Of a stretch of 64,000 nt of DNA, positions 1 to 64,000 are shown one piece after another. A program made the position numbers and the translations under genes. The DNA is taken from the NCBI GenBank assembly GCA_963816185.1, contig CAWFJJ010000001.1, positions 192,001-256,000 on the forward strand, read 5' to 3'. Within the stretch, counting starts at the first letter, position 1. The number at the start of each line of letters is the position of its first letter. This stretch comes from Thermoanaerobaculia bacterium. Lineage in GTDB: Bacteria > Acidobacteriota > Thermoanaerobaculia > UBA5066. Below the pieces are notes generated by a model that saw only the letters and a program-made list of their open reading frames with translations, made no database searches and was not told the origin of the DNA.

Positions 1-207
1 GCTCATGGAAAGCTCGAACACCTGAAGGATCCTGAAGAGAGTGTCGAGACCGACCTTGTACTCACCGTTCTCCATCCGCGACAGGTCGGATTGCGTCACG
101 CCGATGCGGGAGGCGAGCTCCGCCTGCGTCAGATGCCGGCTCTTCCGGATTTGACGGATCTTCTGCCCCACCAGGAGGATCTGGGACGCACGCGGCACAG
201 CGCTCAT
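1..207 (-). CDS. XRE/Cro-CI family helix-turn-helix transcriptional regulator (3' end runs off the window)
   Basis: Not in the ORF track. Manual minus-strand translation from ATG at 207 gives MSAVPRASQILLVGQKIRQIRKSRHLTQAELASRIGVTQSDLSRMENGEYKVGLDTLFRILQVF, a typical HTH_3 pattern. Confidence 0.9.
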   Translation of the reverse strand, partial: MSAVPRASQILLVGQKIRQIRKSRHLTQAELASRIGVTQSDLSRMENGEYKVGLDTLFRILQVFELSMS

Positions 208-222
208 GAGCCTTCATCATCT

Positions 223-250
223 AAGATAGTCTCTCCGCCCCGTGTGTCAA
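223..250 (-). promoter_or_regulatory. sigma70-type promoter of the XRE gene
   Basis: Minus strand reads TTGACA-16 nt-TATCTT, 15 nt upstream of the ATG at 207. Confidence 0.55.
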
Positions 251-285
251 GCGGTTTCGGGTGACTTCGGATAAGCGCTACCTCA

Positions 286-1053
286 TTGAAGAACAAGATC
301 TTCCTCCTTTCGGAGCTCCTCCGAAGAGACCTGGCGGCCCGATACGGGGGCAGTTTCGCGGGTCCCTTATGGGCGGTCCTGAACCCGGCTGTCTTCTGCG
401 CGCTCAACGCCTTCGTGTTCGCCTTTGTCATCAAACTTCCGGTTCCAGCCGGTTTCAAAGGCAGTTATGTGGAGTTCCTCCTGGCAGGCCTCCTCCCCTG
501 GCTCGGCATCCAGGAGGCGGTGATGAGGGCCACGGTGTCGGTGAGCGACCAGGCGCATCTCGTCAAGAAGCTGCGTTTCCCGGTTCATCTCCTGACGGCG
601 TCCGCGCTCGGAGCCGCGCTCGTCGTCCAGGCGATCGGAATGAGCCTCCTGACCGTTTTCCTCCTCGTGACCGGACGCGGCTCCGTGAATTTCGGCCTCC
701 TCGTCGCCGCCTTCGCTTTCGAGTGCCTCCTTCTCGCCGGGCCGGCCCTCGTTCTCTCGTCGCTGAACGTCTTCTTCCGCGATCTCGCTCAGCTTCTCCC
801 GCCGTTTCTCATGATCGCGTTCTACCTCTCGCCGATCATCTATCCCGAATCGATGGTCCCGCGCTTCGCCGCGCCCTTCCTCGCGTTCAACCCGCTGCGC
901 GATCTCCTCGCACTTTTTCGCGCTGCGCTGTTCGGGGCGCCGCCGCCATCTCTCGCGCACCTCGCCGGGTGGTCGGCCGTGCTCGTCGTGGTAGGCTTGC
1001 TGGGAGTCCGGTTCTTTCGGCGGTGCCGCCCGTCGTTCGCGGACCTTCTCTAG
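286..1053 (+). CDS. wzm: ABC-2 polysaccharide export permease (Wzm/TagG family)
   Basis: RDLAARYGGSFAGPLWAVLNP start, FFRDLAQLLP and FYLSPIIYP motifs, about six hydrophobic helices, ends FADLL. Confidence 0.92.
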   Translation: MKNKIFLLSELLRRDLAARYGGSFAGPLWAVLNPAVFCALNAFVFAFVIKLPVPAGFKGSYVEFLLAGLLPWLGIQEAVMRATVSVSDQAHLVKKLRFPVHLLTASALGAALVVQAIGMSLLTVFLLVTGRGSVNFGLLVAAFAFECLLLAGPALVLSSLNVFFRDLAQLLPPFLMIAFYLSPIIYPESMVPRFAAPFLAFNPLRDLLALFRAALFGAPPPSLAHLAGWSAVLVVVGLLGVRFFRRCRPSFADLL

Positions 1054-1116
1054 AATGACTCTTCATCGCCCGAAGGCCGAAGGCCCGAGGGTTCCGTGCG
1101 CTGCTAGGAGTTTTCC

Positions 1117-2823
1117 GTGAAAGTGTCCCTCTCCGCCCTCTTGGCGGCTGTACTGGCTGCGGCTATCGGCTGCTCGTCCTCTGGGCCTTCGGCTCCCGCC
1201 GCGAAAACCGCGGCCGAAGAGAAGGCCGCAGAGGACGCGAAGCGAAGTGAACGCGCGAAGGCGCTCCTCGGCCTGCAGCCTCCGGCGCCGGTTCCGGGAG
1301 AAGAGACCGGCGAAGTTCCAACGACGACGGTCGTGGACCCTGACACCGGAAAGAAGCTCCTCAGGATCCCAAAGCAGATCCTCTATTACGAGAAAGGGGG
1401 ACGCCTCTTCAACGCCGTCGTGGTCGGGCCGGGACTCCCGATCGTCCGCGAGGACGACAAGGCGTACTTCATCCTCGCGCCTCCGGAGCGGCCGAAGCCA
1501 GCTCCGGGGAAAGCCGGCGAGCCGGAACCCGAAGACCTCAAGCCGATCATCGAGCTCCCGGCGAGCGAAGCCGCCGTCGTGACGCCGAAGGTCTCGAAGG
1601 GCGCGTTTCGTTTCGAGGAGATCTCCGATGGTTTGCCGGTCGGGGGCATGTGGCGTGAGAACTTCGACGTGGGAGACGTCCTTGGGCAGGGCCGTCCCCA
1701 GATCGTCGTGCCGCCGGCCCGGCTCACGGGCAACTTCATTCGCGTGTACCGGCTCGACAAGGGCGAGGACGACAAGTGGCGCTGGCACCTGGCCAACGTC
1801 ACGTTCGAAAACGCCGAGAATATTCAAGCGGCTTACGGTGCCGCCACCCTCGCGGACATGGACGGCGACGGCAAGCTCGACATCGTCTTCGGAGGACACG
1901 GCTCTGGACCCGCGATCGCGTTCAACAAGGGTGGAGGCGCGTTCAAGGTCGAGACCCTGGGTCTGCCCCGGCAGATGTCGACGCGTGCGATCGCCGTCGG
2001 AGACCTCAACGGCGACGGCCGGCAGGACCTTCTCGCCATCTCCGACGATCCCGAGTGGCTGCTCGCCGCCGGCAAGCCGCACGCCGACAAGGGCAGCTCC
2101 TACGTGCGGGGGTACGACGTCCGGGCCTTCCTGAACGAAGGCACGCGTTTCCGCGAAATTCACAAGGGCCTCGAAGGAGCCTGTTTCGGGTACTCGATTG
2201 CGCTCGTCGTGCCGAAGGACGCGAAGGACGGGCTGCCGTTCTATTCGTCCGGCTGCCGGTACACCTCGAGCGCCACGCATCTCTTCGAGTTCGATCCCAA
2301 GCTTGAGGAATTCCGCTACGCGGGCGTCGGCGTGGTGGAGCTCTTCTCCCAGCACATGGGATCGGCCGCCGGCACGTACCACGGCCGGCCCGCGGCCTTC
2401 GCCTCCTGGTTCAAGCGTTCGCCGTTCGGCGCCACGCCCAAGATCGACGGGCAGGGGGTCACGGTCTATTACCGGGACGTGGACGGGAAGATGGCGAGCA
2501 AGCGCGTTGTGAAGACGCTCCAGCCCGAGGCCCCCGGGTCATCCGGCATCGCCGTCGGGGACCTGAACGGAGACGGCCTCGACGACGTCGTGTGGTGCGA
2601 CGAAACGTCGCAGCGCATACGGGTCTTCTTCCAGACGTCCGAGGGCGAATTCGAAGAGCTGCCGACCGAACGGGAGCCGACCTTCATCAACCATCCGACC
2701 TCGCTCCGGATCGCGGACTTCGACGGGGACGGGCACAAGGACGTCGCCCTCATGTACCAGTACCTCACAGGGGACGAAACCCGGGCGGGTGGATTACGCG
2801 TCTTTCGAGGCCTCCCGAAGTGA
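1117..2823 (+). CDS. FG-GAP/VCBS repeat beta-propeller lipoprotein
   Basis: Lipobox AAAIG-C; repeated DMDGDGKLD, DLNGDGRQD, DLNGDGLDD and DFDGDGHKD Ca-binding motifs; AGGAG RBS upstream. Confidence 0.88.
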   Translation: MKVSLSALLAAVLAAAIGCSSSGPSAPAAKTAAEEKAAEDAKRSERAKALLGLQPPAPVPGEETGEVPTTTVVDPDTGKKLLRIPKQILYYEKGGRLFNAVVVGPGLPIVREDDKAYFILAPPERPKPAPGKAGEPEPEDLKPIIELPASEAAVVTPKVSKGAFRFEEISDGLPVGGMWRENFDVGDVLGQGRPQIVVPPARLTGNFIRVYRLDKGEDDKWRWHLANVTFENAENIQAAYGAATLADMDGDGKLDIVFGGHGSGPAIAFNKGGGAFKVETLGLPRQMSTRAIAVGDLNGDGRQDLLAISDDPEWLLAAGKPHADKGSSYVRGYDVRAFLNEGTRFREIHKGLEGACFGYSIALVVPKDAKDGLPFYSSGCRYTSSATHLFEFDPKLEEFRYAGVGVVELFSQHMGSAAGTYHGRPAAFASWFKRSPFGATPKIDGQGVTVYYRDVDGKMASKRVVKTLQPEAPGSSGIAVGDLNGDGLDDVVWCDETSQRIRVFFQTSEGEFEELPTEREPTFINHPTSLRIADFDGDGHKDVALMYQYLTGDETRAGGLRVFRGLPK

Positions 2824-2889
2824 GGTTTCCGGCCGGAACGACACTCTCCTAGCGGATATGCGCGTCCACCATATTTTTCGGGAAACCCC

Positions 2890-2918
2890 TTGACATCGAG
2901 GAATTTTATTCCTATTGT
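2890..2918 (+). promoter_or_regulatory. Strong sigma70 promoter with a long 5' leader upstream of the S-layer candidate
   Basis: TTGACA (2890-2895), 17 nt spacer, TATTGT (2913-2918) in an AT-rich intergenic region about 190 nt before the ATG at 3117, which has an AGGAG RBS. Confidence 0.75.
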
Positions 2919-3116
2919 TCGACCAATGTTCAGGAGACTGGTGTCAGCCAGACTAGATATGCGCCCGCAGGGCGCTGCAAACCGGATTTCAAATTGAATT
3001 TCGGGAGGTGATTCAATATCGCGCGCGGCAGGAGCCGGATTAACCTTTCGAAAAACTCTCTTGAAAGAACTCACTCGGCACTAACGGATCCACTCGAATC
3101 ATCGGTAGGAGTAAAA

Positions 3117-4863
3117 ATGAAAAAGTTTTCCGTCCTCATCGCCTTGGTGCTCCTCGCGGTCGCGGGCACGGGCTATGCGGTCACCTGCGCGTATGACAAC
3201 GTGCCGGCGGCCACGTTGCTCGTTCCGTACTGGAAGGTGTCCCTGAACGGGGCCGCGGGCGCGCCCATCCCCACCGGCGGCACGGACACCCTCGTGTCGA
3301 TCGTCAACGTCTCCACGCCGGGCGTCATCGCGCACGTCACGGTCTGGAACAAGTATTCCAAGGCTGTCATCGACTTCAACCTTCCCCTCACCGGGAAGGA
3401 CGAAGTCTCGTTCTCGATGCGCGACATCATGAACGGCAGGCTGAGCCCGAACTTCCCGCAGTGCGACCTGCTCCTGCCTGCGGCTGATCTCGCGAAGTGC
3501 CTGGCGACCTACAAGGTCGACCCGTGCGGCCTGAAGAACCCCGGCCTGCCGACCGCGGTGTACGTGCCGAGCGTCGGCTTCGGCCAGACCCAGTTCATCC
3601 GCTTCTCGCACCCCGATGCGGCTGCCCTGGGCACCGATGTCCTCACGTCGATCTCGCAGTACAACCTCACCACTCAGGACGCGATCGGAGCGGGCTTCCG
3701 CGGCAGTCGTGTGGAACTCGCTCGACGAGTCCGGCGACGTCACGTCGTTCACGTCCTCCTCGGGCGCGAACATCCTCGACAAGGACAACCCGGCTTGCGG
3801 CTGGGCCGCCAGCAACCCGGTGGGTGGCGCCCTGTCCGGCTACCTCACGATCGACGTCGTGAACTATTGCACGAACTTCTTCCCCGACCAGGCCGACTTC
3901 TACAACAAGGACGCGATCGCGACGGCCGGTTGGACCCAGTCCGCGTACACGAACTTCCCGTGCACGACCGGAGTCGCATGCGCCGTCACGTACACGCCGA
4001 ACGTCCTGATCGGCGACGTGTTCTACGTTGACACCGCCACGCAGGGCGGCAACGTCTCGGGCGACCCGGCTGTCGCGCTCGAGTTCGACGCGCGCCTCCC
4101 GTTCTCGAACGCAAATGAATCGATAAACAAGACCTTCTTCGGCAAGTTCGTCGAGCTGGTCGCCGGCGCGACGGCCGCGTGCCCCGCAGAGCTCACGATT
4201 GGTTGCCAGAACCCGAACGTCCCCGTGAATTTCCGGTTCCCCGGCGACGGCCGCGAGCCCCTCGGCGACCATTACGGCTTCCGCTATCTGGCCGACCAGG
4301 CCAACGGCCTTCAGTCCTGGATCACCGTTTGGCGCAGCGACATCTACCTGGACACCGCTGGCCTCCCCACCGAGGTCAACCTGTGTGACTGGGCCGATCC
4401 CACGAAGGACGCCAACAACGGCGCCTCGGGCTCTGGGCTCTTCGACGATCTGCACCAGGTCGTGATCCTCACCTACGACAACGACGAGAACCTGTTCGGC
4501 GGCGTCGGCGTTCCTCCGGGCCCGTCCGGTCAGCAGCCCGGCAGCTCGTCCCCGAACTACATCTTCCTCGAGTCCCAGCGCATCGACCTGCTCGCGTCAT
4601 CGACCGCAGGGACTGGCTGGAACCCGCAGCCCTTCAAGGGCGGCTGGGTCGACATCACGTTCCGCGGACCCACGTGGACGGGCGCGGATGATGAGACCGG
4701 CTTCTGGAACCAGGCTTGGGTCGGCGTGCAGCACACTGCTCCCGGCGCGTTCATCAGCGTCGGTCACGCCGCGTCAGACCTGAACAATGACTTCCAGTGC
4801 CAGCCGAACAGGTCCACGTTTGGAACGTACGTCAACTTCCAAACGCCCTCAAACGGCTTCTAA
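3117..4863 (+). CDS. Secreted ~581 aa cell-surface protein, candidate S-layer protein (one apparent +1 frameshift near 3702)
   Basis: Sec signal MKKFSVLIALVLLAVAGTGYA followed by DNVPAATLLVPYW. ORFs 3117-4031 and 3616-4863 join as ...GFRAVVWNSLDES if one G is removed. Rich in G/T/N/D/S/A, own promoter and strong terminator. S-layer function is inferred. Confidence 0.7.
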
Positions 4864-4885
4864 AGTCTCTTTTTCCTGATTCCCT

Positions 4886-4920
4886 GGGCGGGCGGCTTCG
4901 GCCGCCCGCCCTTTTCTTTT
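4886..4920 (+). terminator. Rho-independent terminator
   Basis: Perfect 11 bp stem GGGCGGGCGGC-TTCG-GCCGCCCGCCC followed by TTTTCTTTT. Confidence 0.93.
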
Positions 4921-4989
4921 CTGAAAGATGCCCCACATCCGGGACACTTCGATCCGGCCCCTCGGCCACGCGTAAATGACGAAACCGGC

Positions 4990-5028
4990 TGGACACGGCC
5001 CACGCTCGGAGATAAACTTACGCTCGGA
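4990..5028 (+). promoter_or_regulatory. sigma70-type promoter of the PKD protein gene with flanking direct repeat
   Basis: TGGACA-17 nt-TAAACT (4990-5018); ACGCTCGGA occurs on both sides of the -10 element (5002-5010 and 5020-5028). Confidence 0.5.
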
Positions 5029-5076
5029 TCACCTTCGCCCTGGAAGGGTTATTCGCGCCCCTAATCGAGGACCCAG

Positions 5077-8000
5077 ATGCCCCATGTGACCCGCACTCGT
5101 CGCCACGATCGTTCTCGCGCGTCCCTTTTCGTGGCAGGCCCCGCCGCCATGGGACTTCTCCTGGTTCTTGCAACGCTTCCTTCGCGCCTGGAGGGTCAGT
5201 GCACGCTGTCGGGCTCGCCGGCTGCGTTCGAACCGAATCCACCCGGCGTCACGCGGCCCGGAACCCTGAGTAGCGGATTCAACAACAGCCTCGTGCTCTA
5301 TCAGCCGGCGGCAGCGGTCCGTATCGGCTCCTCATGCAGGAGTCGTTCGGCTACTCGGTCCTCGATCTCACGACACCGACGAATCCGACCGCGCTCACGT
5401 ACCACGACATCCGGTTTCCGTTAGGCGGCCCCAACAGCGTGCGCGCAAGCCGGCGACGGGCAGAATCTCGTTCAGACGATCGCCGTGTCTCCGGACGGGG
5501 TGCGCGGGGCCTTCTCGATGACGGGGCTGTCGGCGACGATCCAGACGGCCGTCGGAACTCCCAGCGGCGGAGGCGGCTTTACCCTCTGGGGGGATTTCTA
5601 TCCCAAGCGTTCGAACAGCACGCTCGTCCAGCACATCGGCACACGTTACATCGCGTACGACATCCACCCGAACGTCGTGACGGCCTCGGACGTCAGCTCG
5701 TTACCGGGGGGCTCTCTCCAGCCCAACAACCTCTCGTACGAGATCACGACGTGGCCGGGCGGAGGCCGCGCGGTCCTGGCCGGGAACTACATTCTCTACC
5801 AGATCACCGGCGCCATCCGGGTCATCGATGCGTCCCTTCCGGGACCCGTCGGAAACATCACGGCCTCTTACCCGCAGACGTCCATCACGAACGCCGATTT
5901 TCCCGGCGGCCGCACGATCGCGAACTTCACGGCGGCCGTCGATCCGGCCGACGCGACGAAGCTCTGGGTCCTCGTGGAGCTGAGCGCGCTGGCCGGCGAG
6001 AACTCGCCCAGCTACGGGCTTCTCTCCGTCACGAAGAGCGGCCTCGGAAAGGTCTCGGCGGGCCCGACCTGGCGAGTCCCGTCGCAGACGGGCGACGTGT
6101 GGCTGCCCGTGGGGATGAGCTCGGCTCTCGTTGCGAACGGCACCGACCTGTTCGTCCTGATGTGGGCGGAGAGCCAGCTCCCGACGAACCAGTTCCTCCT
6201 CTATTCGACGACGGCGGGAGCATGGGGGAGCGTGGCTCCGAGCTCATTTCCCGTGAGCGGCACGACGTTCGCGCTCCCGGGGAGGACGGCGGGCTTCGGG
6301 GTCGCGGGGACCAGCTCCGTCTACTTGTACGTGCCCACGACGGTGTCCGCATACGTGATCCCGATGTCCTGCGTTTCCGTAAACGCGCCCGCGGTCGCAT
6401 CGATGACCGTCGCCAACCAGGCGGGCGCAGCTCTCAACAACGGCGACACCGTGTTCCTGGGCGACCGGATCACGATCACTCCGTCGATCAACCCGCCGCC
6501 GTCGACCCAGCCCCTGACGGGATTCGGCTGGAACTTCGACCTCGACTTTCACGCGGGCGCCGCGTCCGAAGACAACGGCGCCACCGCGTCGCCACGCCTC
6601 CATGCGCCGGACAACACCCTGGGGGTGTTCGGCGTCAGCCAGCAGGCTCCTCTCCCCGCGACCATCTTCGGCCCTTGTGATCCTCAGGTGGGCGGCGTGA
6701 CCGTGAGTAGCGGCGCCGGCTGCTGGACCTCGGTCACGACGAACGGCGCGTTCGCCGGCGGCACGGCGGATTTCAACGCGCAAAGTCCGGTCGCGAAGGC
6801 CCTCACCTTCGCATTCGAGGCGAACAACGTCCTCGGCAGTGCGGGCTCGAAGCTTTTCACGCTGAACTGGGCGATCCCTACGGCGAAGCTCCAGACGACG
6901 CAGGTCCTGTCCGGCAGTCCGCTCGTGAGCGCCTCCGACGGCCACCCGATGGCCACAGGCTTCAAGTGGTATTTCGGCGCGACTTCGGGGGCCCTGACGC
7001 AGGCGGCATGTGCCGGCCCGACGTGCGTGCCGACGTTCGACACGACGGGCACCTACAACTACTGGCTCACGGCGACGTACGCGAACGGGTACGTGACGCC
7101 GGACTGCCCGGGCGCTCCGAACTGCACGGCCGCGATGGGGACGTACACCATCACCGACTTCGCGCCGGCGTTCACCGTGAACGGCAGCACGAGCGGCCCG
7201 ATCACGGGGGTCATCAACCAGAACTTGAACGTGACGAACAGCTCGCAGCGCGGCCAGACCGTGACCGCCGCGGGAGGTTTCTATTACAGCCTCTGCAAGG
7301 TTCCCTGTACGGGCGGGGACCAATACGTGCTCTGGGGCACGATGGGCGATGCCCCGCCGAGCGGCTCGCCTCCGTATGGTCCGGCGACGATTCCGATCCC
7401 GGCCGACGGCCGGGACCTACGCCCTCAAGATCAGGGTGAATTACACGAACCCGACCGGGACGGCGTTCTGGCCGGATCCGGCAGGCGTCTCCTACTTCAC
7501 CGTGAACGTCGTGGACGTGACCCCGCTCGTCGTGACCGAGTCCGTGAACCCTGCGAGCGCGTCCGTCGGCCAGAACGTGACGTTCTCGTGCAACGCGAGC
7601 GGCGGCCTCACGCCCTATTCGTACCAGTGGCGAAACCCGATCTCGTTCGTCATCCCTGGCGCAACGGGGCCGACGTACACGACCACGTCGACCGTCGCGG
7701 GGGGCGTCACGGCCTACTGCTTCGTCACGGACAGCCAGCAGCCGGTTCCCGCCTCGAGCAGCGCGAGCGCGACCGCGACGTTCACCGGAGGAGGAGGCGG
7801 AGGGGGAGGCGGCGGCGGCAATCTCTCCGTATACGTCTCGGCGAGTCCAAACCCCGGCGCGGTCGGCCAGCCGGTCACGTTCTCGTGCGGCGCCTCCGGC
7901 GGGACGGCTCCCTACTCGTACGTGTGGCGTTCGCCGGCCACGAGCGCGTTCCAGATCCCGGGAGCGACTTCGTCGAGCTACACGACGTCGTCGTCGGTCG

Positions 8001-10189
8001 TCGGGAGCCTCTCGGCGGGATGCACCGTCACGGACAACGCCGGCGCGCAGAGCACCAACTCGACTACCGTCGCGATCAACGCTCCGGCCGGTCCGCCCGC
8101 CGTGTGCGTGGACGCGAACTTCACGGTTCTCGACCGGGGAACCGCCCCCTGGGCCCAGATCCCGTCTTCCTCGGCGCTCGGGATTCAGTACTTCGCGGTG
8201 GAAACCGGACAGAAGCTCGCCCTGGTGGCTTCCGGCACCGGCCTGGCGAGCGCGGACTGGACGTTCGGAAACGGCGACACCGCGAGCGGCAATCCGGTGT
8301 GGTATTCGTACGCGACCGCCGGGACGTTCAACACGACCCTCACCCTGAACTCGGCAACGGCGGGAACGGCCTGCACGAGGTCCTACAAGTTCATCGTCGC
8401 GGGCCCCTCGGGCCTCTTCACGGCGTACTACGCGGACAGCTCGCAGTTCACCTCGACGCAGGTGCAATCCGGGAAGGAGCTGACTTTCCTGGCCACGGAC
8501 TCGGCCGACAGCTACGCGTGGGACTTCGGCGACGGCACCACGGCGACCGGGAAGAGCGTGACGCACGCGTTCCACGTCAGCGGCGGGACGAGCGTCACGT
8601 TCACGACGACCCTCACCGTGACGATCGGCTCGCAGAACTTGACGACGACGCAGAACTTCACCGTCATTCCGCCGCCCGAGCCGCCGAAGTGGTTCGTCGC
8701 GGGCATGGCGTACCTCCAGGGCTCGCTCGGGGACACGCTCTGGCAGACGGACGTCACCCTTTTCAACCCCGACCCGACCCGTCCGGGTACGTATTCACTC
8801 GCCTTCCTCGACGGAAGATCCCCCGTCGATCCGGCCAACCTCGTCTGGAAGACGATCAATCTCGGCGCGCAGCAGAGCATCTCGTCGCCGAACATCCTGG
8901 CCTTCTTCGGGCAGCCGCTCGGAAGCTACGGAGCCCTTCTCGTGCGGGGCGACTCGGCTCCCGTACCGCCCGTTCTGACGGCGCGTACGTTCAACAGCGG
9001 CGACCCCACGAAAGGGACGTTCGGTCTGTCCGTGCCGTCCACGCAGCCGTCCAGCGGCCTGACGCCTCAGGCCGCGCTCGCGCAGCAGTTCCTCATCGGC
9101 CTGCGTGACGACGACACGGCTTACACGAACATCGGCCTCATGAACGTCACGACCGACTGGAGCCACGCGCGGCTCGAGTTCACGGATCGCAGCGGAGCCA
9201 CGAGCTTCGGCAATGTGAACGTGGACGTGCCGCCGTACGGCGTCGCGCAGCTCTCGCGCCCGCTCTTCGCGGCTCCGCCCAACGGCGTGGGGTTCACGGA
9301 TGCGCTGGACGAATTCAGCGTCAAGGTGTCGGTCCTCTCCGGCGGCGCGGTCTTCCCCTACGCGACCGTCATCGACCGCCGGTCGACGGACTCGATCGTC
9401 GTGACCGCGTCCGACCGGCCCTCGCCCACGTCTCGCATGCCCGGCATCATTCGCCTGCAGGGCGCGAACAACACCACGTGGCGGAGCCGTTTCTACATCA
9501 CGAACCCGTCGACGACGTCCCGTAAGGCGTCGATCTCCTACTCCTTCATTCCCTGCGACGCGACCGGCTTCTGCAGGGGCCGCGTCACGGGCCTGCAGGC
9601 CGACGTGACGATGCTGCCTGGCGAGACGCTCTGGGCCGACGACTTCCCGAAAGTGTGGCTGGCCGGCTTCGGGTTCGACGTCTCCGACACCACGTCCTAC
9701 GCGTCCTCGTACGTCGACGTCTCTCCTTCCCCCGACGACCCGAACCAGGATCCGCTGCTCGTCCTCGGCCAGACGTACAACGACCAGCCGAACGGCCCCG
9801 TGGGCCTTCAGGTGCCGGGCTTCACCGACGCGGACACCGCTTCGAAGAACGGCGCTTACAAGCGCCTCCTCCTCGCGGGCCTGATCTCGAACGCCTCGTA
9901 CCGCACGAACGTCGCGGTGTTCCTCCAGAGAGGCACGTCGGGAAAGTGCACGTTGCACGTGCTGTCCGACACCGGCGTCGAGCTGGGCCACCAGGACATC
10001 GGATTCGGCGGCACGAACACGTTCGTCCAGATCAACGACTCCGCGCTCTTCGGATCGATCTCCGGCAACAAGGACCGGCTCACGATCGTGATCGACTCGT
10101 TCGACGGCTCGCCCATCTCGGCGTACGCGACCGTCGTCGACAATACCTCGGGCGACGCGACGTTCCTGAAGGCCCAACCGGCCCCCTGA
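5077..10189 (+). CDS. Large (~1700 aa) secreted PKD/Ig-like surface protein with tandem C-terminal domains (apparent frameshifts near 5305, 5450, 7403)
   Basis: ORFs 5077, 5334, 5485 and 7349 join into one T/S/G-rich protein. PKD motifs WTFGNG and YAWDFGDG, repeated ASGGxxPYSYxW Ig modules, poly-Gly linker, duplicated C-terminal domain ending YATV(I/V)D..S.D. Confidence 0.82.
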
Positions 10190-10211
10190 CGATCGCCGAG
10201 ACCACCGTTCC

Positions 10212-10248
10212 AGAATGCCCGGGCCCGAAGCCCGGGCATTCTTTCTTC
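10212..10248 (+). terminator. Rho-independent terminator
   Basis: AGAATGCCCGGGC-CCGAA-GCCCGGGCATTCT stem followed by TTCTT. Confidence 0.8.
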
Positions 10249-10297
10249 CAGGGAGCGCTTTCGTCCCGCGGAGGCTTCGGGCAACATCGAGACTCCG

Positions 10298-11494
10298 ATG
10301 CCCTCTCTCCCTTATTCGTTCTCGAACCTGAGCAAGGTCTACCGCCTCTACTCGGCTCCGCGCGACCGCCTTCTCGAAGCGCTGACCGGCCGCCCGCGAC
10401 ACGCCGAGGTCCACGCGCTCTCGGACGTTTCCGGGGGCATCGACCGGGGCGCGGTCCTCGGCGTCATCGGCGAGAACGGCTCGGGCAAGAGCACGCTCTT
10501 CAAGATCCTTGCGGGAACCACGGCCGCGACGTCGGGCAGCGTGAGCCTGCCGGGGCGGGTGGCGTCGATCCTCGAGCTGGGGGGGGCCTTCCATCCGGAG
10601 GACACGGGCCGGCGCAACGTGATCCTGCAGGCCGCCCTCGCGGGGCTCTCGCGCGAGGAGGTCTCCGCGGCTTTGCCGGAGATCGAGGCGTTCGCCGAGC
10701 TCGGCGATTTTTTCAACCGGCCCGTCAAGACGTACTCCTCGGGCATGCAGATGCGGCTCGCGTTCTCGGTCGCGACCGCGGTTCTGCCCGACGTGATCCT
10801 GCTCGACGAAGCGCTCGCCGTGGGCGACGGCCGTTTCCAGAAGAAGTGCGTCGACCGCATTTTCGAGCTCAAGGCCGCGGGCAAGACGATCTTCTTCTGC
10901 AGCCACGCCATGTACTACGTGTCGACGCTGTGCGACCGCGCGCTCTGGCTGAACGCGGGCCGCGTGGAGGCCGCGGGCGACGCGCAGAGCGTCGTTCTGG
11001 AGTATGAGAAGTTCCTCGCGCGGAAGGACGCCGCCGTGCCCCATCAACCCCGCCCGCCCGCGGATTCGCACGGACACATCACGGGCCTTTCCTTCGTCGG
11101 CGCCGACGGGATCGACACGGAAGAATTCCGTCCGAACGAGCCGTGGGTCGCCGAGGTCTCGTTCGAGGGCGACACACCCGAACGGCTCATGCACGTTCAT
11201 CTGGGCGTCGCGACGCTCGATGGTGTCGTGTGCTTTACGGCCGACTCTCGTCTCGATGGCGCGGGACCCTTCGGAGGACGAACCCGGCACCGGATCCGCA
11301 TCGCCCTCGAGAAATTGCCTCTCGGGAAAGGAGAGTTCGTCGCGAACGTCTTCCTTGGCGACGAGAAAGCTCTCGCGCTCTACGACTCGCGGAGCCGCAC
11401 GTTCCGCGTGGAATCCGAGACTTGGCGGAACGGTCTGATGAGCCCGCCGCTCACGTGGAAGACGATTCCCGCGCGGGGCGACGGCCCCGGATGA
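10298..11494 (+). CDS. wzt: Polysaccharide ABC exporter ATP-binding subunit with C-terminal Wzt_C carbohydrate-binding domain
   Basis: Walker A GENGSGKST, signature YSSGMQMRLAFS, LLDEALAVGD; ~150 aa beta-rich C-terminal extension. Confidence 0.93.
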   Translation: MPSLPYSFSNLSKVYRLYSAPRDRLLEALTGRPRHAEVHALSDVSGGIDRGAVLGVIGENGSGKSTLFKILAGTTAATSGSVSLPGRVASILELGGAFHPEDTGRRNVILQAALAGLSREEVSAALPEIEAFAELGDFFNRPVKTYSSGMQMRLAFSVATAVLPDVILLDEALAVGDGRFQKKCVDRIFELKAAGKTIFFCSHAMYYVSTLCDRALWLNAGRVEAAGDAQSVVLEYEKFLARKDAAVPHQPRPPADSHGHITGLSFVGADGIDTEEFRPNEPWVAEVSFEGDTPERLMHVHLGVATLDGVVCFTADSRLDGAGPFGGRTRHRIRIALEKLPLGKGEFVANVFLGDEKALALYDSRSRTFRVESETWRNGLMSPPLTWKTIPARGDGPG

Positions 11495-12498
11495 GGATCG
11501 CGTACATCCTCGAGTCCCTCGAGCTGTCAGGCGGCGTCAAAGTCGTCGTCGCGCACGCCGAAGGACTCGCAGCCCGGGGACACGACGTCTCGATCGTGAC
11601 GAGGGACGCACGGCATGACTGGCTCGAGATCCGGGTGCCGATCGTGGCCGTTCAGCATTTCGGCCCCGAGACGCTGCCCGAAGCCGATGTCCACGTCGCG
11701 ACATGGTTCCCGACGGTCCTCCCCGTCGTCAACGCGCACCGCGCCGCGCAGGTCTTTCATTTCTGCCAGGGCTACGAGGCGCCCCATCCGCACACCGTTC
11801 ACCGGCTTGCGGAGATCGAAGAGGCCTATCGGCAGGGGATTCCGAAGCTGCTCGTCTCAGCGCACCTTCTCCCGCTTCTCGAAGGGCGTTATCCGGGGCC
11901 CTTCCACGTCCTGCCGCAGGCGATTTCGGCGCGGGACTTCGCGCCGCCCGATCCCGAGCGCACCCGGCCGCGGCGCCCCTCGGTCCTCGGCGTCGTCGGC
12001 CCGTTCGAGGCTCCTCTGAAGGGGATCGGCTTCGCGCTCCGTGCGGCCCTCAGGCTCCGCGAGGGAGGCCGCGACGTGCACCTTCACCGTGCGAGCGCCC
12101 TGCCGCTCACCGAGGCCGAGCGGGACCTGTGCGCGCCCGACGCGTATTCCCACGCGCTTCCCGCGGCGGCGATGCCGGCGTGGTACCACGGCCTCGACGT
12201 CCTCCTGTATCCCTCTTTCGACGCCGAGGGCTTCGGGCTTCCGCCGCTCGAGGCGATGGCCTCGGGGGTCCCGGCCGTCATCTCCGACATCCCGTCGCTC
12301 GTCGTCCTGCCGCCTGACGCGGTCTCCCGCGTCTCGGCCGGCGATTTCGCGGCGATGTCGCGGGAGGCAGCCGGCCTCCTCGACGACCCGGCGTTGTGGG
12401 CCGAGCGGCGCGCCCGGGGTCTCGAGGTCGCCCGGACGTTCACGATCGACCGCGTCCTCGACCGGCTCGAGGAAATCTTCTGTCAGAAGACGTCGTGA
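11491..12498 (+). CDS. GT4 glycosyltransferase
   Basis: ATGA overlap with wzt; MRIAYILESLELSGGVKVV, HFCQGYE and EGFGLPPLEAMASG motifs. Confidence 0.9.
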   Translation: MRIAYILESLELSGGVKVVVAHAEGLAARGHDVSIVTRDARHDWLEIRVPIVAVQHFGPETLPEADVHVATWFPTVLPVVNAHRAAQVFHFCQGYEAPHPHTVHRLAEIEEAYRQGIPKLLVSAHLLPLLEGRYPGPFHVLPQAISARDFAPPDPERTRPRRPSVLGVVGPFEAPLKGIGFALRAALRLREGGRDVHLHRASALPLTEAERDLCAPDAYSHALPAAAMPAWYHGLDVLLYPSFDAEGFGLPPLEAMASGVPAVISDIPSLVVLPPDAVSRVSAGDFAAMSREAAGLLDDPALWAERRARGLEVARTFTIDRVLDRLEEIFCQKTS

Positions 12499-13445
12499 TC
12501 GAGAAACCGGTAGTCGAAGGTGGGCGCGGCGCGCACGAGATCGAACGCGGGATGGAACGGGCGCACCGTGAAATGCGTATCGCTGACCGCCGGCGCGAAG
12601 CCCAGCTCGGCCGCGCGGGCGGCGAGACCGCTCTTCGAGCCCGCGCGCAGGACCAGCGTCCGCGCCCCGGTTCCCGCGAGCGCCTCCACGATCGTGTCGA
12701 GAAGGTCCGCCACGGCGCCGCCATCTTCGTCCGCGGCCTGAAGATCGACGAGGAGGGCGCGGTCGGCGACGGTCCGAAGGGCGGCGTACGCCGTCGAATG
12801 GCCCCGCCCGTCGAGGAGCTCGTGAACGTCGTACGAGACGCCCGGGCGCGCGAAGCGCCAGTCGAGCGTGGAGCGCGAGCGGTCGGTGCGCCAGCCTGCT
12901 CGGGCGTGGAGCTCCTCGGCGAGCGCGTCATGAGCCTTCGAGACGACCGGGCCGCGGCGATGCCGCAGCCGGCGCCGCCTCAGGCGCGCGAGGAAGCCGG
13001 AGCTGCCGATGGCGCGCGTCCATTCCGCAGCAGGCTCGACAGAGATGTATTCGAGCATCCGCTCGCCCGCGAGGAGGTGCCGGTCGTTCGGGAACCCGAG
13101 GACGAACGGGGCACCCGCCGCGCCGTTCCGGTCGAAGAACTCCAGGGCGACGCGCTGAAAAAGCACGCGGCGTCCGAGCGCGCGGGACGACGGCGCGGTC
13201 ATCACGTCTACCGCGGAGAGCCCGGGGAGATTGCCCTCGCGTCCGCGGTAGCGCGTCCCGAGGCCTCCGAAGAACCCGACCGCTTTCTCTCCGTCGAATG
13301 CGCCGACGGACACCGCAGAGTGCGGGCAGCGGTCGTATTTCCACGCCCAGTCTTCCGGCGAGGCCTCGGCCCCGAACGCCGCGCGAAAGAGCTCGAGAAG
13401 AGCCGGCCGGTCGGCGGGCGTCGCAGGTCGCACCTTGACGTGCAT
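12483..13445 (-). CDS. GNAT-fold acyl/aminoacyl transferase
   Basis: VRPATPADRPALLELFRAAFG, WAWKY, DVMTAPSSR and LGFPN motifs as in tandem-GNAT proteins of glycan clusters. Confidence 0.75.
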   Translation of the reverse strand: MHVKVRPATPADRPALLELFRAAFGAEASPEDWAWKYDRCPHSAVSVGAFDGEKAVGFFGGLGTRYRGREGNLPGLSAVDVMTAPSSRALGRRVLFQRVALEFFDRNGAAGAPFVLGFPNDRHLLAGERMLEYISVEPAAEWTRAIGSSGFLARLRRRRLRHRRGPVVSKAHDALAEELHARAGWRTDRSRSTLDWRFARPGVSYDVHELLDGRGHSTAYAALRTVADRALLVDLQAADEDGGAVADLLDTIVEALAGTGARTLVLRAGSKSGLAARAAELGFAPAVSDTHFTVRPFHPAFDLVRAAPTFDYRFLDHDVF

Positions 13446-13462
13446 CGGCCCGAAAATACCTC

Positions 13463-14524
13463 ATGCCCCTGATTTCCGCCGTCCTCGTGAGCTATCGGTC
13501 CGCGGGCCTGGCCGTGCGCGCGATCGAGAGCCTGCGCAGTGACGCGGCGAAAGCGAACCTCGCGCTCGAGACGATCGCCGTCGTGAACTCGGGCGACCCG
13601 GAGGAAGCGCGCGCTCTCGCCTCGGCCGCCGATCGCGTCGTCGATCCCGGCCGCAACCTCGGCTTCGCGGGCGGCCTCAACGCCGGGATCTCTGTCGCGC
13701 GCGGGGAGATCCTCGTCCTCGCGAATCCCGACGTCGTCGTCGGCGCGGGGACGCTCGAGGCGCTCTCGGCCGAGGTGCTCGGCTCCTTCGTCGCGGCGGG
13801 TCCGGCGCTCTTCCTCGACGAAGCCGAGACGCTCCACCTGCCGCCCGCCGAGGAGCCGCACCCGTTCGAGCTCGCGCGCCGCCGGCTCCGAGGAGCCGAC
13901 TGTCAGGCAGCGTTCCGGCGGCGGTACCGGCGCGCACGGGGCGCGGCCGAAGCGGCGGAGAGAAACGAGACTCGCCTCACGACGGCCCTTTCGGGGGCGT
14001 TCATCGCGGTGTCTCGGCGGACGCTCGAGCGCGTCGGTGCTTTCGATGAGGGCTACGCACTCTACTTCGAGGAGAACGACTGGCAGCGGCGCCTGAGGAA
14101 GACCGGAGGCCGGCTGTCGCGCGTCGGCGCCGCGCGCGTCGTCCATCGGTACAACCAGAGCGCCCGGCTCGAGCCGCGCGCCGCAGCCTGGTTCGCGGCG
14201 TCCGAACGCCGCTATTTCGAGACGTATTTCGGCGTGCGGGGCTCACGCGCGCTCGACGCTCTCGCGGCCACGCCGTCGCGGGCTGCTGACGCTCCCGTTC
14301 CGGCGCCTCTCGCGAACGGCATCCTTCTCTTCGACGCGCCGTCCGCCGCCATCGCGCTTTCGCCGGTATCGGACTTCGGTGCGTTCGCGCTCGATCCGTG
14401 CGCCTCGGGCGGCTCCTGGCGTCCGCCGGAAAACGTCAGGCGAGGCTTCGGCGGCGCCACGTGGTTCGTGCGGGCCGTGGACCTCGAGACGGGCCGCATC
14501 CTGTCCGAAGGTACTCTCTCCTGA
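13463..14524 (+). CDS. GT2 glycosyltransferase (WbbL/rhamnosyltransferase-like)
   Basis: ISAVLVSY, NLGFAGGLN, LANPDV and GAFDEGYALYFEENDW motifs. Confidence 0.88.
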   Translation: MPLISAVLVSYRSAGLAVRAIESLRSDAAKANLALETIAVVNSGDPEEARALASAADRVVDPGRNLGFAGGLNAGISVARGEILVLANPDVVVGAGTLEALSAEVLGSFVAAGPALFLDEAETLHLPPAEEPHPFELARRRLRGADCQAAFRRRYRRARGAAEAAERNETRLTTALSGAFIAVSRRTLERVGAFDEGYALYFEENDWQRRLRKTGGRLSRVGAARVVHRYNQSARLEPRAAAWFAASERRYFETYFGVRGSRALDALAATPSRAADAPVPAPLANGILLFDAPSAAIALSPVSDFGAFALDPCASGGSWRPPENVRRGFGGATWFVRAVDLETGRILSEGTLS

Positions 14525-14557
14525 TGCTCCGGCGCTTCTCGAGCGGTGAAGGGGGAA

Positions 14558-14583
14558 GGGGGAAACACGTCCGTGTTTCCCCC
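14558..14583. repeat. Perfect 12 bp inverted repeat between convergent genes (bidirectional terminator or REP-like element)
   Basis: GGGGGAAACACG-TC-CGTGTTTCCCCC with no clear U-tract. Confidence 0.65.
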
Positions 14584-14597
14584 ATCACTCACAGCTG

Positions 14598-16610
14598 CTA
14601 GCGCGCCCTTCCTAGGCGCGTGCGAAGCACGCGGCGCGCTAGCTGGGCGGCCTTCCAGACCCTCGAGCCGGCGATCGCGCTCAGCGTCTTTCCGAGCTCG
14701 TGTCGCTCGGCCACGAGGCTCGTGCGCGTGCGGTGCTCGAAGGCGAGGAGCTCGAGCGCGGCACGCTCGCCCGGCGACACCTCCCGCGCAGGAGGGAGCC
14801 GGTCCATGAACGCGCGGAAACGCGTGGCCGTGAGCTTCCATGTGAAGCGCCGAGCCGTCTCGACGCCCTTTGCCGCGAGTCGCTCTCGGAGCGCCGGATC
14901 GTCGAGCAGCCGCCGGATGCCCGCCTCGAGCGCCTTTGAATCCCGCGGGGGCACGACGAGCGCGTTGACTCCGTCGATCGCGTATTCGGCGGCGCCGCCG
15001 GAGTCTGTCAGGACGCACGCGGCCCCGCTCGCCATGCCCTCGAGCCCGATGAGGCCGAAGCCCTGGAAGAGAGAGGGATCGATCACGATGTGTACCGTCG
15101 AGAGGAGGTTCGGCACCGCGTCCCGCTGTATCGTGCCGAGATGCGTGTGCCGGAAGCGGGGCGCGTCGGCCGGCACCGTCGCGTGCCCGAAGAGGACGAT
15201 GTCGACGCCGGGCCGGTTCGCGATCTCGGCGAGCGCGGGAAGAAGGAACTTCATCCCACGCCGCTCGTCCTGCCGCAACATCGCGGTGATGCGGATCGGG
15301 GGGCCCGCCTGCCTGTCCCCCCGCGGGTAGTACACGTCGGGATCCGCGCTGATCGGGATGGGAGTCGCCACGTGTCCGTCGCGCGTCTCGATCTCGCGGG
15401 CGAGCCAGGTCGAGATCGTGACGATGCGGGGTATGAGGTCGTACGTTCGCGCGACGTACTCGGGCGAGTCGAAGCCGAACCAGCCTTCGTAATCCTGGAC
15501 GAAGTAGGCCGTCTGGATTCCGCGGGATGCCGCGGCGGCAGCCACGTGGGCTGCGGTCTGGTATCCCGTGGCGACGAGCAGCTTCGCGGGCGGGCAGCGT
15601 TCGAGGAATTCCGCCGCCGAGAGCCGAAGCGGCCGGAAGAAGAGCTCCATCTCGATTTCCGGCGGCACGGTCTCGAAGACGACGACGCCGGCGCGCACGC
15701 CCTGGAGCACGAGCGCGTTCGCGAGCTCGAGGACGTCCGCCACGCCCCCGTAGATCCCGAGGAGCGGCAGGACGAAGAGGACGTCGTAAGGAGCCGCCGG
15801 CTCGGAATCGGGCAGCGTCCACTCGAACGTCACGGCGTCGCGCACGGCGCCGAGCTCGTTCCTGCCGTTGAACTCGGCGAGCTCCTTCTCGTGCCGTTCA
15901 CGCCAGCGGGACATCAGGATCCTGAGGTTCGCAGCGATCCGCACATCGGAATCGGGAAAGCTCGCGCCTTGGCGGTGGTGAATCCACGTGTCGTCGGCGA
16001 CGACGCAGCGCCAGCCCGCCGCGCGCGCCCGGTAATGGAGGTCGGTCTCCTCGCAGTAGCCGCGTCCGAAGACCTCGTCGAAAACCCCGAGCGTGCGGAT
16101 GACCTCGCGCCGCACGAGAAGGCAGTGGCCGACGATCGTCGTCGCATCGGGGTACCGCGCGGGGCTGGTCCGCGCGACGCGGCGGGCGAACGAGAAGACG
16201 TTCTCGCCGGGAGGGAGCTTCACCGAGAGGTTCACGGCGCTGCCCGAGAGGGGGCAGCAGAGGCCGATCGCGGGATCCCCTTCGCAACGCGCCACCATCC
16301 GCTCGAGAGCGCCCTCCGTGAGAAGGGTGTCGGAATTCAGGAGGCAGACCCACGGCGCGTCGGAGAACAGGAGCCCGCGGTTCGCGGTCTTCACGAAGCC
16401 GAGATTCACCTCGTTTTCGAGGAGGACGATCCCTTCCTGCGCCCTCAGGAACTGCGTGGTCCGGTCGTTGCTCCCGTCGTTGACGACGACGACGCGCGCC
16501 CAGGAAGGGGCGAAGCGGCGCACGCTCTCGAGGCAGTCGCGTGTCGAGCGGAGCGCGTTGTAGACCGGGATGACGAGGTCGCAGCGCACTCCCGCGGTTG
16601 GAACCGTCAT
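14598..16610 (-). CDS. Bifunctional GT2 + WsaF-like GT4 glycosyltransferase
   Basis: N-terminal DLVIPVYN, NDGS, NLGFVKTAN, LLNSDT, GYCEETD; C-terminal YFVQDYE and QGFGLIGLEGMASG. Start placed at ATG 16610, which overlaps the upstream stop. Confidence 0.9.
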   Translation of the reverse strand: MTVPTAGVRCDLVIPVYNALRSTRDCLESVRRFAPSWARVVVVNDGSNDRTTQFLRAQEGIVLLENEVNLGFVKTANRGLLFSDAPWVCLLNSDTLLTEGALERMVARCEGDPAIGLCCPLSGSAVNLSVKLPPGENVFSFARRVARTSPARYPDATTIVGHCLLVRREVIRTLGVFDEVFGRGYCEETDLHYRARAAGWRCVVADDTWIHHRQGASFPDSDVRIAANLRILMSRWRERHEKELAEFNGRNELGAVRDAVTFEWTLPDSEPAAPYDVLFVLPLLGIYGGVADVLELANALVLQGVRAGVVVFETVPPEIEMELFFRPLRLSAAEFLERCPPAKLLVATGYQTAAHVAAAAASRGIQTAYFVQDYEGWFGFDSPEYVARTYDLIPRIVTISTWLAREIETRDGHVATPIPISADPDVYYPRGDRQAGPPIRITAMLRQDERRGMKFLLPALAEIANRPGVDIVLFGHATVPADAPRFRHTHLGTIQRDAVPNLLSTVHIVIDPSLFQGFGLIGLEGMASGAACVLTDSGGAAEYAIDGVNALVVPPRDSKALEAGIRRLLDDPALRERLAAKGVETARRFTWKLTATRFRAFMDRLPPAREVSPGERAALELLAFEHRTRTSLVAERHELGKTLSAIAGSRVWKAAQLARRVLRTRLGRAR

Positions 16611-17632
16611 CGCTTCAGGAGCTCCTTGAGCTTCCACCACGGTGTGAAGAGACGCCACGCGAGAGAGCTGTTCATGGCATCGACGGTCGCGCGAAGTCGG
16701 ACGTTCTCGACGGCGAGCGCCTGCTCACGCGTCGCGGACTCTTCGCTCTGGCGCGCGGTGTGATCCCGTGTCGCACGCAGCTCGGCTTCGCGGGCGGCGG
16801 CCGCGGCGAGGGCCGCCCGGTCCGCCTCACTCCGCGCGCGGGCCTCTCCGGCTTCGCTCTCGAGGCTGTCGATGACGGCCATCTCGGTCGAAACCGACCG
16901 CCGAGCCGCATGTTTCTCGAAGAGGCGGCGGCGAGCCGTCTGCGCTTCCGCCGAGTGCCACGGAAAGGCGGCCGTGATGTTCGACGCGTCGTTACGGACC
17001 CGGTAGACGGCGGTGACGGAAGGCAGATGATGGAACCGCGTCCGCGCGGAGAGGCGGATGAGGAAATCCCAGTCCTCGAACTCGTCGAAGGTCTCGTCGA
17101 AGCCGCCGATCTCTTCCGCGAGTGCGCGGCGATGCGCGAGGCCGATGAGGGGAATGTCATTCTTGTAGAGGAGACGCGCGGCATCGAACGGCCTCCCGTA
17201 GACCGTGATCTCGCGCCCGCCGCGGTAACGACCGTCGTCGCCGAGCACCTGCTCGATCTGGCGGACGGACGTGTAGGCGGCGCGGTACTCGTCGCTGCCG
17301 TCGAGAAAACGCACCAGCGTGTCGAGATGAGCGGGCAGGTAGAGGTCGTCGTCGTCGAGATACGCCACGTACGTGCCGCGCGCGGCCGCGAGGCCGGCGT
17401 TCAGGGACCGCGTTCTCCCGCCCGGTGGAGGCGGAACGAGCACCTGGATGGCACGGCCCGGCGCAGGGTCGAGAAGTCCGGCCGGAAGGAGGCCGCCGTC
17501 GTTCACGAGAACGGTCTCGAAGTCGGAGAACGTCTGGGCGCGAAGGCTGTCGAGGGCCTCGGCGAGGAGGCTCGGCCGGTCCTTCGTCCGGAGCAGCACG
17601 GAAACGCGCGGCGCGCTTGCCTGATCGACCAC
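16607..17632 (-). CDS. GT2 glycosyltransferase with C-terminal coiled coil
   Basis: VSVLLRTKDRP, AYLDDDD, GGFDETFDEFEDWDF; E/A/R-rich coil ending SSLAWRLFTPWWK. Start taken as GTG 17632. Confidence 0.88.
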   Translation of the reverse strand: MVDQASAPRVSVLLRTKDRPSLLAEALDSLRAQTFSDFETVLVNDGGLLPAGLLDPAPGRAIQVLVPPPPGGRTRSLNAGLAAARGTYVAYLDDDDLYLPAHLDTLVRFLDGSDEYRAAYTSVRQIEQVLGDDGRYRGGREITVYGRPFDAARLLYKNDIPLIGLAHRRALAEEIGGFDETFDEFEDWDFLIRLSARTRFHHLPSVTAVYRVRNDASNITAAFPWHSAEAQTARRRLFEKHAARRSVSTEMAVIDSLESEAGEARARSEADRAALAAAAAREAELRATRDHTARQSEESATREQALAVENVRLRATVDAMNSSLAWRLFTPWWKLKELLKR

Positions 17633-17664
17633 TGAACTGATTGTAGGCGGTAAGCTTCCCCGAG

Positions 17665-18447
17665 ATGCCGTCCCCTGATTTTCCGGACGAGCGCGAACTC
17701 GTGCCTTACGAGGCGTCGACGTTCTTCGCGAGTCGCGTCGTCGTATTCGCCCCGCATCCGGACGACGAGGTCCTCGGCTGCGGCGGGGCGCTCGCGGACC
17801 TCCTCGACCGCGGGGCCCGCCTCGACGTCGTCCTCGTGACGGATGGCGCGGCGGGGGCGCGCGACGCCGAAGAGCGTGGGCGCATCGCGAAAACGCGGAT
17901 GGAGGAATCGCGCCGGGCTCTCGACGCGCTCGGCGGCGGGGCGTTGCATGCTGGCGGCTTTCCCGATCGCGGCCTCGCGGACCGGCTCGACGACGTCGAG
18001 GCGCTGCTCGAGAGATGGCTGCTCGAAGCGTCGCCCGACCTCGTTTTCGCGCCGTCGCCGGTCGAAACGCATCCCGATCATCGCGCGGTCGCTGCCTCTC
18101 TCCTCCGGCTGGCGGCGCGTCCCGCCGGCGATGCAGCGGCCCGGGCGCTGGAGGGGACGATCGTGGCGTTCTTCGAGCTCTCCCAGCCCTTCCGTCCCAA
18201 CTTTCTCTTCGACGCCACTCGCGTCGCCGACCGCAAGGAGCGGGCGATGGCCGCGTTCTTTTCCCAGGCTGCCGAGCGAGACTACGCGGGGTTCGCAAGG
18301 GGTCTCAACGCCTACCGCCGGATGACGCTTTCCGCGGACGTCGCCTCCGTCGAGGCGTACTCCGTGGCAGCCGGTTCCCGGCTTCGTCGCGACCCGGAAG
18401 GGGTCGTCCGGGCGCTCCTTCCCGTCGCGGCGGCAGGGAAGAGATAA
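17665..18447 (+). CDS. PIG-L/LmbE family N-acetylhexosamine deacetylase
   Basis: APHPDDEVLGCGG, VTDG and HPDH motifs. Confidence 0.92.
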   Translation: MPSPDFPDERELVPYEASTFFASRVVVFAPHPDDEVLGCGGALADLLDRGARLDVVLVTDGAAGARDAEERGRIAKTRMEESRRALDALGGGALHAGGFPDRGLADRLDDVEALLERWLLEASPDLVFAPSPVETHPDHRAVAASLLRLAARPAGDAAARALEGTIVAFFELSQPFRPNFLFDATRVADRKERAMAAFFSQAAERDYAGFARGLNAYRRMTLSADVASVEAYSVAAGSRLRRDPEGVVRALLPVAAAGKR

Positions 18448-18485
18448 TGGCGTCCGGGACAGGGGACATTCGGTCCGAACGCGGC

Positions 18486-18501
18486 GGGCAGGGCCTTTGC
18501 A
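18486..18501 (+). promoter_or_regulatory. Candidate sigma54 -24/-12 promoter
   Basis: GGGCAGGGCCTTTGCA: GG-N10-GC with TTTGCA at -12, about 48 nt before ATG 18549. Confidence 0.4.
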
Positions 18502-18548
18502 TTTCCGCCAAGGGGACGTGGATTGAAACCTCGTCCGGGAGCCCCAAA

Positions 18549-19652
18549 ATGGTCACTTCCTCTTCAGATCGAATCCGTCCGGCCCTCGTCGCCTGTGCCG
18601 CGCTCTGCGCGGCCCTTCTCGTGTTCCCCCGGGCTGCCAACGCCGCTGGACAGAGCGGCGGGCACGGAGGAGGTGGCGGAAGTCACTCCGGAGTAAGTCA
18701 CTCCGGCGGGGGCCATGTGAGCAGCTCTCACTCCTCGGGCCGCACGACCGCCGCGTTCCACGGCGGCAGCCGCGGCGGATTCCATGGTGGGTTCCATGGC
18801 CGCGGTTTCCGCCACTTCCGCGGGGGCTTCTCTCCGTGGTGGGGCTGGGGTTGGGGTTGGGGCGGGTGGCCGTATGACTGGTGGTGGGGCGGCCCGAGCG
18901 TCTATGTCGTCACGGGCGATGAAGACGGCTATGTGGACGTCGCCGCGCGCACCGGTCGATACGCGATCGTGAAGACCGACGTCTCGCCCGAAGAGGCGCA
19001 GCTCTACCTCGACGGCAAGTACATCGGCTCCGCCGACGACTTCGACGGAATGCCCGGCTACCTCTATCTCGGCCCCGGGAAATACCACCTCGAGTTCCGT
19101 CTGCCGAATTACACGACCTTCGCCACGGATCTCGACGTGACGCCGGGCCAGCGCGTGCGCCTCGACCAGAAGCTGAAGCTCGCGCCGGGCAAGAGCGCCC
19201 TCGACCAGTTCCCGCCCGAATCGAAGGGCACGCCTCTCGGCCGCGTCTTCGCAAAGGGCGCCGACGGGGCCGCTGAAGCGGCCCCGCCTCCGGGGCCTCA
19301 GGGGCCGCGGTACGGGACTCGCCGCGACGACGGATGGAGCGACCGCGACACCCCGCCTCAGGGCGAGGGAATGTCCGAGGAGCAGATGGACGCCCGGCCC
19401 GAGCCCCTGCCGCGGCGGGCCGCAAACCGCGCGCGCATGAGATTCAAGGTCACGCCCGAGGACGCCGCCGTCTACGTCGACGACAAATACCTCGGCGCGG
19501 GCGAAGATCTCGAGGCCAACCCGCGGGGCGTCGTCACGGATCCCGGCAAGCACACGATCACCGTCACGCGTCCCGGTTACAAGACGAAGACCGTCGACAT
19601 CACCGTCCGCATCGGCGCCCCGGTGGACGTCGTCGTGGAGCTCGAGAAGTAA
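18549..19652 (+). CDS. Secreted PEGA-domain protein with Gly/His/Trp-rich N-terminal region
   Basis: Signal peptide; two PEGA repeats (VSPEEAQLYLDGKYIG...PGKYHLEF and VTPEDAAVYVDDKYLG...PGKHTITVTRPGY). Confidence 0.85.
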   Translation: MVTSSSDRIRPALVACAALCAALLVFPRAANAAGQSGGHGGGGGSHSGVSHSGGGHVSSSHSSGRTTAAFHGGSRGGFHGGFHGRGFRHFRGGFSPWWGWGWGWGGWPYDWWWGGPSVYVVTGDEDGYVDVAARTGRYAIVKTDVSPEEAQLYLDGKYIGSADDFDGMPGYLYLGPGKYHLEFRLPNYTTFATDLDVTPGQRVRLDQKLKLAPGKSALDQFPPESKGTPLGRVFAKGADGAAEAAPPPGPQGPRYGTRRDDGWSDRDTPPQGEGMSEEQMDARPEPLPRRAANRARMRFKVTPEDAAVYVDDKYLGAGEDLEANPRGVVTDPGKHTITVTRPGYKTKTVDITVRIGAPVDVVVELEK

Positions 19653-19679
19653 GACATCCCCGCGAATGCGGCGAAGAAG

Positions 19680-19706
19680 AGGGCCCGGGAAACCGGGCCC
19701 TTTTTG
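19680..19706 (+). terminator. Rho-independent terminator
   Basis: AGGGCCCGG-GAAA-CCGGGCCCT followed by TTTT. Confidence 0.9.
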
Positions 19707-19768
19707 TTGTCTGCAAGACCGAGTCGAGTACCCGGGTGATGCATCTGCATGTTCCGCGTGGCTTCTTT

Positions 19769-19783
19769 CGGCCCACAACTTGC
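19769..19783 (+). promoter_or_regulatory. Candidate sigma54 -24/-12 promoter
   Basis: CGGCCCACAACTTGC (GG-N10-GC, TTGC at -12) in the intergenic region upstream of 19932. Confidence 0.3.
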
Positions 19784-19931
19784 GATGCACTCTGCAAACG
19801 TCGTTTTTGACGCGATTATGCCGATTTTTGTCTTCCCTCGTTGATGGTCGACGCCGCGAATTCGTCGCGGTGATCCGACTGGAAGAAGCCCTCGCCTGTC
19901 GAGGGCGGTTGCCACAGGAAGGACGTCAGTC

Positions 19932-20918
19932 ATGAAGCAATTCCAATCCGCGTTTACCCGTGGACTCATCTTTGCCGCTTTCCTGACCGTAGGGGTCGCG
20001 GAACCCGGCCGCGCGGAAGAAGCCACGCATGAAGCCGGCAAAGTGATTGACGTGAGCGCCTTCCGGGCCGCTCCCGACGCGGGGGTGACGGTCACGGGCG
20101 CTTCGACGAGCGAAAGCTCTGACTCTCGGTCTCCGGAGATCGCGGCCGGCCGTGCCGCCCTCGCACAACCTGGCTGCACGATTTGTCTCGGGGGCACGGG
20201 GTCGATCCAGTGGAACGGAGCGAGCGGGTCTTTCCATGTCGACAGCATCACCAATAACCGCAGCTCCGGCACGAGCGGATCACTCGACCTGAGGGTGGCC
20301 CTTTCGAGCTCCTTTCCCGTGTACGGCCAGACGCTGACCTATTACTCGTTCTCGGACACACTCTCGCTGAATCCGCTCGCCGCGGGGTACATGTATTCAA
20401 ACGTCAACTCGGGGGCCGTCAACTACCACGGAAGCTCCATTCCGGCGGGTCTGTATTGGCAGCTCCTCTACTTGCGGGAGTATCAGGGCGGGGGCGTCTA
20501 CCAATACGCCGACTGGATTGTGATGCCCAACAAGATCTCGTGCAATGGCTCCGGATGCTCCGTCGTTTCATCGTGCACCGAGGACGCCTACACGATGTGT
20601 CTCGTGAACGGGCGTTACCGGGTCACGAGCCACTGGAAGAACCAGTACGCCGGCGGGGCGACGGCGAATCTCTCCAAGGCGAAGCTGACGGACACGACGG
20701 GTGCTTTCTGGATCGCGGACGCGAACACCTACGAGTACCTGGTCAGGTTCAACACGGCGACGAATAACGGCAGAATCTGGGTCGCGATCCCCACGTTTAC
20801 CGACGTCGAGTTCTGGGTGGATGTGACGGACACCGTCGGCGGGCAGAGCAAGGAGTACCACAGCCTTCCGGGGAACCAGACGCTGATCTACGACCCGTTC
20901 TTCTTCATCTATCCGTAG
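19932..20918 (+). CDS. Secreted protein with a conserved ~115 aa C-terminal beta domain
   Basis: Signal peptide, S/G/Y-rich Ig-like core, C-terminal CLVNGRYRV..W...DTTGAFW...TDVEFWVDVTDT; GGAAGG RBS. Confidence 0.8.
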   Translation: MKQFQSAFTRGLIFAAFLTVGVAEPGRAEEATHEAGKVIDVSAFRAAPDAGVTVTGASTSESSDSRSPEIAAGRAALAQPGCTICLGGTGSIQWNGASGSFHVDSITNNRSSGTSGSLDLRVALSSSFPVYGQTLTYYSFSDTLSLNPLAAGYMYSNVNSGAVNYHGSSIPAGLYWQLLYLREYQGGGVYQYADWIVMPNKISCNGSGCSVVSSCTEDAYTMCLVNGRYRVTSHWKNQYAGGATANLSKAKLTDTTGAFWIADANTYEYLVRFNTATNNGRIWVAIPTFTDVEFWVDVTDTVGGQSKEYHSLPGNQTLIYDPFFFIYP

Positions 20919-20951
20919 ACGCGGGGCGGGGTCCGATATCCTGACGGGACC

Positions 20952-22484
20952 GTGTCGGTTCCTCGATCGGATCGCATCCCGCCCCTGTTGCTCGCTGCGT
21001 TCGCCGCCCTGGGGGCGTTGCCGGTCGTGCGCTCCCTCGTCGTCGCCGACGTCAACCTCTGCTACCCGTACATGACGGCGGACTCGTACGACTGGATCAG
21101 CAACGGCCTCTTCTGGTCGGGCAAGCCGGTCCTCGCGAGCCTGCGGCCGCCGGGGCTGCCCCTTGTCATCGCCGGGCTCTCGAGGCTCGGGGCGCTGTCG
21201 CTGCTCCCCGTCGTGAGCTTTCTCTTCCTCGGCCTCTCGACGGCTCTCCTCTACCTTCTCCTGAGGGAGCGGCACGACGCGTGGATCGCGGCGGCGGCCT
21301 CCTGGTTCTTCTTCGCGAACGACGCCGTGCAGGACCTCGCGAGATACGTGCTGGCCGAGACCTACGCGACGCCCTTCGTCATCCTCGCGGCGCTCGCGTT
21401 CGTGCGCGCGGAACGCGACGTCCGGTGGTACCGCGTGATGGGAGGGGCGCTCGCGACCGCGTTCCTCTTCTCGTACGCCGCGGTTCCCGCGGGCATCGGG
21501 CTCGCGGTCGCCGTCGTCGCCGTGCGGGCCGGGGACGTGCGGAGCAAGGAGCTCTGGAAGGGCGCGCTGTCGACCGTGGTTGTCGCCCTCGGCTGGTTCG
21601 CCGTGCGCTCGTGGTTCCAACACGCCCACCCGGACGCTCCTCGCCACGACTTCGAGGCGCTGCTCAGGCCGACGCTGTCGAACCTGACGTCGTACGCGAT
21701 TTCCGGCGTCGCACTCCTCGGGCTCCTGCTGCTTCCGCTTTACGCGCTGGGGGCGTTGCGGCTCCTCGCCGGCGGCGTGGCCTCCCGCCGTTACCGGGCC
21801 GCGTCGATCTTCGCCGCCTCGGCGATCCTCGTCTTCATGGTCTTCTTCTACGACTGGGCCGACAAGCGATTCCTCGTCTACGTCCTCCCGTTCGCTACGT
21901 GCGCTTTCGCGGAGGGGCTCGAGAGTCTGCGGAGGTACGCAAAGCGAGGGCGCCTCGCGGCAACGGCGGCAGCCGCCTTCCTCGCCGCGTGTCTTCTCTG
22001 GAACCAGATCCGGTACCCGAGTTACGGCTTTGGCTATCTCGCCCTGACGCCGGAGCGGTTCTTCGTGGCGGGGCGCACGACCGCGGCCAACCTGAAGACC
22101 GAGCTGCACCTGACGGGTGCGCACCTCGTGCGCCTCCACGAGACGCTGGCCTCGAGTTTTTCGCGTGGGCTCTTCGATCCCCGTCCGCGCCCGGCGCCCT
22201 GTTCTCTCGCCGATCCCGCCTTCACGTGCCTCGGGGCGCTCAAGGGTGCGGCGGACAGACTCCTCGCGGAGGGCCAGCCGATCGGATTCCGGCCGCCACA
22301 GAGCTGGCCCGCGGACAGGCTCGTGAGCTTCATTCGGCTCCGCAACATTTTCCTGAGGCCGATCGTCGATCCCGGAGCCGCCGACATCAGCCTGGCGGGT
22401 GTCGAGGCCGCACCGGGTGCGGACTTCTCCCAGCCTCCGTTCGTGGCCCGCTGCGGGCCGTACGTACTCGTGCGGACGCGTTGA
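20952..22484 (+). CDS. Polytopic membrane protein, probable GT-C (PMT/ArnT-like) glycosyltransferase
   Basis: About 11 hydrophobic helices; first-loop DSYDW...RPPGLP, LAETY and later KRFLVYVLP pattern typical of GT-C enzymes. Confidence 0.7.
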   Translation: MSVPRSDRIPPLLLAAFAALGALPVVRSLVVADVNLCYPYMTADSYDWISNGLFWSGKPVLASLRPPGLPLVIAGLSRLGALSLLPVVSFLFLGLSTALLYLLLRERHDAWIAAAASWFFFANDAVQDLARYVLAETYATPFVILAALAFVRAERDVRWYRVMGGALATAFLFSYAAVPAGIGLAVAVVAVRAGDVRSKELWKGALSTVVVALGWFAVRSWFQHAHPDAPRHDFEALLRPTLSNLTSYAISGVALLGLLLLPLYALGALRLLAGGVASRRYRAASIFAASAILVFMVFFYDWADKRFLVYVLPFATCAFAEGLESLRRYAKRGRLAATAAAAFLAACLLWNQIRYPSYGFGYLALTPERFFVAGRTTAANLKTELHLTGAHLVRLHETLASSFSRGLFDPRPRPAPCSLADPAFTCLGALKGAADRLLAEGQPIGFRPPQSWPADRLVSFIRLRNIFLRPIVDPGAADISLAGVEAAPGADFSQPPFVARCGPYVLVRTR

Positions 22485-22546
22485 CGGTTAGTCGCCGAGC
22501 GAGAGTCGGAGGCGACGCATGGGGTATCGTGAGATTCAGAGACCCA

Positions 22547-23257
22547 ATGAAGTACGACGCCGTCATGGCCGCCCTTCGCGCGTTCGTCGTCGAGGGCGGC
22601 AAGCCCGAGAGCATCTTCCTTCTCACCGAAGGAGGAATGCGCGAGATCTACGATTGCATCGTCAAGAATCGGCTGCGCGCCTGCCTCGAGCTTGGGAGCG
22701 GATTCGGCGCGACGAGCTGTGTGATGGGAGCGGCTGTGGCGGAGACGGGGGGCACCGTCACCACCATCGATCTTGCCCTCCACTGGCCCGCAAACGCCTC
22801 CACGTTGAAGGCGCACGTTGGACTCGGTAACGAGCTCGAGGTCGTCGCGGATCCGCTCGGTTACAACTGGTACCTCGCCGACCTGATCGCAAAGCGGACC
22901 GTCAGCGGGAAGTGCGAGCCGCTGTTCGACTTCTGTTTCCTGGACGGCGCGCACGAGTGGGAGCCGGACGCTCTCGCAGTGATCCTCGCCGCGAAGCTCC
23001 TGAAGCCGGGCGGCTGGCTTGTCCTCGACGACCTCGACTTTGCTCTCCGGAGCATGCCGACGTGGAAGGAGTCGCACGGCCACCTGTCCGACCGCGAGCT
23101 CGACTCGTACCAACTCAAGATGGTCTGGGACCTCGTGATCAGACAACATCCCGACCTGACAGCCTTCGAAGTCACTGGGAACGGACGTATCGGCTGGGCG
23201 AGGAAGGTGGGCGTTTCGGCGGGCAAGGGATTGTTTTCCCGGCTCCTGGGCGGATGA
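22547..23257 (+). CDS. Class I SAM-dependent methyltransferase (Methyltransf_24-like)
   Basis: LELGSGFG, FCFLDGAH and LLKPGGWLVLDD motifs. Confidence 0.88.
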   Translation: MKYDAVMAALRAFVVEGGKPESIFLLTEGGMREIYDCIVKNRLRACLELGSGFGATSCVMGAAVAETGGTVTTIDLALHWPANASTLKAHVGLGNELEVVADPLGYNWYLADLIAKRTVSGKCEPLFDFCFLDGAHEWEPDALAVILAAKLLKPGGWLVLDDLDFALRSMPTWKESHGHLSDRELDSYQLKMVWDLVIRQHPDLTAFEVTGNGRIGWARKVGVSAGKGLFSRLLGG

Positions 23258-23303
23258 CCGCCTCCTCCTCGCCTCGGACTCGCTGACCGTACAATTCCGT
23301 CGT

Positions 23304-25329
23304 TTGAGCCAGGATTCGTTCGAGGAGCTCCGCGAAGAGCTGGAGAAGACCCGCGCCGAGCTTTCGGAGGCGCGGGCGCGCATCGCGGGGATGGAGATGA
23401 GCTTCTTCTGGAAGGTCCGCAATGCGTGGTGGAGGCTCAAAGGCGGGCTCGCCGGCAGCGCGCCGTCCGGCGAGCACACCGCGCGGCCCGCTGCGGATCC
23501 AGCGCTCGTCCACGTTCCCGGCTTCGCGCCCGTTCGCATCCGGCGCGCCGCATTCGATTGCTCGTCGGATGCCGTCGACGTCGTCGTTCTCGTTCACGAC
23601 GATCTGCCCGTTCTCGAGGAGTGCCTCGGGGCCCTGCTCCGGCACGCGCGTCCCCCTTACAAGCTCTTCCTCGCCGATCCGGGCGTGTCGCCCGCGCCGC
23701 GGACCTGGCTGGAGGGTTTCGCGCGCGATCAGGGAGCCGTCCTCGTGCAGGGCGCAGACGCCTTCCAGGAAGCGTGTGGCGCGGGCGCGTCACGCTTCGC
23801 TCTCCTGCTCGACGGGCGCGCGCGCGTCGCGGCGGATTTCCTCGACCGGCTGATCGCCTGTCTCGCCTCCGATCCGAGAGACGGCGGGTGTCATTCCCCT
23901 CGCCGCCGACATTCCGGGCGCCGGCCCGGCCTTCGAGCGCGTCGAGCGCGCGCTGGCCGACGGGGATAGGGCTCCCGCGACTCTCCTCGCCGCCGAGTCG
24001 GCTCGGCTCTTTCCGGCATCCGGAGACGGTGGCGGCTGCGCGCTCCTCGTGAGGCGACCGGCATTGCGCTCCGGCGGATCGGAGCGCTCGCCAGGTGAGG
24101 TCCTCGCCCGGATGCGGGCCGATAAGAAGCGGATTCTCCTTGCGGACGACACGTGGGTGGCCGGCGCCGCCGCCGCGGCCCCGGAGGCGCCGGACCGCGT
24201 GACCGCCGGCATCGCGGCCCGTTTCGCGATTCTGCCGGAGCGGGTCGGCCTTCGGGAGCGCGCGCGACGGCGGTGGGAAGGGAAGCGCGTCCTGTACGTC
24301 CTGCCGGTGCTCGAGCGCGGAGGCGGGTCGAACGTCGTCCTGGCGGAAGCGCGGGCGATGACGCGGATGGGCGTCGAAGCGCGCGTCTTCAACCTCGCGG
24401 GTCACCGATCCGTCTTCGAGAAGAGCTATCCGGCGCCGGGCGTTCCGATCGTCTACGGACGCGAGTCCGATCTCGTCGAGATCGCGCAGGGCTTCGACGC
24501 CGTGATCGGGACGGCTCACTACTCGGTGCCTTGGATGGTGCCGCTCGCGAGGCTTTCGCGGCCTCCGGTTCTCGGCTACTGCATCCAGGATTACGAGCCG
24601 CTCTTCTACGCCGAAGGCTCGGACGATTGGAAGCGTGCGTTCGCCTCGTACTCTCTCGTGCCGGGCATGCGACGTTTCTCGAAGTCCGCGTGGAATGCCG
24701 ACGAGGTCGTCGCCCGGACGGGCCTCGACTGCGCGCTCGTGAGCGCGAGCTTCGACGCGGACATCTTCCGCCCCCGGCTGCCGGAGCCTGCCGCAAGCCC
24801 GGTGCGGATCGCCGCGATGGTGCGTCCCTCGACGCCGCGGAGGCAGCCAGGCCTCACCGTCGACGTGATGCGGGCCCTCGCGCAGAAGCTCGGCGACCGG
24901 GTCGAGGTCGTCCTCTTCGGGTCCGAGCGGTCGGATCCCGCCCTGCGTCCACTTCGCCTCGACTTTCCGCACCGCTTCCTCGGCGTCCTCGACGACCGGC
25001 AGCTCTCGGCTCTCCTGTCGCAGGTGCACGTCTTCGCGGATCTCTCGACGTATCAGGCGCTCGGCGTCGCATCGCTCGAGGCCATGGCATCGGGCGCCGT
25101 GGTCGTCGTCCCGAAGACGGGCGGAGCGAACACATTCGCCACGCACGAGATCAACGCCCTCGCCGTCGACACGTCGTCCCGGGACGCTTGCGTCGCCTGC
25201 CTCGAGCGGCTCGCCACGGACGAGGCGCTCCTCCGGCGCCTCGCCGCTCAGGCGATCGCGGACGCCGGTCTCCATACGCCCGACCGCGCGGCGGCGGGCA
25301 TCCTCGAGGTCCTGTTTGCACAAGCGTAG
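23304..25329 (+). CDS. Coiled coil + degenerate GT2 + WsaF-like GT4 glycosyltransferase (apparent frameshifts near 23890 and 24000)
   Basis: N-terminal coil then MSFFWKVRNAW; GT2-like VDVVVLVHD; C-terminal GGGSNVV, YCIQDYEPLFY and YQALGVASLEAMASG. Spread over three frames. Confidence 0.75.
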
Positions 25330-26378
25330 GGTCCACGTCCTCCACGGCTTCTATGGCGCGGAGATTCCCTACAGCTGCACGTACATCCGCCTCCTGCGCC
25401 CGCTCTCGCATCCGGCCCTCGCTGACGAGATCGACCTGACGCACGGCACGGCGGAAGCGGTGCCCGACTGCGACCTCCTCGTCGTCGAGCGGCACGTTCT
25501 CTGGCCGTACGAGAGGCAGCTGGACGGATTCGTCCGCGTGCTTTCCCGTTGCCGGCAGAAGGGCATCCCCGTCGTCTACGAGCTCGACGACAACCTGCTC
25601 GACCTCCACCGCGACGAGCCGTGGGAGACCGTACCCGGGAGACTCGCTCCGCGCCGTCGTCGCGTTTCTCGCGCGCCAGGCCGACGGCATGATCGTCTCG
25701 ACGCCGGCGCTCGCGGAGCGCGTGGCGGATCTCAGAAGCGGGGTTCTCGTCGTGCCGAGTGCGCTCGACGAACGGCTCTTCGGCTCCGCGCCGGATCCCT
25801 TCCTGTCGCATTCATCCACGGTGACGATCGGCTACATGGGCACGCTGACGCACGAGGCGGACCTCCGCATGGTGCTCGCGCCGCTCCGGGCGCTCCTCGC
25901 GCGCCACGCCGGAAGGGTGCGGCTGGAGCTCGTGGGCGGAGTCGCGGGGCGGAGGACGGCGTCACTTTTCGATGGCCTGCCGTTCCGGATGCGGGAGCCG
26001 GGGAACGAGGACCCTTACCCGAGGTTCGTCCCGTGGATGCGGCAGCATCTGCGATGGGACGTCGCGATCGCGCCGCTCGAGGACAACCCTTTCACGCGGT
26101 GCAAGTCCGACCTCAAGTACCTCGACTACGCGGCGCTCGGGATTCCGGCCGTCTTCAGCGACGTGCGCCCCTACCGGGATACGGTGCGCCATCGCGAGAC
26201 GGGTCTCCTCGCTGCGAACGAGCCCAAGGCGTGGGCGGACGCGCTCGAGGAAATCGTGAGAGACGGCGCCCTTCGCGCACGGCTCGCGGAGGCCGCGAAG
26301 GCCGAGGTACACGGCAGCCGGATGCTGAGGACGAACGCCGTGCTTTGGCGCGAGGTCCTGCTTTCGGTCGGTCGTTAG
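25316..26378 (+). CDS. GT4-like glycosyltransferase (apparent frameshift near 25640)
   Basis: YIRLLRPL and VVYELDDNL in the first frame; IVSTPALA, IGYMGTLTH and IAPLEDNPFTRCKSDLKYLDY in the second. Confidence 0.8.
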
Positions 26379-27037
26379 CGCGATTCGCTGAGCCACTCCA
26401 TCGCGGCCCCGACGTCCTCGCCCGCAAAGCGGCCCTTCGACACGTCGATTCGCTCGAGGATCCAGCGCTTCCCGTTGCGCTCGAGCGCGATCGAGCGAAG
26501 CGGGCGCGACTCGGGGGGCGGCTTGTCGCGGCGCACCTCCAGGCGGACTCCCCACTCCCGGACGACGCCCTTGTAGAGCCTGAGCGCGTGCTCGACGGGG
26601 ATGCGCCTTCTGTGAAGGTCGATCGCGACGTCCGGGTGAATCACGTATGTGATCTCGCGGAGCAGCCAGCGCGCGTGCAGGATGTTCTCCCAGAAGTCGA
26701 CGAACCACACGCAGATGTGAAGGTAGTGGTCCTCGTTGAAGAACATCTTGTGGTCGATGATGAACGCCGAGTTCTCCCACGCGTAAGGAGTCCAGAACTC
26801 GAGGGTCGCGCCGTCCTCCGCGACGCGCGTGATCTCGGCGAAGAGGGCGGTCGGGTCCTTGACGTGCTCGAGAAAGTGCGAGGAGTGCACGTACGCGACG
26901 CTCCGGTCGGGAAACGGGAGCGGGGCGTTCAGGAGGTCGACGACCTGGTCGACGCCGGGGCCGGGCAGGACGTCGAGCCCGATGGTGCCGTCCTTCTTCT
27001 TGGCTCCGCAGCCCAGGTCGATTCTCAGTCCCGCCAT
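26375..27037 (-). CDS. Class I SAM-dependent methyltransferase (Methyltransf_11-like)
   Basis: IDLGCG, LPFPDRSV and SSHFLEHV motifs; start ATG 27037. Confidence 0.88.
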   Translation of the reverse strand: MAGLRIDLGCGAKKKDGTIGLDVLPGPGVDQVVDLLNAPLPFPDRSVAYVHSSHFLEHVKDPTALFAEITRVAEDGATLEFWTPYAWENSAFIIDHKMFFNEDHYLHICVWFVDFWENILHARWLLREITYVIHPDVAIDLHRRRIPVEHALRLYKGVVREWGVRLEVRRDKPPPESRPLRSIALERNGKRWILERIDVSKGRFAGEDVGAAMEWLSESR

Positions 27038-27047
27038 CGCGCCGCCA

Positions 27048-28711
27048 TTATCGTCCGGGGTCGCGAGCCTCAATTGTGTCCTCCGCGTGAATCTCGATCT
27101 TCGGCGCCTCGAAGATGAGCGGGTCGCGCCCTTGGGACTCTTCGCCGGCGAGGCGCAACGGACCCGTTTCGCCGTCGAGGAGGGCGATCGACGAAAGGGG
27201 GCGTGTCGCTTCGCGAGGAAGAAAGTCGTTCTCCAGGGAACGGTAGCCTCCGCCGTGACCGAGAGCGGCGACGCGCCGAGCTGCGGGTCGGCGCGGGGTC
27301 GCGCGACGCGTGCTCGGGCGCTCGGGGGCATCGACGCGCCCCCAAGCGGCCTGCCGGGCGGGAGGTAGTAGACCGAGTCGGTGGCAGGGTCGACGCCGGG
27401 CCTCGAGGTAGACGCTCGGCATGAGCGGCGACGAGGCGATACGTTCGTCCGGCTCCGTAAGCGCCTCTATGTACCGCGCGACATTCAACCAGGCGCCGCC
27501 TCCGCGACGAGCCTCGGGACATCGCGGAATCGAAAGGACTCGTGTCGCGCCGCCGCTGAAAGGGCGGGAATGAAGACGAGAGCGACGAGGTCGCAACGAG
27601 TCGCGGCCTCCGGAAGCTACCGGCCCACGGAAAGAAGGCTGCCACGGCGAAGATCGCGAGGCAGCGGAATGGCACGGGAGTCGCCGGGCCGGAGAAGCCC
27701 GCCCAGAACGAGGACCATCGGTGACGCGAGCAATGCGAGGGCCACGCCTGCCAAAGCGCCTCGCGGCGAAACCTCGGCGATGAGGAAGAACGGAAGACGA
27801 GGAGCGCAATTACGACGAAATCTCCGGCGGAGGAGGCCTGGAGTGCACGGCGAGGGCGTCCGGATAGAGTCGGGCGCCGTACTCGCCCCGACCCAGGCGT
27901 TGAGGACCTGGGCGATTCCACCGACGAACGGGCGTTGCCGAGAACGTCGTAGAGAAGATCGACTTGACATCCAAGAAACTTTCGCGAAAACAACCCTGGT
28001 CGCCGAACGAGGTGCCGGGCCACAACGAAGCGCTGCCGAGGCTCGCCGTCACCCGCCGAAGGATCGCCCATGCGCGGCGAGGTGCGGTTGGGCCAGGGCA
28101 ACGATGAGGAGGAGGCCAAACCATGATTCCGCCGCCCCAGGACCACGAGGCCAGGATTCCTCCGAAGGCGAGAGCCTTGGCGAGGGGAATCGGCCGGCTG
28201 GGCCAGCGCGCGAGGGCAAATGCCCCGATCGCCACGCCGAGCTGCGAAAGCCCGTACTGAAGAGCGGGACTCGCCGAATGTGAAAACGGTGACGCGCGAC
28301 GTCGAGAAGAGGAGGAGCGACAGCAGGGGCAGGAGGAGCCAGCGCAACGCCGCCGGGAATGGCACGGGCGAGGAGAACCAGCGTCGCCGGCCACGAGCGC
28401 AAGACCGAGGCCGAGCTCGACCCACACGGACCATTCGAAGAATCGCGCGTTCAGGTAATAGATCGGGATTACCGCGATCAGGGAGTGCCCACCCACGACC
28501 TAAGCCTCGCGAATGTACTTCGCGAACGAACAGGTGCCGTCGAAGACATCGAGACGACGAGAGGAACGCGCATCCCGTAGTCGTTCGAAAGGTTGTTCTC
28601 GCCGTTCGTGAAGACGATCCACGCCATGCGCACCGGTGGGAGAAGCGCCAGGGCCGAAGCAGCGACAGGACCTTTGCGCCGCGGGAGACAGGCCTCGTCG
28701 TCGGCGCTCAC
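27048..28711 (-). pseudogene. Heavily frameshifted polytopic membrane protein, GT-C-like (pseudogene or poorly polished sequence)
   Basis: GTG at 28711 overlaps the holB stop. Hydrophobic fragments switch frame repeatedly: ENNLSNDYG, HSLIAVIPIYYLNARFF, LLLPLLSLLLFST, ILASWSWGGGIMVWP, YIEALTEPDERIASSPLMPSVY. Confidence 0.6.
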
Positions 28712-29652
28712 AGCCCCAGCGCGAAGGCTTCCGTCGCGAGCTTCACGTTGCGGCGCGAGTCCGTGAGGCTCGCGGCGAGGTCGAGGGCGCCCGACGCCGC
28801 GTCGAGGAGGTCCGCGGCCCTGACCGTGCCGAGGTGCGCGAGATCGGCGAAGCGTTCGCGGAAGAGGATGTGGCGGCCGGCGGGATCGACGGGCGCCGCC
28901 GCGGCATCGCGCAGGAGCTGCGCGAGGAGCTGGAGGCGGCGCACGGCCTCGGGGCCGTCGTCGGCTCCGAGGAGCGTTCCGAGGGCGAGCGACCACGACA
29001 GCGAGCGCGTGAGGAAGATTCCGGAGACGGCCTCGAGGAGCGCGTCCCGCGTGGCGCGCGCCTCGGCGAGGTCCAATTCGGCGGCTTCGTCGGCGTCGTG
29101 CGGCGCGAAGGCCGCGCGCGCCTCCGCTTCTTCCTCACCCAAGCCGCGGCTTCTCAGAGCGGCGGCCGTCTCTTCACGCGTGGCGCCCGGGACCGGGCGG
29201 AGCGCGACGCGCGAGAGGATCGTGGACGGGAGAAGGCGCGGGCGCGTGGCCGTGAGGATGAAGCGCGTCTTCGTGGGCGGCTCCTCGAGGATCTTCAGGA
29301 GCGCGCTGAAGGCCGCGCTCTCGGTGCGGTCCACGTCGAGGAGGACGACGGCGCGCCGCGGCGCCTCGTAGGGAAGCCGCGTCGCGTCCGCGGCGACCGC
29401 GCGCACGAGCGCGGTCGGCAGCGTCGTCTCCTTGCCGTCGGCCTCCTCGAACGGCGGGGGGTTGACGCGGCGCCGCCTCTCGGGCGCGGCGACCATGAGG
29501 TCGGGATGCTCGCGCCGGTAAACGCGCCGCGCGGCGGGGGATTCGGGGTCGAAGCCGGGTCCGCAGACGATCTCGGCCGCCGCCTCGAGCGCCAGCGCCT
29601 CGAGACGCCGCCCGCCCGGTCCCGCGAGGAGGACGACCGGAGCGCCGCTCAT
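28708..29652 (-). CDS. holB: DNA polymerase III delta' subunit (divergent)
   Basis: HPDL, AFSALLKILEEPP and LLPSTILSR motifs; directly downstream of tmk, the conserved gene order. Confidence 0.85.
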   Translation of the reverse strand: MSGAPVVLLAGPGGRRLEALALEAAAEIVCGPGFDPESPAARRVYRREHPDLMVAAPERRRRVNPPPFEEADGKETTLPTALVRAVAADATRLPYEAPRRAVVLLDVDRTESAAFSALLKILEEPPTKTRFILTATRPRLLPSTILSRVALRPVPGATREETAAALRSRGLGEEEAEARAAFAPHDADEAAELDLAEARATRDALLEAVSGIFLTRSLSWSLALGTLLGADDGPEAVRRLQLLAQLLRDAAAAPVDPAGRHILFRERFADLAHLGTVRAADLLDAASGALDLAASLTDSRRNVKLATEAFALGL

Positions 29653-30305
29653 CGGCGGCTCGACGCAGGCGCGCGGCGGCGGGACCGGAAGAGGATCTGA
29701 AGATCTTCTTCGAGTGAAGAGAAGACCTCGTCCGCGGACGGCGTCGCGTCGATGACGACGAATCGTCTCGGCTCGCGTCGAGCGCGACGCCGATAGGCCG
29801 CGCGCACTCTTTCATGGAATTCTCTTCCCTCCTCCTCGAACCGATCGAACGATGCGCCCTTTCGGCCCGCGACGCGGGCGAGCGCCGTCTCGACCGGGAG
29901 ATCGAAGAGGTACGTTCGATCGGGGTTCCTCCTGCACCAGCGCTCGTGGAGCTCGTCGACGCGCTTCTCGCCGAGCCCCCGGCCGGCGCCCTGGTAGGCG
30001 CGCGAGGCGTCCGTGTACCGGTCACAGAGGACGTGCGTTCCGGCCGCGAGGGCGGGCTCGATCATCGTCATGAGGTGATGCCGCCGGTCCGCCATCATGA
30101 GGAGGAGCTCGGCACCCGCGTCGATGTGATCCCTGGAATGGAGGAGCGCTTCGCGCAGGTGCCGCCCGAGCTCCGTCCCGCCGGGGTTCCGCGTCGCGAG
30201 GACCGGGAAGCCCCGTGCCTCCATCCACGCGGCGGCGCGCGCGACCTGCGTGGTCTTTCCCGAGCCCTCGATCCCCTCGAACGTCAGGAACAGTCCACGG
30301 GTCAC
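29649..30305 (-). CDS. tmk: Thymidylate kinase
   Basis: FLTFEGIEGSGKTTQ, TRNPGGT and LCDRYTDASRAYQG motifs; C-terminal part of the 1100 aa ORF, start GTG 30305. Confidence 0.95.
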   Translation of the reverse strand: MTRGLFLTFEGIEGSGKTTQVARAAAWMEARGFPVLATRNPGGTELGRHLREALLHSRDHIDAGAELLLMMADRRHHLMTMIEPALAAGTHVLCDRYTDASRAYQGAGRGLGEKRVDELHERWCRRNPDRTYLFDLPVETALARVAGRKGASFDRFEEEGREFHERVRAAYRRRARREPRRFVVIDATPSADEVFSSLEEDLQILFRSRRRAPASSRR

Positions 30306-30353
30306 GACGCGGGATTCTCGCATGCAGGTTCGGCGCCTGCCGCGGAACGATCG

Positions 30354-30373
30354 TGGCACGCCGTTCGTATACT
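30354..30373 (+). promoter_or_regulatory. Candidate promoter: sigma54 -24 box and/or sigma70 -10 element
   Basis: TGGCACG (perfect -24) with an imperfect TTCGT -12, overlapping TATACT 10 nt before ATG 30384. Confidence 0.4.
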
Positions 30374-30383
30374 GAGACTGCGC

Positions 30384-32990
30384 ATGTCGGTTCTGACGCC
30401 GGACCCGAGCAGCCCGGAGGGCGCCGTCGGCGTACCCGGCGGCTCGCCGCGGCGCCTGCTCATCTTCGTCGGCGTCCTCGCCTGCCTTCTCGCGCTTCTG
30501 TCCGTCGTCGACATGTTCATGGCGAAGGCCTACGACGGTGTCGTGCCGGACCCGTACTCCGTGAGCGGCATTCTCATCCGCGATCTCGTCCCCGGGGGCG
30601 CGGCCGAAAAGGCAGGCCTCAGGACCGGGGACACGGTGCTGGGCATCGGACACCACATGCTCAACAAGGCGGCCGAGGCACCCGCCGAGCTGCGCCGCCA
30701 CCGCGCGGGCGAGGCGGTCGACTACCTCGTGAGACGCGGGGAGGACGTCTTCGAGACGAAGCTCGTCCTGACGCCCTTCCGCCTGGGTTCGGCATCGTAT
30801 TTCTATTTCGCGTTCCTGGGCCTCCTCTTCTTCGTCCTTGGCGCTTTCGTGATCTCGCGGCGGCCGGACGACCCGGCCGTGCAGGTCTTTTACGTCCTGT
30901 GCATTCTCTTCATGCTTTTCTTCATCTGCCGGCTGCGTCCGTCCAGCTACTACTGGATCGACTACGTCGTTCAGGTTGCCGGCACGCTCGCCCTGTTCCT
31001 CCTGCCGGCGGTTTTTCTGCACTTCTTCCTCCTGTTCCCGAAGAAGAAGACGTTCCGGTTCGCCGACCGTGCGCCCGGCGAAGCGCCCGCGGCGCCGTGG
31101 CTCTCCGCGCTCCAGCGTTTCCTCAATCGCTCGCCGCTGCTCCTGACTCTCCTGTACACGCTTCCGCCCGTCCTTTACGTCCTCCAGATGGCGGGCGCCA
31201 GAGGCGGCGGCTCGAGGCGGCTCATTTACGGTGCGCCCACGCTCAACTGGATCCTTCTCGCCGACTACCTCATCCTCGGCCTGCTCGCACTCGCGCACAC
31301 GTGGTGGACGAGCGACGACCGGGCGGCACGCCGGCCGATCCTCGTTCTTCTGATCGGCACCGTGGCCGGCATCGTGCCGTTCGTCGTCTTCGCCGTCTTT
31401 TTCCCGTCGCTCTTTCGCGAGGACCGGTATCTCGCCTGGGGCGTCGTGCCGATGGCGCTCATCCCGCTCACGTTCGCATACGCGATCGTCCGATTCCGCC
31501 TCTTCGACGTCGAGGTCATCGTCCGCAAATCGCTCGTCTATGCGATCCTGACGGCCGTCGTCACGGGGTTCTATGCGCTCTGCGTCGTGACGGGGAACGC
31601 GCTCGTCTCGACCGTCTCGTCGTCGACTCTCCTCTCGTCTCCCGCGTTCGCGTTCGGCTTCACCCTCGTCGTCGTGCTTCTCTTCGATCCCCTGCGCAGG
31701 CGGATGCAGCGCGTCGTGGACCGCCTGTTCTTCCGCGACCGTGCTGACTTCCAGCACGCGCTCCTGGAGATGAGCCGCTCGGTCGTCTCCCAGCTCGAGA
31801 GGCCGAAGCTGCGGGCGCTCTTGACGTCGCGCACGGCGGACCTCCTGCGGCTCGAGAGCCTCGACCTCCTCCTGCCGCGCGGCGAGGACGGCGCCTTCAC
31901 GGACGGCTCCACCGGGGGCGTGGCCCTTCCCGCCCTTCCCATGGGGGCCGTGCTGCCCCGGCTGGTCCTCGAAAGGGGGTCTCCCGTGAGGCTCGCCGAG
32001 CTGGACGGCTGGGAGCTCGACCCCGACTCGCGCGCGTTCGTGGCCGCGGCGAAACGCCGGCCCGTCACGGTCGTCCTGCCGCTCGCGACGCACGGCAAGC
32101 TCCTGGGACTTCTCGCCGTCGGGCGCAAGCGTTCCGAGGAGGAGCTTTCGCGAGAGGATCTCGACCATCTGCTGACGATCGCGAATCAGGGCGCGCTCGG
32201 GCTCGAGGCGGCGGGTCTCCACGAGGAGCTCACGCGCCGGGCGGAGATGGAGAGGGATCTGGACATCGCGCGCGAGATCCAGACGAGCCTTTTTCCGCGG
32301 GAGCTGCCGCGCGTGCCGGGGGTTTCGTTCTTCGGCGTGAGCCGGCCGGCGCGCGTCGTGGGCGGCGACTTCTACGACTTTCTCGAGGTGGACGGCGACG
32401 TGCGAGCGGGCGGGCGCCTCGGCCTCGTCGTGGGCGACGTGTCGGGCAAGTCGATCCCGGCCTCGCTCCTCATGGTCGCCGCCAAGGAGATCGTCTACGC
32501 CCGGGCGATGGCCGATCCCGATCCCGGCGTCGTCTTCCGCGAGTCGAACCGGCGCCTGTACGACATCAAGCGGCGGATGTTCGTGTCGCTCGCGTACTTC
32601 CTCCTCGACCCGAAGACGCTCTCCCTCACCTACGCGTTCGGCGGCCAGCCGACGCCCCTCCTCCTGCGCGCGGGCTCGGGCACCGCGGTGGAGATTCCGG
32701 CACCTACGAATCGGCTGCCTCTCGGAGCCTTCCGCGACGTTCCTTACGACACCGTCACGTCTTACCTCTCGCCCGGGGACCTCCTCCTCTTCTACACGGA
32801 CGGCCTCAACGAGGCGATGTCCGCCGAAATGGCACCGTACGGGGACGAAAGGCTCAAGGCCTCGTTCGTCCGCCACGCAAAGCGCCCTCTGCCGCAGCTC
32901 GCCGACGAGCTTCTCGAGGACATCCGCCAGTTTACCCAGGACGCCGAGCAATACGACGACCAGACCTTCGTCCTGATGCGCGTCGGGTAA
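30384..32990 (+). CDS. Membrane sensor phosphatase: periplasmic PDZ + multi-TM + GAF + SpoIIE/PP2C (RsbU-like)
   Basis: PDZ (PGGAAEKAGLRTGD), about nine further TM helices, GAF (LPLATHGKLLGLL...EDL), PP2C motifs VGGDFYD, VGDVSGK, YTDGLNE and DDQT. Confidence 0.92.
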   Translation: MSVLTPDPSSPEGAVGVPGGSPRRLLIFVGVLACLLALLSVVDMFMAKAYDGVVPDPYSVSGILIRDLVPGGAAEKAGLRTGDTVLGIGHHMLNKAAEAPAELRRHRAGEAVDYLVRRGEDVFETKLVLTPFRLGSASYFYFAFLGLLFFVLGAFVISRRPDDPAVQVFYVLCILFMLFFICRLRPSSYYWIDYVVQVAGTLALFLLPAVFLHFFLLFPKKKTFRFADRAPGEAPAAPWLSALQRFLNRSPLLLTLLYTLPPVLYVLQMAGARGGGSRRLIYGAPTLNWILLADYLILGLLALAHTWWTSDDRAARRPILVLLIGTVAGIVPFVVFAVFFPSLFREDRYLAWGVVPMALIPLTFAYAIVRFRLFDVEVIVRKSLVYAILTAVVTGFYALCVVTGNALVSTVSSSTLLSSPAFAFGFTLVVVLLFDPLRRRMQRVVDRLFFRDRADFQHALLEMSRSVVSQLERPKLRALLTSRTADLLRLESLDLLLPRGEDGAFTDGSTGGVALPALPMGAVLPRLVLERGSPVRLAELDGWELDPDSRAFVAAAKRRPVTVVLPLATHGKLLGLLAVGRKRSEEELSREDLDHLLTIANQGALGLEAAGLHEELTRRAEMERDLDIAREIQTSLFPRELPRVPGVSFFGVSRPARVVGGDFYDFLEVDGDVRAGGRLGLVVGDVSGKSIPASLLMVAAKEIVYARAMADPDPGVVFRESNRRLYDIKRRMFVSLAYFLLDPKTLSLTYAFGGQPTPLLLRAGSGTAVEIPAPTNRLPLGAFRDVPYDTVTSYLSPGDLLLFYTDGLNEAMSAEMAPYGDERLKASFVRHAKRPLPQLADELLEDIRQFTQDAEQYDDQTFVLMRVG

Positions 32991-33052
32991 AACTCGAAAC
33001 GCCGCGGGCGCGTATCATCGAATGGCCGCCCCGTGCGGCCTCCGGAGGCTCC

Positions 33053-34500
33053 ATGCCGCTCGCGTCCCGCCGCTTCCTGCGCCCGCTCACCCTCGCCCTC
33101 GTGGTGGCGGGTCTCGTGGTGGCCGGGACCGCCGCGGCGTTCTTCCTCAGGAGCCGCCGCGAGGTCACGACGTCCTCGAAGCAGGCCCTGAAGGCTTACA
33201 ACGAGGCGCGCGACAACGACCTCAAGATGTACGAGCGCGAGGCGATCTCCGGGTACGCGACGGCGCTTCAGTACGACCCCCATTTCGTCATGGCGACGCT
33301 CCGACTCGCCGAAAAGATCCGGGGGCGCGACCCCGAGCGGGCCAAGTCGCTCCTCATGTCGGCGGCGCGCTGGAGGGACGGGCTCACGCCGCGCGAGCAG
33401 CTCATGCTCAAGATCTACGAGGAGCGCTGGGAGCGGCACGACCCGGCGGCTCTGGGCGCGCTCTACGACGAGTACCTGCGTCGATTCCCGGACGACCCGG
33501 AAGGCTATCTGATGCGGTGCTACTTCCTGGCGAGCCAGAAGCGGACCGCCGAGGCCCTCGCGGAATACGAGCGCCTTCTCACGGTGAATCCGAACTACGC
33601 GACAGCCTACAACGTGCTCGGCTATGCCAGCGCGGCGCGCGGCGACTACGCAAAGGCCGAGGACTACCTCAAGCGCTACCGCTACCTCGCGCCGGACCAG
33701 GCGAACCCTCTCGATTCGCTCGGCGAGCTCTACGCGCTCACGGGGCGGTACGACGAAGCCGAGGACGTCCTCAAGAAGGCGCTCGCGGTAAAGAGCGACT
33801 TCTTCCCCGCCTACGGCCACCTCGGAACCGTGGAAATCGACCGGGGAAACCCGGCGAAGGCCGCCGAGTACTTTCTCAAGGCGTCGGACGAGGCCAGCCC
33901 AGACCGGTATGCGCCTCGACTTCCGCTTCTACGCTTCGATCGCCCTGCTCGACGCAGGCGACGAAGCGGCCGCACGCAAAGAGCTCGACCGCTTGGGGAC
34001 GGAGACAGCCGGCCTTCCGCCCGGATCGGAGGCCGAGCAGCTCCAAGGGAAGATCGCGTTTTATCAGGCGGCGTTTCTCGCGATGAAGGGCGAGACGACG
34101 GGGCTCGACGCCCTGCTCGCGACCGCGGCCGCCTCTTTCGAGAAGGTGCCGGAGGCCGAAAAGAAAGGCGCAGATCAAAACATCGCCCTGGTCCGCGGAC
34201 TCGCGGCAGCCCGGTCCGGCCGCTGCGAGGAGGCGGTGGCGCTCCTCCGGGGGAACCAGCAGCCGGTAGGTGAGTTCGGCCTCGGCGGAACGCAGTACTA
34301 CCCGGCAAACGACTTCTTCCGCGTCGTCACGGCTCGCTGCCTCCACGAGCTCGGGCGCACCGAGGAAGCGGAGAAGGAGCTCGAGTCCGCTTCTGAAGAG
34401 GAACCCGCATTTCGCCCCCGCCGTCGCCGTCGCCGCGCGCCTCAAGGCCGGGACGCCGGCTGCGGAGGTTCGGGCCTCCCGCGCCGCGGGCGCACCCTGA
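33053..34500 (+). CDS. Membrane-anchored TPR protein (apparent frameshifts near 33905 and 34385)
   Basis: N-terminal TM, multiple TPRs (NPNYATAYNVLG, NPLDSLGELY); continues in ORF 33909 and ends in frame 34270-34500 (LLKRNPHFAPA); GGAGG RBS. Confidence 0.82.
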
Positions 34501-34507
34501 GCCGTCG

Positions 34508-36001
34508 ATGAACGGCGCCCGGCCGCCTGCGCGCGACCTGGAGACGTTCGCGCTCAAGAAGAAAGTCCTGCGCCTCGAAACCCTATACGACGTCAGCCGT
34601 TCGCTCTCGGCCGCCCGCGACGAGAAGGCCCTACTCGAGGAGATCCTCGCGCGCGCGGTCCCCGTCCTCGACGCCGCACGCGGGTTCGCCGCCGCCTTCG
34701 AGGACGCCGAGGGTTCGGGCACCGTGGCCTCGCTCGGGATCGCGCCCGAGCCCGATCCGCTCGCCGTCTCGTCCGATCCATTCGTGCTCGACCTGGCGCG
34801 CGCGAAGACCGCTCTCTCGCGCGGAAGAGAGACGGTTCTGGGCAACGCCGTGGAGAGCGTCGCGGGTGTTCCGTTGCTCGGGGGCGGGCGCGTGCTCGGC
34901 GTTCTCGTGGTTCTCGACCGCGAGGCGCGGAGAGGAGCTGCTCCATCCTTCGACGAGGAGGATCGCCGCTTTCTCGTCTCGCTCGCGGGCCTCGTCGCGC
35001 CGACGCTCGATGCGGCGCGCCGCTTTCGCGCGCTCGCCGCCGACCTCGATCGCCTCAGGGAGGAGAACCGCTCGCTCAAGGGGAGCCTCGGCGTGGACGA
35101 GATCCTCGTGGGCGACTCGCCACCCATGCGGCGGGCGAAGGAGCTCGTCGCCCGGGCCGCCGCATCGCGTGTCAACGTCCTCGTCACGGGCGAGAGCGGC
35201 ACCGGTAAGGAGCTCGCGGCGAAGCTTCTGCACGCGGGCTCGCCCCGGCGCGAAGGACCCTTTCTCGCCCTGAACTGCGCGGCCGTCCCCGAGAGCCTCC
35301 TGGAGAGCGAGCTCTTCGGCATCGAGAGAGGCGTCGCGACGGGTGTCGAGGCGAGGCTCGGCAAATTCGAGCTTGCGAACGGGGGCACGATCTTTCTCGA
35401 CGAGATCGGCGACACGCCGCTCGCCATCCAGGCGAAGCTCCTGCGCGTTCTGCAGGAGCGCGAGATCGAGCGCATCGGCGGGCGCACGAGAGTGCCGGTC
35501 GACGTGCGCGTCATCTCGGCGACGCATCAGGATCTGCCCGCCGAGATCCGTGCGGGGCGCTTCCGCGAGGACCTCTTCTACAGGCTTCGCGTCGTCGAAA
35601 TCCGTATGCCCGCGTTGCGCGAGCACCGCGAGGACATTCCGCGCCTCGCGGGGCACTTCCTCGGGCGCATTGCGGCGCGAGACGGCCGCCGCCCACCCTC
35701 GCTCTCGCGTGATGCCGTGAAGGCGCTCCTCGATTACTCGTTTCCCGGCAACGTGCGCGAGCTCGAGAATCTGCTCGAGGGCGCGGCCGCGCTCGTCTCG
35801 GGCGACGTGATCGAGGCCGCGGACCTTCAGTTCGGCATCGCGCGAGAGGGAGCCGACGACCTCCGCCTCGCGTCGGCTGATTTGCGCCACGTGGAGAACG
35901 CGCACATCCGGCGCGTCCTCGCCCAGGTGAAAGGCAACAAGAGCCGCGCGGCAAAGCTCCTCGGGGTCAGCAGGCGCACGCTGTACCGGAAGAGAATCTG
36001 A
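34508..36001 (+). CDS. GAF-domain sigma54-interacting AAA+ activator with Fis-type HTH
   Basis: GESGTGKE, ESELFG, FLDEIG, FREDLFYRL, FPGNVREL and GNKSRAAKLLGVSRRTLYRK; loop 1 reads GVATGV instead of GAFTGA. Confidence 0.95.
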   Translation: MNGARPPARDLETFALKKKVLRLETLYDVSRSLSAARDEKALLEEILARAVPVLDAARGFAAAFEDAEGSGTVASLGIAPEPDPLAVSSDPFVLDLARAKTALSRGRETVLGNAVESVAGVPLLGGGRVLGVLVVLDREARRGAAPSFDEEDRRFLVSLAGLVAPTLDAARRFRALAADLDRLREENRSLKGSLGVDEILVGDSPPMRRAKELVARAAASRVNVLVTGESGTGKELAAKLLHAGSPRREGPFLALNCAAVPESLLESELFGIERGVATGVEARLGKFELANGGTIFLDEIGDTPLAIQAKLLRVLQEREIERIGGRTRVPVDVRVISATHQDLPAEIRAGRFREDLFYRLRVVEIRMPALREHREDIPRLAGHFLGRIAARDGRRPPSLSRDAVKALLDYSFPGNVRELENLLEGAAALVSGDVIEAADLQFGIAREGADDLRLASADLRHVENAHIRRVLAQVKGNKSRAAKLLGVSRRTLYRKRI

Positions 36002-36026
36002 TAGCGGTTGTGTCGCGCCTGGCGCG

Positions 36027-38312
36027 CTACGGTTCCTTGCGGATCAGCCTCCACAGTGTGGCCCGATCGGGCGCGAGGAGCTCTGCGATGCGCCGGGGGT
36101 CGACGTCGGCGACGATGATCTGGCCGACCTCGGTCGTGACCTCGCGGAAGATGCCGTGGACCTTCATCTTCGCGGCCTGATACTGGTTGTCCTCGGTGGG
36201 AGAGACGTAGTGCACCGAGTCGGCCCGAAAGCGGTGAATCAGGAAGAGGTGGACGAGGTCCATCAGGCGCTTCTTGCGGAGCGCCGCCGCGAAGGTGTTC
36301 TGGTCGCGCACCGAGAGAATGCTGCGACCGCGCCGGTCGTGGATGGGAGCGAAGACGACGTTCGCGTGCTTTTCGTTCCCGTGGCCGGTGATGCCGAGCT
36401 CGAGCAGCTCCGAGCCGGCGCTGTGCGGCCGGAGCTGGACACGGAGCGGGCCCGGGAGGCCGTAGTGCTGCGTCCACATCGCGAGCCAGTCCTCGAGCAG
36501 CTTTTTCGGGACCTCGGTCTGCACGAGGTGCTGGTGCTGGGTGGAGCCCTTGCCCATCGCCATGGTGGTCGCCGTGCGCCCCGACGTGGCCGTCAGCGCG
36601 GCGTCCGCGCGCGGGCCGCCGACGAGGGTCTGCGGCGTGCGGTACGGCGACTCGACCATGCGGAGCTTCCGCTGCAAGCGGGCGAGAGCGAGCATGCCGT
36701 CCTGCTTGAGGGCGGTCGCCAGCTCCTCGGCGGCGAGACCGTCGATCTGGTGGCCGCCGTACGTGATGAAGTTGAAGACGAAGCCCAGCTTGCCGAGCTC
36801 CTCGGGGAATCGCCGCATCTCCTCGTCGCTCATGCCGGTGGTGTCCCAGCTGAACGACGGCGAGAGGTTGTAGGCGAGCATCTTGTCCGGGAACTCGGCG
36901 TGGACCGCTTCGGCGAATTCGCGGGCATCGGAGAGGTCGGCGGTCTTCGTCTCCATCCACAGGATGTCGGCGAAAGGGGCCGCGGCGAGCGACTTCGCGA
37001 CGGCGTACGGGATGCCGCCGCGGACCTGGTAGAAGCCCTCTGAAGTCCTGGCCAGCTCACAATCCCAGTCGACGTCGGCGCCGAGCGCGCGCGCCTTCTC
37101 GCGGGCGGCGTAGAGCGAGGCGCGCGCGGCGAACCTTCGCCACTCGTCGGGGCTCGTCTCGAGCGCTTCACCCTCACTCGCGCGGAAGTCGAGCACTTCG
37201 GCGACGGCCTCGCCGTAAGGTTCGAGGATCGCTTCGGTCTCCCACGCTGCGAGGAAGGCGGAGGCGACCCGGTCGAACATCCCGTCGAGTGAGATTTCCT
37301 TCCCGTCCCGGTAGGCCGCCGCGGCCTCCGCGGCCAGCCGCAGAAGGCCCTTGCGTTCGAGCCAGGCGGACGCGGCCGCGTGCTCGCCGTCGGGGACGGC
37401 GTAGAGCAGGTGGCCGTTGAGCTCGCGGACGCCCGTCTCGTAGAAGCTCCGGATGAGCGCCAGGTAGCAGGCCTTGTAGGCCGGCACTTCGAGGTTCGTG
37501 GCGCCGAGGAGGAACGGCTGGTCGCGCTCGTCGGCGCGTCCGTCGAGAAGGTTGGCCGCTTCCGCATCGGTGCGGGCGACGATGATGCCGGCGACTCCCA
37601 TGACGTCGAGCTGGAAGCGGGCGGCGTTCAATCGCTTGTTCTGCTCATCCTGTGCGACCAGCACCTTGCCGCCCTGGTGGCCGCACTTTTTGGTGCCCGG
37701 GCGCTGGTCTTCGATGTGGTAGCCGGACACGCCGGACTCGACGAAGCGGCGGATCAAATTGCGGACGTGGGGGTCGCCGCCGTGTCCCGTGTCGGCGTCG
37801 GCGATGATGAACGGGCGGAAGTCGTGGGCCGGCGCGGCGGCGCGCTGCGCCTCGGTCATGCGCAAGCGCAGGTAGTGCTGGTTGCGGTCGGCGGTAAGCA
37901 GGGCGCGCACCAACGTCGCGGCCTCGTCGGGCACCTGGCTCAGCGGGTAGCTCGCGAGATCGGGCCCCGGGTCTTCGCTCGTTCCGCCTTTGGCGGAGGT
38001 CGCCCAGCCGCCCAGGTAGATCCCTTCGATACCCATGCGCTTCATCGTCACGGCCTGCCCCGGCGAGTATGGGCCGAACGTCGTGATGGATTTCCTCTCG
38101 GCGAAAAGCTGGCGCAGACGGTCGTAGAACGCCGCTGCGGCCTCGCGCGCCACGGTGTAATCGTGGGCGATAGTGCCTCGCTGCTCCACGACCTGGCGCG
38201 CCGTGTAGAGGCGGGTGATCCCCGCGAAGCGGGGGCTGTCGAACCACCGCTGGGTGGCGGCGACTTCCTTCTCGAACGAGGTCATGGCGGGACTCGCTGT
38301 TGCCGTGGTCAT
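36027..38312 (-). CDS. aceA: Isocitrate lyase, large ICL2-type (~761 aa)
   Basis: [35 protein letters not shown] and LAYNLSPSF motifs; large central insertion and extra C-terminal domain. Confidence 0.95.
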
Positions 38313-38431
38313 GCGGCGAAGTCTATCGAACAGACCTTCGGCCGTTCCACGACGCCTCGTCACTTGGACAGAAAGGCCTAGAAATCACCGAGTTTGAGCG
38401 GGGAGATCCGGCGGAGAAATTTCTTGCTCCC

Positions 38432-38596
38432 TGTCAGTTTGATGACAACGTGCTACACTGTAGCGTTATGGCGCAGTCAAGCTAAGTTATTTTCTTAGAA
38501 TGCTAATATGATATCCGTGTGGCGTTGATCCCATAATTGTGACATAGTGGCGCATAGCTAGCCTTGGCTGCCCTGCCCATATTACCTTCTAAGAAA
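38432..38596. promoter_or_regulatory. AT-rich regulatory region with several palindromes (candidate enhancer/UAS)
   Basis: TGTCA-N6-TGACA (38432-38447), GCTACA-C-TGTAGC (38452-38464), tandem TGTG.. sites at 38518 and 38538 (TGTGACATAGTGGCGCA), inverted TTTCTTAGAA/TTCTAAGAAA (38491, 38587). Confidence 0.55.
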
Positions 38597-38656
38597 CCTA
38601 ATCTTTCCAACATCTTACATCAGCTTCGGCAGCCTCGAAATCGGCGCGCGGATCAT

Positions 38657-38671
38657 TGGCTTGACCCTTGC
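38657..38671 (+). promoter_or_regulatory. sigma54 -24/-12 promoter of the partner-switching operon
   Basis: TGGCTTGACCCTTGC matches TGGC-N7-TTGC; the predicted start near 38683 lies just before the GGAGG RBS of ORF 38700. Confidence 0.65.
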
Positions 38672-38699
38672 GATGCGGGTGTCAACCGGAGGCACCCAG

Positions 38700-38972
38700 A
38701 TGTTCAGAGAGGGCGGAATCAAGGCTGAGGCGGCAAGCGTGTCGGAGCACGCGTCATCCATGCCTGGGCGCTCCTCTTTTGCCGCCGCGCCCTCATTTTC
38801 CGAAGCTGATTCTTCCGCATCCGTCACTGCGTCTCTCCCCGTCTGGATCCGCGCGTCACACGTCACCCTCTCTCTCCTTCTCGCCGAGACCGCCGTCTTC
38901 GCCCTCGCCGCTGCGTCGGGTAAGATCCCTTCGTTCCTCTTCACAGCGATTCGCGCGCTCCTGACGTTCTAG
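38700..38972 (+). CDS. Small (90 aa) hypothetical protein, S/A-rich with hydrophobic C-terminus
   Basis: GGAGG RBS before ATG 38700; C-terminal VTLSLLLAETAVFALAAASGKIPSFLFTAIRALLTF. Confidence 0.55.
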   Translation: MFREGGIKAEAASVSEHASSMPGRSSFAAAPSFSEADSSASVTASLPVWIRASHVTLSLLLAETAVFALAAASGKIPSFLFTAIRALLTF

Positions 38973-39000
38973 GGCTCTGAGAGGGGATTGCCGAAAAGCA

Positions 39001-39438
39001 ATGTCGTCGGTCGAGCGTCGCGAGGTGCACATGACCATTCCGGTTGCGCCGGAAATGGAGATTGCCGCCACGGCACAGGTCTCGGCGCTCGGCGAGTGGA
39101 TGGAAATGGGCCGCGACAAGATCGACGAGGTGAAGATGGCCGTCGTCGAGGCCTGCATCAACGCGTTCGAGCACAGCGCGACGCCGGACCGCAAGGTCGA
39201 GCTCTCCTTTCGCGTAGGAGCCGAGGAGGGCGGCCGGGGCGCCTATCTCGAGGTCGACGTGGCGGACGCGGGCCACGGGTTTGATCCGACCCGGCTCAAG
39301 ACCCCTGAAATCGCAGCCGCGCTCAGGTCCAGCCGAAAGCGCGGCTGGGGCATCAAGATCATCGAAAGCCTGATGGACGACGTCCGGATCGAAAGCGGCG
39401 AGCATGGCACCCGCATCGTCATGCGCAAATATCGATAA
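39001..39438 (+). CDS. Anti-sigma factor Ser kinase (RsbW/SpoIIAB-like)
   Basis: EVKMAVVEACINAFEH, VADAGHGFD and RGWGIKIIESLMDDV motifs (HATPase_c_2). Confidence 0.92.
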   Translation: MSSVERREVHMTIPVAPEMEIAATAQVSALGEWMEMGRDKIDEVKMAVVEACINAFEHSATPDRKVELSFRVGAEEGGRGAYLEVDVADAGHGFDPTRLKTPEIAAALRSSRKRGWGIKIIESLMDDVRIESGEHGTRIVMRKYR

Positions 39439-39453
39439 GGTATAAAGGACCGA

Positions 39454-39816
39454 ATGAGCGAGACCTTGAAAGTCGTCGTAGACCGGCCGGACGTCAACGT
39501 CGCCGTTCTCCGCACGGACGGCTACATCAACAATACCGGCGGCGAGGAGATCGCCAAGCAGGCTTACGCTCTCCTCGGGACGGGCGTGAATCGCCTGCTC
39601 CTCGACCTCGAGAAGACGAAGATCGTCAATTCGATCGGCATTTCCATTCTCATCGAGATTCTGGAAAAGCTGCTCGACCAGGGGGGAAAGCTGGCTTTCT
39701 GCCGGTTGACACCCACGATCGAGAAGACTTTCCAGATCATGGGGCTGGCCCAATATGCGCGCATCTTCCCCGCTCCCGAGCCCGCCCTCGCCTGGCTCCG
39801 GGGCGAGACCGAGTAG
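39454..39816 (+). CDS. STAS anti-anti-sigma factor (RsbV/SpoIIAA-like)
   Basis: LLLDLEKTKIVNSIGISIL with the conserved phospho-acceptor Ser position; FQIMGL; AAGGA RBS. Confidence 0.92.
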   Translation: MSETLKVVVDRPDVNVAVLRTDGYINNTGGEEIAKQAYALLGTGVNRLLLDLEKTKIVNSIGISILIEILEKLLDQGGKLAFCRLTPTIEKTFQIMGLAQYARIFPAPEPALAWLRGETE

Positions 39817-41425
39817 CGCGGCGATCTCCGGGTCGCCCGCCACGGCTGCCGACCGGGACAACGCGATCCTCGCGGCGCACCGGAAGCTCGCGGAGCTCGA
39901 CCCGTTTTCCGATCGCGAGCGGCTCTTCGAGGGGATCCTCGCTGCGCTCCTGACGGCGGCTCACGCCGAGCGAGGCGTCCTCGTGGATCCCCAGCAGCCG
40001 CCGAGCTCCGCGGGTCAGGACGCCGTAAAGGCCGTCGAGGAGCCGGTCACGATCCCGCTCACCGCGCGGGACGAGACGCTCGCGCTTCTCAAGCTCGAGA
40101 AACCTCCCCTCGATCCGATCGGCTTCGCGTCGGTCACGGCCCACGCGGCGCGACTCCTCGATTCCGTGCGGATGGCCGACAAGGTGCAGAAGGCGGACTT
40201 CGAGCTGAAGTACAGGGTCTGGGAGCTGCAGAGCCTGTACGACGTCGGGCTCTCGATCGCGGGCACCCTCAACTTCGAGTCGCTGGCCGAGGACATTCTC
40301 TACAAGTCCATCTCGCTCCTCAACGCGCGCACGGGGACGCTCATCGTGTGCGACCGCGCTTCGGACGGCCCGGTCTACGTGCGCCATCTCGGCGAGCCGC
40401 TTCTCGACGGCGAGTCGGCACGGCTGCTCCCGTCGACGTCGCTCCGCTGCAACACGATCGCCGAGCGGGTGGGCCTGCTCGTGAACGCCCCGGCGGAAAA
40501 GCTCCTCGCCGTGCCGATCCTCGCCGACGGGCGCTGGCTCGGAGTCCTCATCGTGGCCGACAAGGAGAACCGGAACGGTTCGATCGACGACTTCACCGAG
40601 GCCGACGAGCGCGTCGCGTCGCTTTTCGCGAATCAGGCCGCGATCGCGCTCGAGAACGCGCGCCTCCACCGCGAGGCGGTCGAGAAGGAGAAGATGGAGC
40701 GGGAGATCGAGCTCGCCGCCTCCATCCAGAAGACGATTCTCCCGGAGACGCTTCCGGACGTGCCGGGGCTCCTCGTGGCCGGCGGGAACCGGCCGACGAA
40801 GCAGGTCGGGGGCGATTACTACGACGTCTATCCGCTCGCGGACGGGCGCACGGCGCTCTGCGTGGCCGACGTCTCGGGCAAAGGCGTGCCTGCGGCGCTC
40901 CTCGTGTCCACGGTCCACGCCTGCCTTCATCTCCTCGTGCCGAACCACGCCTCCGACCTTCCCGCTCTCGTGGCTCGCGTCAACCGTCATCTCGTGGGCT
41001 TCTCGTCCACCCGCAAGTTTGCGACGCTGTTCATCGCCGTCTACGATCCCGCCGCCGGGACGCTCACGTACGTGAACGCGGGCCACAACCCCGGGCTCTG
41101 GATCTCGCCGGAAGGCGTGACGCTGCTGCCGAGCGGCGGCGTGCCCGTCGGAATGATGCCGGGCGTCACGCACACGCAGGCCACGATTCAGATGGCGTCC
41201 GGCGACACGCTTCTCCTGTACTCCGACGGAATCACCGAAGCGCTGAACGGCGCCGACGAGGAGTTCGGCATGGAGCGTCTCACGGCGCTTGCCGTCGAGG
41301 GGCGCGCGCAGCCCCCGGCGGAGCTTTCCCGGCGCATCTTCGGCGCGGTGAGCGACTTCACGACCGGCGTCGCGCAATACGACGACCAGACGGTGCTCAT
41401 CGCGCGGGTCGTGCCGGCGGCGTGA
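39755..41425 (+). CDS. GAF + SpoIIE/PP2C phosphatase (RsbU-like); start uncertain
   Basis: ANQAAIALENARL linker, VGGDYYD, VADVSGKG, YVNAGHNP, YSDGITE and DDQT motifs. Confidence 0.92.
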   Translation: MRASSPLPSPPSPGSGARPSSAAISGSPATAADRDNAILAAHRKLAELDPFSDRERLFEGILAALLTAAHAERGVLVDPQQPPSSAGQDAVKAVEEPVTIPLTARDETLALLKLEKPPLDPIGFASVTAHAARLLDSVRMADKVQKADFELKYRVWELQSLYDVGLSIAGTLNFESLAEDILYKSISLLNARTGTLIVCDRASDGPVYVRHLGEPLLDGESARLLPSTSLRCNTIAERVGLLVNAPAEKLLAVPILADGRWLGVLIVADKENRNGSIDDFTEADERVASLFANQAAIALENARLHREAVEKEKMEREIELAASIQKTILPETLPDVPGLLVAGGNRPTKQVGGDYYDVYPLADGRTALCVADVSGKGVPAALLVSTVHACLHLLVPNHASDLPALVARVNRHLVGFSSTRKFATLFIAVYDPAAGTLTYVNAGHNPGLWISPEGVTLLPSGGVPVGMMPGVTHTQATIQMASGDTLLLYSDGITEALNGADEEFGMERLTALAVEGRAQPPAELSRRIFGAVSDFTTGVAQYDDQTVLIARVVPAA

Positions 41426-42786
41426 GGTTCCGCGGAGGATCCCTCGCCGTGGCGGCGCTCGGCGCCCTTGCCTGCACGTTCTCGCGGGAGATCACGATCC
41501 TGCCTCACAGGCTCGAAAAGCCGCTCCCGAACGGGCTCGTGAACTCCTACAACGCCGAAGAGCAGCTCCAACGCGGTTACATCCCCGAGGTCTCCGAATT
41601 CCTCGCCGGACCGGGCGCCCGAACCCTCGACACCGTCCGCTTCGACCGCCTGGCCGGCCAGGTTCTTCTCGAGCGCGGCAACTTCCGCGGCGCCGCGTCG
41701 CGGCTCGAGCGTGCCCTGGCGGGCACGGGCCGCATGTCGGACCGCGCGGACCTCGCGTGGCTCCTGTCGCAGGCCGCCTACTGGGACGGAGACTTCTCGT
41801 CCGCGGGGCGCTGGGGGCGCGAGGCGCAGCGCGAGGGAAAACGCGTGCCGGACGGCTGGCTCGTCTTCCTGGAATCGCAGGGCGCGCGCGTCCTGTACGG
41901 CGGCGCGGCGGCGGGAGAACGCTTTTCGATCCCCGTCGCGTTCGGGCGGCCGAACCTCCTGCGCATCCCCGTGCGCGTGAACTCTCGTCCCGCCGAGGAG
42001 ATGGTCCTCGACTCGGGCGCGTCGCTGTCCCTCCTGACGGAGAGCGCGGCGGCCCGGCTGGGCGTGGCGTTCGTTCCGGGCGCGACGGCCGTCGCGAAGG
42101 GTCTGCACGAAAGGGACCTTCCCATGCGCCTCGGCTGGGTCGATTCCGTACGCGTGGGCGACCTCACGCTGACGGATGTCCCGGTCGGCGTCCTGCCCGA
42201 CGGCACGCTTACGTTCGCGACAGCTACGGCCGGGCTCTTCCGCCTGAACGGGGTCCTCGGTGTCCATCTCATGAAGGAGCTCGACTGGAGAATCGAGTTC
42301 AAAGACCGCCTCCTCCAGGCCCGACGCCTCGATCCGCACATCGTGCGCGGCTCGAAGGACCAGAATCTCTTCTTCCGGAGAATGAAGCCCATGGCGCGCG
42401 CCTCGCTCAACGGGCAGCCGTGGTCGCTCTTCCTTCTCGACACCGGGTCCGAGCCCTCGATGGTCACGCGCGGCGGGCTGAGCCGGACGCGCCTCTTCGA
42501 ACCGGCGGCGGCGTACCCGATCACGCTCGAGGGGATCGGGCAGTCGCGCGTGTCGTGGGCCAAGATCTCGAACGTGACGGTGGGGGTCTCGGCCTACATG
42601 GTCCGGTTCAAGGACATCGTCGTGAAAGAGGAGTCGGACGGGATCGAGGACGGCATCCTGGGCGCGTCTTTTCTTTCCTCGTTCGACGTGGAGATTCGTT
42701 TCGGCGCGATGACTCTCGTGCTCGAGAACCCGTTGGATCGATACCTCCGACAGAAGGAGGCGGCCTCGCAGGAGATCGCACGATAG
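41422..42786 (+). CDS. Lipoprotein with TPR-like region and two retropepsin-like aspartyl protease domains
   Basis: GTGA overlap with the upstream stop; lipobox GALA-C; VLDSGA...GVLG and LLDTGS...DGILG motifs. Confidence 0.85.
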   Translation: MRFRGGSLAVAALGALACTFSREITILPHRLEKPLPNGLVNSYNAEEQLQRGYIPEVSEFLAGPGARTLDTVRFDRLAGQVLLERGNFRGAASRLERALAGTGRMSDRADLAWLLSQAAYWDGDFSSAGRWGREAQREGKRVPDGWLVFLESQGARVLYGGAAAGERFSIPVAFGRPNLLRIPVRVNSRPAEEMVLDSGASLSLLTESAAARLGVAFVPGATAVAKGLHERDLPMRLGWVDSVRVGDLTLTDVPVGVLPDGTLTFATATAGLFRLNGVLGVHLMKELDWRIEFKDRLLQARRLDPHIVRGSKDQNLFFRRMKPMARASLNGQPWSLFLLDTGSEPSMVTRGGLSRTRLFEPAAAYPITLEGIGQSRVSWAKISNVTVGVSAYMVRFKDIVVKEESDGIEDGILGASFLSSFDVEIRFGAMTLVLENPLDRYLRQKEAASQEIAR

Positions 42787-42787
42787 A

Positions 42788-43555
42788 ATGAGTCGCGTGC
42801 AGGGGCGCCATCCACGGGGAGCGGCGGCGGCCGCGGCGCTCGCGGCAATGAGCGTCCTCTACGCGGGAGGGTGCCGGGGTCCGGCCGATCCTATGCAGAA
42901 GAAGCGGAACGACATGGTCGAGCACCAGATCGTCGCGCGCGGGATTCGGGATCCGCGCGTGCTCGAGGCGATGCGCACCGTGCCACGCCACCTTTTCGTC
43001 CCGCCGGCGGAGGAAGCGTCCGCGTACGACGACCGGCCGCTGCCCATCGGAAGCGGTCAGACGATCTCGCAGCCCTATGTCGTCGCCTTCATGGCCGAGC
43101 AGCTTCGCCTGACCGGGAAGGAGAAGGTCCTCGAGATCGGGACGGGCTCGGGCTATTCGACGGCGATCCTCGCGGCCGTGGCCTCGAAGGTCTTCTCGAT
43201 CGAGATCCGCCCCGAGCTGGCGCGTCTGGCGAAGGAACGTCTCGAAAAGCTGGGCATCAAGAACGTCGAGCTGAGGGCGGCCGACGGCTATCGAGGCTGG
43301 CCGGAGGAAGCGCCGTTCGACGCGATCGTCGTCACCGCCGCTCCGGAGCGGATCCCGCCCCCGCTCCTCGAGCAGCTCGCCCCCGAAGGGCGGATGGTGA
43401 TCCCGGTCGGCGCGTTCTATCAGGAGCTGAAGGTCATCAAGCGGCAGGGCGGAGGCTACTCGGAGAAGAGCGTCCTTCCCGTGCGGTTCGTGCCTCTCGT
43501 GGGCGAGGCCGAAGGAAGCGCGCCTCCGGCCCGCGACCCCGGGACCTCGCGATGA
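42788..43555 (+). CDS. pcm: Protein-L-isoaspartate O-methyltransferase
   Basis: VPRHLFVP, LPIGSGQTISQP, VLEIGTGSGY, APFDAIVVTAA and VRFVPL motifs; the start may be GTG 42797. Confidence 0.95.
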   Translation: MSRVQGRHPRGAAAAAALAAMSVLYAGGCRGPADPMQKKRNDMVEHQIVARGIRDPRVLEAMRTVPRHLFVPPAEEASAYDDRPLPIGSGQTISQPYVVAFMAEQLRLTGKEKVLEIGTGSGYSTAILAAVASKVFSIEIRPELARLAKERLEKLGIKNVELRAADGYRGWPEEAPFDAIVVTAAPERIPPPLLEQLAPEGRMVIPVGAFYQELKVIKRQGGGYSEKSVLPVRFVPLVGEAEGSAPPARDPGTSR

Positions 43556-43830
43556 GCGCCGTGAAGGCGCTCACGAATTCCTCGGTCCTTCTCGAACGAG
43601 TGCCCGTCAGGGAGCGCGGCGCGTCGCTGACGCGCTCCGCGTGGCGAATCGCGGTGACGGCGGATGAGGGCGCGGGCACGATCGTCCGTCTCGAGGTGTC
43701 GGACGGCGCGGTTCATTTCCGCGGCGACGGCCTGTTCCTCGGCTGGGGCGCGGAAGACATGCGCGCCGCCTGGGACGCGCTCGCGCGCTCGGATGCCGCG
43801 CCAGAGCCGGAGCTCATGCAGCTCGGCTAG
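43552..43830 (+). CDS. Hypothetical protein (92 aa)
   Basis: ATGA overlap with the pcm stop; globular-looking sequence with RGDGLFLGW. Confidence 0.6.
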   Translation: MSAVKALTNSSVLLERVPVRERGASLTRSAWRIAVTADEGAGTIVRLEVSDGAVHFRGDGLFLGWGAEDMRAAWDALARSDAAPEPELMQLG

Positions 43831-44627
43831 ATCCCGGCCCAGCCCGGTTCCAGGCGCGTCCAGCCTTCTTCGATCGCCCACAAGTCCATCGCGAGCGAGA
43901 CGAGGTCGTCCACTTCCGGGAGCGGCCGCGCGTCGAGCGTGAGGTCGATCGACTTGACGTAGCGACGGCACGTCTCGCACGCCTCGATGCGGACGTTCTT
44001 GTGCACGTCGCTCTGGAAGCCCGGCAGCTTCGCGGGATTCTCTTCCCGGCACGAGGGGCAGCGGATCCGGTTGAAGGGCCACTCCGTCCCGCAGAGCCCG
44101 CAGATGAGGAAGCGCGCGGCGCCGTTGGATTCGGGCAGCTCCTTGCGGTAGGAGACGATGGGCGCGGCGCCGCAGGCGGGGCAGTGGCCTTCGTGCCGGG
44201 GGCGTTGGGCGGCGATCCCCGCGCGCGCAAGGACCTCGGCGAAGGGCCGGAGGAACGCACGTGACAGATAGTCCTCCGCTGCGTCGCGGCCCCCTTCCCA
44301 GTAGACGCGGAGCCGGGTGGCGGCGGTCGCCGGATCGTCTTTCGCGCGAGCCTCCGCGGCCTCCGCCAGCTCGGACGGCCCGTCGGCGGCGGCGAAGGAG
44401 AGAAGAGGAGGCAGCAGGTCGGCGAGGCGGGGCAGGTCCACCGCCCCGCCTGTGAACGGCGTGTCGGCGTGCCGTGCCGCGATAGCGGCAGCGAGGCGGC
44501 CCTGCAGGCGGAAGAGCTTTGCGGCGAACCCCAGCGGATCGGCAACGGCAGGGGCGGTCCCGGCAAGCAGCTCGGCGCGCGCAGCGCGCTTTTCGAACGC
44601 CGCCACCGGGTCGAAGCTCGTTTTCAC
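43827..44627 (-). CDS. fdhE: Formate dehydrogenase maturation protein
   Basis: CPACG, CGLC..EW, CPSC and CETC..YVK cysteine pairs; close to the fdn genes. Confidence 0.93.
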   Translation of the reverse strand: MKTSFDPVAAFEKRAARAELLAGTAPAVADPLGFAAKLFRLQGRLAAAIAARHADTPFTGGAVDLPRLADLLPPLLSFAAADGPSELAEAAEARAKDDPATAATRLRVYWEGGRDAAEDYLSRAFLRPFAEVLARAGIAAQRPRHEGHCPACGAAPIVSYRKELPESNGAARFLICGLCGTEWPFNRIRCPSCREENPAKLPGFQSDVHKNVRIEACETCRRYVKSIDLTLDARPLPEVDDLVSLAMDLWAIEEGWTRLEPGWAGI

Positions 44628-44711
44628 TCGAGCACGTTATCGCTGGAGGGCCGGAAAACGAAACCTTCGGCTCATCGGATGGCGCCCACCCGGAATTCCG
44701 TGCCCGCCGCC

Positions 44712-44740
44712 TTGATACCTTGTAATACAAGGTATAGTGT
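44712..44740 (+). promoter_or_regulatory. PadR promoter with overlapping palindromic operator
   Basis: TTGATA-17 nt-TAGTGT, 6 nt before ATG 44747; perfect inverted repeat ATACCTTGTA-A-TACAAGGTAT (44715-44735). Confidence 0.8.
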
Positions 44741-44746
44741 CATCAT

Positions 44747-45127
44747 ATGACTTCTGCACCGCTCGCGACCGGGAGACCCGAACCCCTCGACAAGTGGGAG
44801 GTTCAGATCCGGAAAGGTTGCCTCGAGCTGGCGATCCTCGCCGCTGTGTGGTCCAAAGCGCGTTACGGGCTAGAGATCCTGCGCGAACTGACCGACGCCG
44901 CGGATCTCGTCGTTCCGGAGGGAACCGTGTATCCGCTGCTGAGCCGGCTCAAGGCGGAGGGCCTCCTCGAGTCGGAGTGGGTGGAAGCCGAGGGCGGCCA
45001 CCCGCGGAAGTACTACCGCCTCACTGCGAGCGGCCGCCGCCGGGCCGTGCAGATGGCGCATTTCTGGTCGACCTTCACCGCGAAGCTTCACGGCCTCATC
45101 ACGCCGCTCCGAAAGGAGGAACGCTGA
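44747..45127 (+). CDS. PadR family transcriptional regulator
   Basis: QIRKGCLELAIL, YGLEI, EGTVYPLLSRL and PRKYYRLT motifs. Confidence 0.93.
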   Translation: MTSAPLATGRPEPLDKWEVQIRKGCLELAILAAVWSKARYGLEILRELTDAADLVVPEGTVYPLLSRLKAEGLLESEWVEAEGGHPRKYYRLTASGRRRAVQMAHFWSTFTAKLHGLITPLRKEER

Positions 45128-45735
45128 TGCCGGATACCCGCGCGGCGCACCAAAGGATCGATCGGTATCTTCAAGATCTGCGAAGGGCGCTCGGCGGCCT
45201 CCCGGAGGAGCACGTGGCCGACATCGTGGAGGAATTGCGCAGTCACTTGCTGGAGAAGGCGACGGCCGGCGGAGAGCTGACGGCGGAATCGGTCGCATCG
45301 GCGCTCGAAGGGCTTGGTGACCCCGAGGAGCTGGCCAGCCAGTACCTGACGGACCATCTCTTGGCGCGGGCGCAATTCAGCCACTCACCTCTGCTCGTCC
45401 TCCGCGGCCTCTTCCAGACGGCGACTCTCGGCCTTGCGGGGATCTTCGTCCTCGTCGGATCGGGCGTGGGTTACGGCCTATGCCTCGCCGTCGTCCTATG
45501 CGCGGCCTTGAAAGTGTTTCATCCGGCCTCGGCGGGGCTCTGGGCGGGCCCGGAAGGCGAGCTGAGCCTTCGCATGGGGTTCGGTGCTCCACCGGCGGGT
45601 ACCCGCGAGCTCCTGGGTTGGTGGATCATCCCGATCGGGCTTGCGCTGGGAGCCGGCCTTTATCTTCTGACGATCCGTTTCGGCCGATGGGGCGTTCGCA
45701 CCCTACGGCATGCGGGCCGGGCCGAGAAGCCGTGA
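45127..45735 (+). CDS. DUF1700/HAAS-type membrane protein (PadR partner)
   Basis: YLQDLRRAL..LP...DIVEELRSHL...LGDPEELA followed by TM helices; TGATG coupling with PadR. Confidence 0.8.
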   Translation: MPDTRAAHQRIDRYLQDLRRALGGLPEEHVADIVEELRSHLLEKATAGGELTAESVASALEGLGDPEELASQYLTDHLLARAQFSHSPLLVLRGLFQTATLGLAGIFVLVGSGVGYGLCLAVVLCAALKVFHPASAGLWAGPEGELSLRMGFGAPPAGTRELLGWWIIPIGLALGAGLYLLTIRFGRWGVRTLRHAGRAEKP

Positions 45736-45736
45736 C

Positions 45737-46390
45737 ATGAAGCTTTCCGACTCCCGCTTCGTGAGCGCCCTCGAACTCGTGCTGGGGACATTCGTCGTGA
45801 TCGGCCACAACGTCTTTCACGCCGTGCCCAACGAGGTGCCGATCCTCGCCGCGCTGGGCCTGATCTCGTTTCGGGTACGCGGCGGCGGCTGGTCCGCGTT
45901 GCCGTTTCGGCGTCCGGTTTCCTGGAAGCGCATCGTCCTGATTGCATTCGTGACCGCGGCGGCGAGAATCCTGCTGGGTCAGCTGGTCGAACCGCTCACC
46001 GCGAGGTTCTGGCCTCCGATCGTGGAGCCCGCCGGAATGAACACGATCGCGGGTCACCCGGGCGTCGCGCTCAAATGGCTCGCGATCGTCTGGACGTGGG
46101 CCGCGTTCGGCGAGGAATTCGGGTATCGCGGCTATCTCCTCACGCGGGCCGCCGACCTCGGAAAAGGATCGGAGGCGGCCTATCTCGCCGGCATGGTCTT
46201 CGTGGCGATCTTGTTCGGCTACGGGCACTATTACAAGGGACCCGCGGGGGTCGTAGACTCGGGCGTCGCCGGGCTCGTGCTCGGGGCCGCGTACCTCTTT
46301 TCCGGCCGGAATCTCTGGGCGTGCGTCCTCGCCCACGGCTTCATCGACACGTTCGGGGTGACCGCGCTCTACCTCGGCTGGGCGAACTGA
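45737..46390 (+). CDS. CPBP/CAAX (Abi) intramembrane metalloprotease
   Basis: EEFGYRG, LFGYGHYY and AHGFID motifs. Confidence 0.9.
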   Translation: MKLSDSRFVSALELVLGTFVVIGHNVFHAVPNEVPILAALGLISFRVRGGGWSALPFRRPVSWKRIVLIAFVTAAARILLGQLVEPLTARFWPPIVEPAGMNTIAGHPGVALKWLAIVWTWAAFGEEFGYRGYLLTRAADLGKGSEAAYLAGMVFVAILFGYGHYYKGPAGVVDSGVAGLVLGAAYLFSGRNLWACVLAHGFIDTFGVTALYLGWAN

Positions 46391-46397
46391 CTCCGGA

Positions 46398-47090
46398 CTA
46401 TTTCTTGGGCTCCATCACTTCCTTGTACCACTTCGGATGGTGCAGGCGCGCCCAGGCCTTGGTCACGGTGCCGCGGGTCATCGAGCCGAACGTCCCAGGC
46501 TCGGCTGCAGTGCCGAGGTAGATGTGGAAGACGATCGTGACGGCGAACAGGATGAACGTGCCGTCGTGGAGAAGGATCGCGATCTCGCGAAAGAAGTGCG
46601 AGAACTTGAGCGGGAACCAGAGGACGACGCCCGAGACGAGGAGGCCGAGCGCCGCGAGCGCCGACGTGAAGAAGAAGATCTTCTGGCCGCCGTTGTATTT
46701 CCCGACGTCGGAGTCGTCGGTCTGGTAGCGCATGTACGTGAAGAGCTTCGGGCCGATCCAGCTCCTCTCGTCGGGCCTGAGCTCCATCTCGGAGTACCAG
46801 GCGACGAGCATCACGAGTGTCGCAATCGAGAAAGCGACGCCCGCCCAGGGATGCAGCCAGCGGCAGACCTGGAGTCCGCCGAAGAGCGGCGCCATCCAGG
46901 CGAAGACCGGCGTCCAGATTGGCAGGCCGGTGAGCAGACAGACGATGAACGTGACGGCGACGCACCAATGGATGACGCGTGAGGAGAGACGGTGGCGGAT
47001 GATCTCGTTTCCAACGACGACGTTCTCGCGATCACGGCCCACGATGACGGCTTCGTCCATCGCCCGGTCGCGGGTCGGGACAGAGCTCAT
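46398..47090 (-). CDS. fdnI: Formate dehydrogenase gamma subunit (cytochrome b556)
   Basis: RVIHW, LHPWAG, GKYNGGQK, HIY and AWARLHHPKWY motifs. Confidence 0.93.
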   Translation of the reverse strand: MSSVPTRDRAMDEAVIVGRDRENVVVGNEIIRHRLSSRVIHWCVAVTFIVCLLTGLPIWTPVFAWMAPLFGGLQVCRWLHPWAGVAFSIATLVMLVAWYSEMELRPDERSWIGPKLFTYMRYQTDDSDVGKYNGGQKIFFFTSALAALGLLVSGVVLWFPLKFSHFFREIAILLHDGTFILFAVTIVFHIYLGTAAEPGTFGSMTRGTVTKAWARLHHPKWYKEVMEPKK

Positions 47091-47115
47091 GTTGCCTCCT
47101 CTTTCTCTTTCCTGC

Positions 47116-48012
47116 TCACGCCTGCGGAAGGTTGGACTCGGCGTCCGCCGCGCCCTTCACTTCCTTCTTGCCGAAGTTGAGGTAATGCCCGAAAGCGCCG
47201 ACGACGGCTCCGACGATGGCGATCAGTCCGAGCGGGCGGACGACGTTCTTCCAGAACTTCATGCCCAGCGGCACGTGCGGATCGCGGGGAAGCGCGCCGT
47301 ACCACTCGGGATGGTCGGCGTGCGCGAGCACGGTGACGACTCCGGTGCCGCCGACGCCCTGCGGGTCATACAGCCCGGCCGACGCGAACCCGTTCTTCTT
47401 GAGCTGCTCCACGCGTGAGTTGCCGAGCGCGACCATGTCGTCCTTCGTGCCGAAGTGCAGACAGCCGGTCGGGCAGGCCTTGATGCACGCAGGCTCGAGA
47501 CCGACCGAGACGCGGTCCACGCAGAGCGTGCACTTGGCCATCTTCCCCGTGGCGGCGTGGAACTTCGGGACGTCGAACGGGCAGCCGGTCGCGCAATAGC
47601 CGCAGCCGATGCACTGCTCCGGGTTCACGTCCACGATGCCGTTCGCGTACTGCACGATCGCGCCCGGAGCGGGGCAGGCCTCGAGGCAACCGGGCTCGGC
47701 GCAGTGCATGCACTGGTCCTTGCGCATCAGCCACATGAGCCCGCCGTCCACTTCGCGCTCGTCGAAGCGGATCAGGTTCCAGAAGGACGGGTCGAGCGTC
47801 GGCATCGTCTGATACGTGCCGGTCTGGGCGGTCGGGACGACCTTCAAGTCGTTCCACTCCTGGCACGCCACCTCGCAGGCCTTGCAGCCGATGCAGGTCG
47901 AGGTGTCGATGTACTTGGAGACGGCCGGCAGGCTGCGCAGGCCGGTGACGTTCCCCGACGAGAGGATGCCCGAGGCCGAGGAGCGGGAGATCTCGAGATT
48001 CTGAACGCTCAT
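47116..48012 (-). CDS. fdnH: Formate dehydrogenase beta subunit (4x[4Fe-4S]) with C-terminal TM anchor
   Basis: CIGCKACEVAC, CMHC..PGC...CP, CIGCGYC...CPF and KCTLC.DR motifs. Confidence 0.95.
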   Translation of the reverse strand: MSVQNLEISRSSASGILSSGNVTGLRSLPAVSKYIDTSTCIGCKACEVACQEWNDLKVVPTAQTGTYQTMPTLDPSFWNLIRFDEREVDGGLMWLMRKDQCMHCAEPGCLEACPAPGAIVQYANGIVDVNPEQCIGCGYCATGCPFDVPKFHAATGKMAKCTLCVDRVSVGLEPACIKACPTGCLHFGTKDDMVALGNSRVEQLKKNGFASAGLYDPQGVGGTGVVTVLAHADHPEWYGALPRDPHVPLGMKFWKNVVRPLGLIAIVGAVVGAFGHYLNFGKKEVKGAADAESNLPQA

Positions 48013-48025
48013 GGTCGTCCTCCTC

Positions 48026-51000
48026 TCACGCCTTCTCGAGCTTGACGAGGAAGGTCTTGTACTCCGGCGTCCAGGTGTTCGGGTCCATGGCCGAGGGCGT
48101 CAGGAAGTTCGCGAGCGGGCCGGTATGACCGGCTTCGCCCTCGTAGCCCCAGTGGAGCGGGAAGCCGATCTGCCACATCGCCTGCCCGTTGACCTTCAGA
48201 GGGCGCAGGCGCTTCGTGACCATCGCCACCCCTTCGACGGAGCCGCGCGCCGACGTGACGCGGGCGCGCCCTCCGTTGACGATGCCCTTCTCCTTCGCGA
48301 GATCCTCCGGGATCTCGATGAAGAAGCCCGGCTGCTCCTGGTTCAGGCGATCGATGTGCTTCGTCCAGTAGTGGTAGTGCTCCGTGAGGCGGTACGTCAT
48401 GCAGACGATCGGGAACTGGTCGCGTTTGCCGTAAATGTCCTTGTCGGACTTGAACTTCTTCGTGGCCGGATTGGAGGTCACCTTGGGGTGCAGGGGGTTG
48501 TCGCACGGGGCTTCCACCGCCTCGTAGTGCTCGGGGAACGGGCCGTCGTTCAGGGGTGCGAAAAGCTTGCCGACGCCTTCGGGCAGCATGATGAAGGCAC
48601 CGAACGTTCCCGGAGGCGCGTCGGGCTTCATATCGGGTACATCGCCGACCCACTTCGCGCCGTTCCACTTGATGCCGGCCCGCGTCGGATCCCAGGGCTT
48701 GCCCTCTGCGTCGGCGGAGGCGCGGTTGTACATGACGCGCCGGTTCGCCGGCCAGGAGAAGCACCAGTTGTGGTACATGCCGAGGCCGCTCGCATCGTCC
48801 ACGGGGTTGCGCCTCTGCGTCAGATTGCCCGCCTCGGTGTAGCAGCCCGACATGAGCCAGTTGCCGCACATCGTCGAGCCGTCGTCCTGGAGCTGCGTGA
48901 ATCCATCGAGCTGCTGGCCGGCCGCCTTGATGAGCTTGGTCTTGTCCTTCGGGTCGTGGATGTCTTCGAGGGCTTTGCCGTTCAGCTCCTTCAGGACCTC
49001 GGACAGGTCGGGCGCAGCCGGATTTGTGTAGGCCCAATCGACGTTCAGGACCGCCTCCGCCGCGGGGCCGCCTTCCTTCCGGTAGAGGTCCCGGACGGCG
49101 AGGAAGATCCTCGCGAGGATCTCCTGGTCCGTCTTGATCTGCCCCGGAGGATCCAGGGCCTTCCATTTCCACTGGATCCAGCGCGCGGAGTTCGTGAAGC
49201 TGCCGTCCTTCTCCGCGAAGTTGGACGCGGGCAGCTGGAAGACCTCGGTCTGGATCTTCGAGGGCTCCGCCCCGCCGTACTCCTTGGGGGCCTTCCAGAA
49301 GGTCGCCGTCTCCACCTGGTGGTTCTCGACGACCACGAGCCACTTCAATTTCGAGTGCGCGGCGATCATTTTCGGCGTGTTCGGCCCGATGCCGACGGGG
49401 TTCATGCCGAAGGTCATGAGCCCCTCCGGGCCGGGCTCCTGACCGCCGGCGCGGCTCGAGTTGCCGCGGTACATGTCGTCGAAGATGAACATCCAGGAGT
49501 AGTTGCCGTCGACCTTCGGAAGCCAGTTGTATCCGAACTCGTTCTCCTTCGTCGCGTTCTTGCCGTAGCAGGCCTTCAGGACCGAGACCATGAACTTCGA
49601 GTAGTTCTGCCAGTAGTTCATGGACGGGCCGAGCGCTTTCGGAGTGTTCGCCTCGACGTACTCCTTGAGCGATTGCCAGGGCGCCTGGGGCGTCTTGACG
49701 TACCCCGGCAGGATGTCGAAGACGCCCGCCGTGTCGGTCGCACCCTGGATGTTCGAGTGGCCGCGCAGCGCGTTCACGCCGCCGCCCGGCCGGCCCACGT
49801 TACCCAGCAGGAGCTGCAGCATCGCGGCCGTGCGAATGATCTGGACGCCGATCGAGTGCTGCGTCCAGCCGAGCGCGTACATGATCGTGCCGCAGCGCTC
49901 GGCGTTGCCCGTCGACGTCACGACCTCGGCGACCTTGAGGAACGTCTCTTTGGGCGTGCCGCAGACCTTCTCGACCATCTCCGGCGTGTAGCGGTCGACG
50001 TGCTTCTTCAGGAGCTGGAAGACGCAGTTCGGGTCTTCGAGGGTCGGGTCCTTCTTCGCCTCTCCCTTCGCGTCGAGCTGATACGCCCACGTGTCGCGCT
50101 TGTAGCTGCCCGACGCCTCGTCGAAGCCGGAGAAGAGGCCGTCGTCGAACTTGAAGTCGGCATTGATCAGGAGGGGCGCGTTCGTGTGGATCCTGACGTA
50201 GTCCTCGTGGAACCTCTTCTTGTCGATCGCGTACCGGATGATGCCGAGCAGGTACGCGATGTCCGTGCCGGCCCGGATCGGGGAGTAGACGTCGGCCACG
50301 GCCGCGGTCCGCGTGAAGCGCGGATCCACCGCGACGATTTTGGCGTTACGCGTCTTCTTGGCCTCGATGGCCCACTTGAAGCCGCAGGGGTGGTTCTCGG
50401 CGGGGTTCCCGCCCATGCAGAGGACGACGTCTGCGTTCTTGATGTCGACCCATCCGTTCGTCATCGCTCCGCGCCCGAACGTGGCGGCCAGACTGGCCAC
50501 CGTGGGGCCGTGTCATACCCGGGCCTGAGTGTCCCGGTACGGCACCCCCCAAGCCGATGCGGACTTCCAGTAGAGGAAGTTGAACTCCGTCGTGTCGGTG
50601 CAGCCTCCGATCATCGCCATGCCGGGGTTGCGGTTGACGACCTGCCCCTTGGCGTTCTTCGCGACGAAGCTCTTGTCGCGGGTATCCTTGACGTGGCGAG
50701 CGATCTTCGCGATCGCCTCGTCCCAGGAGATGTCCTCCCAGTGATCGGATCCGGGCTTGCGGATCTGGGGCGTCTTGAGGCGGGTCGGGCTGTTGATGTC
50801 GTCCTTGACGGTCGCGCCCTTCGGACACAGCGTGCCGCGGTTGATCGGATGGTCGGGATCGCCCTCCACGTGGACGACCGACGCCGTGGCGTTCTTGGCC
50901 TTGTCCCCCAGCGTGTGGATGATAAGACCGCACGAGACCGCGCAGTAAGGACACGTACTGCGCGTTTCCGTCGTGCGCGAGATCTTGAACTCTCGCATCT

Positions 51001-51088
51001 CGGCGCGGGCCTCGTGGAGATCGAAACCCAGAGCGACGGCTCCACCGGCGGTTCCCGCCTTCAGAAAGGTGCGTCGGGTCAGGCTCAT
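48026..51088 (-). CDS. fdnG: Selenocysteine-containing formate dehydrogenase alpha subunit (Tat-exported, ~1020 aa)
   Basis: ORFs 50513-51088 and 48026-50500 are in one frame, separated by TGA at 50513-50515 in QARV-U-HGPTV; Tat signal TRRTFLK; CPYCAVSC..CPKG; ALRGHSNIQG. Confidence 0.95.
50478..50512 (-). promoter_or_regulatory. Bacterial SECIS element
   Basis: After the UGA the mRNA reads CACGGCCCCAC-GGUGGCCAG-U-CUGGCCGCC: a stem-loop starting about 11 nt downstream, as in fdnG/fdoG SECIS elements. Confidence 0.85.
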
Positions 51089-51191
51089 AACACCCCTCCT
51101 CGACTGACTGGCTGGATGGGCCTAGCAGATCAATGAACGGGGCTCAATGTCAAGACCGGTTCTCAGAAGGCCTGTTAACGCGTGACCCACG

Positions 51192-52036
<845 letters not shown>

Positions 52037-52040
<4 letters not shown>

Positions 52041-53104
52041 GCCGGAACCTGCTGCGTGATGCAGTGGAAAGCCCCGCCGCCCTCGAGGAGGTTCCTGGCC
52101 GAAACGGAGAGGATGCGGCGCGTCGGGAACAGGCTCGCGACGCCGGTGCGGGCCGCCTCGTCGTTCGGGACGCCGTACGCCGGCACGATCACGGTCGTGT
52201 TCGCGACGTAGAAGTTCACGTAGCTTGCGGGCATCGGATGACCCGCGGCGTCCGCCACGATCCCGGGAGACGGCACGCCGACGACCTCGAGGCGCCGGCC
52301 GCGCACGTCACGAAAAGTACGGAGCTTCGCCTCGGCGGCGCGAAGCGCCTTTGCGTTCGGATCGAGGCGGCCTGCCGGGCGCATGCAGACGACGACTCCC
52401 GGCGCTACGAAGCGCGCGAGCGTGTCCACGTGGCCGTCCGTGTGGTCGTTGCACAGTCCGTCGCCCAGCCAAAGGACGGTCTCGACGCCGAGCGCGTCCC
52501 TGAGACCCGCCTCGAGCATCTCCTCCGTCATCGCCGGATTGCGGTTCGGGTGCAGGAGGCATTGGCGCGTCGTCAGGCACGTGCCCTCGCCGTCCACCTC
52601 CACGGAACCGCCCTCGAGCACCAAGGGAAAGCGAAAGGCGGGAAGCTCCGCCGCTGCCGCGATGCGCGACGACACGCCCTCGTCGTGCGGCAGGACGTAC
52701 TTGCCGCCCCAGCCGTTGAATGCGAACGACACGCTGGCCCGTGCGCCGCCCTTGCCCGTGAGGAAGACCGGCGCCGTGTCGCGCAGCCAGATGTCGCCGA
52801 ACGGAATGCGGTGGAAGCGCGCCCCGAGACCCGCGAGGGCGGATTTCGCGGACGCTTCGTTCGCGGCGTCCGGCACGAGAACCTCGAGCCTCTCGCCGCG
52901 GGGCCTGCCCCTGTCGAGATCGACGTCCGCGATGGCCGACGCGAAATCCGTGAAGGCCGAACGCACCGGCTCGAGCGCATCGCCCCAGAGGTCGCGGTGA
53001 CTCGGCCAGGCGAGCCAGACGGCCTCGTGCCTATCCCATTCCGCGGGCTGGCGGAACCCCGCGGCACGCGGAGTCGGCACGGCGAAAGCCGTCTTCGTCG
53101 ACAT
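52037..53104 (-). CDS. aguA: Agmatine deiminase
   Basis: PAEW, DIWLRD, FNGWGGKY, LEGGS, DHTDGHVD, ASYVNFY and GGAFHCITQQ; start ATG 53104. Confidence 0.95.
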
Positions 53105-53123
53105 CCGGGGATAATCCGCCACC

Positions 53124-54812
53124 ATGGTCAAAGCTTCAAGGTTCGCCCTCTCCCTCTCTCTCGCGATCGCCGCCTTCGCCGTATTCGCTCAGGACGCGCC
53201 GGTCACGCCCTCCCAGAAAGTCGCGGCGAACGCGATCACGGCCGACCTGATCCGCTCGCACATCCGGTTCCTCTCGTCGGACCTCCTCGAGGGGCGCGGC
53301 CCCGCGACGCGCGGCGACCAGCTCGCCGAGGCATACATCCAGGCTCAATTGGAAGGCCTCGGCCTCAAGCCCGGCGCGTCGGGCGGCGGGTGGATTCAGA
53401 AGGTCCCTCTCGTCGGCATCCGGCGCACCTCGTCGGATCCCGCGATCTTCATGTCCGGCCGCGGCGCGCTGAGGGGCAAGCTCGGCGAGAACTTCGTCGC
53501 GGTCTCCGGCGTCCAGAAGCCGGAGTCGAAGATCGACGGCGCGGAGGTCGTGTTCGTCGGCTATGGCATCGTCGCGCCCGAGTACCGATGGGACGACTAC
53601 AAGGACGCGGACCTCAAAGGCAAGGTCCTCCTCGTCATGAACAACGACCCGGAGGGGAGCGCAAAAGAGCCGGACCTCTTCGCGGGCAAGACGCGGCTCT
53701 GGTACGGGCGATGGGACTACAAGTACCTCATGGCCGCACGCAAGGGCGCCGTGGGCGCGATCATCATCCACACGCGGCCGTCGGCGGGCTACGGTTGGCA
53801 GGTCATTCAGACGTCGTTCGCGGGAGAGCAGTTCGAGCTGCCCGACGACGGCACGCCGCGCGTCGCCGCGAAGATGTGGGCGACCGAGGAGCTCGCGAAG
53901 AAAATCGTGGAGCTGGGGGGCAAGGACCTCGACTCCCTCCGGGCCTCGGCGGAAGACCGCTCGTTCAAGCCGGTCGACCTCGGCGTCACGGTATCCCTTG
54001 CGCTGACGAATGCGATCGGACAGAAGGAGTCGGGCAACGTCATCGGCGTCCTCCCGGGGTCCGATCCGAAGCGTGCCGGCGAGGCCGTGATCTACACCGC
54101 CCATCACGACCATCTCGGGATCCGAGAGGGTGCCCGGCCGGGCTCCGACGCGATCTACAACGGCGCCCTCGACAACGCGTCGGGCGTGGCCGCGATCCTC
54201 TCCGTCGCGAAGGCGTTCGCGAGCCTCGAGGCGGCGCCCGCGCGCTCCACGTACTTCGCTTTCGTGGCGGGCGAGGAGCAGGGGCTCCTCGGGTCGGAGT
54301 ACCTGGCGAAACATCCTCCGGTCCCGGCCGGCCGGATCGCGGCCGACATCAACATAGACGGCATCGGATGGTACGGGCGGACGCGCGACATCGTGCTGAT
54401 CGGCCTCGGCAAGTCGTCGCTCGACGGCGACGTGAAGGCGGTCGCGGACATGGAGGGCCGGCGCGTGGAGGGCGACCAGTTCCCCGATCGGGGCACGTTC
54501 TACCGATCCGACCAGTTCAGCTTCGCGAGGGTGGGGGTTCCCGCGGCGTACCTGAAGAAGGGAACGGACGTGATCGGAAAGGCGCCCGGCTTCGGGCGCG
54601 AGCAGGAAGAGAGCTACGAGAGGGCCGACTACCACCAGCCGTCGGACGAGTTCCGGGAAACGTGGGACTTTTCCGGCGCGGTGGAAGACGTGAAGCTCGC
54701 CTTCTGGCTCGGATGCCGCGTCGCCGACGCGCAGGAGCTGCCGCGCTGGAACAAGGGAGACGAGTTCGAGGCCGCGCGGCTGAAGGCGGTGGGGGAGGCC
54801 GCAGGGCGCTAG
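53124..54812 (+). CDS. M28 family aminopeptidase with PA domain
   Basis: Signal peptide; LEGRGP, YTAHHDHLG, GALDNASG, GEEQGLLGS, RSDQ and YHQPSD motifs. Confidence 0.93.
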   Translation: MVKASRFALSLSLAIAAFAVFAQDAPVTPSQKVAANAITADLIRSHIRFLSSDLLEGRGPATRGDQLAEAYIQAQLEGLGLKPGASGGGWIQKVPLVGIRRTSSDPAIFMSGRGALRGKLGENFVAVSGVQKPESKIDGAEVVFVGYGIVAPEYRWDDYKDADLKGKVLLVMNNDPEGSAKEPDLFAGKTRLWYGRWDYKYLMAARKGAVGAIIIHTRPSAGYGWQVIQTSFAGEQFELPDDGTPRVAAKMWATEELAKKIVELGGKDLDSLRASAEDRSFKPVDLGVTVSLALTNAIGQKESGNVIGVLPGSDPKRAGEAVIYTAHHDHLGIREGARPGSDAIYNGALDNASGVAAILSVAKAFASLEAAPARSTYFAFVAGEEQGLLGSEYLAKHPPVPAGRIAADINIDGIGWYGRTRDIVLIGLGKSSLDGDVKAVADMEGRRVEGDQFPDRGTFYRSDQFSFARVGVPAAYLKKGTDVIGKAPGFGREQEESYERADYHQPSDEFRETWDFSGAVEDVKLAFWLGCRVADAQELPRWNKGDEFEAARLKAVGEAAGR

Positions 54813-54887
54813 AGGCGCACGCCGTGGGAATGCCTCTACAATCCGCGCCGCCCGGCAGAAGAATCGCCGAGGAAAGGAAGGAGAATC

Positions 54888-55370
54888 ATGAACACGCGCG
54901 AGTACTTCAACGAGTGTTTCAAGGCCGAAGTCCCGAAGTTCATCCGGGTCTTGAAGGCCGTGCCGCAGGACCAGGCCGCCTACCGGCCCCACCCGCGCTC
55001 GACGTCAGCCGGCGATCTCGTCTGGCTGCTCGCGAGCGAGCTCCGCGACGCGTGCGAGGTCGTCGACAAGGGCCAGGTCGCCTACGTGCAGAAGCCGGCT
55101 CCGACGCTGGCCGAAGCCGTCACGGCCTACGAGAAGAACGCGGCGGCGCTGAAGAGGCGCCTCGCGAAGGTGAAGGACGCGGCGTGGAAGAAGAAGGCCA
55201 AGTTTCTCATGGACGGCAAGGTCGTGTGGGAAACCTCGCTCGGCGACATGCTTTGGGGCTTTCTCTTCGACGCGATCCATCACCGTGGCCAGCTCTCGAC
55301 GTACCTCCGGCCCATGGGTGCGAAGGTGCCCTCGATCTACGGGCCCTCCGCGGACGATCCGGGAATGTGA
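54888..55370 (+). CDS. DinB family protein
   Basis: YRPHP and IHHRGQLSTYLR.MGAKVPSIYGPSAD motifs; strong AAGGAG RBS. Confidence 0.9.
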   Translation: MNTREYFNECFKAEVPKFIRVLKAVPQDQAAYRPHPRSTSAGDLVWLLASELRDACEVVDKGQVAYVQKPAPTLAEAVTAYEKNAAALKRRLAKVKDAAWKKKAKFLMDGKVVWETSLGDMLWGFLFDAIHHRGQLSTYLRPMGAKVPSIYGPSADDPGM

Positions 55371-55396
55371 CGGGAGGGCCGCGCCGCGCTCCGCAA

Positions 55397-57370
55397 TCAG
55401 TCCTTAGGGACCGTCGCCGCCATCGGATCGAGTGAGCGGGCGGCGGCGCGAAGCTGCTCGTCCGTGAGCTTGTCGAGCTGCGGGAGGAGCGGCGCACCGG
55501 CGTCGAGCCCGGCGATCGTCGCCCGATGGGCGTCCATCCAGGCCACCAGCCCCTTCATGACCTTCAGGTTCGCCTGGCCGTGGGGGGTCGGGTTGCCGAT
55601 GCCGTCCGTGAATATCCCGCCGAAGGCGAGGCGCGGGGCCGGCGCGAAAGCGATTTCGGAAAGCTTGGCCCGGTACTCCCGCGTGGCGCGGTCCTTCACG
55701 TCCTCGAAGAACTGGGAGTCGATGGCGTGCCGGCCTTCATGCGCGAAGATCGACGACTCGATCACCGCCCGGTCGGTCGCCGCCACGAAGGCGGCGCGCA
55801 AGGCTCCGTCCGAAAGGCCCCGGGCCTTCTCCTCGTCGAGAATCCTCGTGAGGCCCTGGTCCAGGAGCCGCTGGGAGAGACCCGGGAGATACGCGTACGG
55901 GTCCTTCGTGGCGCGCTCGGTGTCACGCTCCGTCTCTTCCGCCATCTTCGCGAGAGCCTTCGCACGCCGCTCGGGATCGGTCATCTCCTGCCACCTCCAC
56001 GGGCCGCCCTCGGCGTAGGCCGGCCGGACCTGAACCACGAGCCCGACGCCTCCCCAGCCGCCATGCGCGCCCTGGCCGTCCCACATCCAGGTTTCGTAGC
56101 CGTTCGAGACGATCGCGTCGAGCGCCATGAAACGGATTTCCGCCCGACGGCCGTACTGGTCCGCGATGCGCTTCTCGTCCACGACGCGATGCCCCATGTG
56201 GAGGTCCCGGAATCCGGCCGTCGATCCGGCCCCCCCGGCCGTTCCGAAGCGGGTCCCGAGCTCGGTGTCGGCGGAGCGCTCGAGGACCTTCTCGTCGAAG
56301 GGCGGCCGACCCGCCGGCCACGAAAGGCCTTTCCAGAGACGCGTCGCCCGTCTTCTCAGCTTCTTCATCCACGCATCGGGATCTGACGTTCCGCGCGCCA
56401 CGTCGCGGTAGTAGAGGTCAGTCGTCCTGCGGACATCGCGAATGAAGGACTCGTAAAGGACGAGATCCCTGATCCGGGGGAGCCGGTCGACGCGGGCTTC
56501 CCGCGGAGTGCGCGGGTCCTTCGCGAGGATCACGGCCTCCGTGAAGAACCGCGAGTCCGCGAGCGCCTCGACGACGGCCTCGCGGTCCTGTCTGCCGGCC
56601 GCGGGACCCTTCCAGACAGGCAGCCGCTCCGACAGGGCGGACCGGGGGCCGGCGAGAAGCGTCGAATCGGCCGCCCCTGCGGCCAGGTAATAAGAGCTCC
56701 ATGCGGCGAGAGCGGCCGGACCGTCGTCCAGGAGGAGGGCCGCGTCGAGCGCCGTCTTCGAAGGCTCCAGCAGGCCCGGCTCGTCGCGGACGAGGGGCGC
56801 CAGGAAGCCGAGAGCCTCGATCAGCCTCCGCCGGCCTTCATCCCCGAAGGCCTTGCGCTTGCCGAGGCGGGCGGCCTCGACTTCCTCCTCGACGAGGGCG
56901 GAGGACAGCGCAATCGTGGCGCTCCGCCGTTCGGCATCCGTCCCGGCGGCGGCGAGCGCCCGCCGCGCGGCAGCCCGGGCCGCGTCGAAACGTCCGACCG
57001 TCCGCTCCATGCGCGAGAGAAGAAGGAGGGGCGGGATTTTCCTTCGGGCGTCCCGGGCGATCCTCTCCAGACGCCCGCGGGCCGCATCGGCCTTCCCGTC
57101 GATCCGCCACGTGATGCGGGCCAGCTCCTGAGCCGCCGCGTCGCGGTCCTCGGGGCGCGCCAAGGACGATGCGACGATCGCCTCGAGGAGCGGGCGGGCG
57201 TCCTTGAAGCGGCCGTCGTGCGACGCCCTCTCGGCCTCGCGCAGCGCGGGCGACGGGACCTCGAGGTCGTCGTCGGCCCGGCAGCGTCCGGCGAAACACG
57301 TGGGGAGCGCGACGAGCGCGACGAGCGGAAGGGAAAATCGCGGAGAAACGCGAAGCGGGGCCGTTCTCAT
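55397..57370 (-). CDS. Secreted helical-repeat protein with C-terminal HExxH motif
   Basis: Signal-like N-terminus, A/R-rich TPR-like helices, IFAHEGRHAID...EYRAKLSE. Confidence 0.7.
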   Translation of the reverse strand: MRTAPLRVSPRFSLPLVALVALPTCFAGRCRADDDLEVPSPALREAERASHDGRFKDARPLLEAIVASSLARPEDRDAAAQELARITWRIDGKADAARGRLERIARDARRKIPPLLLLSRMERTVGRFDAARAAARRALAAAGTDAERRSATIALSSALVEEEVEAARLGKRKAFGDEGRRRLIEALGFLAPLVRDEPGLLEPSKTALDAALLLDDGPAALAAWSSYYLAAGAADSTLLAGPRSALSERLPVWKGPAAGRQDREAVVEALADSRFFTEAVILAKDPRTPREARVDRLPRIRDLVLYESFIRDVRRTTDLYYRDVARGTSDPDAWMKKLRRRATRLWKGLSWPAGRPPFDEKVLERSADTELGTRFGTAGGAGSTAGFRDLHMGHRVVDEKRIADQYGRRAEIRFMALDAIVSNGYETWMWDGQGAHGGWGGVGLVVQVRPAYAEGGPWRWQEMTDPERRAKALAKMAEETERDTERATKDPYAYLPGLSQRLLDQGLTRILDEEKARGLSDGALRAAFVAATDRAVIESSIFAHEGRHAIDSQFFEDVKDRATREYRAKLSEIAFAPAPRLAFGGIFTDGIGNPTPHGQANLKVMKGLVAWMDAHRATIAGLDAGAPLLPQLDKLTDEQLRAAARSLDPMAATVPKD

Positions 57371-57493
57371 CGTCTGAAGCAAGCTCTCTGGTCAGACTAC
57401 GCGCGGCGGAAGAAAAGGTGTCGCCCGCCCGTCGCCGATTGCGTGATCCGCGACACGTCCGAGACGCCGTCTCATTCTGCTAGTCTGCCCGCC

Positions 57494-58027
57494 ATGAAGA
57501 TCGCCATCCGCTCCCTCGCGCTCGCCGCTCTTCTCGCCGCCGTGTCGCGCCCGGCCGCCGCCGATCAGCCCGCCGTCGGCACGAAGGCCCCCGCCGTCTC
57601 GCTCCCGAACCAGGAGGGCCAGACGGTCACCCTCGACCAGAACAAGGGGAAGTGGGTCGTCCTCTACTTCTACCCGAAAGACTTCACGTCGGGATGCACG
57701 ATGGAAGCCCACAACTTCCAGCGGGACCTCGCCAAGTACGAGAAGGCGAACGCCGTGATTCTCGGGGTGAGCGTCGACACGGTCGACTCTCACAAGGGGT
57801 TCTGCGCGAAGGAGGGGCTCAACTTCAAGCTCCTTTCCGACACCACCGCAGCCGCCTCGAAGACGTACGACTCGCTCGCGACTTACAACGGCAAGACGTA
57901 CTCCGCGCGGAACACGTTCCTGATCGATCCGTCGGGAACGATCCGGAAGGTCTACGTGAAAGTGAACCCGACGACGCACAGCGAGGACGTGCTCAAGGAT
58001 CTCGTGACGCTCCAGGCGGCGAAGTAG
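57494..58027 (+). CDS. bcp: BCP/PrxQ peroxiredoxin with signal peptide
   Basis: VVLYFYPKDFTSGCTMEA and RNTFLID motifs; N-terminal MKIAIRSLALAALLAAVSRPAAA. Confidence 0.9.
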   Translation: MKIAIRSLALAALLAAVSRPAAADQPAVGTKAPAVSLPNQEGQTVTLDQNKGKWVVLYFYPKDFTSGCTMEAHNFQRDLAKYEKANAVILGVSVDTVDSHKGFCAKEGLNFKLLSDTTAAASKTYDSLATYNGKTYSARNTFLIDPSGTIRKVYVKVNPTTHSEDVLKDLVTLQAAK

Positions 58028-58076
58028 CCGGGTCCCCCACTTCGTAAGGAACAGTCGCGGCGGCGCACTCCAGAGT

Positions 58077-59981
58077 GTGCGGCTGTTGGCGTGGCCTCTC
58101 CTCGCGGCGGCGCTCCTCGTTGCGGAGCGAGCGGAGGCGGCGACGAGGAGCGACGTGCTCGACGCCGCGATCAAGGCCGCCAACCGCCTCCCGACGGTCC
58201 GCGCCGTGGGGCGGAACTGGGAAGACGTGCCGTATCTCGTGGGCCTCCTTCTCGTCGCCGAGCGGCTCGACGAGCGGTCGCCCGGCTCGGGACAGTCTTG
58301 GATTGCCGACGTGACCACCGTGATCGGCGGCGGTGACGCGCCCATCGCCCACGGCGACTACGCCGGCTACGCGCAGGCCGCCATGGACCTCTATCGGCTC
58401 GCCTCGCCCGGCGATGCGCCGACGAGGGCGCGCCTCCTGGACGCCACGAGCGGGCCGATCGAGTTCGCCGCCCGGGCGCTCCAGATCACGCCTTTGAGCG
58501 GCCCCCCGGCGTCGCCCTGGTGGGTGAGCGGCGGTTACGGCACGCGCTTCTGGGTGGACGACCTCTTCACTTTGCCGCCTTGGCTCGCCATGCGCGGCTC
58601 GAGACGCGACGGGCTCCCCGCCGATCCCGTGGCGCGTGACCTTGCCTACGAGTGGATCGAGAGCTATGTCTACGACCACCGCCCGCCGACGACGGACCCT
58701 GTGGCCGCGGCCGTGCCTTCGCAGCGCCGGCGCGCTGGACCGCTGCTGTGGGACCCCGGCCTCTCCCTTTTTCGACACGATCCGGGCGGCGGCGCCGGAA
58801 CCTACTGGGGACGCGGGAACGGATGGGCCGCATGGGGGCTCGCACGTTCGGCCCGGTACCTCGACGCCCCCTACGGTGGTGGCCGATACGACGAGGTCAT
58901 CGACAGAACGGGGATCCGCGAAGTCCTCGCGCGCCTAGCGAGCGCTCTCGCCGCGCGCCGTTCGGACGACGGCGGCTGGCCGACGGATCTCGGGCACCCG
59001 GAGGCTTGCCCCGCGAGCGAGACTTCGGCGACCGGCCTCGTCACCTACATGCTGGCGAAGGGCGTCAACGAAGGATGGCTGGATCGTGCCGCGTTCACCC
59101 CGGTCGTCTTGAAGGCGCTTTCCCTCCTTCTCGGCCGGCTCGATGCACAGGGCGATCTCGCCGGCATCCAGCCGCCCGGGACTGGTCCCGATTGTGGCGT
59201 GACCGTATCGAATGACCCTGCGGTGGACGTCTCTTATGGAGTCGGAGCGTTCCTTCTCGCCGTGTCCGAAGCCCTGAAGCTGCCGGACGCGGACCTCGCG
59301 ACGCTGGAAGACGTCGCGTCGCGGCCGGTCGATCGTGCGCCCGTCGGGCGGACGTGGATCGTCTCGTTACCAGGCGGCTGCGACCGACCCGAGATCTTGC
59401 TGACCAATGCAGGACCGAGTGTCGTCCACGCTCGCCTGGAGGCGGGCGCCGGGCCGCTCGCCGGATTCGAGACGGCGGATCTCCTTCCACGAAGCGCGGC
59501 CGTTCTCAGGATCGCGCGTGTCTCTGCTCTGGATACGCCCCTTGTCTTTACGCTTCGGGCGGACGGCGACCTCGCCGTTCATCCGCGAGCGGTGTGCGAG
59601 GAGGCCGTCGGCTTCGACGACCGGGCCTTCACCCTATTCCGCCGCCCGTCACGGCGCGCTGGAACCGCGGTTCCGCTCTGGACCGCGCTCGCCGGCGGAG
59701 AAGCGACGACCTTCGTTCAACGCGACGGCGGCTTCCTCTCGCTCGGAGGAGACGACATGTCGCCCGGTCCGGCGTCGATGCTCGTGGAGATCCACTCCGT
59801 CGACGGGGCCCTCGTGGAGCAGCTCACGCTGGAGTTGCCCTCGGGCGGCGCGGTTCTCGAGACCCTGTTCGTGCCCGAGGGCTCGCGTGTGACTCTCTCG
59901 AACGTTTCCGTAGGCACCAACATCGTGCCGCTATGGTTTGGAAGCGAACCACCTTCTCCGCTGTCGGGTCCCGCTTTTTGA
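58077..59981 (+). CDS. Secreted GH105/GH88-like unsaturated glycuronyl hydrolase with C-terminal beta domains
   Basis: WVDDLF, LFRH, WGRGNGW, ETSATGL and YGVGAFLLA motifs. Confidence 0.82.
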   Translation: MRLLAWPLLAAALLVAERAEAATRSDVLDAAIKAANRLPTVRAVGRNWEDVPYLVGLLLVAERLDERSPGSGQSWIADVTTVIGGGDAPIAHGDYAGYAQAAMDLYRLASPGDAPTRARLLDATSGPIEFAARALQITPLSGPPASPWWVSGGYGTRFWVDDLFTLPPWLAMRGSRRDGLPADPVARDLAYEWIESYVYDHRPPTTDPVAAAVPSQRRRAGPLLWDPGLSLFRHDPGGGAGTYWGRGNGWAAWGLARSARYLDAPYGGGRYDEVIDRTGIREVLARLASALAARRSDDGGWPTDLGHPEACPASETSATGLVTYMLAKGVNEGWLDRAAFTPVVLKALSLLLGRLDAQGDLAGIQPPGTGPDCGVTVSNDPAVDVSYGVGAFLLAVSEALKLPDADLATLEDVASRPVDRAPVGRTWIVSLPGGCDRPEILLTNAGPSVVHARLEAGAGPLAGFETADLLPRSAAVLRIARVSALDTPLVFTLRADGDLAVHPRAVCEEAVGFDDRAFTLFRRPSRRAGTAVPLWTALAGGEATTFVQRDGGFLSLGGDDMSPGPASMLVEIHSVDGALVEQLTLELPSGGAVLETLFVPEGSRVTLSNVSVGTNIVPLWFGSEPPSPLSGPAF

Positions 59982-60044
59982 AGAGCCGGTGTCGTGCGGG
60001 GCTCGGCGCGGTCTCCGCCATTCACTCGCTTTCGACGAAGCGCC

Positions 60045-60458
60045 TCAGCCCCGAGCGCCCATGACGCGCATGAAGAGCGCGACGCCCGCGCCCCACGCGC
60101 CGTTCAGGAGAAGCGCGCCAACGAGGAGGTCCGGCTTCCAGCCGCCGCCCACGGGCAGGCCCTTGAGCGGGAAGACGACGAAGAGCGCGACGAGCGTGGG
60201 CAGGATCGCCCCGAGGAGGATCGCGCGAATCCAGAGGCGCGATCCCTTGGCGCCGCGAATCATGAGCCAGAGCGCGATTCCCCAGAGGCCGCCCCAGAAG
60301 GCGAGCGAGAGCACCGACGGGATTCCGAGCGGCGGGACGGGCGTCATCACCCACGGCTTACGTGCGGTCATGCCCGCGCCGTGAAGGATCGCGAGAACGC
60401 CCTGGTGGAAGACGAGCGTCGAGAGAAACCCGGCGAGGAATGCTTTGGCGGTCGTCAT
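60045..60458 (-). CDS. Small membrane protein (4 TM)
   Basis: FLAGFLSTLVFHQG, PVPPLGIP, AFWGGLWG and NGAWG; uniformly hydrophobic. Confidence 0.8.
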   Translation of the reverse strand: MTTAKAFLAGFLSTLVFHQGVLAILHGAGMTARKPWVMTPVPPLGIPSVLSLAFWGGLWGIALWLMIRGAKGSRLWIRAILLGAILPTLVALFVVFPLKGLPVGGGWKPDLLVGALLLNGAWGAGVALFMRVMGARG

Positions 60459-60548
60459 CCGTCAACTCTATCGCAGGGCGAAGAGACTAGAATTCGCCCC
60501 GAAACCGACCTGACGCTTTCGCGTGAGGCGCGTGGAGGGGCTCGCCTG

Positions 60549-63500
60549 ATGGGAAAGATCACGGCTCTTTGTCTGGCCCTCGGCCTGGCCGCGCCGGCGT
60601 GTAACCTCGCGGCGTCCGAGCCGACTCAATCCGCGGGCGTCATCGATCCCGCGCTCTTCTCGGACCTTCGATGGCGCTCGATCGGTCCCTTTCGCGGCGG
60701 GCGCGTCCTGGCCGTGGCCGGCGTGCCCGGAGAGATGGCGCACTTCTACTTCGGCGGCGTCAACGGCGGCGTGTGGGAGACGAACGATGCGGGCCGGACC
60801 TGGCGGCCGATCTTCGACGCCCAGCCGGTCGGCTCCATCGGCGCGCTCGCGCTCGCGCCTTCGGACCCGAAGGTGATCTACGTGGGCACCGGCGAGGCCG
60901 ACATGCGCTCCGACATCGCCCAGGGCGACGGGATGTACAAGTCCGTCGACGGCGGAAAGACCTTCTCTCACATCGGGCTCGGCGACTCGCAGCAGATCGG
61001 AAGGATTCTGGTCGACCCGCGTGACGCGGATCGGGTTCTGGTCGCGGCCCTCGGCCACCCCTACGGCCCGAACACCGAGCGCGGCGTTTTTCTCTCGCGC
61101 GACGGGGGACGGATCTGGCAACGGGTGCTTTACCGAGACGAGAACACCGGCGCCATCGATCTCGCGTTCAAGCCGGGCGATCCCCGCGTCGTGTACGCGG
61201 CTCTCTGGCAGACCCGCCGGCCGCCATGGAACGTTTACCCGCCGTCACACGGGCCGGGGAGCGGCCTTTACAAATCGACGGACGGCGGGGGCACCTGGAC
61301 GGAGGTCCGGGGGGGCGGCTTTCCGGCCGATCCGGGCCGCATCGGGCTCGCCATGGCTCCCAGCCAGCCCGACCGCGTCTACGCGATCGTGGACGCCGGG
61401 CGCGGCGGTCTCTACCGCTCGGACGACGACGGCGCAACCTGGACGTTGACGAGCGACGATCCGCGGATCTGGGGACGCGGCTGGTACTTCGGCGGAATCG
61501 CGGTCGAGCCGCGCGACGCCGACGTCGTCTACGCGTGCAACACCTCGGTCTATCGGTCGCAGGACGGCGGCCGCACGTTCGCACCGATCAAGGGAGCTCC
61601 TGGCGGGGACGATTATCACGAGCTCTGGATCGACCCCGAGCACCCCGAGCGCCGCATGCTCGGCGTCGACCAGGGCGCTCTCGTGTCGCTGAACGGCGGC
61701 GAGACCTGGAGCTCCTGGTACAACCAGCCGACCGGGCAGTTCTATCGAATCGCGACCGACAACCGCTTCCCCTACTGGATCTATGGCTCGCAGCAGGACT
61801 CGGGCGCGGCCGCCGTTCCCAGCCGGACGACCCAGCGCGACGGGATCAACCTGATGCAGTTCCGCATGGTCACGGTGGGCGGGGAGAACGACTCGCTCGC
61901 TCCCGATCCGTCGGACCCGGACGTCGTCTTCGGAGGCCGCGTCGCGAAGCTCGACCTGAAGACCCAGCAGACGCACACGCTCGATCCGACCCTGGCGTTT
62001 CCCGGACGCCACCGGTCGGTCTGGACCCTGCCGCTCGTCTTCTCGCGGCACAACCCGCGCGTCCTCTACTTCGCGCACCAGCAGCTCTTCCGTACCGCGG
62101 ACAGCGGCCAGACCTGGAGCGCGATCAGCCCGGATCTCACGCGCGAGGACGCCGGCGCGCCTCCGAACCTCGACCCCATCACGGCCGCCTGGGACGGCGG
62201 GACGGGCGGACGGCGCGGCGTCATCTACGCGATCGCCCCGTCGCGCGTGGTCGACCGGGACATCTGGGTCGGCACGGACGACGGCCTCATCTGGCGCAGC
62301 CTCGACGAGGGCGGCCACTGGTCCGACATCACGCCCCAGGCCGTCGGCGCGTGGTCGAAGGTCACGATGCTCGAGGTCTCGCACACCGATCGGGACACCG
62401 CCTGGGCGGCCGTCGATCGGCATCGCCTCGACGATTTCGCGCCTTACGTCTATCGGACGGTGGACGGCGGCAAGAGCTGGACGCCTTCGGTCAACGGCAT
62501 TCCCCGCGGCAGCTTCGTCAACGCGGTGCGCGAGGACCCCGTTCGCCCCGGCCTCCTTTACGCCGGCACCGAGAAGGGCGTGTCCATCTCGTTCGACGGC
62601 GGCGACTCCTGGCAGTCGCTCCAGCTCAACCTCCCGGTGACCTCGGTGCGCGATATCGACGTGCACGGTGACGACGTGGTGATCGCAACGCACGGTCGCG
62701 GTCTCTGGATCCTGGACGACGCCACGCCGCTCCGGCAGGCCGAGCCCGGCCTTGGACGCAGCGAGCCCTCGCTTTTCACCCCTGCAACCGCCGTGCGCAT
62801 GCGGCCGGCCGGGTTCACGGGCACGCCTCTGCCGAAGGACGAGCCGAGAGGCGAGAATCCGCCGCTCGGCGCCATGCTCGACTACGTTCTGGATCACGTG
62901 CCGGCAGGGCCCGTGACGCTCAGCATCCTCGACGAAAAAGGCGATCTCGTGCGCCGCTACAGCAGTACCGACAAGCTTCCGGCATTGAGTCGCGAGGAGC
63001 GCCGCCTCGCTCCGGAGTGGCTCAAGCCTCCCGTGGTGCTTCCCGCGACGCCGGGGATGCATCGCTTCGTCTGGCCGCTCCGCTATCCGGCCCCGCCGGC
63101 GCTCGCACGTGGAAACACGTTCGCGGACGGCGTCTGGGCGCCGCCGGGCCGCTACATCGTGGAGCTCGACGCCGACGGACGGCGCGTCACGCGCCCGCTC
63201 GTCGTCGAGCCCGATCCCCGCGTCGTCCTCGAACCCGCCGCCTACGGCCGGCAGTTCGAGCTGGCGAGGCGCGTGGAGAGGGCGCGTGAGTCGGTTGCCG
63301 TCGCGATGAAGGAAGCCGAGGGGCTCCACAAGCAGCTCGTCGCGCGGGCCGCCGCCTTGCCGGCCCCCGCCCCGCCGGCCGCCGCTTCGCGGGCCGCCGC
63401 CGCGCGCCCCGTCAGTCCCGCGGTTTCTCTTTCCCGGGCGATGTCGGCCCTCGACGCGGAAGCACAAGCGCTTTCCGAGCGGGAAGAGCCGGACCCGCGG

Positions 63501-63743
63501 TCGATGCCCCCGCCCCCGACGAGCCTTTCCAGCCTCCGCTTTCTCGAAGGCGCGCTCTCGAGGCTGGCTTCGGCCGTGGACGGCGCGGACGCCGATCCGA
63601 CTCCGGACGCCAAAGCGGGGCTCGCCGCGCTCGAGACGACGCTCACGAAGACGCTCGCCTCGTGGGAGACGCTGAAGGCGGGGCGTCTCGCGGCGCTGAA
63701 CGCCAAGCTGCGTCAGGCCGGCGAGGCGGCCATCGGGCCGTAG
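60549..63743 (+). CDS. Secreted VPS10/BNR-repeat (sialidase-like) glycosyl hydrolase
   Basis: LRWRSIGPFRGGR start, many SxDGGxTW Asp-boxes, GGDDYHELWIDP and ATHGRGLW; start ATG 60549. Confidence 0.88.
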   Translation: MGKITALCLALGLAAPACNLAASEPTQSAGVIDPALFSDLRWRSIGPFRGGRVLAVAGVPGEMAHFYFGGVNGGVWETNDAGRTWRPIFDAQPVGSIGALALAPSDPKVIYVGTGEADMRSDIAQGDGMYKSVDGGKTFSHIGLGDSQQIGRILVDPRDADRVLVAALGHPYGPNTERGVFLSRDGGRIWQRVLYRDENTGAIDLAFKPGDPRVVYAALWQTRRPPWNVYPPSHGPGSGLYKSTDGGGTWTEVRGGGFPADPGRIGLAMAPSQPDRVYAIVDAGRGGLYRSDDDGATWTLTSDDPRIWGRGWYFGGIAVEPRDADVVYACNTSVYRSQDGGRTFAPIKGAPGGDDYHELWIDPEHPERRMLGVDQGALVSLNGGETWSSWYNQPTGQFYRIATDNRFPYWIYGSQQDSGAAAVPSRTTQRDGINLMQFRMVTVGGENDSLAPDPSDPDVVFGGRVAKLDLKTQQTHTLDPTLAFPGRHRSVWTLPLVFSRHNPRVLYFAHQQLFRTADSGQTWSAISPDLTREDAGAPPNLDPITAAWDGGTGGRRGVIYAIAPSRVVDRDIWVGTDDGLIWRSLDEGGHWSDITPQAVGAWSKVTMLEVSHTDRDTAWAAVDRHRLDDFAPYVYRTVDGGKSWTPSVNGIPRGSFVNAVREDPVRPGLLYAGTEKGVSISFDGGDSWQSLQLNLPVTSVRDIDVHGDDVVIATHGRGLWILDDATPLRQAEPGLGRSEPSLFTPATAVRMRPAGFTGTPLPKDEPRGENPPLGAMLDYVLDHVPAGPVTLSILDEKGDLVRRYSSTDKLPALSREERRLAPEWLKPPVVLPATPGMHRFVWPLRYPAPPALARGNTFADGVWAPPGRYIVELDADGRRVTRPLVVEPDPRVVLEPAAYGRQFELARRVERARESVAVAMKEAEGLHKQLVARAAALPAPAPPAAASRAAAARPVSPAVSLSRAMSALDAEAQALSEREEPDPRSMPPPPTSLSSLRFLEGALSRLASAVDGADADPTPDAKAGLAALETTLTKTLASWETLKAGRLAALNAKLRQAGEAAIGP

Positions 63744-63762
63744 GGCGATCGTCGAGCGATCC

Positions 63763-64000
63763 TCATGCCGCGCCGGAGTACAGGAAACGCTTGATCTTCT
63801 TCGTCGGCGTCTTCTGGAACTCCTCCGAATAGACGTCGATCTTCGCGATCGAGGCGTACGGCGGGAGGATCCGGTTCAGCGCGAGGCGGTTCCTCTCCAT
63901 CCGCAAGACGAGCTCGCGCTCGTCGAGCCGTAACTGGTCGACCCGCTCGAGGTCGGGGTAGACGAGCGCGAAGAGCTTTCCGTTCCGCTCGAGCACGAGG
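63763..64000 (-). CDS. Long-chain acyl-CoA synthetase, C-terminal end (partial)
   Basis: ALVYPD...LNRILPPY...EEFQKTPTKKIKRF, typical of an AMP-binding enzyme C-terminus. Confidence 0.8.
   Translation of the reverse strand, partial: LVLERNGKLFALVYPDLERVDQLRLDERELVLRMERNRLALNRILPPYASIAKIDVYSEEFQKTPTKKIKRFLYSGAA

Follow-up and report, generated by a model that had tools for sequence, protein, structure and literature searches.

Thermoanaerobaculia is a class of mostly uncultured soil Acidobacteria. In a 64,000-nucleotide stretch of a Thermoanaerobaculia genome (the window), wzm and wzt, the two genes of an ABC-type glycan exporter, are kept 9.2 kb apart by three genes for exported proteins, as delineated by Pfam, NCBIfam, and GC3 frame analysis, and the arrangement is retained in other families of the class. 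Since the split exporter genes are held apart by envelope-protein genes, the pump and the proteins probably build one cell-surface coat. We tentatively propose that the locus forms a cell-envelope module conserved in the class, in which the split Wzm/Wzt would be a dedicated exporter and its glycan would tether a coat formed by the three proteins. Taken as a whole, this explanation is a serious possibility that falls short of being probable.

Organization and conservation of the locus

The genes from the left end of the window to wzt are listed below.

1..207, - strand: 5' part of an XRE-type HTH regulator, from translation; truncated by the left window edge
286..1053, + strand: wzm, ABC-2 permease (ABC2_membrane, 50.2 bits; weak Wzm/RfbD and KpsM matches; about six membrane segments)
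1117..2823, + strand: lipoprotein; long linker, FG-GAP beta-propeller (FG-GAP_3, 101 bits)
3117..4863, + strand: gene A, Sec-exported protein of about 570 aa; frame change near 3690; orthologues intact, 524-628 aa
5077..10189, + strand: gene B, exported Ig/PKD protein of about 1700 aa; frame changes near 5300, 5444, and 7385
10298..11494, + strand: wzt, ABC ATPase with an extra C-terminal domain (ABC_tran; solved Wzt and TarH/TagH, E 1e-59, residues 12-242)

The first-pass annotation of this DNA held that wzm and wzt bracket three surface-protein genes, and this was borne out: all three products carry export signals. It also proposed a search for the same linkage in relatives, where the surface genes are clearly linked to wzm/wzt. 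The order wzm, propeller, A, B, wzt, GT4a, GNAT, and GT2a was identical in all seven loci fetched from the genus and in both loci from other families of the order. Among 44 named MAG loci, wzm and the propeller gene lie directly 5' of A in 37; five of the others lack upstream DNA and two are stand-alone paralogues, which gives 37 of 39 loci with upstream DNA. In loci from other families of the class, wzm-propeller-A was kept in six of six, with wzt downstream in four of these. An A profile matched 14 of 17 genomes of the class vs three of 184 others in a phylum sample. Proteins closely homologous to A, or to the GT-C protein described below, bear the NCBI name Thermoanaerobaculia bacterium; the first-pass annotation had placed the DNA in the right taxon. 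Beyond the left end of the window, the HTH regulator is followed by genes for a TPR protein and a secreted protein of about 417 aa; in relatives, HTH_3, TPR, and unknown secreted proteins occupy the equivalent divergent position.

Six frame changes (near 3690, 5300, 5444, 7385, 23890, and 25620) interrupt A, B, the coiled-coil GT2-GT4 gene, and GT4c, all of which are intact in relatives; the B orthologue of a related genome, G003, is a single 1685-aa ORF. Short-read contigs cover two of the sites and show an indel difference at both; at 5444, in B, one base is absent from them.

The exporter

The ATPase domain of the wzt product is closest to solved Wzt and TagH/TarH proteins, and an ABC-dependent glycan pathway at the locus is well supported. 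The first-pass annotation had named a Wzt with a C-terminal glycan-binding domain among the features of the slg pathway. An extra domain is present; its assignment to Wzt_C (24.3-26.5 bits in Pfam) stays under the cut-off of 30.4, and a sequence-based search returned no solved relative of it. Contigs C5 and C18 of the genome carry further wzm-wzt pairs of the ordinary kind, with the two genes side by side, in keeping with a dedicated role of the split exporter; the C18 pair is about 15 kb from a Wzy_C gene.

Expression signals of gene A

The signals flanking A and the promoter-like site of B are as follows.

2856..2874, + strand: inverted repeat ATATG-N9-CATAT, 5' of the A promoter; ATG and CATA..T columns invariant in 16/16 aligned loci
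2890..2918, + strand: sigma-70-like promoter of A, TTGACA, 17 nt, TATTGT; 10/12 consensus matches
3003..3012, + strand: GGGAGGTGAT box, 105 nt 5' of the A start codon, in the leader; not followed by a start codon of its own
4886..4911, + strand: intrinsic terminator of A; 11 G-C pairs, TTCG loop, T-run
4990..5018, + strand: promoter-like site 5' of B; 9/12 consensus matches

The inverted repeat is a possible operator. In the promoter, the TTGAC and TA...T columns were invariant across the 16 aligned loci. The leader of A is about 200 nt long, and the gene has a strong RBS. Its GGGAGGTGAT box, which is presumably complementary to the 3' end of 16S rRNA, has a single match in the window, and the GGAGGTGA within it was invariant in 16/16 loci. 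A G+C-rich terminator hairpin of about 9-13 bp was present in 37 of 40 testable loci. A is apparently its own strongly expressed unit, and the conserved promoter, leader box, and strong terminator together suggest that its product is abundant and structural. Codon adaptation of the gene was 0.65, about the 70th percentile of the 437 genes on its contig, and that of the ribosomal-protein set was 0.695; this only modest adaptation counts against high abundance.

Proteins A and B and the propeller lipoprotein

Protein A had no Pfam or NCBIfam match and is, on sequence grounds, an undescribed family. Eight of its cysteines are invariant or nearly so, and cysteine makes up 2% of its residues, which is unusual among S-layer proteins. 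A confident AF2 model (pLDDT 84.2) contains two beta-sandwich regions and gave no clear fold match; its weak, lectin- or CBM-like neighbours were TM1070 (Z 7.8), then galectins and CBMs (Z about 3). Because these scores are in the range usual for models without a true relative, the lectin-like reading is weak.

B has a C-terminal region of about 500 aa that belongs to no known family. Both A and B have signal peptides, and their Lys+Arg contents are 5.1% and 4.8%, respectively, vs 9.6-12.8% in four non-secreted proteins compared alongside them, which suggests that they are extracellular proteins. For crossing the outer membrane, no system is encoded at the locus, and the two secretins of the genome lie elsewhere; with Sec signals only, A and B may therefore be periplasmic. 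In the propeller lipoprotein, the lipobox cysteine is the invariant alignment column C19 in 24 orthologues, which were picked by requiring a lipobox.

Genes for glycan synthesis

The genes 3' of wzt are listed below.

11491..12498, + strand: GT4a, with HFCQGYE (Pfam); next to wzt in relatives too
12483..13445, - strand: GNAT acyltransferase (Acetyltransf_9, 35 bits)
13463..14524, + strand: GT2a (Pfam)
14598..16658, - strand: GT2-GT4 fusion, with YFVQDYE (Pfam, motif scan)
16607..17635, - strand: GT2b (Pfam); C-terminal coiled coil, Trp-rich amphipathic tail
17665..18447, + strand: PIG-L (LmbE-type) de-N-acetylase (PIG-L, 96.8 bits)
18549..19652, + strand: membrane-anchored Gly/His/Trp-rich protein with two PEGA domains (PEGA, 54.8 bits)
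19932..20918, + strand: secreted soluble 328-aa protein of an unknown family; signal peptide, no membrane segment
20952..22484, + strand: GT-C membrane glycosyltransferase of GT39/ArnT type (PMT_2, 26.1 bits, equal to the cut-off; eight hydrophobic segments)
22481..23257, + strand: Methyltransf_24 methyltransferase (Pfam)
23304..25329, + strand: coiled-coil GT2-GT4, with YCIQDYE; frame change near 23890; one 675-aa ORF in G003
25316..26378, + strand: GT4c; frame change near 25620; one ORF in G003
26375..27331, - strand: Methyltransf_11/23 methyltransferase (Pfam)

The six glycosyltransferase genes, two methyltransferases, one GNAT, and one PIG-L deacetylase of the first-pass annotation were all recovered, and no initiating transferase was found in the window, as it had stated; the four Bac_transf matches and one Glycos_transf_4 match of the genome lie outside. 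Of its two GT-C-like membrane proteins, the 20952-22484 product is polytopic and stands. The 19932-20918 product, which carries a signal peptide but neither a membrane segment nor a Pfam match, was rejected as a GT-C; its homologues occur in one to three copies in relatives. The PEGA protein, missed earlier, also ends the core cluster in the two other families of the order (G028 and G029). PIG-L is fused to GT2b in G028 and G045. Overall, the glycosyltransferase part is generic and differs between lineages.

Six-frame translation of the window gave exactly three occurrences of the (Y/H)xxQ(D/G)YE motif, all in GT4 N-domains, as annotated. The motif had also been taken as a link to WsaF, for which no support was found: WsaF_C reached 18 bits on one GT4 (cut-off 27), and WsaF_N had no match at E <= 0.01. 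Where signature motifs of WsaF are given in the report on that enzyme, they are EX7E and PHPSYPPLE, not QDYE (PMC3898925).

Proposed assembly of the surface structure

In the proposed pathway, cytoplasmic GT4 and GT2 enzymes would build a lipid-linked glycan, in which the GlcNAc de-N-acetylase and the GNAT probably convert GlcNAc to N-acyl-glucosamine. The methyltransferases and coiled-coil glycosyltransferases could control chain ends, and probably do so. The dedicated Wzm/Wzt would flip this glycan across the inner membrane, onto its outer face. On the protein side, the same surface structure would consist of the propeller lipoprotein, an abundant two-beta-sandwich A as main subunit, and the giant PKD/Ig protein B. 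We infer that what anchors these proteins to the cell is most likely the exported glycan, to which they would bind non-covalently.

Weighing of alternative explanations

The first-pass annotation favoured attachment of the exported glycan to the surface proteins, with a GT-C protein as the possible transferase. In this reading, A and/or B would be an S-layer glycoprotein to which the exported glycan is bound covalently, or else sugars supplied by polyprenyl-phosphate donors. We consider this rather unlikely. Class-wide wzm/wzt linkage fits it equally, B has high Ser (9.9%) and Thr (10.4%) contents, and in Firmicute slg clusters wzm/wzt and methyl capping go together with a nearby S-layer gene (PMC2943079). 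GT39-type PMT_2 genes also recur at the locus: this genus has the one at 20952, and G202 has one directly between B and wzt, a pattern that would fit protein O-glycosylation. However, the 20952-22484 GT-C is lineage-specific and absent from the conserved core: it is missing at the locus in G028 and G029 and in four of five class-level loci scanned, and it accounts for one of the genome's 28 PMT_2 matches. Its homologues are named GT39 or ArnT family, a class whose enzymes move one sugar at a time from polyprenyl-phosphate donors, not whole exported polymers en bloc; a role as transferase of the exported glycan is thus not upheld. Neither Wzy_C nor STT3 was found in the window or the conserved core of relatives, the core also contains no other oligosaccharyltransferase or ligase, and the known S-layer O-oligosaccharyltransferases WsaB and WsfB carry Wzy_C (PMC2943079). 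N-x-S/T and D(S/T)(A/I/L/V/M/T) motifs were not enriched in A or B (z -0.2 to 1.5), and a WsaF-like signal was lacking.

The three proteins might instead be periplasmic or outer-membrane accessory machinery that carries, sizes, trims, or anchors the polymer, as stand-ins for KpsD/KpsE-type or Lpt-type parts. Gene order conserved class-wide around a transporter would suit such machinery, as would a wzm-propeller gap of only 64 nt (the two are probably co-transcribed), a locus encoding no known outer-membrane export component, and weak fold neighbours of A that include carbohydrate-binding modules and glycosidase accessory domains. We nevertheless judge it improbable: a part needed in pump-like amounts would hardly have its own promoter, long leader, and strong terminator, B is a 1400-1900-aa PKD/Ig protein of adhesin or coat type in most relatives, and searches including Pfam and NCBIfam assigned none of A, B, and the propeller to a catalytic family. 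That an ordinary O-antigen or exopolysaccharide cluster harbours unrelated surface-protein genes by chance is very improbable. The generic, lineage-variable glycosyltransferase part would allow it, but the persistence of three gene families between wzm and wzt while A identity drops to about 24-43% argues strongly against it, as do the other, unsplit wzm-wzt pairs of the genome. A coat tethered by the exported glycan is favoured over covalent glycosylation, after the Aeromonas salmonicida A-layer locus.

Comparison with known systems

The exporter resembles Wzm-Wzt O-antigen transporters and TarGH/TagGH teichoic-acid exporters in its ATPase domain (E 1e-59), its ABC-2 permease, and the extra C-terminal domain on Wzt; the solved entries 6amx, 6m96, 7k2t, and 8dku, titled 'ABC transporter', are presumably Aquifex aeolicus Wzm-Wzt. 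Unlike in those exporters, this domain is below the Wzt_C cut-off and the genes are 9.2 kb apart. The S-layer protein RsaA of Caulobacter crescentus is held non-covalently on O-antigen and is an RTX-type protein exported by a type I system. The likeness proposed here is that a coat protein depends on its own dedicated O-polysaccharide, encoded close to the coat gene; protein A differs from RsaA in its Sec signal and in being modelled as beta-sandwiches.

With the slg clusters described for Geobacillus stearothermophilus NRS 2004/3a and Paenibacillus alvei (PMC2943079, PMC3898925), the locus shares wzm/wzt, GT2 and GT4 enzymes, a methyltransferase, a multidomain glycosyltransferase, and nearby surface-protein genes. 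Unlike the slg clusters, it has no Wzy_C O-oligosaccharyltransferase (WsaB/WsfB), WsaP-type initiating enzyme, rml genes, or WsaF-like domain above threshold; its wzm and wzt are non-adjacent, and the host is a diderm whose genome lacks SLH domains.

In A. salmonicida A450, the A-layer genes (vapA and a dedicated T2SS) lie between wzm and wzt of the wb(salmo) O-antigen cluster (Merino et al., 2015, PMC4483657). There, the A-layer is tethered by LPS; a wzt mutant lacks O-antigen and a vapA mutant retains it (PMC4483657). Both systems have a diderm host, an ABC-2-dependent glycan, and wzm/wzt split by surface-layer genes (putative ones here), and the main coat protein, a role that A would fill here, is about 50 kDa. 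In what that report says of the layer, it is tethered by a glycan-bearing lipid and not described as glycosylated, a likeness that we propose for the present locus. The inserted block differs in encoding three Sec-signal proteins and no secretion genes, and what is a feature of one species in A. salmonicida is here an arrangement as old as the class.

Gene organization of the locus

The G+C content of the window is 64–72%, and open frames alone were therefore useless for gene placement. Genes were placed by third-position G+C periodicity, and 26 candidate translations were then scanned against Pfam and NCBIfam. The features of the locus are listed below.

Starts near 207, minus strand: XRE-type HTH gene of a divergent trio beside wzm
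286–1053: wzm, ABC-2 permease
1117–2823: FG-GAP lipoprotein (propeller)
3117–4863: protein A, Sec-exported, approximately 570 aa
5077–10189: protein B, giant PKD/Ig protein
10298–11494: wzt, ATPase
Next, in order: GT4a; GNAT (minus strand); GT2a; GT2-GT4 fusion (minus strand); GT2b (minus strand); PIG-L deacetylase
18549–19652: PEGA-domain protein
19932–20918: secreted 328-aa protein
20952–22484: PMT_2 GT-C membrane protein
Next, in order: Methyltransf_24 enzyme; coiled-coil GT2-GT4; GT4c; second methyltransferase (minus strand)
27381–28700: approximately 1.4 kb without coding periodicity, followed by holB

The remainder of the window holds housekeeping genes, in which a SECIS element was the only Rfam match. 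No tRNAs were found in the window. This map agrees in outline with the gene inventory of the first-pass annotation. Of the two GT-C-like proteins claimed there, the 20952–22484 product stands; the 19932–20918 product does not, since it carries a signal peptide and lacks membrane segments.

Three-frame translation revealed that four genes are interrupted by frame changes: one in A (near 3690), three in B (near 5300, 5444, and 7385), and one each in the coiled-coil GT2-GT4 gene (near 23890) and in GT4c (near 25620). All four are single open reading frames (ORFs) in G003, the closest relative, with lengths of 595 aa (A, from MKKF), 1685 aa (B), 675 aa (coiled-coil GT2-GT4), and up to 498 aa (GT4c). 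The open frame of A is 524–628 aa in the genus orthologues versus 442 aa in the window. Contigs of four public runs were aligned to 3000–22999, a stretch that ends before the sites near 23890 and 25620; depth was low (0–9 per bin). At 5444, one base is missing in two runs, each with a single covering contig, and site 3690 is spanned with a single gap by one contig in each of two further runs. At this depth, the run contigs gave no visible indel support for the sites near 5300 and 7385. The indels at 5444 and 3690, together with the intact ORFs in relatives, point to indel errors of the long-contig assembly (30 contigs) rather than dead genes. Two further irregularities were noted. At 7739, inside B, nine bases are absent from the contig of one run, an in-frame length difference between strains. 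In the ribosomal-protein operon of the same genome (contig C24, 241528–242559), one 343-aa frame starts like S19 and may be another assembly indel error.

Linkage of the surface-protein genes to wzm and wzt

Searched with the C-terminal piece of A, 29 of 41 related genomes gave a match, 22 of the 24 genus members among them; this tally includes the unpublished genomes G025 and G030. Around ten A matches, 20 kb was fetched, and the window proteins were mapped by tblastn. The order wzm, propeller, A, B, wzt, GT4a, GNAT, and GT2a was found in all seven genus loci (7/7) and also in one locus each of genomes G028 and G029, which represent two other families of the order. The third locus outside the genus (G034) contains tandem A paralogues only.

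A pattern scan with one genome per species yielded 44 loci, all from metagenome-assembled genomes (MAGs), six of which are on the same contigs as the genus loci. Their titles name Thermoanaerobaculia, Acidobacteriota, or Holophagales, with two exceptions (Solirubrobacteraceae and Acidithiobacillales). wzm and the propeller gene lie directly upstream of A in 37/44 loci; the contig ends too early in 5/44, and the other two loci (L053 and L074) are stand-alone A copies with full flanks. wzt was seen after B in 20/44 loci and was not seen in 5/44 within approximately 10 kb downstream of A (6.9 kb in locus L073).

At E ≤ 1e-10, the A profile matched 14 of the 17 genomes that belong to the same class, with its own genome counted, and 3 of the 184 others in a 201-genome sample of the phylum that includes the unpublished G025. 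In loci from other families of the class, wzm, the propeller gene, and A are kept in 6/6 at an A identity of approximately 24–43%, and wzt is located downstream in 4/6. The first-pass annotation had made its proposal of S-layer glycosylation depend on the surface genes being linked to wzm and wzt in relatives. They are linked across genus, order, and class (7/7 genus loci, 37/44 scanned loci, and 6/6 class loci), and the proposal survives on this point. The wzm–surface genes–wzt module is as old as the class. Ordinary adjacent wzm-wzt pairs are also present in the genome, on contigs C5 and C18, the latter approximately 15 kb from a Wzy_C gene; hence, the split pair is an extra, dedicated system.

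Conserved core and variable parts

The recurring core consists of wzm, propeller, A, B, and wzt, usually with GT2a, GT4a, a methyltransferase, GNAT, and PIG-L with GT2b. The last two form a fusion in G028 and G045. In the PEGA protein, a membrane anchor is followed by a Gly/His/Ser-rich stretch, a Trp-Gly run (WWGWGWGWGGW), and two PEGA domains; its gene is the last of the conserved core cluster in G028 and G029 too. The divergent trio beside wzm is conserved across the class (also at L078:17766-19786) and encodes an XRE-type HTH protein, a TPR protein, and a secreted protein of approximately 350–417 aa that belongs to no known family. No Wzy_C, STT3, or initiating transferase belongs to the core, in the window or in the loci of relatives.

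The 328-aa protein, GT-C, Methyltransf_24 enzyme, coiled-coil GT2-GT4, GT4c, and second methyltransferase form an arm found only in the genus. This arm is absent from G028 and G029, in which a methyltransferase follows directly after wzt. Depending on the species, members of the genus carry one to three copies of the gene for the 328-aa protein, some of them in reverse orientation (loci L028–L031); of all cluster genes, it shows the lowest codon adaptation (7th percentile). Between B and wzt, a radical-SAM/SPASM gene is found in G028 (L026:15884-16954) and G029 (L025:15994-17091), which hints that Cys-rich A or B is cross-linked or modified post-translationally in these two genomes. G202 has a different PMT_2 GT-C gene at this position, and GT2-methyltransferase fusions occur near wzt in G109, G145, and G095.

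Predicted synthesis and export of the glycan

The permease matched ABC2_membrane (50.2 bits) and the ATPase matched ABC_tran (67 bits); the best solved relatives of the ATPase were Wzt and TarH/TagH (E 1e-59). Wzt_C matches on the wzt product were weak (24.3 and 26.5 bits, below the cut-off of 30.4), with no solved relative by sequence. Wzm/Wzt export of a lipid-linked glycan is a well-supported prediction. A domain scan of the window found no initiating polyprenyl-phosphate transferase of the WecA/WbaP type, as the first-pass annotation had stated, and the 20 kb upstream likewise contained none. The genome contains four Bac_transf matches and one Glycos_transf_4 match, all away from the locus.

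By Pfam, the cluster contains six glycosyltransferase genes and two methyltransferase genes. GT2b and the coiled-coil GT2-GT4 protein have coiled coils with a common Trp-rich tail, and a methyltransferase gene adjoins wzt in other families. Taken with the weak Wzt_C signal, the methyltransferases and coiled coils suggest end-capping and chain-length control of the glycan, of the sort known from Escherichia coli O8/O9a. The GT4, PIG-L, and GNAT proteins may add GlcNAc, de-N-acetylate it, and re-acylate it. This proposal is drawn from the roles of the three families in other pathways, namely those of mycothiol, bacillithiol, and glycopeptides.

As claimed, GT4 N-domains carry the (Y/H)xxQ(D/G)YE motif; the six-frame translation of the window contains three copies, all within such domains. 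The likeness to WsaF/WsaE read from it was not borne out: WsaF_C reached 18 bits (cut-off 27) on one GT4, WsaF_N had no match at E ≤ 0.01, and WsaF was absent among the four solved relatives of GT4b. Wzy_C, the domain of O-oligosaccharyltransferases of the WsaB/WsfB type, was not found in the window or in the loci of G028, G029, G045, G202, G109, G145, and G095. The genome has five Wzy_C matches, on contigs C30, C18, and C1 (547994–550422), the last approximately 290 kb beyond the window end.

The 20952–22484 product has eight hydrophobic segments and a PMT_2 match of 26.1 bits in the window scan, equal to the cut-off, and of 30 bits in the genome scan. Glyco_transf_22 was its other, sub-threshold domain match; Pfam found no STT3 or Wzy_C domain, and a sequence search of solved structures gave no relative. 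The names of its homologues refer to the GT39 or ArnT family, and most of the 96 carry PF13231. With PMT_2 in a polytopic membrane protein, the product is predicted to be a GT39/ArnT-like GT-C. GT39 and ArnT enzymes move single sugars. PMT_2 had 28 matches in the 5.1-Mb genome, 26 of them above the cut-off, which is an unusually large family. One PMT_2 gene follows the canonical wzm-wzt pair on C5.

Protein A and protein B

Protein A belongs to no Pfam or NCBIfam family. Among its 120 best homologues, every entry is either unnamed or labelled "hypothetical" and lacks a precomputed Pfam domain. When the A profile was run against 1.84 billion representatives, 1207 proteins were obtained at E ≤ 0.001 and 86 at E ≤ 1e-30. 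Twenty distant members were scanned: 16 had no Pfam family, two had PKD, one Calx-beta, and one a lipase-like domain. In some members, two A-like modules occur in tandem, also behind PKD repeats. No SLH domain was found in the genome.

A search of solved structures by sequence gave nothing for A alignment A1 and, for alignment A2, only two TSPO rows (E 2.7–3.4) on the signal-peptide stretch. The AF2 model of A built from 30 close sequences was unusable (pLDDT 51.4), and an 84-row alignment was used instead (pLDDT 84.2, pTM 0.87). The resulting model is beta-rich, with two beta-sandwich regions at approximately 25–352 and 384–548. Foldseek found no match in the PDB at E ≤ 0.001. With an exhaustive aligner (VIA), the best match was TM1070 (Z 7.8, rmsd 2.9, 112 residues), followed by the Anabaena sensory-rhodopsin transducer (Z 5.1) and by galectins, CBMs, GOLD domains, and jelly rolls near Z 3. 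Since this Z range is usual for models without a true relative, a lectin-like fold of A is taken only as a lead.

Homology of A to the C-terminal 530 residues of B was rejected (hhalign, 0.6% profile-profile and 0.1% single sequence; no match of the A profile to G003 B at E ≤ 10), as was homology to the secreted 328-aa protein (hhalign probability 0.1%). Complex prediction of A (22–568) with the propeller part of the lipoprotein (165–572) scored 0.02 against a mark of 0.32, a result that bears neither way. B ends in a conserved tail, SGDATFVxAQPxP (10140–10186), in most orthologues (alignment A6); it may be a sorting or assembly signal.

Expression signals of gene A

Gene A has a promoter, TTGACA-17-TATTGT (2890–2918), whose -35 and -10 columns do not vary across 16 aligned upstream regions, and a terminator hairpin of 11 G-C pairs with a T-run (4886–4911). 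A GCGGGCGGC-TTCG-GCCGCCCGC terminator is located 3' of A in 37 of 40 testable loci; four further loci with no usable 3' end were left out of this count. The box GGAGGTGA (3003–3012), approximately 105 nt before the A start codon, is invariant in the 16 aligned loci, as is the GGAG of the ribosome-binding site (consensus GGTAGGAG). This box complements the 3' end of 16S rRNA, with no start codon behind it; it resembles "STAB-SD" elements, mRNA stabilisers of very abundant Bacillus proteins. The leader has no consensus RNA structure (0 pairs) and no Rfam family. With its own promoter, leader, and terminator, A is an insulated unit inside the wzm–wzt string, which fits an abundant structural protein. 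The codon adaptation of A (0.65, approximately the 70th percentile of 437 genes on the contig) is indecisive and adds nothing to the abundance argument. An ATATG-N9-CATAT inverted repeat (2856–2874) is conserved just upstream of the -35 hexamer and may serve as an operator for the divergently encoded XRE-type regulator.

Further observations in the window

The 27381–28700 stretch, between the second methyltransferase gene and holB, has no third-position periodicity and shows a strong purine excess on the plus strand (A 22.7% versus T 11.1%). It is single-copy in the genome, 71–74% identical in G003 and G019 at the same place, and absent in G001. No Pfam match was found, and Rfam gave only one chance-level row over 27300–28750. 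The stretch may encode either a disordered basic protein or a non-coding RNA.

The catalytic subunit gene of a formate dehydrogenase (48026–51088, minus strand) consists of two ORFs joined by an in-frame stop codon. A SECIS_3 element is located at 50460–50518 (Rfam, 69.5 bits); hence, the gene encodes a selenocysteine enzyme and is not broken.

Discussion

The coupling of the surface genes to a glycan exporter is strong, and an S-layer with glycosylation is a candidate reading of it. The reading we favor, tentatively and as somewhat short of probable, is that A and B are held on the cell by non-covalent tethering to the exported glycan. It is favored because the core has no protein transferase, the host is diderm, and the A-layer of Aeromonas salmonicida offers a precedent. 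The locus may instead glycosylate A or B covalently, which we consider rather unlikely. GT39-type GT-C genes recur in the locus and B is Ser/Thr-rich, and these two points keep the idea alive. However, glycosylation sequons are not enriched in A or B, and the WsaF link has fallen away. The GT-C protein, put forward earlier as the possible transferase of the glycan, is lineage-specific, accounts for one of the genome's 28 PMT_2 matches, and is of a type known for single sugars, which argues against that role.

That the propeller, A, and B are accessory machinery seems improbable; such a role suits the propeller gene, 64 nt after wzm, better than A. All readings with a coat, tethering included, face the difficulty that A and B have Sec signals only and that the locus supplies no means for them to cross the outer membrane; both secretins of the genome are encoded away from the locus. 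The most far-reaching reading is a long shot: A and B, with the propeller as membrane foot, would form a paracrystalline S-layer of a new family, O-glycosylated in the periplasm via the Wzm/Wzt-exported glycan or GT39-type GT-C enzymes. If true, this would be the first S-layer described for Acidobacteriota and a diderm S-layer glycoprotein pathway with no Wzy_C oligosaccharyltransferase.

In soil, Acidobacteriota are one of the most abundant bacterial groups. To our knowledge, the outer coat of the class Thermoanaerobaculia has not been described. The portions of full-text literature retrieved for the Thermoanaerobaculia S-layer and for Acidobacteria with S-layer, glycoprotein, or Wzt contain no description of such a system. 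A class-wide exporter locus with an apparently abundant secreted protein of unknown family is thus a concrete and clearly testable coat candidate.

An ABC-dependent glycan pathway coupled to coat genes is known; the protein families and the class-wide conservation are new. Surface-layer genes between wzm and wzt have a single documented precedent, the A-layer of A. salmonicida, which is described as LPS-tethered; there, a wzt mutant loses O-antigen and a vapA mutant keeps it (PMC4483657). The present locus extends this Aeromonas layout to a whole class, which suggests that a coat and its tethering glycan have been inherited as one unit.

Follow-up and report, generated by a model that had tools for sequence, protein, structure and literature searches.

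The window, that is, the whole stretch of 64,000 nucleotides that was analysed (C1:192001-256000), carries the genes of a partner-switching module together with the gene of a sigma-54 enhancer-binding protein (EBP). The features, in window coordinates, are as follows.

29649..30290, minus strand: tmk, thymidylate kinase (Pfam Thymidylate_kin, 147 bits), the divergent neighbour at the left edge of the cluster
30384..32990, plus strand: PP2C1, a membrane sensor phosphatase (Pfam, hydropathy) with an inferred start, the ORF being open from 29814
33053..34273, plus strand: a TPR protein (Pfam TPR families) with an N-terminal membrane anchor predicted by hydropathy at residues 14-32
34508..36001, plus strand: the EBP, with a GAF domain, an AAA+ sigma-54 interaction domain and HTH_8 (Pfam, NCBIfam), in which GVATGV replaces the GAFTGA loop
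36027..38363, minus strand: isocitrate lyase, ICL (Pfam ICL, 402 bits), which separates the EBP from the module
38541..38551, plus strand: a candidate enhancer half-palindrome, GACATAGTGGC, putatively bound by the EBP, 116 nt upstream of the -24 element
38657..38671, plus strand: a sigma-54 promoter (-24/-12), TGGCTTG-ACCC-TTGC, TGGCTTGACCCTTGC, recognised by its motif and its conservation in relatives
38700..38972, plus strand: a small ORF (sORF) for a membrane protein of 90 aa with one TM segment at 55-73 and the C-terminus ...RALLTF
39001..39438, plus strand: an RsbW/SpoIIAB-like serine kinase of the GHKL type (HATPase_c_2, 78.6 bits)
39454..39816, plus strand: a STAS protein, RsbV/SpoIIAA-like, with a conserved Ser60 (Pfam STAS, 46.1 bits)
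39755..41425, plus strand: PP2C2, a cytoplasmic GAF-PP2C phosphatase (GAF; SpoIIE, 161.6 bits) that starts somewhere between 39755 and about 39875
41422..42786, plus strand: a lipoprotein-like aspartyl protease with two Asp_protease_2 stretches (Pfam), its GTG start overlapping the PP2C2 stop codon
42788..43555, plus strand: pcm, protein-L-isoaspartate O-methyltransferase (PCMT, 212 bits), its start 1 nt past the stop codon of the protease

A Pfam search of the window recovered every gene named in an earlier note on this DNA, which had set the span at 30384..43830. The gene list was correct, but it did not mention the isocitrate lyase gene lying between the EBP and the module, and the end given, 43830, is that of an ORF in a different frame without any Pfam match; pcm itself stops at 43555. 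The genes that follow the promoter are packed as in an operon, with gaps of 28 and 15 nt, one GTGA start/stop overlap and one 1-nt gap. RNA-library contigs from soil, belonging to relatives 90-95% alike, span the sORF/RsbW/STAS junctions; such contigs cannot reveal a transcription start and give a weak hint that the operon is expressed.

On sequence grounds, the kinase is a member of the RsbW/SpoIIAB family but not an equivalog: its HATPase_c_2 score is far above the cut-off of 27.4 bits, and a profile of its orthologues finds, in the PDB, RsbW (6m36, positions 3-137, 9e-20) and SpoIIAB (3e-15), but its scores of 60.8, 53.7 and 52.4 bits lie below the respective RsbW/SpoIIAB NCBIfam equivalog cut-offs of 145, 155 and 135 bits. 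The GHKL boxes were followed through 47 orthologues (N box, E..N..H; G1, DxGxG; G2, GxG), where E50, N54, D89, G91, G93, G115 and G117 never vary and H58 hardly does. The STAS protein consists of a single STAS domain whose Ser sits in a D/N-S-x-G turn, and it also scores under the RsbV NCBIfam equivalog cut-off. It matches SpoIIAA at 5e-7, and the Ser of its NSIG motif, shared by 33 of 34 aligned STAS sequences, falls opposite the Ser of DSSG; the latter is the phosphorylation site of SpoIIAA and is replaced by Ala in the 1tid/1til chain. PP2C2 has orthologues in all 61 related genomes. PP2C1 (SpoIIE, 148.7 bits) is laid out as a first TM segment (residues 25-43), a PDZ domain (24.0 bits against a cut-off of 23.2), about nine TM helices (140-434), a weak GAF domain (22.2 against 22.4) and the PP2C/SpoIIE domain; hydropathy thus places the PDZ between TM1 and the helices, which fits a periplasmic position.

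The earlier note had also reported a -24/-12 promoter ahead of the rsbW-V-U-like genes. The site precedes the sORF start codon by 29 nt, and its GG and GC elements lie 10 nt apart, upstream of the gene and on its strand. It departs from TGGCAC-N5-TTGC at two positions, and matches of this quality occur in the window at chance frequency (35 observed, 37 expected), so that its credibility comes from its conservation in relatives. TGGC-N7-TTGC is kept between the EBP and the module in 21 of 21 loci of the order, with a constant spacing and constant GG and GC elements around a spacer of varying sequence; 17 of 18 loci at the level of the class have a site scoring at least 9 of 11, at -202 to -372, and the strict form is found in 67 of 72 further loci. 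By comparison, only 123 strict sites exist in the genome, on 10.2 Mb of both strands, and the genome possesses an rpoN gene (Sigma54_DBD, 214.9 bits, at C28:464854). The promoter is therefore real by its conservation across order and class. Further upstream, a GNCA-N3-TGNC motif occurs 31 times in 38 upstream regions, compared with 2.0 +/- 1.5 in shuffled sequences, its sites concentrating near -200 and -110; in a genome-wide search, this degenerate motif singled out no regulon.

The sORF starts 16-45 nt past the promoter in 21 of 21 loci, with a conserved C-terminal core, and is also present in loci of the class. It is thus a newly recognised first gene of the operon, encoding a conserved small membrane protein with no Pfam or NCBIfam match.

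The genome contains about 35 EBP domains and 8 SpoIIE-type phosphatases, and an EBP is expected within 5 kb by chance in around 7% of cases, so that the EBP and the partner-switching genes could be unrelated neighbours. Synteny across the Thermoanaerobaculia speaks against this. The order tmk / PP2C1-TPR-EBP-RsbW-STAS-PP2C2 is preserved in 20 of 20 loci from three families of the order, PP2C1 and the TPR protein each being present in all of them and tmk adjoining PP2C1 in all of them as well as in L070 and L071. At the level of the class, EBP-RsbW-STAS-PP2C2 is intact in 17 of 18 loci, the PP2C1 homologues of other orders being located elsewhere in the genome. Among further loci with at least 2.5 kb of flank, an upstream EBP was found in 55 of 63, the other 8 having none within the available flank. 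Outside the class, the same RsbW-STAS-PP2C2 module is accompanied by an EBP in 0 of 12 loci, and 11 of the 12 are without a site scoring at least 9 (the exception, L086, has one 602 nt upstream). The -24/-12 site thus co-varies with the presence of the EBP; in one genome (G233), the EBP orthologue is on a different contig and the promoter remains beside the module. Since the linkage is preserved over most of the class, the promoter co-varies with the EBP and the GAF domains are paralogous (see below), a chance neighbourhood is refuted and retains only a negligible probability. The isocitrate lyase gene, found at 2 of 20 loci of the order (L040, L041) and 13 of 76 further loci, is a recently inserted gene that parts the EBP from its target promoter, and it stands outside the circuit.

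The EBP has the AAA+ and HTH domains of its class (Sigma54_activat, PF00158, 216.6 bits; HTH_8, 46.7 bits) together with a GAF_2 domain; its top NCBIfam model is nifA, at 351 bits under a cut-off of 529, and its Walker residues (G228, S230, G231, G233, K234, D298, E299) are invariant in orthologues. Its loop departs from GAFTGA: GVATGV, which keeps the Thr and has Ala for Phe, is invariant in 47 of 47 orthologues and unique among the EBP domains of the genome, the others of which keep an aromatic residue at this position in all but one case. The same or a near form is found in 40 of the 150 closest cluster representatives. In PspF, according to the available text of PMC3467059, F85 and T86 of GAFTGA are contacts to region I of sigma-54, and, with the Phe missing, activation of sigma-54 by this EBP is not to be taken for granted. 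The sole support for activation by a GVATGV-type protein, in the literature as available, is a computational regulon prediction: DVUA0100 of Desulfovibrio vulgaris Hildenborough is described as a single-component EBP with a GVATGV loop and co-localised predicted sigma-54 promoters, which its authors predict that it still activates (PMC4641369). The likeness is one of description and covers the same three substitutions in the loop; DVUA0100 differs in being linked to plasmid type III secretion operons and in having, as its N-terminal region, an unknown sensing domain (PMC4641369, in the part available).

The sensor of the EBP provides a second connection to the module. When residues 13-184 were compared with the EBP's own genome, PP2C2 was matched at 7e-15 and the next GAF domain at 6e-5; by BLASTP, the two GAF domains are 33% identical over 163 aa (E 6e-17). 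With the EBP GAF as query, PP2C2 is the second-best match in five of five genomes of the class, and its orthologue is the top match in five of five genomes outside it. As judged by these comparisons, the EBP GAF is the closest paralogue of the PP2C2 GAF domain. One cue would then be expected for both, and transcription and dephosphorylation probably read the same signal.

These results bear on the proposal that the module is coupled to sigma-54 rather than to a SigB/SigF-type factor. The part that stands is that EBP and module form one conserved unit, with a conserved promoter, paralogous GAF domains and no SigB/F/G-type gene above its cut-off in the genome; the part that does not is sigma-54 and the EBP as output of the switch. 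We think it fairly likely, from sequence, that the module is a sigma-54-dependent operon switched on by the GAF-EBP upstream, with the usual kinase-STAS-phosphatase cycle and a shared cue. The link to sigma-54 has much stronger backing than the earlier note could have given it, but in one direction only, in which sigma-54 and the EBP would be the transcriptional input of the operon. The EBP, as the presumed activator of the 38657 promoter, would bind the GNCA-N3-TGNC sites around 110 and 200 nt ahead of TGGC-N7-TTGC and drive the sORF, the rsbW-like kinase, the STAS protein and the GAF-PP2C and, in the lineage of the window, the aspartyl protease and pcm as well. The kinase would phosphorylate STAS on Ser60, and the phosphate would be removed by the cytoplasmic PP2C2 and, in the order of the window, by the membrane PP2C1 with its periplasmic PDZ. 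A single cue would then raise transcription of the module and push STAS to its unphosphorylated, kinase-binding form, which would be a feed-forward arrangement.

As to what the switch controls, the orthologous modules outside the class, with neither EBP nor promoter, indicate that the switch predates the EBP and consequently has another target, or that STAS itself is the output. Our best guess is that unphosphorylated STAS, or kinase released by STAS, acts on a target encoded elsewhere. It would be slightly more likely that the output is STAS, by analogy with SypA, because STAS is much more conserved than the kinase.

One such target could be a sigma factor. The kinase, which can be aligned from end to end with RsbW and SpoIIAB, might, as a classical anti-sigma factor acting in trans, bind a sigma-70-family factor encoded elsewhere, sigma-54 setting only the amount of the module. 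There are 27 sigma-70-family genes in the genome, and the candidates are the second of two RpoD-like proteins, a group-2-like sigma of 295 aa beside dnaK, and an ECF sigma; moreover, chlamydial RsbW is reported to form complexes with the primary sigma-66 (PMC11619594, in its available part). However, the window holds none of the 27 Sigma70_r2 matches, as the earlier note had said of alternative sigma factor genes, and in every locus that was scanned with a sigma-70 profile or annotated with Pfam, the surroundings of the module are free of sigma genes. A search for SigB/F/G-type factors in the genome, which is 94.9% complete and might thus lack one, gave none over the TIGR02980 cut-off of 234 bits, the best scores (133, 125 and 118 bits) being those of the two RpoD-like proteins and the 295-aa sigma. 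The latter is located in a dnaK-MerR cluster and has short orthologues in many genomes without the module, and the module-bearing genomes G037 and G039 of the order give one match only, at the level of RpoD. An anti-sigma role in trans is unlikely in our judgement.

A closed loop is another way to read the same genes. On this reading, the RsbW-like GHKL protein would silence the EBP as an anti-activator, by docking on the GAF domain of the EBP (and of PP2C2); unphosphorylated STAS would be the anti-anti-activator that frees it, and the GVATGV EBP, in place of sigma-B, would be the true output of an autoregulated operon, the logic of sigma-B being rebuilt on sigma-54. The kinase and STAS genes would lie under the EBP's promoter as rsbV-rsbW-sigB lie under a sigma-B promoter; a cognate sigma gene was not found in the searches above, and the GAF type shared by the EBP and the phosphatase could be a common docking site. 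NifL is a GHKL-domain protein that controls the EBP NifA by binding, and HrpV and HrpG are a small protein pair that controls the EBP HrpS in the same way. Both are precedents for protein anti-activators of EBPs (PMC3105312 for the Hrp case). NifA has the same GAF-AAA+-HTH layout as the EBP here, but no nif or hrp genes are present. Against the loop stands the 0 of 12 count outside the class, from which it follows that the kinase was already in use before there was an EBP. Outside its own family, moreover, the kinase is only moderately conserved (34-63% identity to the protein of the window), and no surface specific to the lineages with the EBP was identified. We regard the closed loop as improbable.

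The preferred reading, with sigma-54 and the EBP as input, has its closest precedent in the syp locus of Vibrio fischeri (SypG, SypE, SypA). There, the locus has its own sigma-54-dependent EBP, which turns on operons that include the gene of a STAS protein, and an RsbW-like kinase and a PP2C phosphatase set the serine phosphorylation of STAS, which is active when unphosphorylated (PMC4517449). As here, no sigma factor is a known target of the syp switch in what is available of that source, which also does not describe a paralogy between the sensors of activator and phosphatase such as that found here (PMC4517449). SypG is a response regulator, whereas the EBP here has a GAF and, by Pfam, no receiver domain; SypE fuses kinase and phosphatase in one response regulator, whereas three separate proteins exist here; and syp is a polysaccharide locus, whereas the cargo here is a small membrane protein, an aspartyl protease and Pcm.

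In the sigma-B system of B. subtilis, the RsbW kinase and the RsbV STAS protein, with its phosphorylatable Ser, receive input from two PP2C phosphatases, RsbU and RsbP, with different sensors, and the module genes are under the type of promoter served by the system itself. The RsbW-type kinase, the RsbV-type STAS protein and two differently sensing PP2C phosphatases are found here too. In contrast, the operon here contains no sigB-like gene, and the genome none that passes the NCBIfam cut-offs; the promoter is of the -24/-12 and not the sigma-B type, and the kinase gene precedes that of STAS. Chlamydia, as far as the available report goes, likewise combines a partner-switching module with the lack of a SigB-type factor, but that report mentions no EBP or -24/-12 promoter before the rsb genes, and both the phylum and the gene context are different.

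The suggestion of an envelope or protein-damage response fares less evenly. The periplasmic PDZ of PP2C1 and the lipoprotein-like signals of the aspartyl protease (two retropepsin-type domains, DSG at 195 and DTG at 338; signal MRFRGGSLAVAALGALAC) and of Pcm (a signal-like N-terminus ending ...LYAGGC) agree with it, but the protease is present in only 7 of 20 loci of the order (tblastn); pcm follows the module in 19 of 20 and in several loci of the class. Such a role is plausible, and, if the closed loop were true, the response would be autoregulated. The conserved hydrophobic C-terminus of the sORF product (...L-x-F) may, as a separate speculation, be the ligand of the periplasmic PDZ of PP2C1, in which case a feedback loop would be closed through the envelope. 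By these comparisons, the sigma-54-linked module is spread through this class of soil acidobacteria.

Pfam and NCBIfam searches recovered all the genes named in the earlier note, and its observation of a partner-switching cluster that includes a sigma-54 activator stands as a whole. The genome containing the window is 5.09 Mb in size and 94.9% complete. The genes of the cluster are as follows (window positions):

about 30384–32990, forward strand: PP2C1, a membrane phosphatase with PDZ, GAF, and SpoIIE domains
33053–34273, forward strand: TPR protein
34508–36001, forward strand: EBP, a GAF-AAA+-HTH sigma-54 enhancer-binding protein
36027–38363, reverse strand: isocitrate lyase, long form (778 aa), between the EBP and sORF genes
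38700–38972, forward strand: sORF, a small membrane protein
39001–39438, forward strand: RsbW-like kinase
39454–39816, forward strand: STAS protein
ending at 41425, forward strand: PP2C2, a GAF-SpoIIE phosphatase
41422–42786, forward strand: aspartyl protease, two-domain and retropepsin-like
42788–43555, forward strand: pcm

From sORF to pcm, the genes are tightly packed, with intervals of 28 and 15 nt, then start and stop codons that overlap in GTGA, then a single nucleotide. In the hydropathy profile of PP2C1, the PDZ domain lies between the first helix (residues 25–43) and about nine further helices (residues 140–434), which fits a periplasmic location. The same analysis gave the protease a lipoprotein-like signal (…LGALAC) and two D[TS]G motifs, and the N-terminus of Pcm also has a lipoprotein-like signal (…LYAGGC); a protein-isoaspartate methyltransferase outside the cytoplasm would be unusual. 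The PDZ sensor, the lipoprotein protease, and the apparently exported Pcm make the proposed theme of envelope and protein repair plausible for this lineage, but the cargo varies: in the 20 neighbourhoods from the window's order (20 genomes, three families), the aspartyl protease is present in 7, and its position elsewhere is taken by an amidohydrolase or a PmbA/TldD-like gene.

Synteny across the Thermoanaerobaculia, by which the link between the activator and the module (the kinase, STAS, and PP2C2) was to be checked, upholds this link in 20/20 neighbourhoods at the order level and in 17/18 at the class level. In all 20 order-level loci, tmk borders the series PP2C1-TPR-EBP-RsbW-STAS-PP2C2, and pcm is downstream in 19, the contig of the remaining one ending earlier. 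In the 18 order-level loci that have no isocitrate lyase gene, the kinase gene begins 400–650 nt after the stop codon of the EBP gene. Since only 2/20 of these loci have this gene, its location between the EBP gene and the promoter appears to be the result of a recent insertion; it also occurs in 13/76 further loci and is restricted to a subclade of the genus. PP2C2 orthologues were found in 61/61 related genomes, a tally that takes in two genomes (G037 and G042) from which no neighbourhoods were obtained.

The −24/−12 promoter claimed in the earlier note is TGGCTTGACCCTTGC at 38657. Two-mismatch matches to TGGCAC-N5-TTGC number 35 in the window versus 37 expected, so TGGCTTGACCCTTGC alone is not significant. 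However, its conservation in relatives changes the verdict: a strict TGGC-N7-TTGC site lies around 200 nt after the EBP gene in 21/21 order-level regions (the window counted), and the letters of the spacer differ among these regions while the spacing is constant. Genome-wide, there are 123 such strict sites, counting both strands. The sequence preceding the promoter in 38 regions (8,619 nt) holds 31 copies of the motif GNCA-N3-TGNC versus 2.0 ± 1.5 in 500 shuffles, with the sites concentrated near −200 and −110; the window's copy, GACATAGTGGC at 38541–38551, is a candidate enhancer. Such an arrangement is typical of promoters that depend on an EBP. This motif was used in place of a palindrome definition (5+4+5 with CA/TG) that had almost no matches and the wrong spacing. 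A search for a regulon, with GNCA-N3-TGNC beside the 123 strict sites, found one copy each at 12 of them, none prominent; the motif is too degenerate to pick out further targets in the genome. A scan for other signals was not decisive: it returned 14 terminator-like sites versus 8.1 expected, none positioned after pcm, and one sigma-70-like promoter site at 38508–38537.

The sORF is the gene that immediately follows the sigma-54 promoter, and it starts 16–45 nt past the site in 21/21 loci. Its product, a small membrane protein of 50–99 aa across loci with one TM helix, has no match in Pfam or NCBIfam. Its conserved core reads LLLAE…SG..P…R.LL[TRQ]F, and it ends in ...L-x-F/L, the last residue being hydrophobic; speculatively, this hydrophobic C-terminal tail looks like a ligand for a PDZ domain.

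Transcription of the operon in relatives is compatible with contigs from soil metatranscriptomes, which agree with it but are not proof. Only small shares (0.05–0.11) turned up in these contigs, which are mostly 90–95% alike and so derive from relatives. In two studies, they extend from within the sORF across the kinase gene into STAS and PP2C2 (for example, X3 record 9 corresponds to 38829–39540); a third run, labelled as probable DNA, covers the region likewise (X1 record 4, 39112–39825). Upstream of about 38620, the RNA contigs offer no cover that could be used, and they carry no transcription-start information.

How far does the association between the EBP and the promoter extend? A search for the kinase in 301 genomes of the phylum found it in 61 (G037 being included in this tally), among which are all the sampled families of the class. 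Within the class, the EBP gene is directly upstream in 17 of the 18 neighbourhoods, and a −24/−12 site with a score of 9 or more out of 11 lies at −202 to −372 in 17 of them. In locus L063 (genome G233), there is no adjacent EBP gene and the site is kept, an EBP orthologue (48% identity) being on a separate contig; in locus L070, the EBP is present with no good −24/−12 site. The 12 neighbourhoods from outside the class retain the RsbW-STAS-PP2C2 triad, except for the short contig L088; the EBP is present in 0/12, and a site scoring at least 9 is absent upstream of the module in 11/12, with L086 having one 602 nt upstream. A separate STAS scan of named contigs gave 79 loci, 76 of which are labelled Acidobacteriota at various ranks. 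Among these, the strict site occurs in 67/72 with enough upstream sequence and the EBP in 55/63 whose flank measures 2.5 kb or more; this set overlaps the earlier loci (at least nine contigs are the same, judging by their equal lengths) and is not independent of them. Loci labelled Tariuqbacter, Ignavibacteriaceae, and Gemmatimonadaceae have the kinase and STAS and neither the EBP nor the site, although one of these three other-phylum loci, L167, offers only 89 nt upstream. To judge from these comparisons, the EBP and the promoter come and go together, and this co-occurrence is the strongest argument for the EBP acting at the promoter.

Some loci show further arrangements. In three from outside the class (L076, L077, and L080), the genes after RsbW-STAS encode first a membrane phosphatase of the HAMP-PP2C type and next the GAF-GAF-PP2C orthologue, and in another (L078), the gene immediately upstream encodes a PEGA-domain Ser/Thr protein kinase. 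In L101, L107, L118, L133, and L150, a profile search found cluster genes in two to four in-frame pieces, which suggests assembly indels there.

The sensor of the EBP (residues 13–184, a helix plus GAF) has as its closest paralogue the GAF domain beside the catalytic domain of PP2C2. In a search of the window's genome, PP2C2 scored 7e-15 (35% identity) and the next GAF domain 6e-5; by BLASTP, the sensor and PP2C2 share 33% identity over 163 residues (E 6e-17). PP2C2 came second, after the EBP orthologue, in 5/5 genomes of the class, and in 5/5 genomes outside the class and without the EBP, the PP2C2 orthologue was the best match. These ranks therefore suggest that, within the class, a sensor of the PP2C2 type was joined to an AAA+/HTH body to give the EBP, and the activator and the phosphatase would be expected to respond to one cue or to related cues.

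The loop with which EBPs contact sigma-54 is here GVATGV in place of GAFTGA (window 35321–35338, in the region of residues 272–277), and this is invariant in 47/47 EBP orthologues. The genome has 35 EBP domains, and the others all have G[AS][FY][TS]xA, bar one with no recognisable loop. Among the 150 cluster representatives nearest to the AAA+ domain, 40 have G[VT]A[TS][GD]V, so that the GVATGV-type loop appears to define a sizeable natural clade rather than a defect. The homologues of the EBP retrieved by a word-indexed search were all from close Thermoanaerobaculia relatives and bore generic names. In PspF, Phe85 and Thr86 of the GAFTGA motif are described as contacts to region I of sigma-54 (PMC3467059). 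An identical GVATGV is present in DVUA0100 of Desulfovibrio vulgaris, which its authors predicted to still function at sigma-54 promoters (PMC4641369).

In the most likely picture, the EBP, freed by its GAF cue, would drive sigma-54 transcription of the operon, and the identical cue would activate PP2C2; in this order, PP2C1 would contribute an envelope input via its PDZ domain. Unphosphorylated STAS would then capture the kinase. The steps beyond this capture are not encoded in the cluster. The earlier interpretation of partner switching and the sigma-54 activator as one circuit holds insofar as the circuit is real and conserved, with sigma-54 and the EBP as its input; the part concerning the output is not supported.

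One possible output is a sigma-70-family factor encoded in trans and held by the kinase. The kinase profile matches RsbW (6m36, 9e-20) and SpoIIAB (3e-15) over the full length. The kinase scores below the NCBIfam equivalog cut-offs, and its ATP-binding residues are retained across 47 sequences. The genome's only other good RsbW-like match (C25:496189–496928, L090) sits within a 623-aa open frame and has a STAS gene directly after it. A SigB/F/G model found no match in the genome up to its cut-off, which answers the call for such a search; its top three scores went to RpoD, to another RpoD-like protein (518 aa), and to a group-2-like sigma of 295 aa. As the earlier note had stated, the window has no alternative sigma gene (0 of the genome's 27 sigma-70-family matches), and there is none beside the module in any mapped locus.

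The 295-aa sigma (L003, L091; C25:530549–531433), which follows dnaK and a MerR-family (HspR-like) gene and precedes an IstB-like ATPase gene, was judged unlikely to be the specific cognate partner on the basis of its dnaK-MerR context and a distribution that does not follow the module. Short orthologues are present in many genomes without the module, and the module-bearing G037 and G039 have a single match each (E near 1e-52), which we read as RpoD-level; this tally takes in G037, G108, and G210. Elsewhere in the window's genome, around 14–16 kb before the window start, a second small cluster holds, within 2.5 kb, genes for another EBP (C1:178333), an ECF-type sigma (C1:177245), and a phosphatase of the SpoIIE type (G000:C1:176278–178833).

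Another possibility is that the kinase holds the EBP. A predicted EBP-kinase complex scored 0.01 against a mark of 0.32, with controls absent, and speaks neither for nor against binding. Because the module exists without the EBP outside the class, the EBP appears to be a later addition on the input side.

A third possibility, favoured by the pattern of conservation, is that STAS itself would be the output, by analogy with the syp system. STAS matches SpoIIAA at 5e-7. In the alignment, Ser60 of STAS falls on the phosphorylation site of SpoIIAA, a Ser for which the 1tid/1til chain has Ala. Across the class, identity is around 60–70% for STAS and 34–63% for the kinase outside its own family; on these alignments, STAS is much the more conserved.

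Of the documented systems, the syp locus of Vibrio fischeri comes closest: there, the sigma-54 activator SypG turns on operons with the STAS gene sypA first, and SypA is controlled by the RsbW-like/PP2C protein SypE (PMC4517449). The chlamydial Rsb proteins are a further case of partner switching without sigma-B (PMC11619594). Searches of an open-access library for partner switching with sigma-54 or EBPs brought up no description of either an RsbW-STAS-PP2C operon under a GAF-EBP or a sensor common to activator and phosphatase.

The organisms of this comparison are known only as metagenome-assembled genomes, which makes the circuit a lead for heterologous reconstruction rather than an explained system. 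Many genomes contain partner-switching modules that have no SigB-type partner, and their outputs are mostly unknown. The present module has a well-defined, class-wide context and a clear transcriptional input in its dedicated EBP and sigma-54 promoter, and the cluster reveals a new family of small membrane proteins. The loop of the EBP lacks the Phe considered essential, yet the protein is found at a conserved −24/−12 promoter, and it is thus a natural test of sigma-54 engagement by GVATGV-type activators. Moreover, the GAF type common to the activator and the phosphatase predicts that one cue would act on two regulatory layers, which offers a handle for ligand screening.
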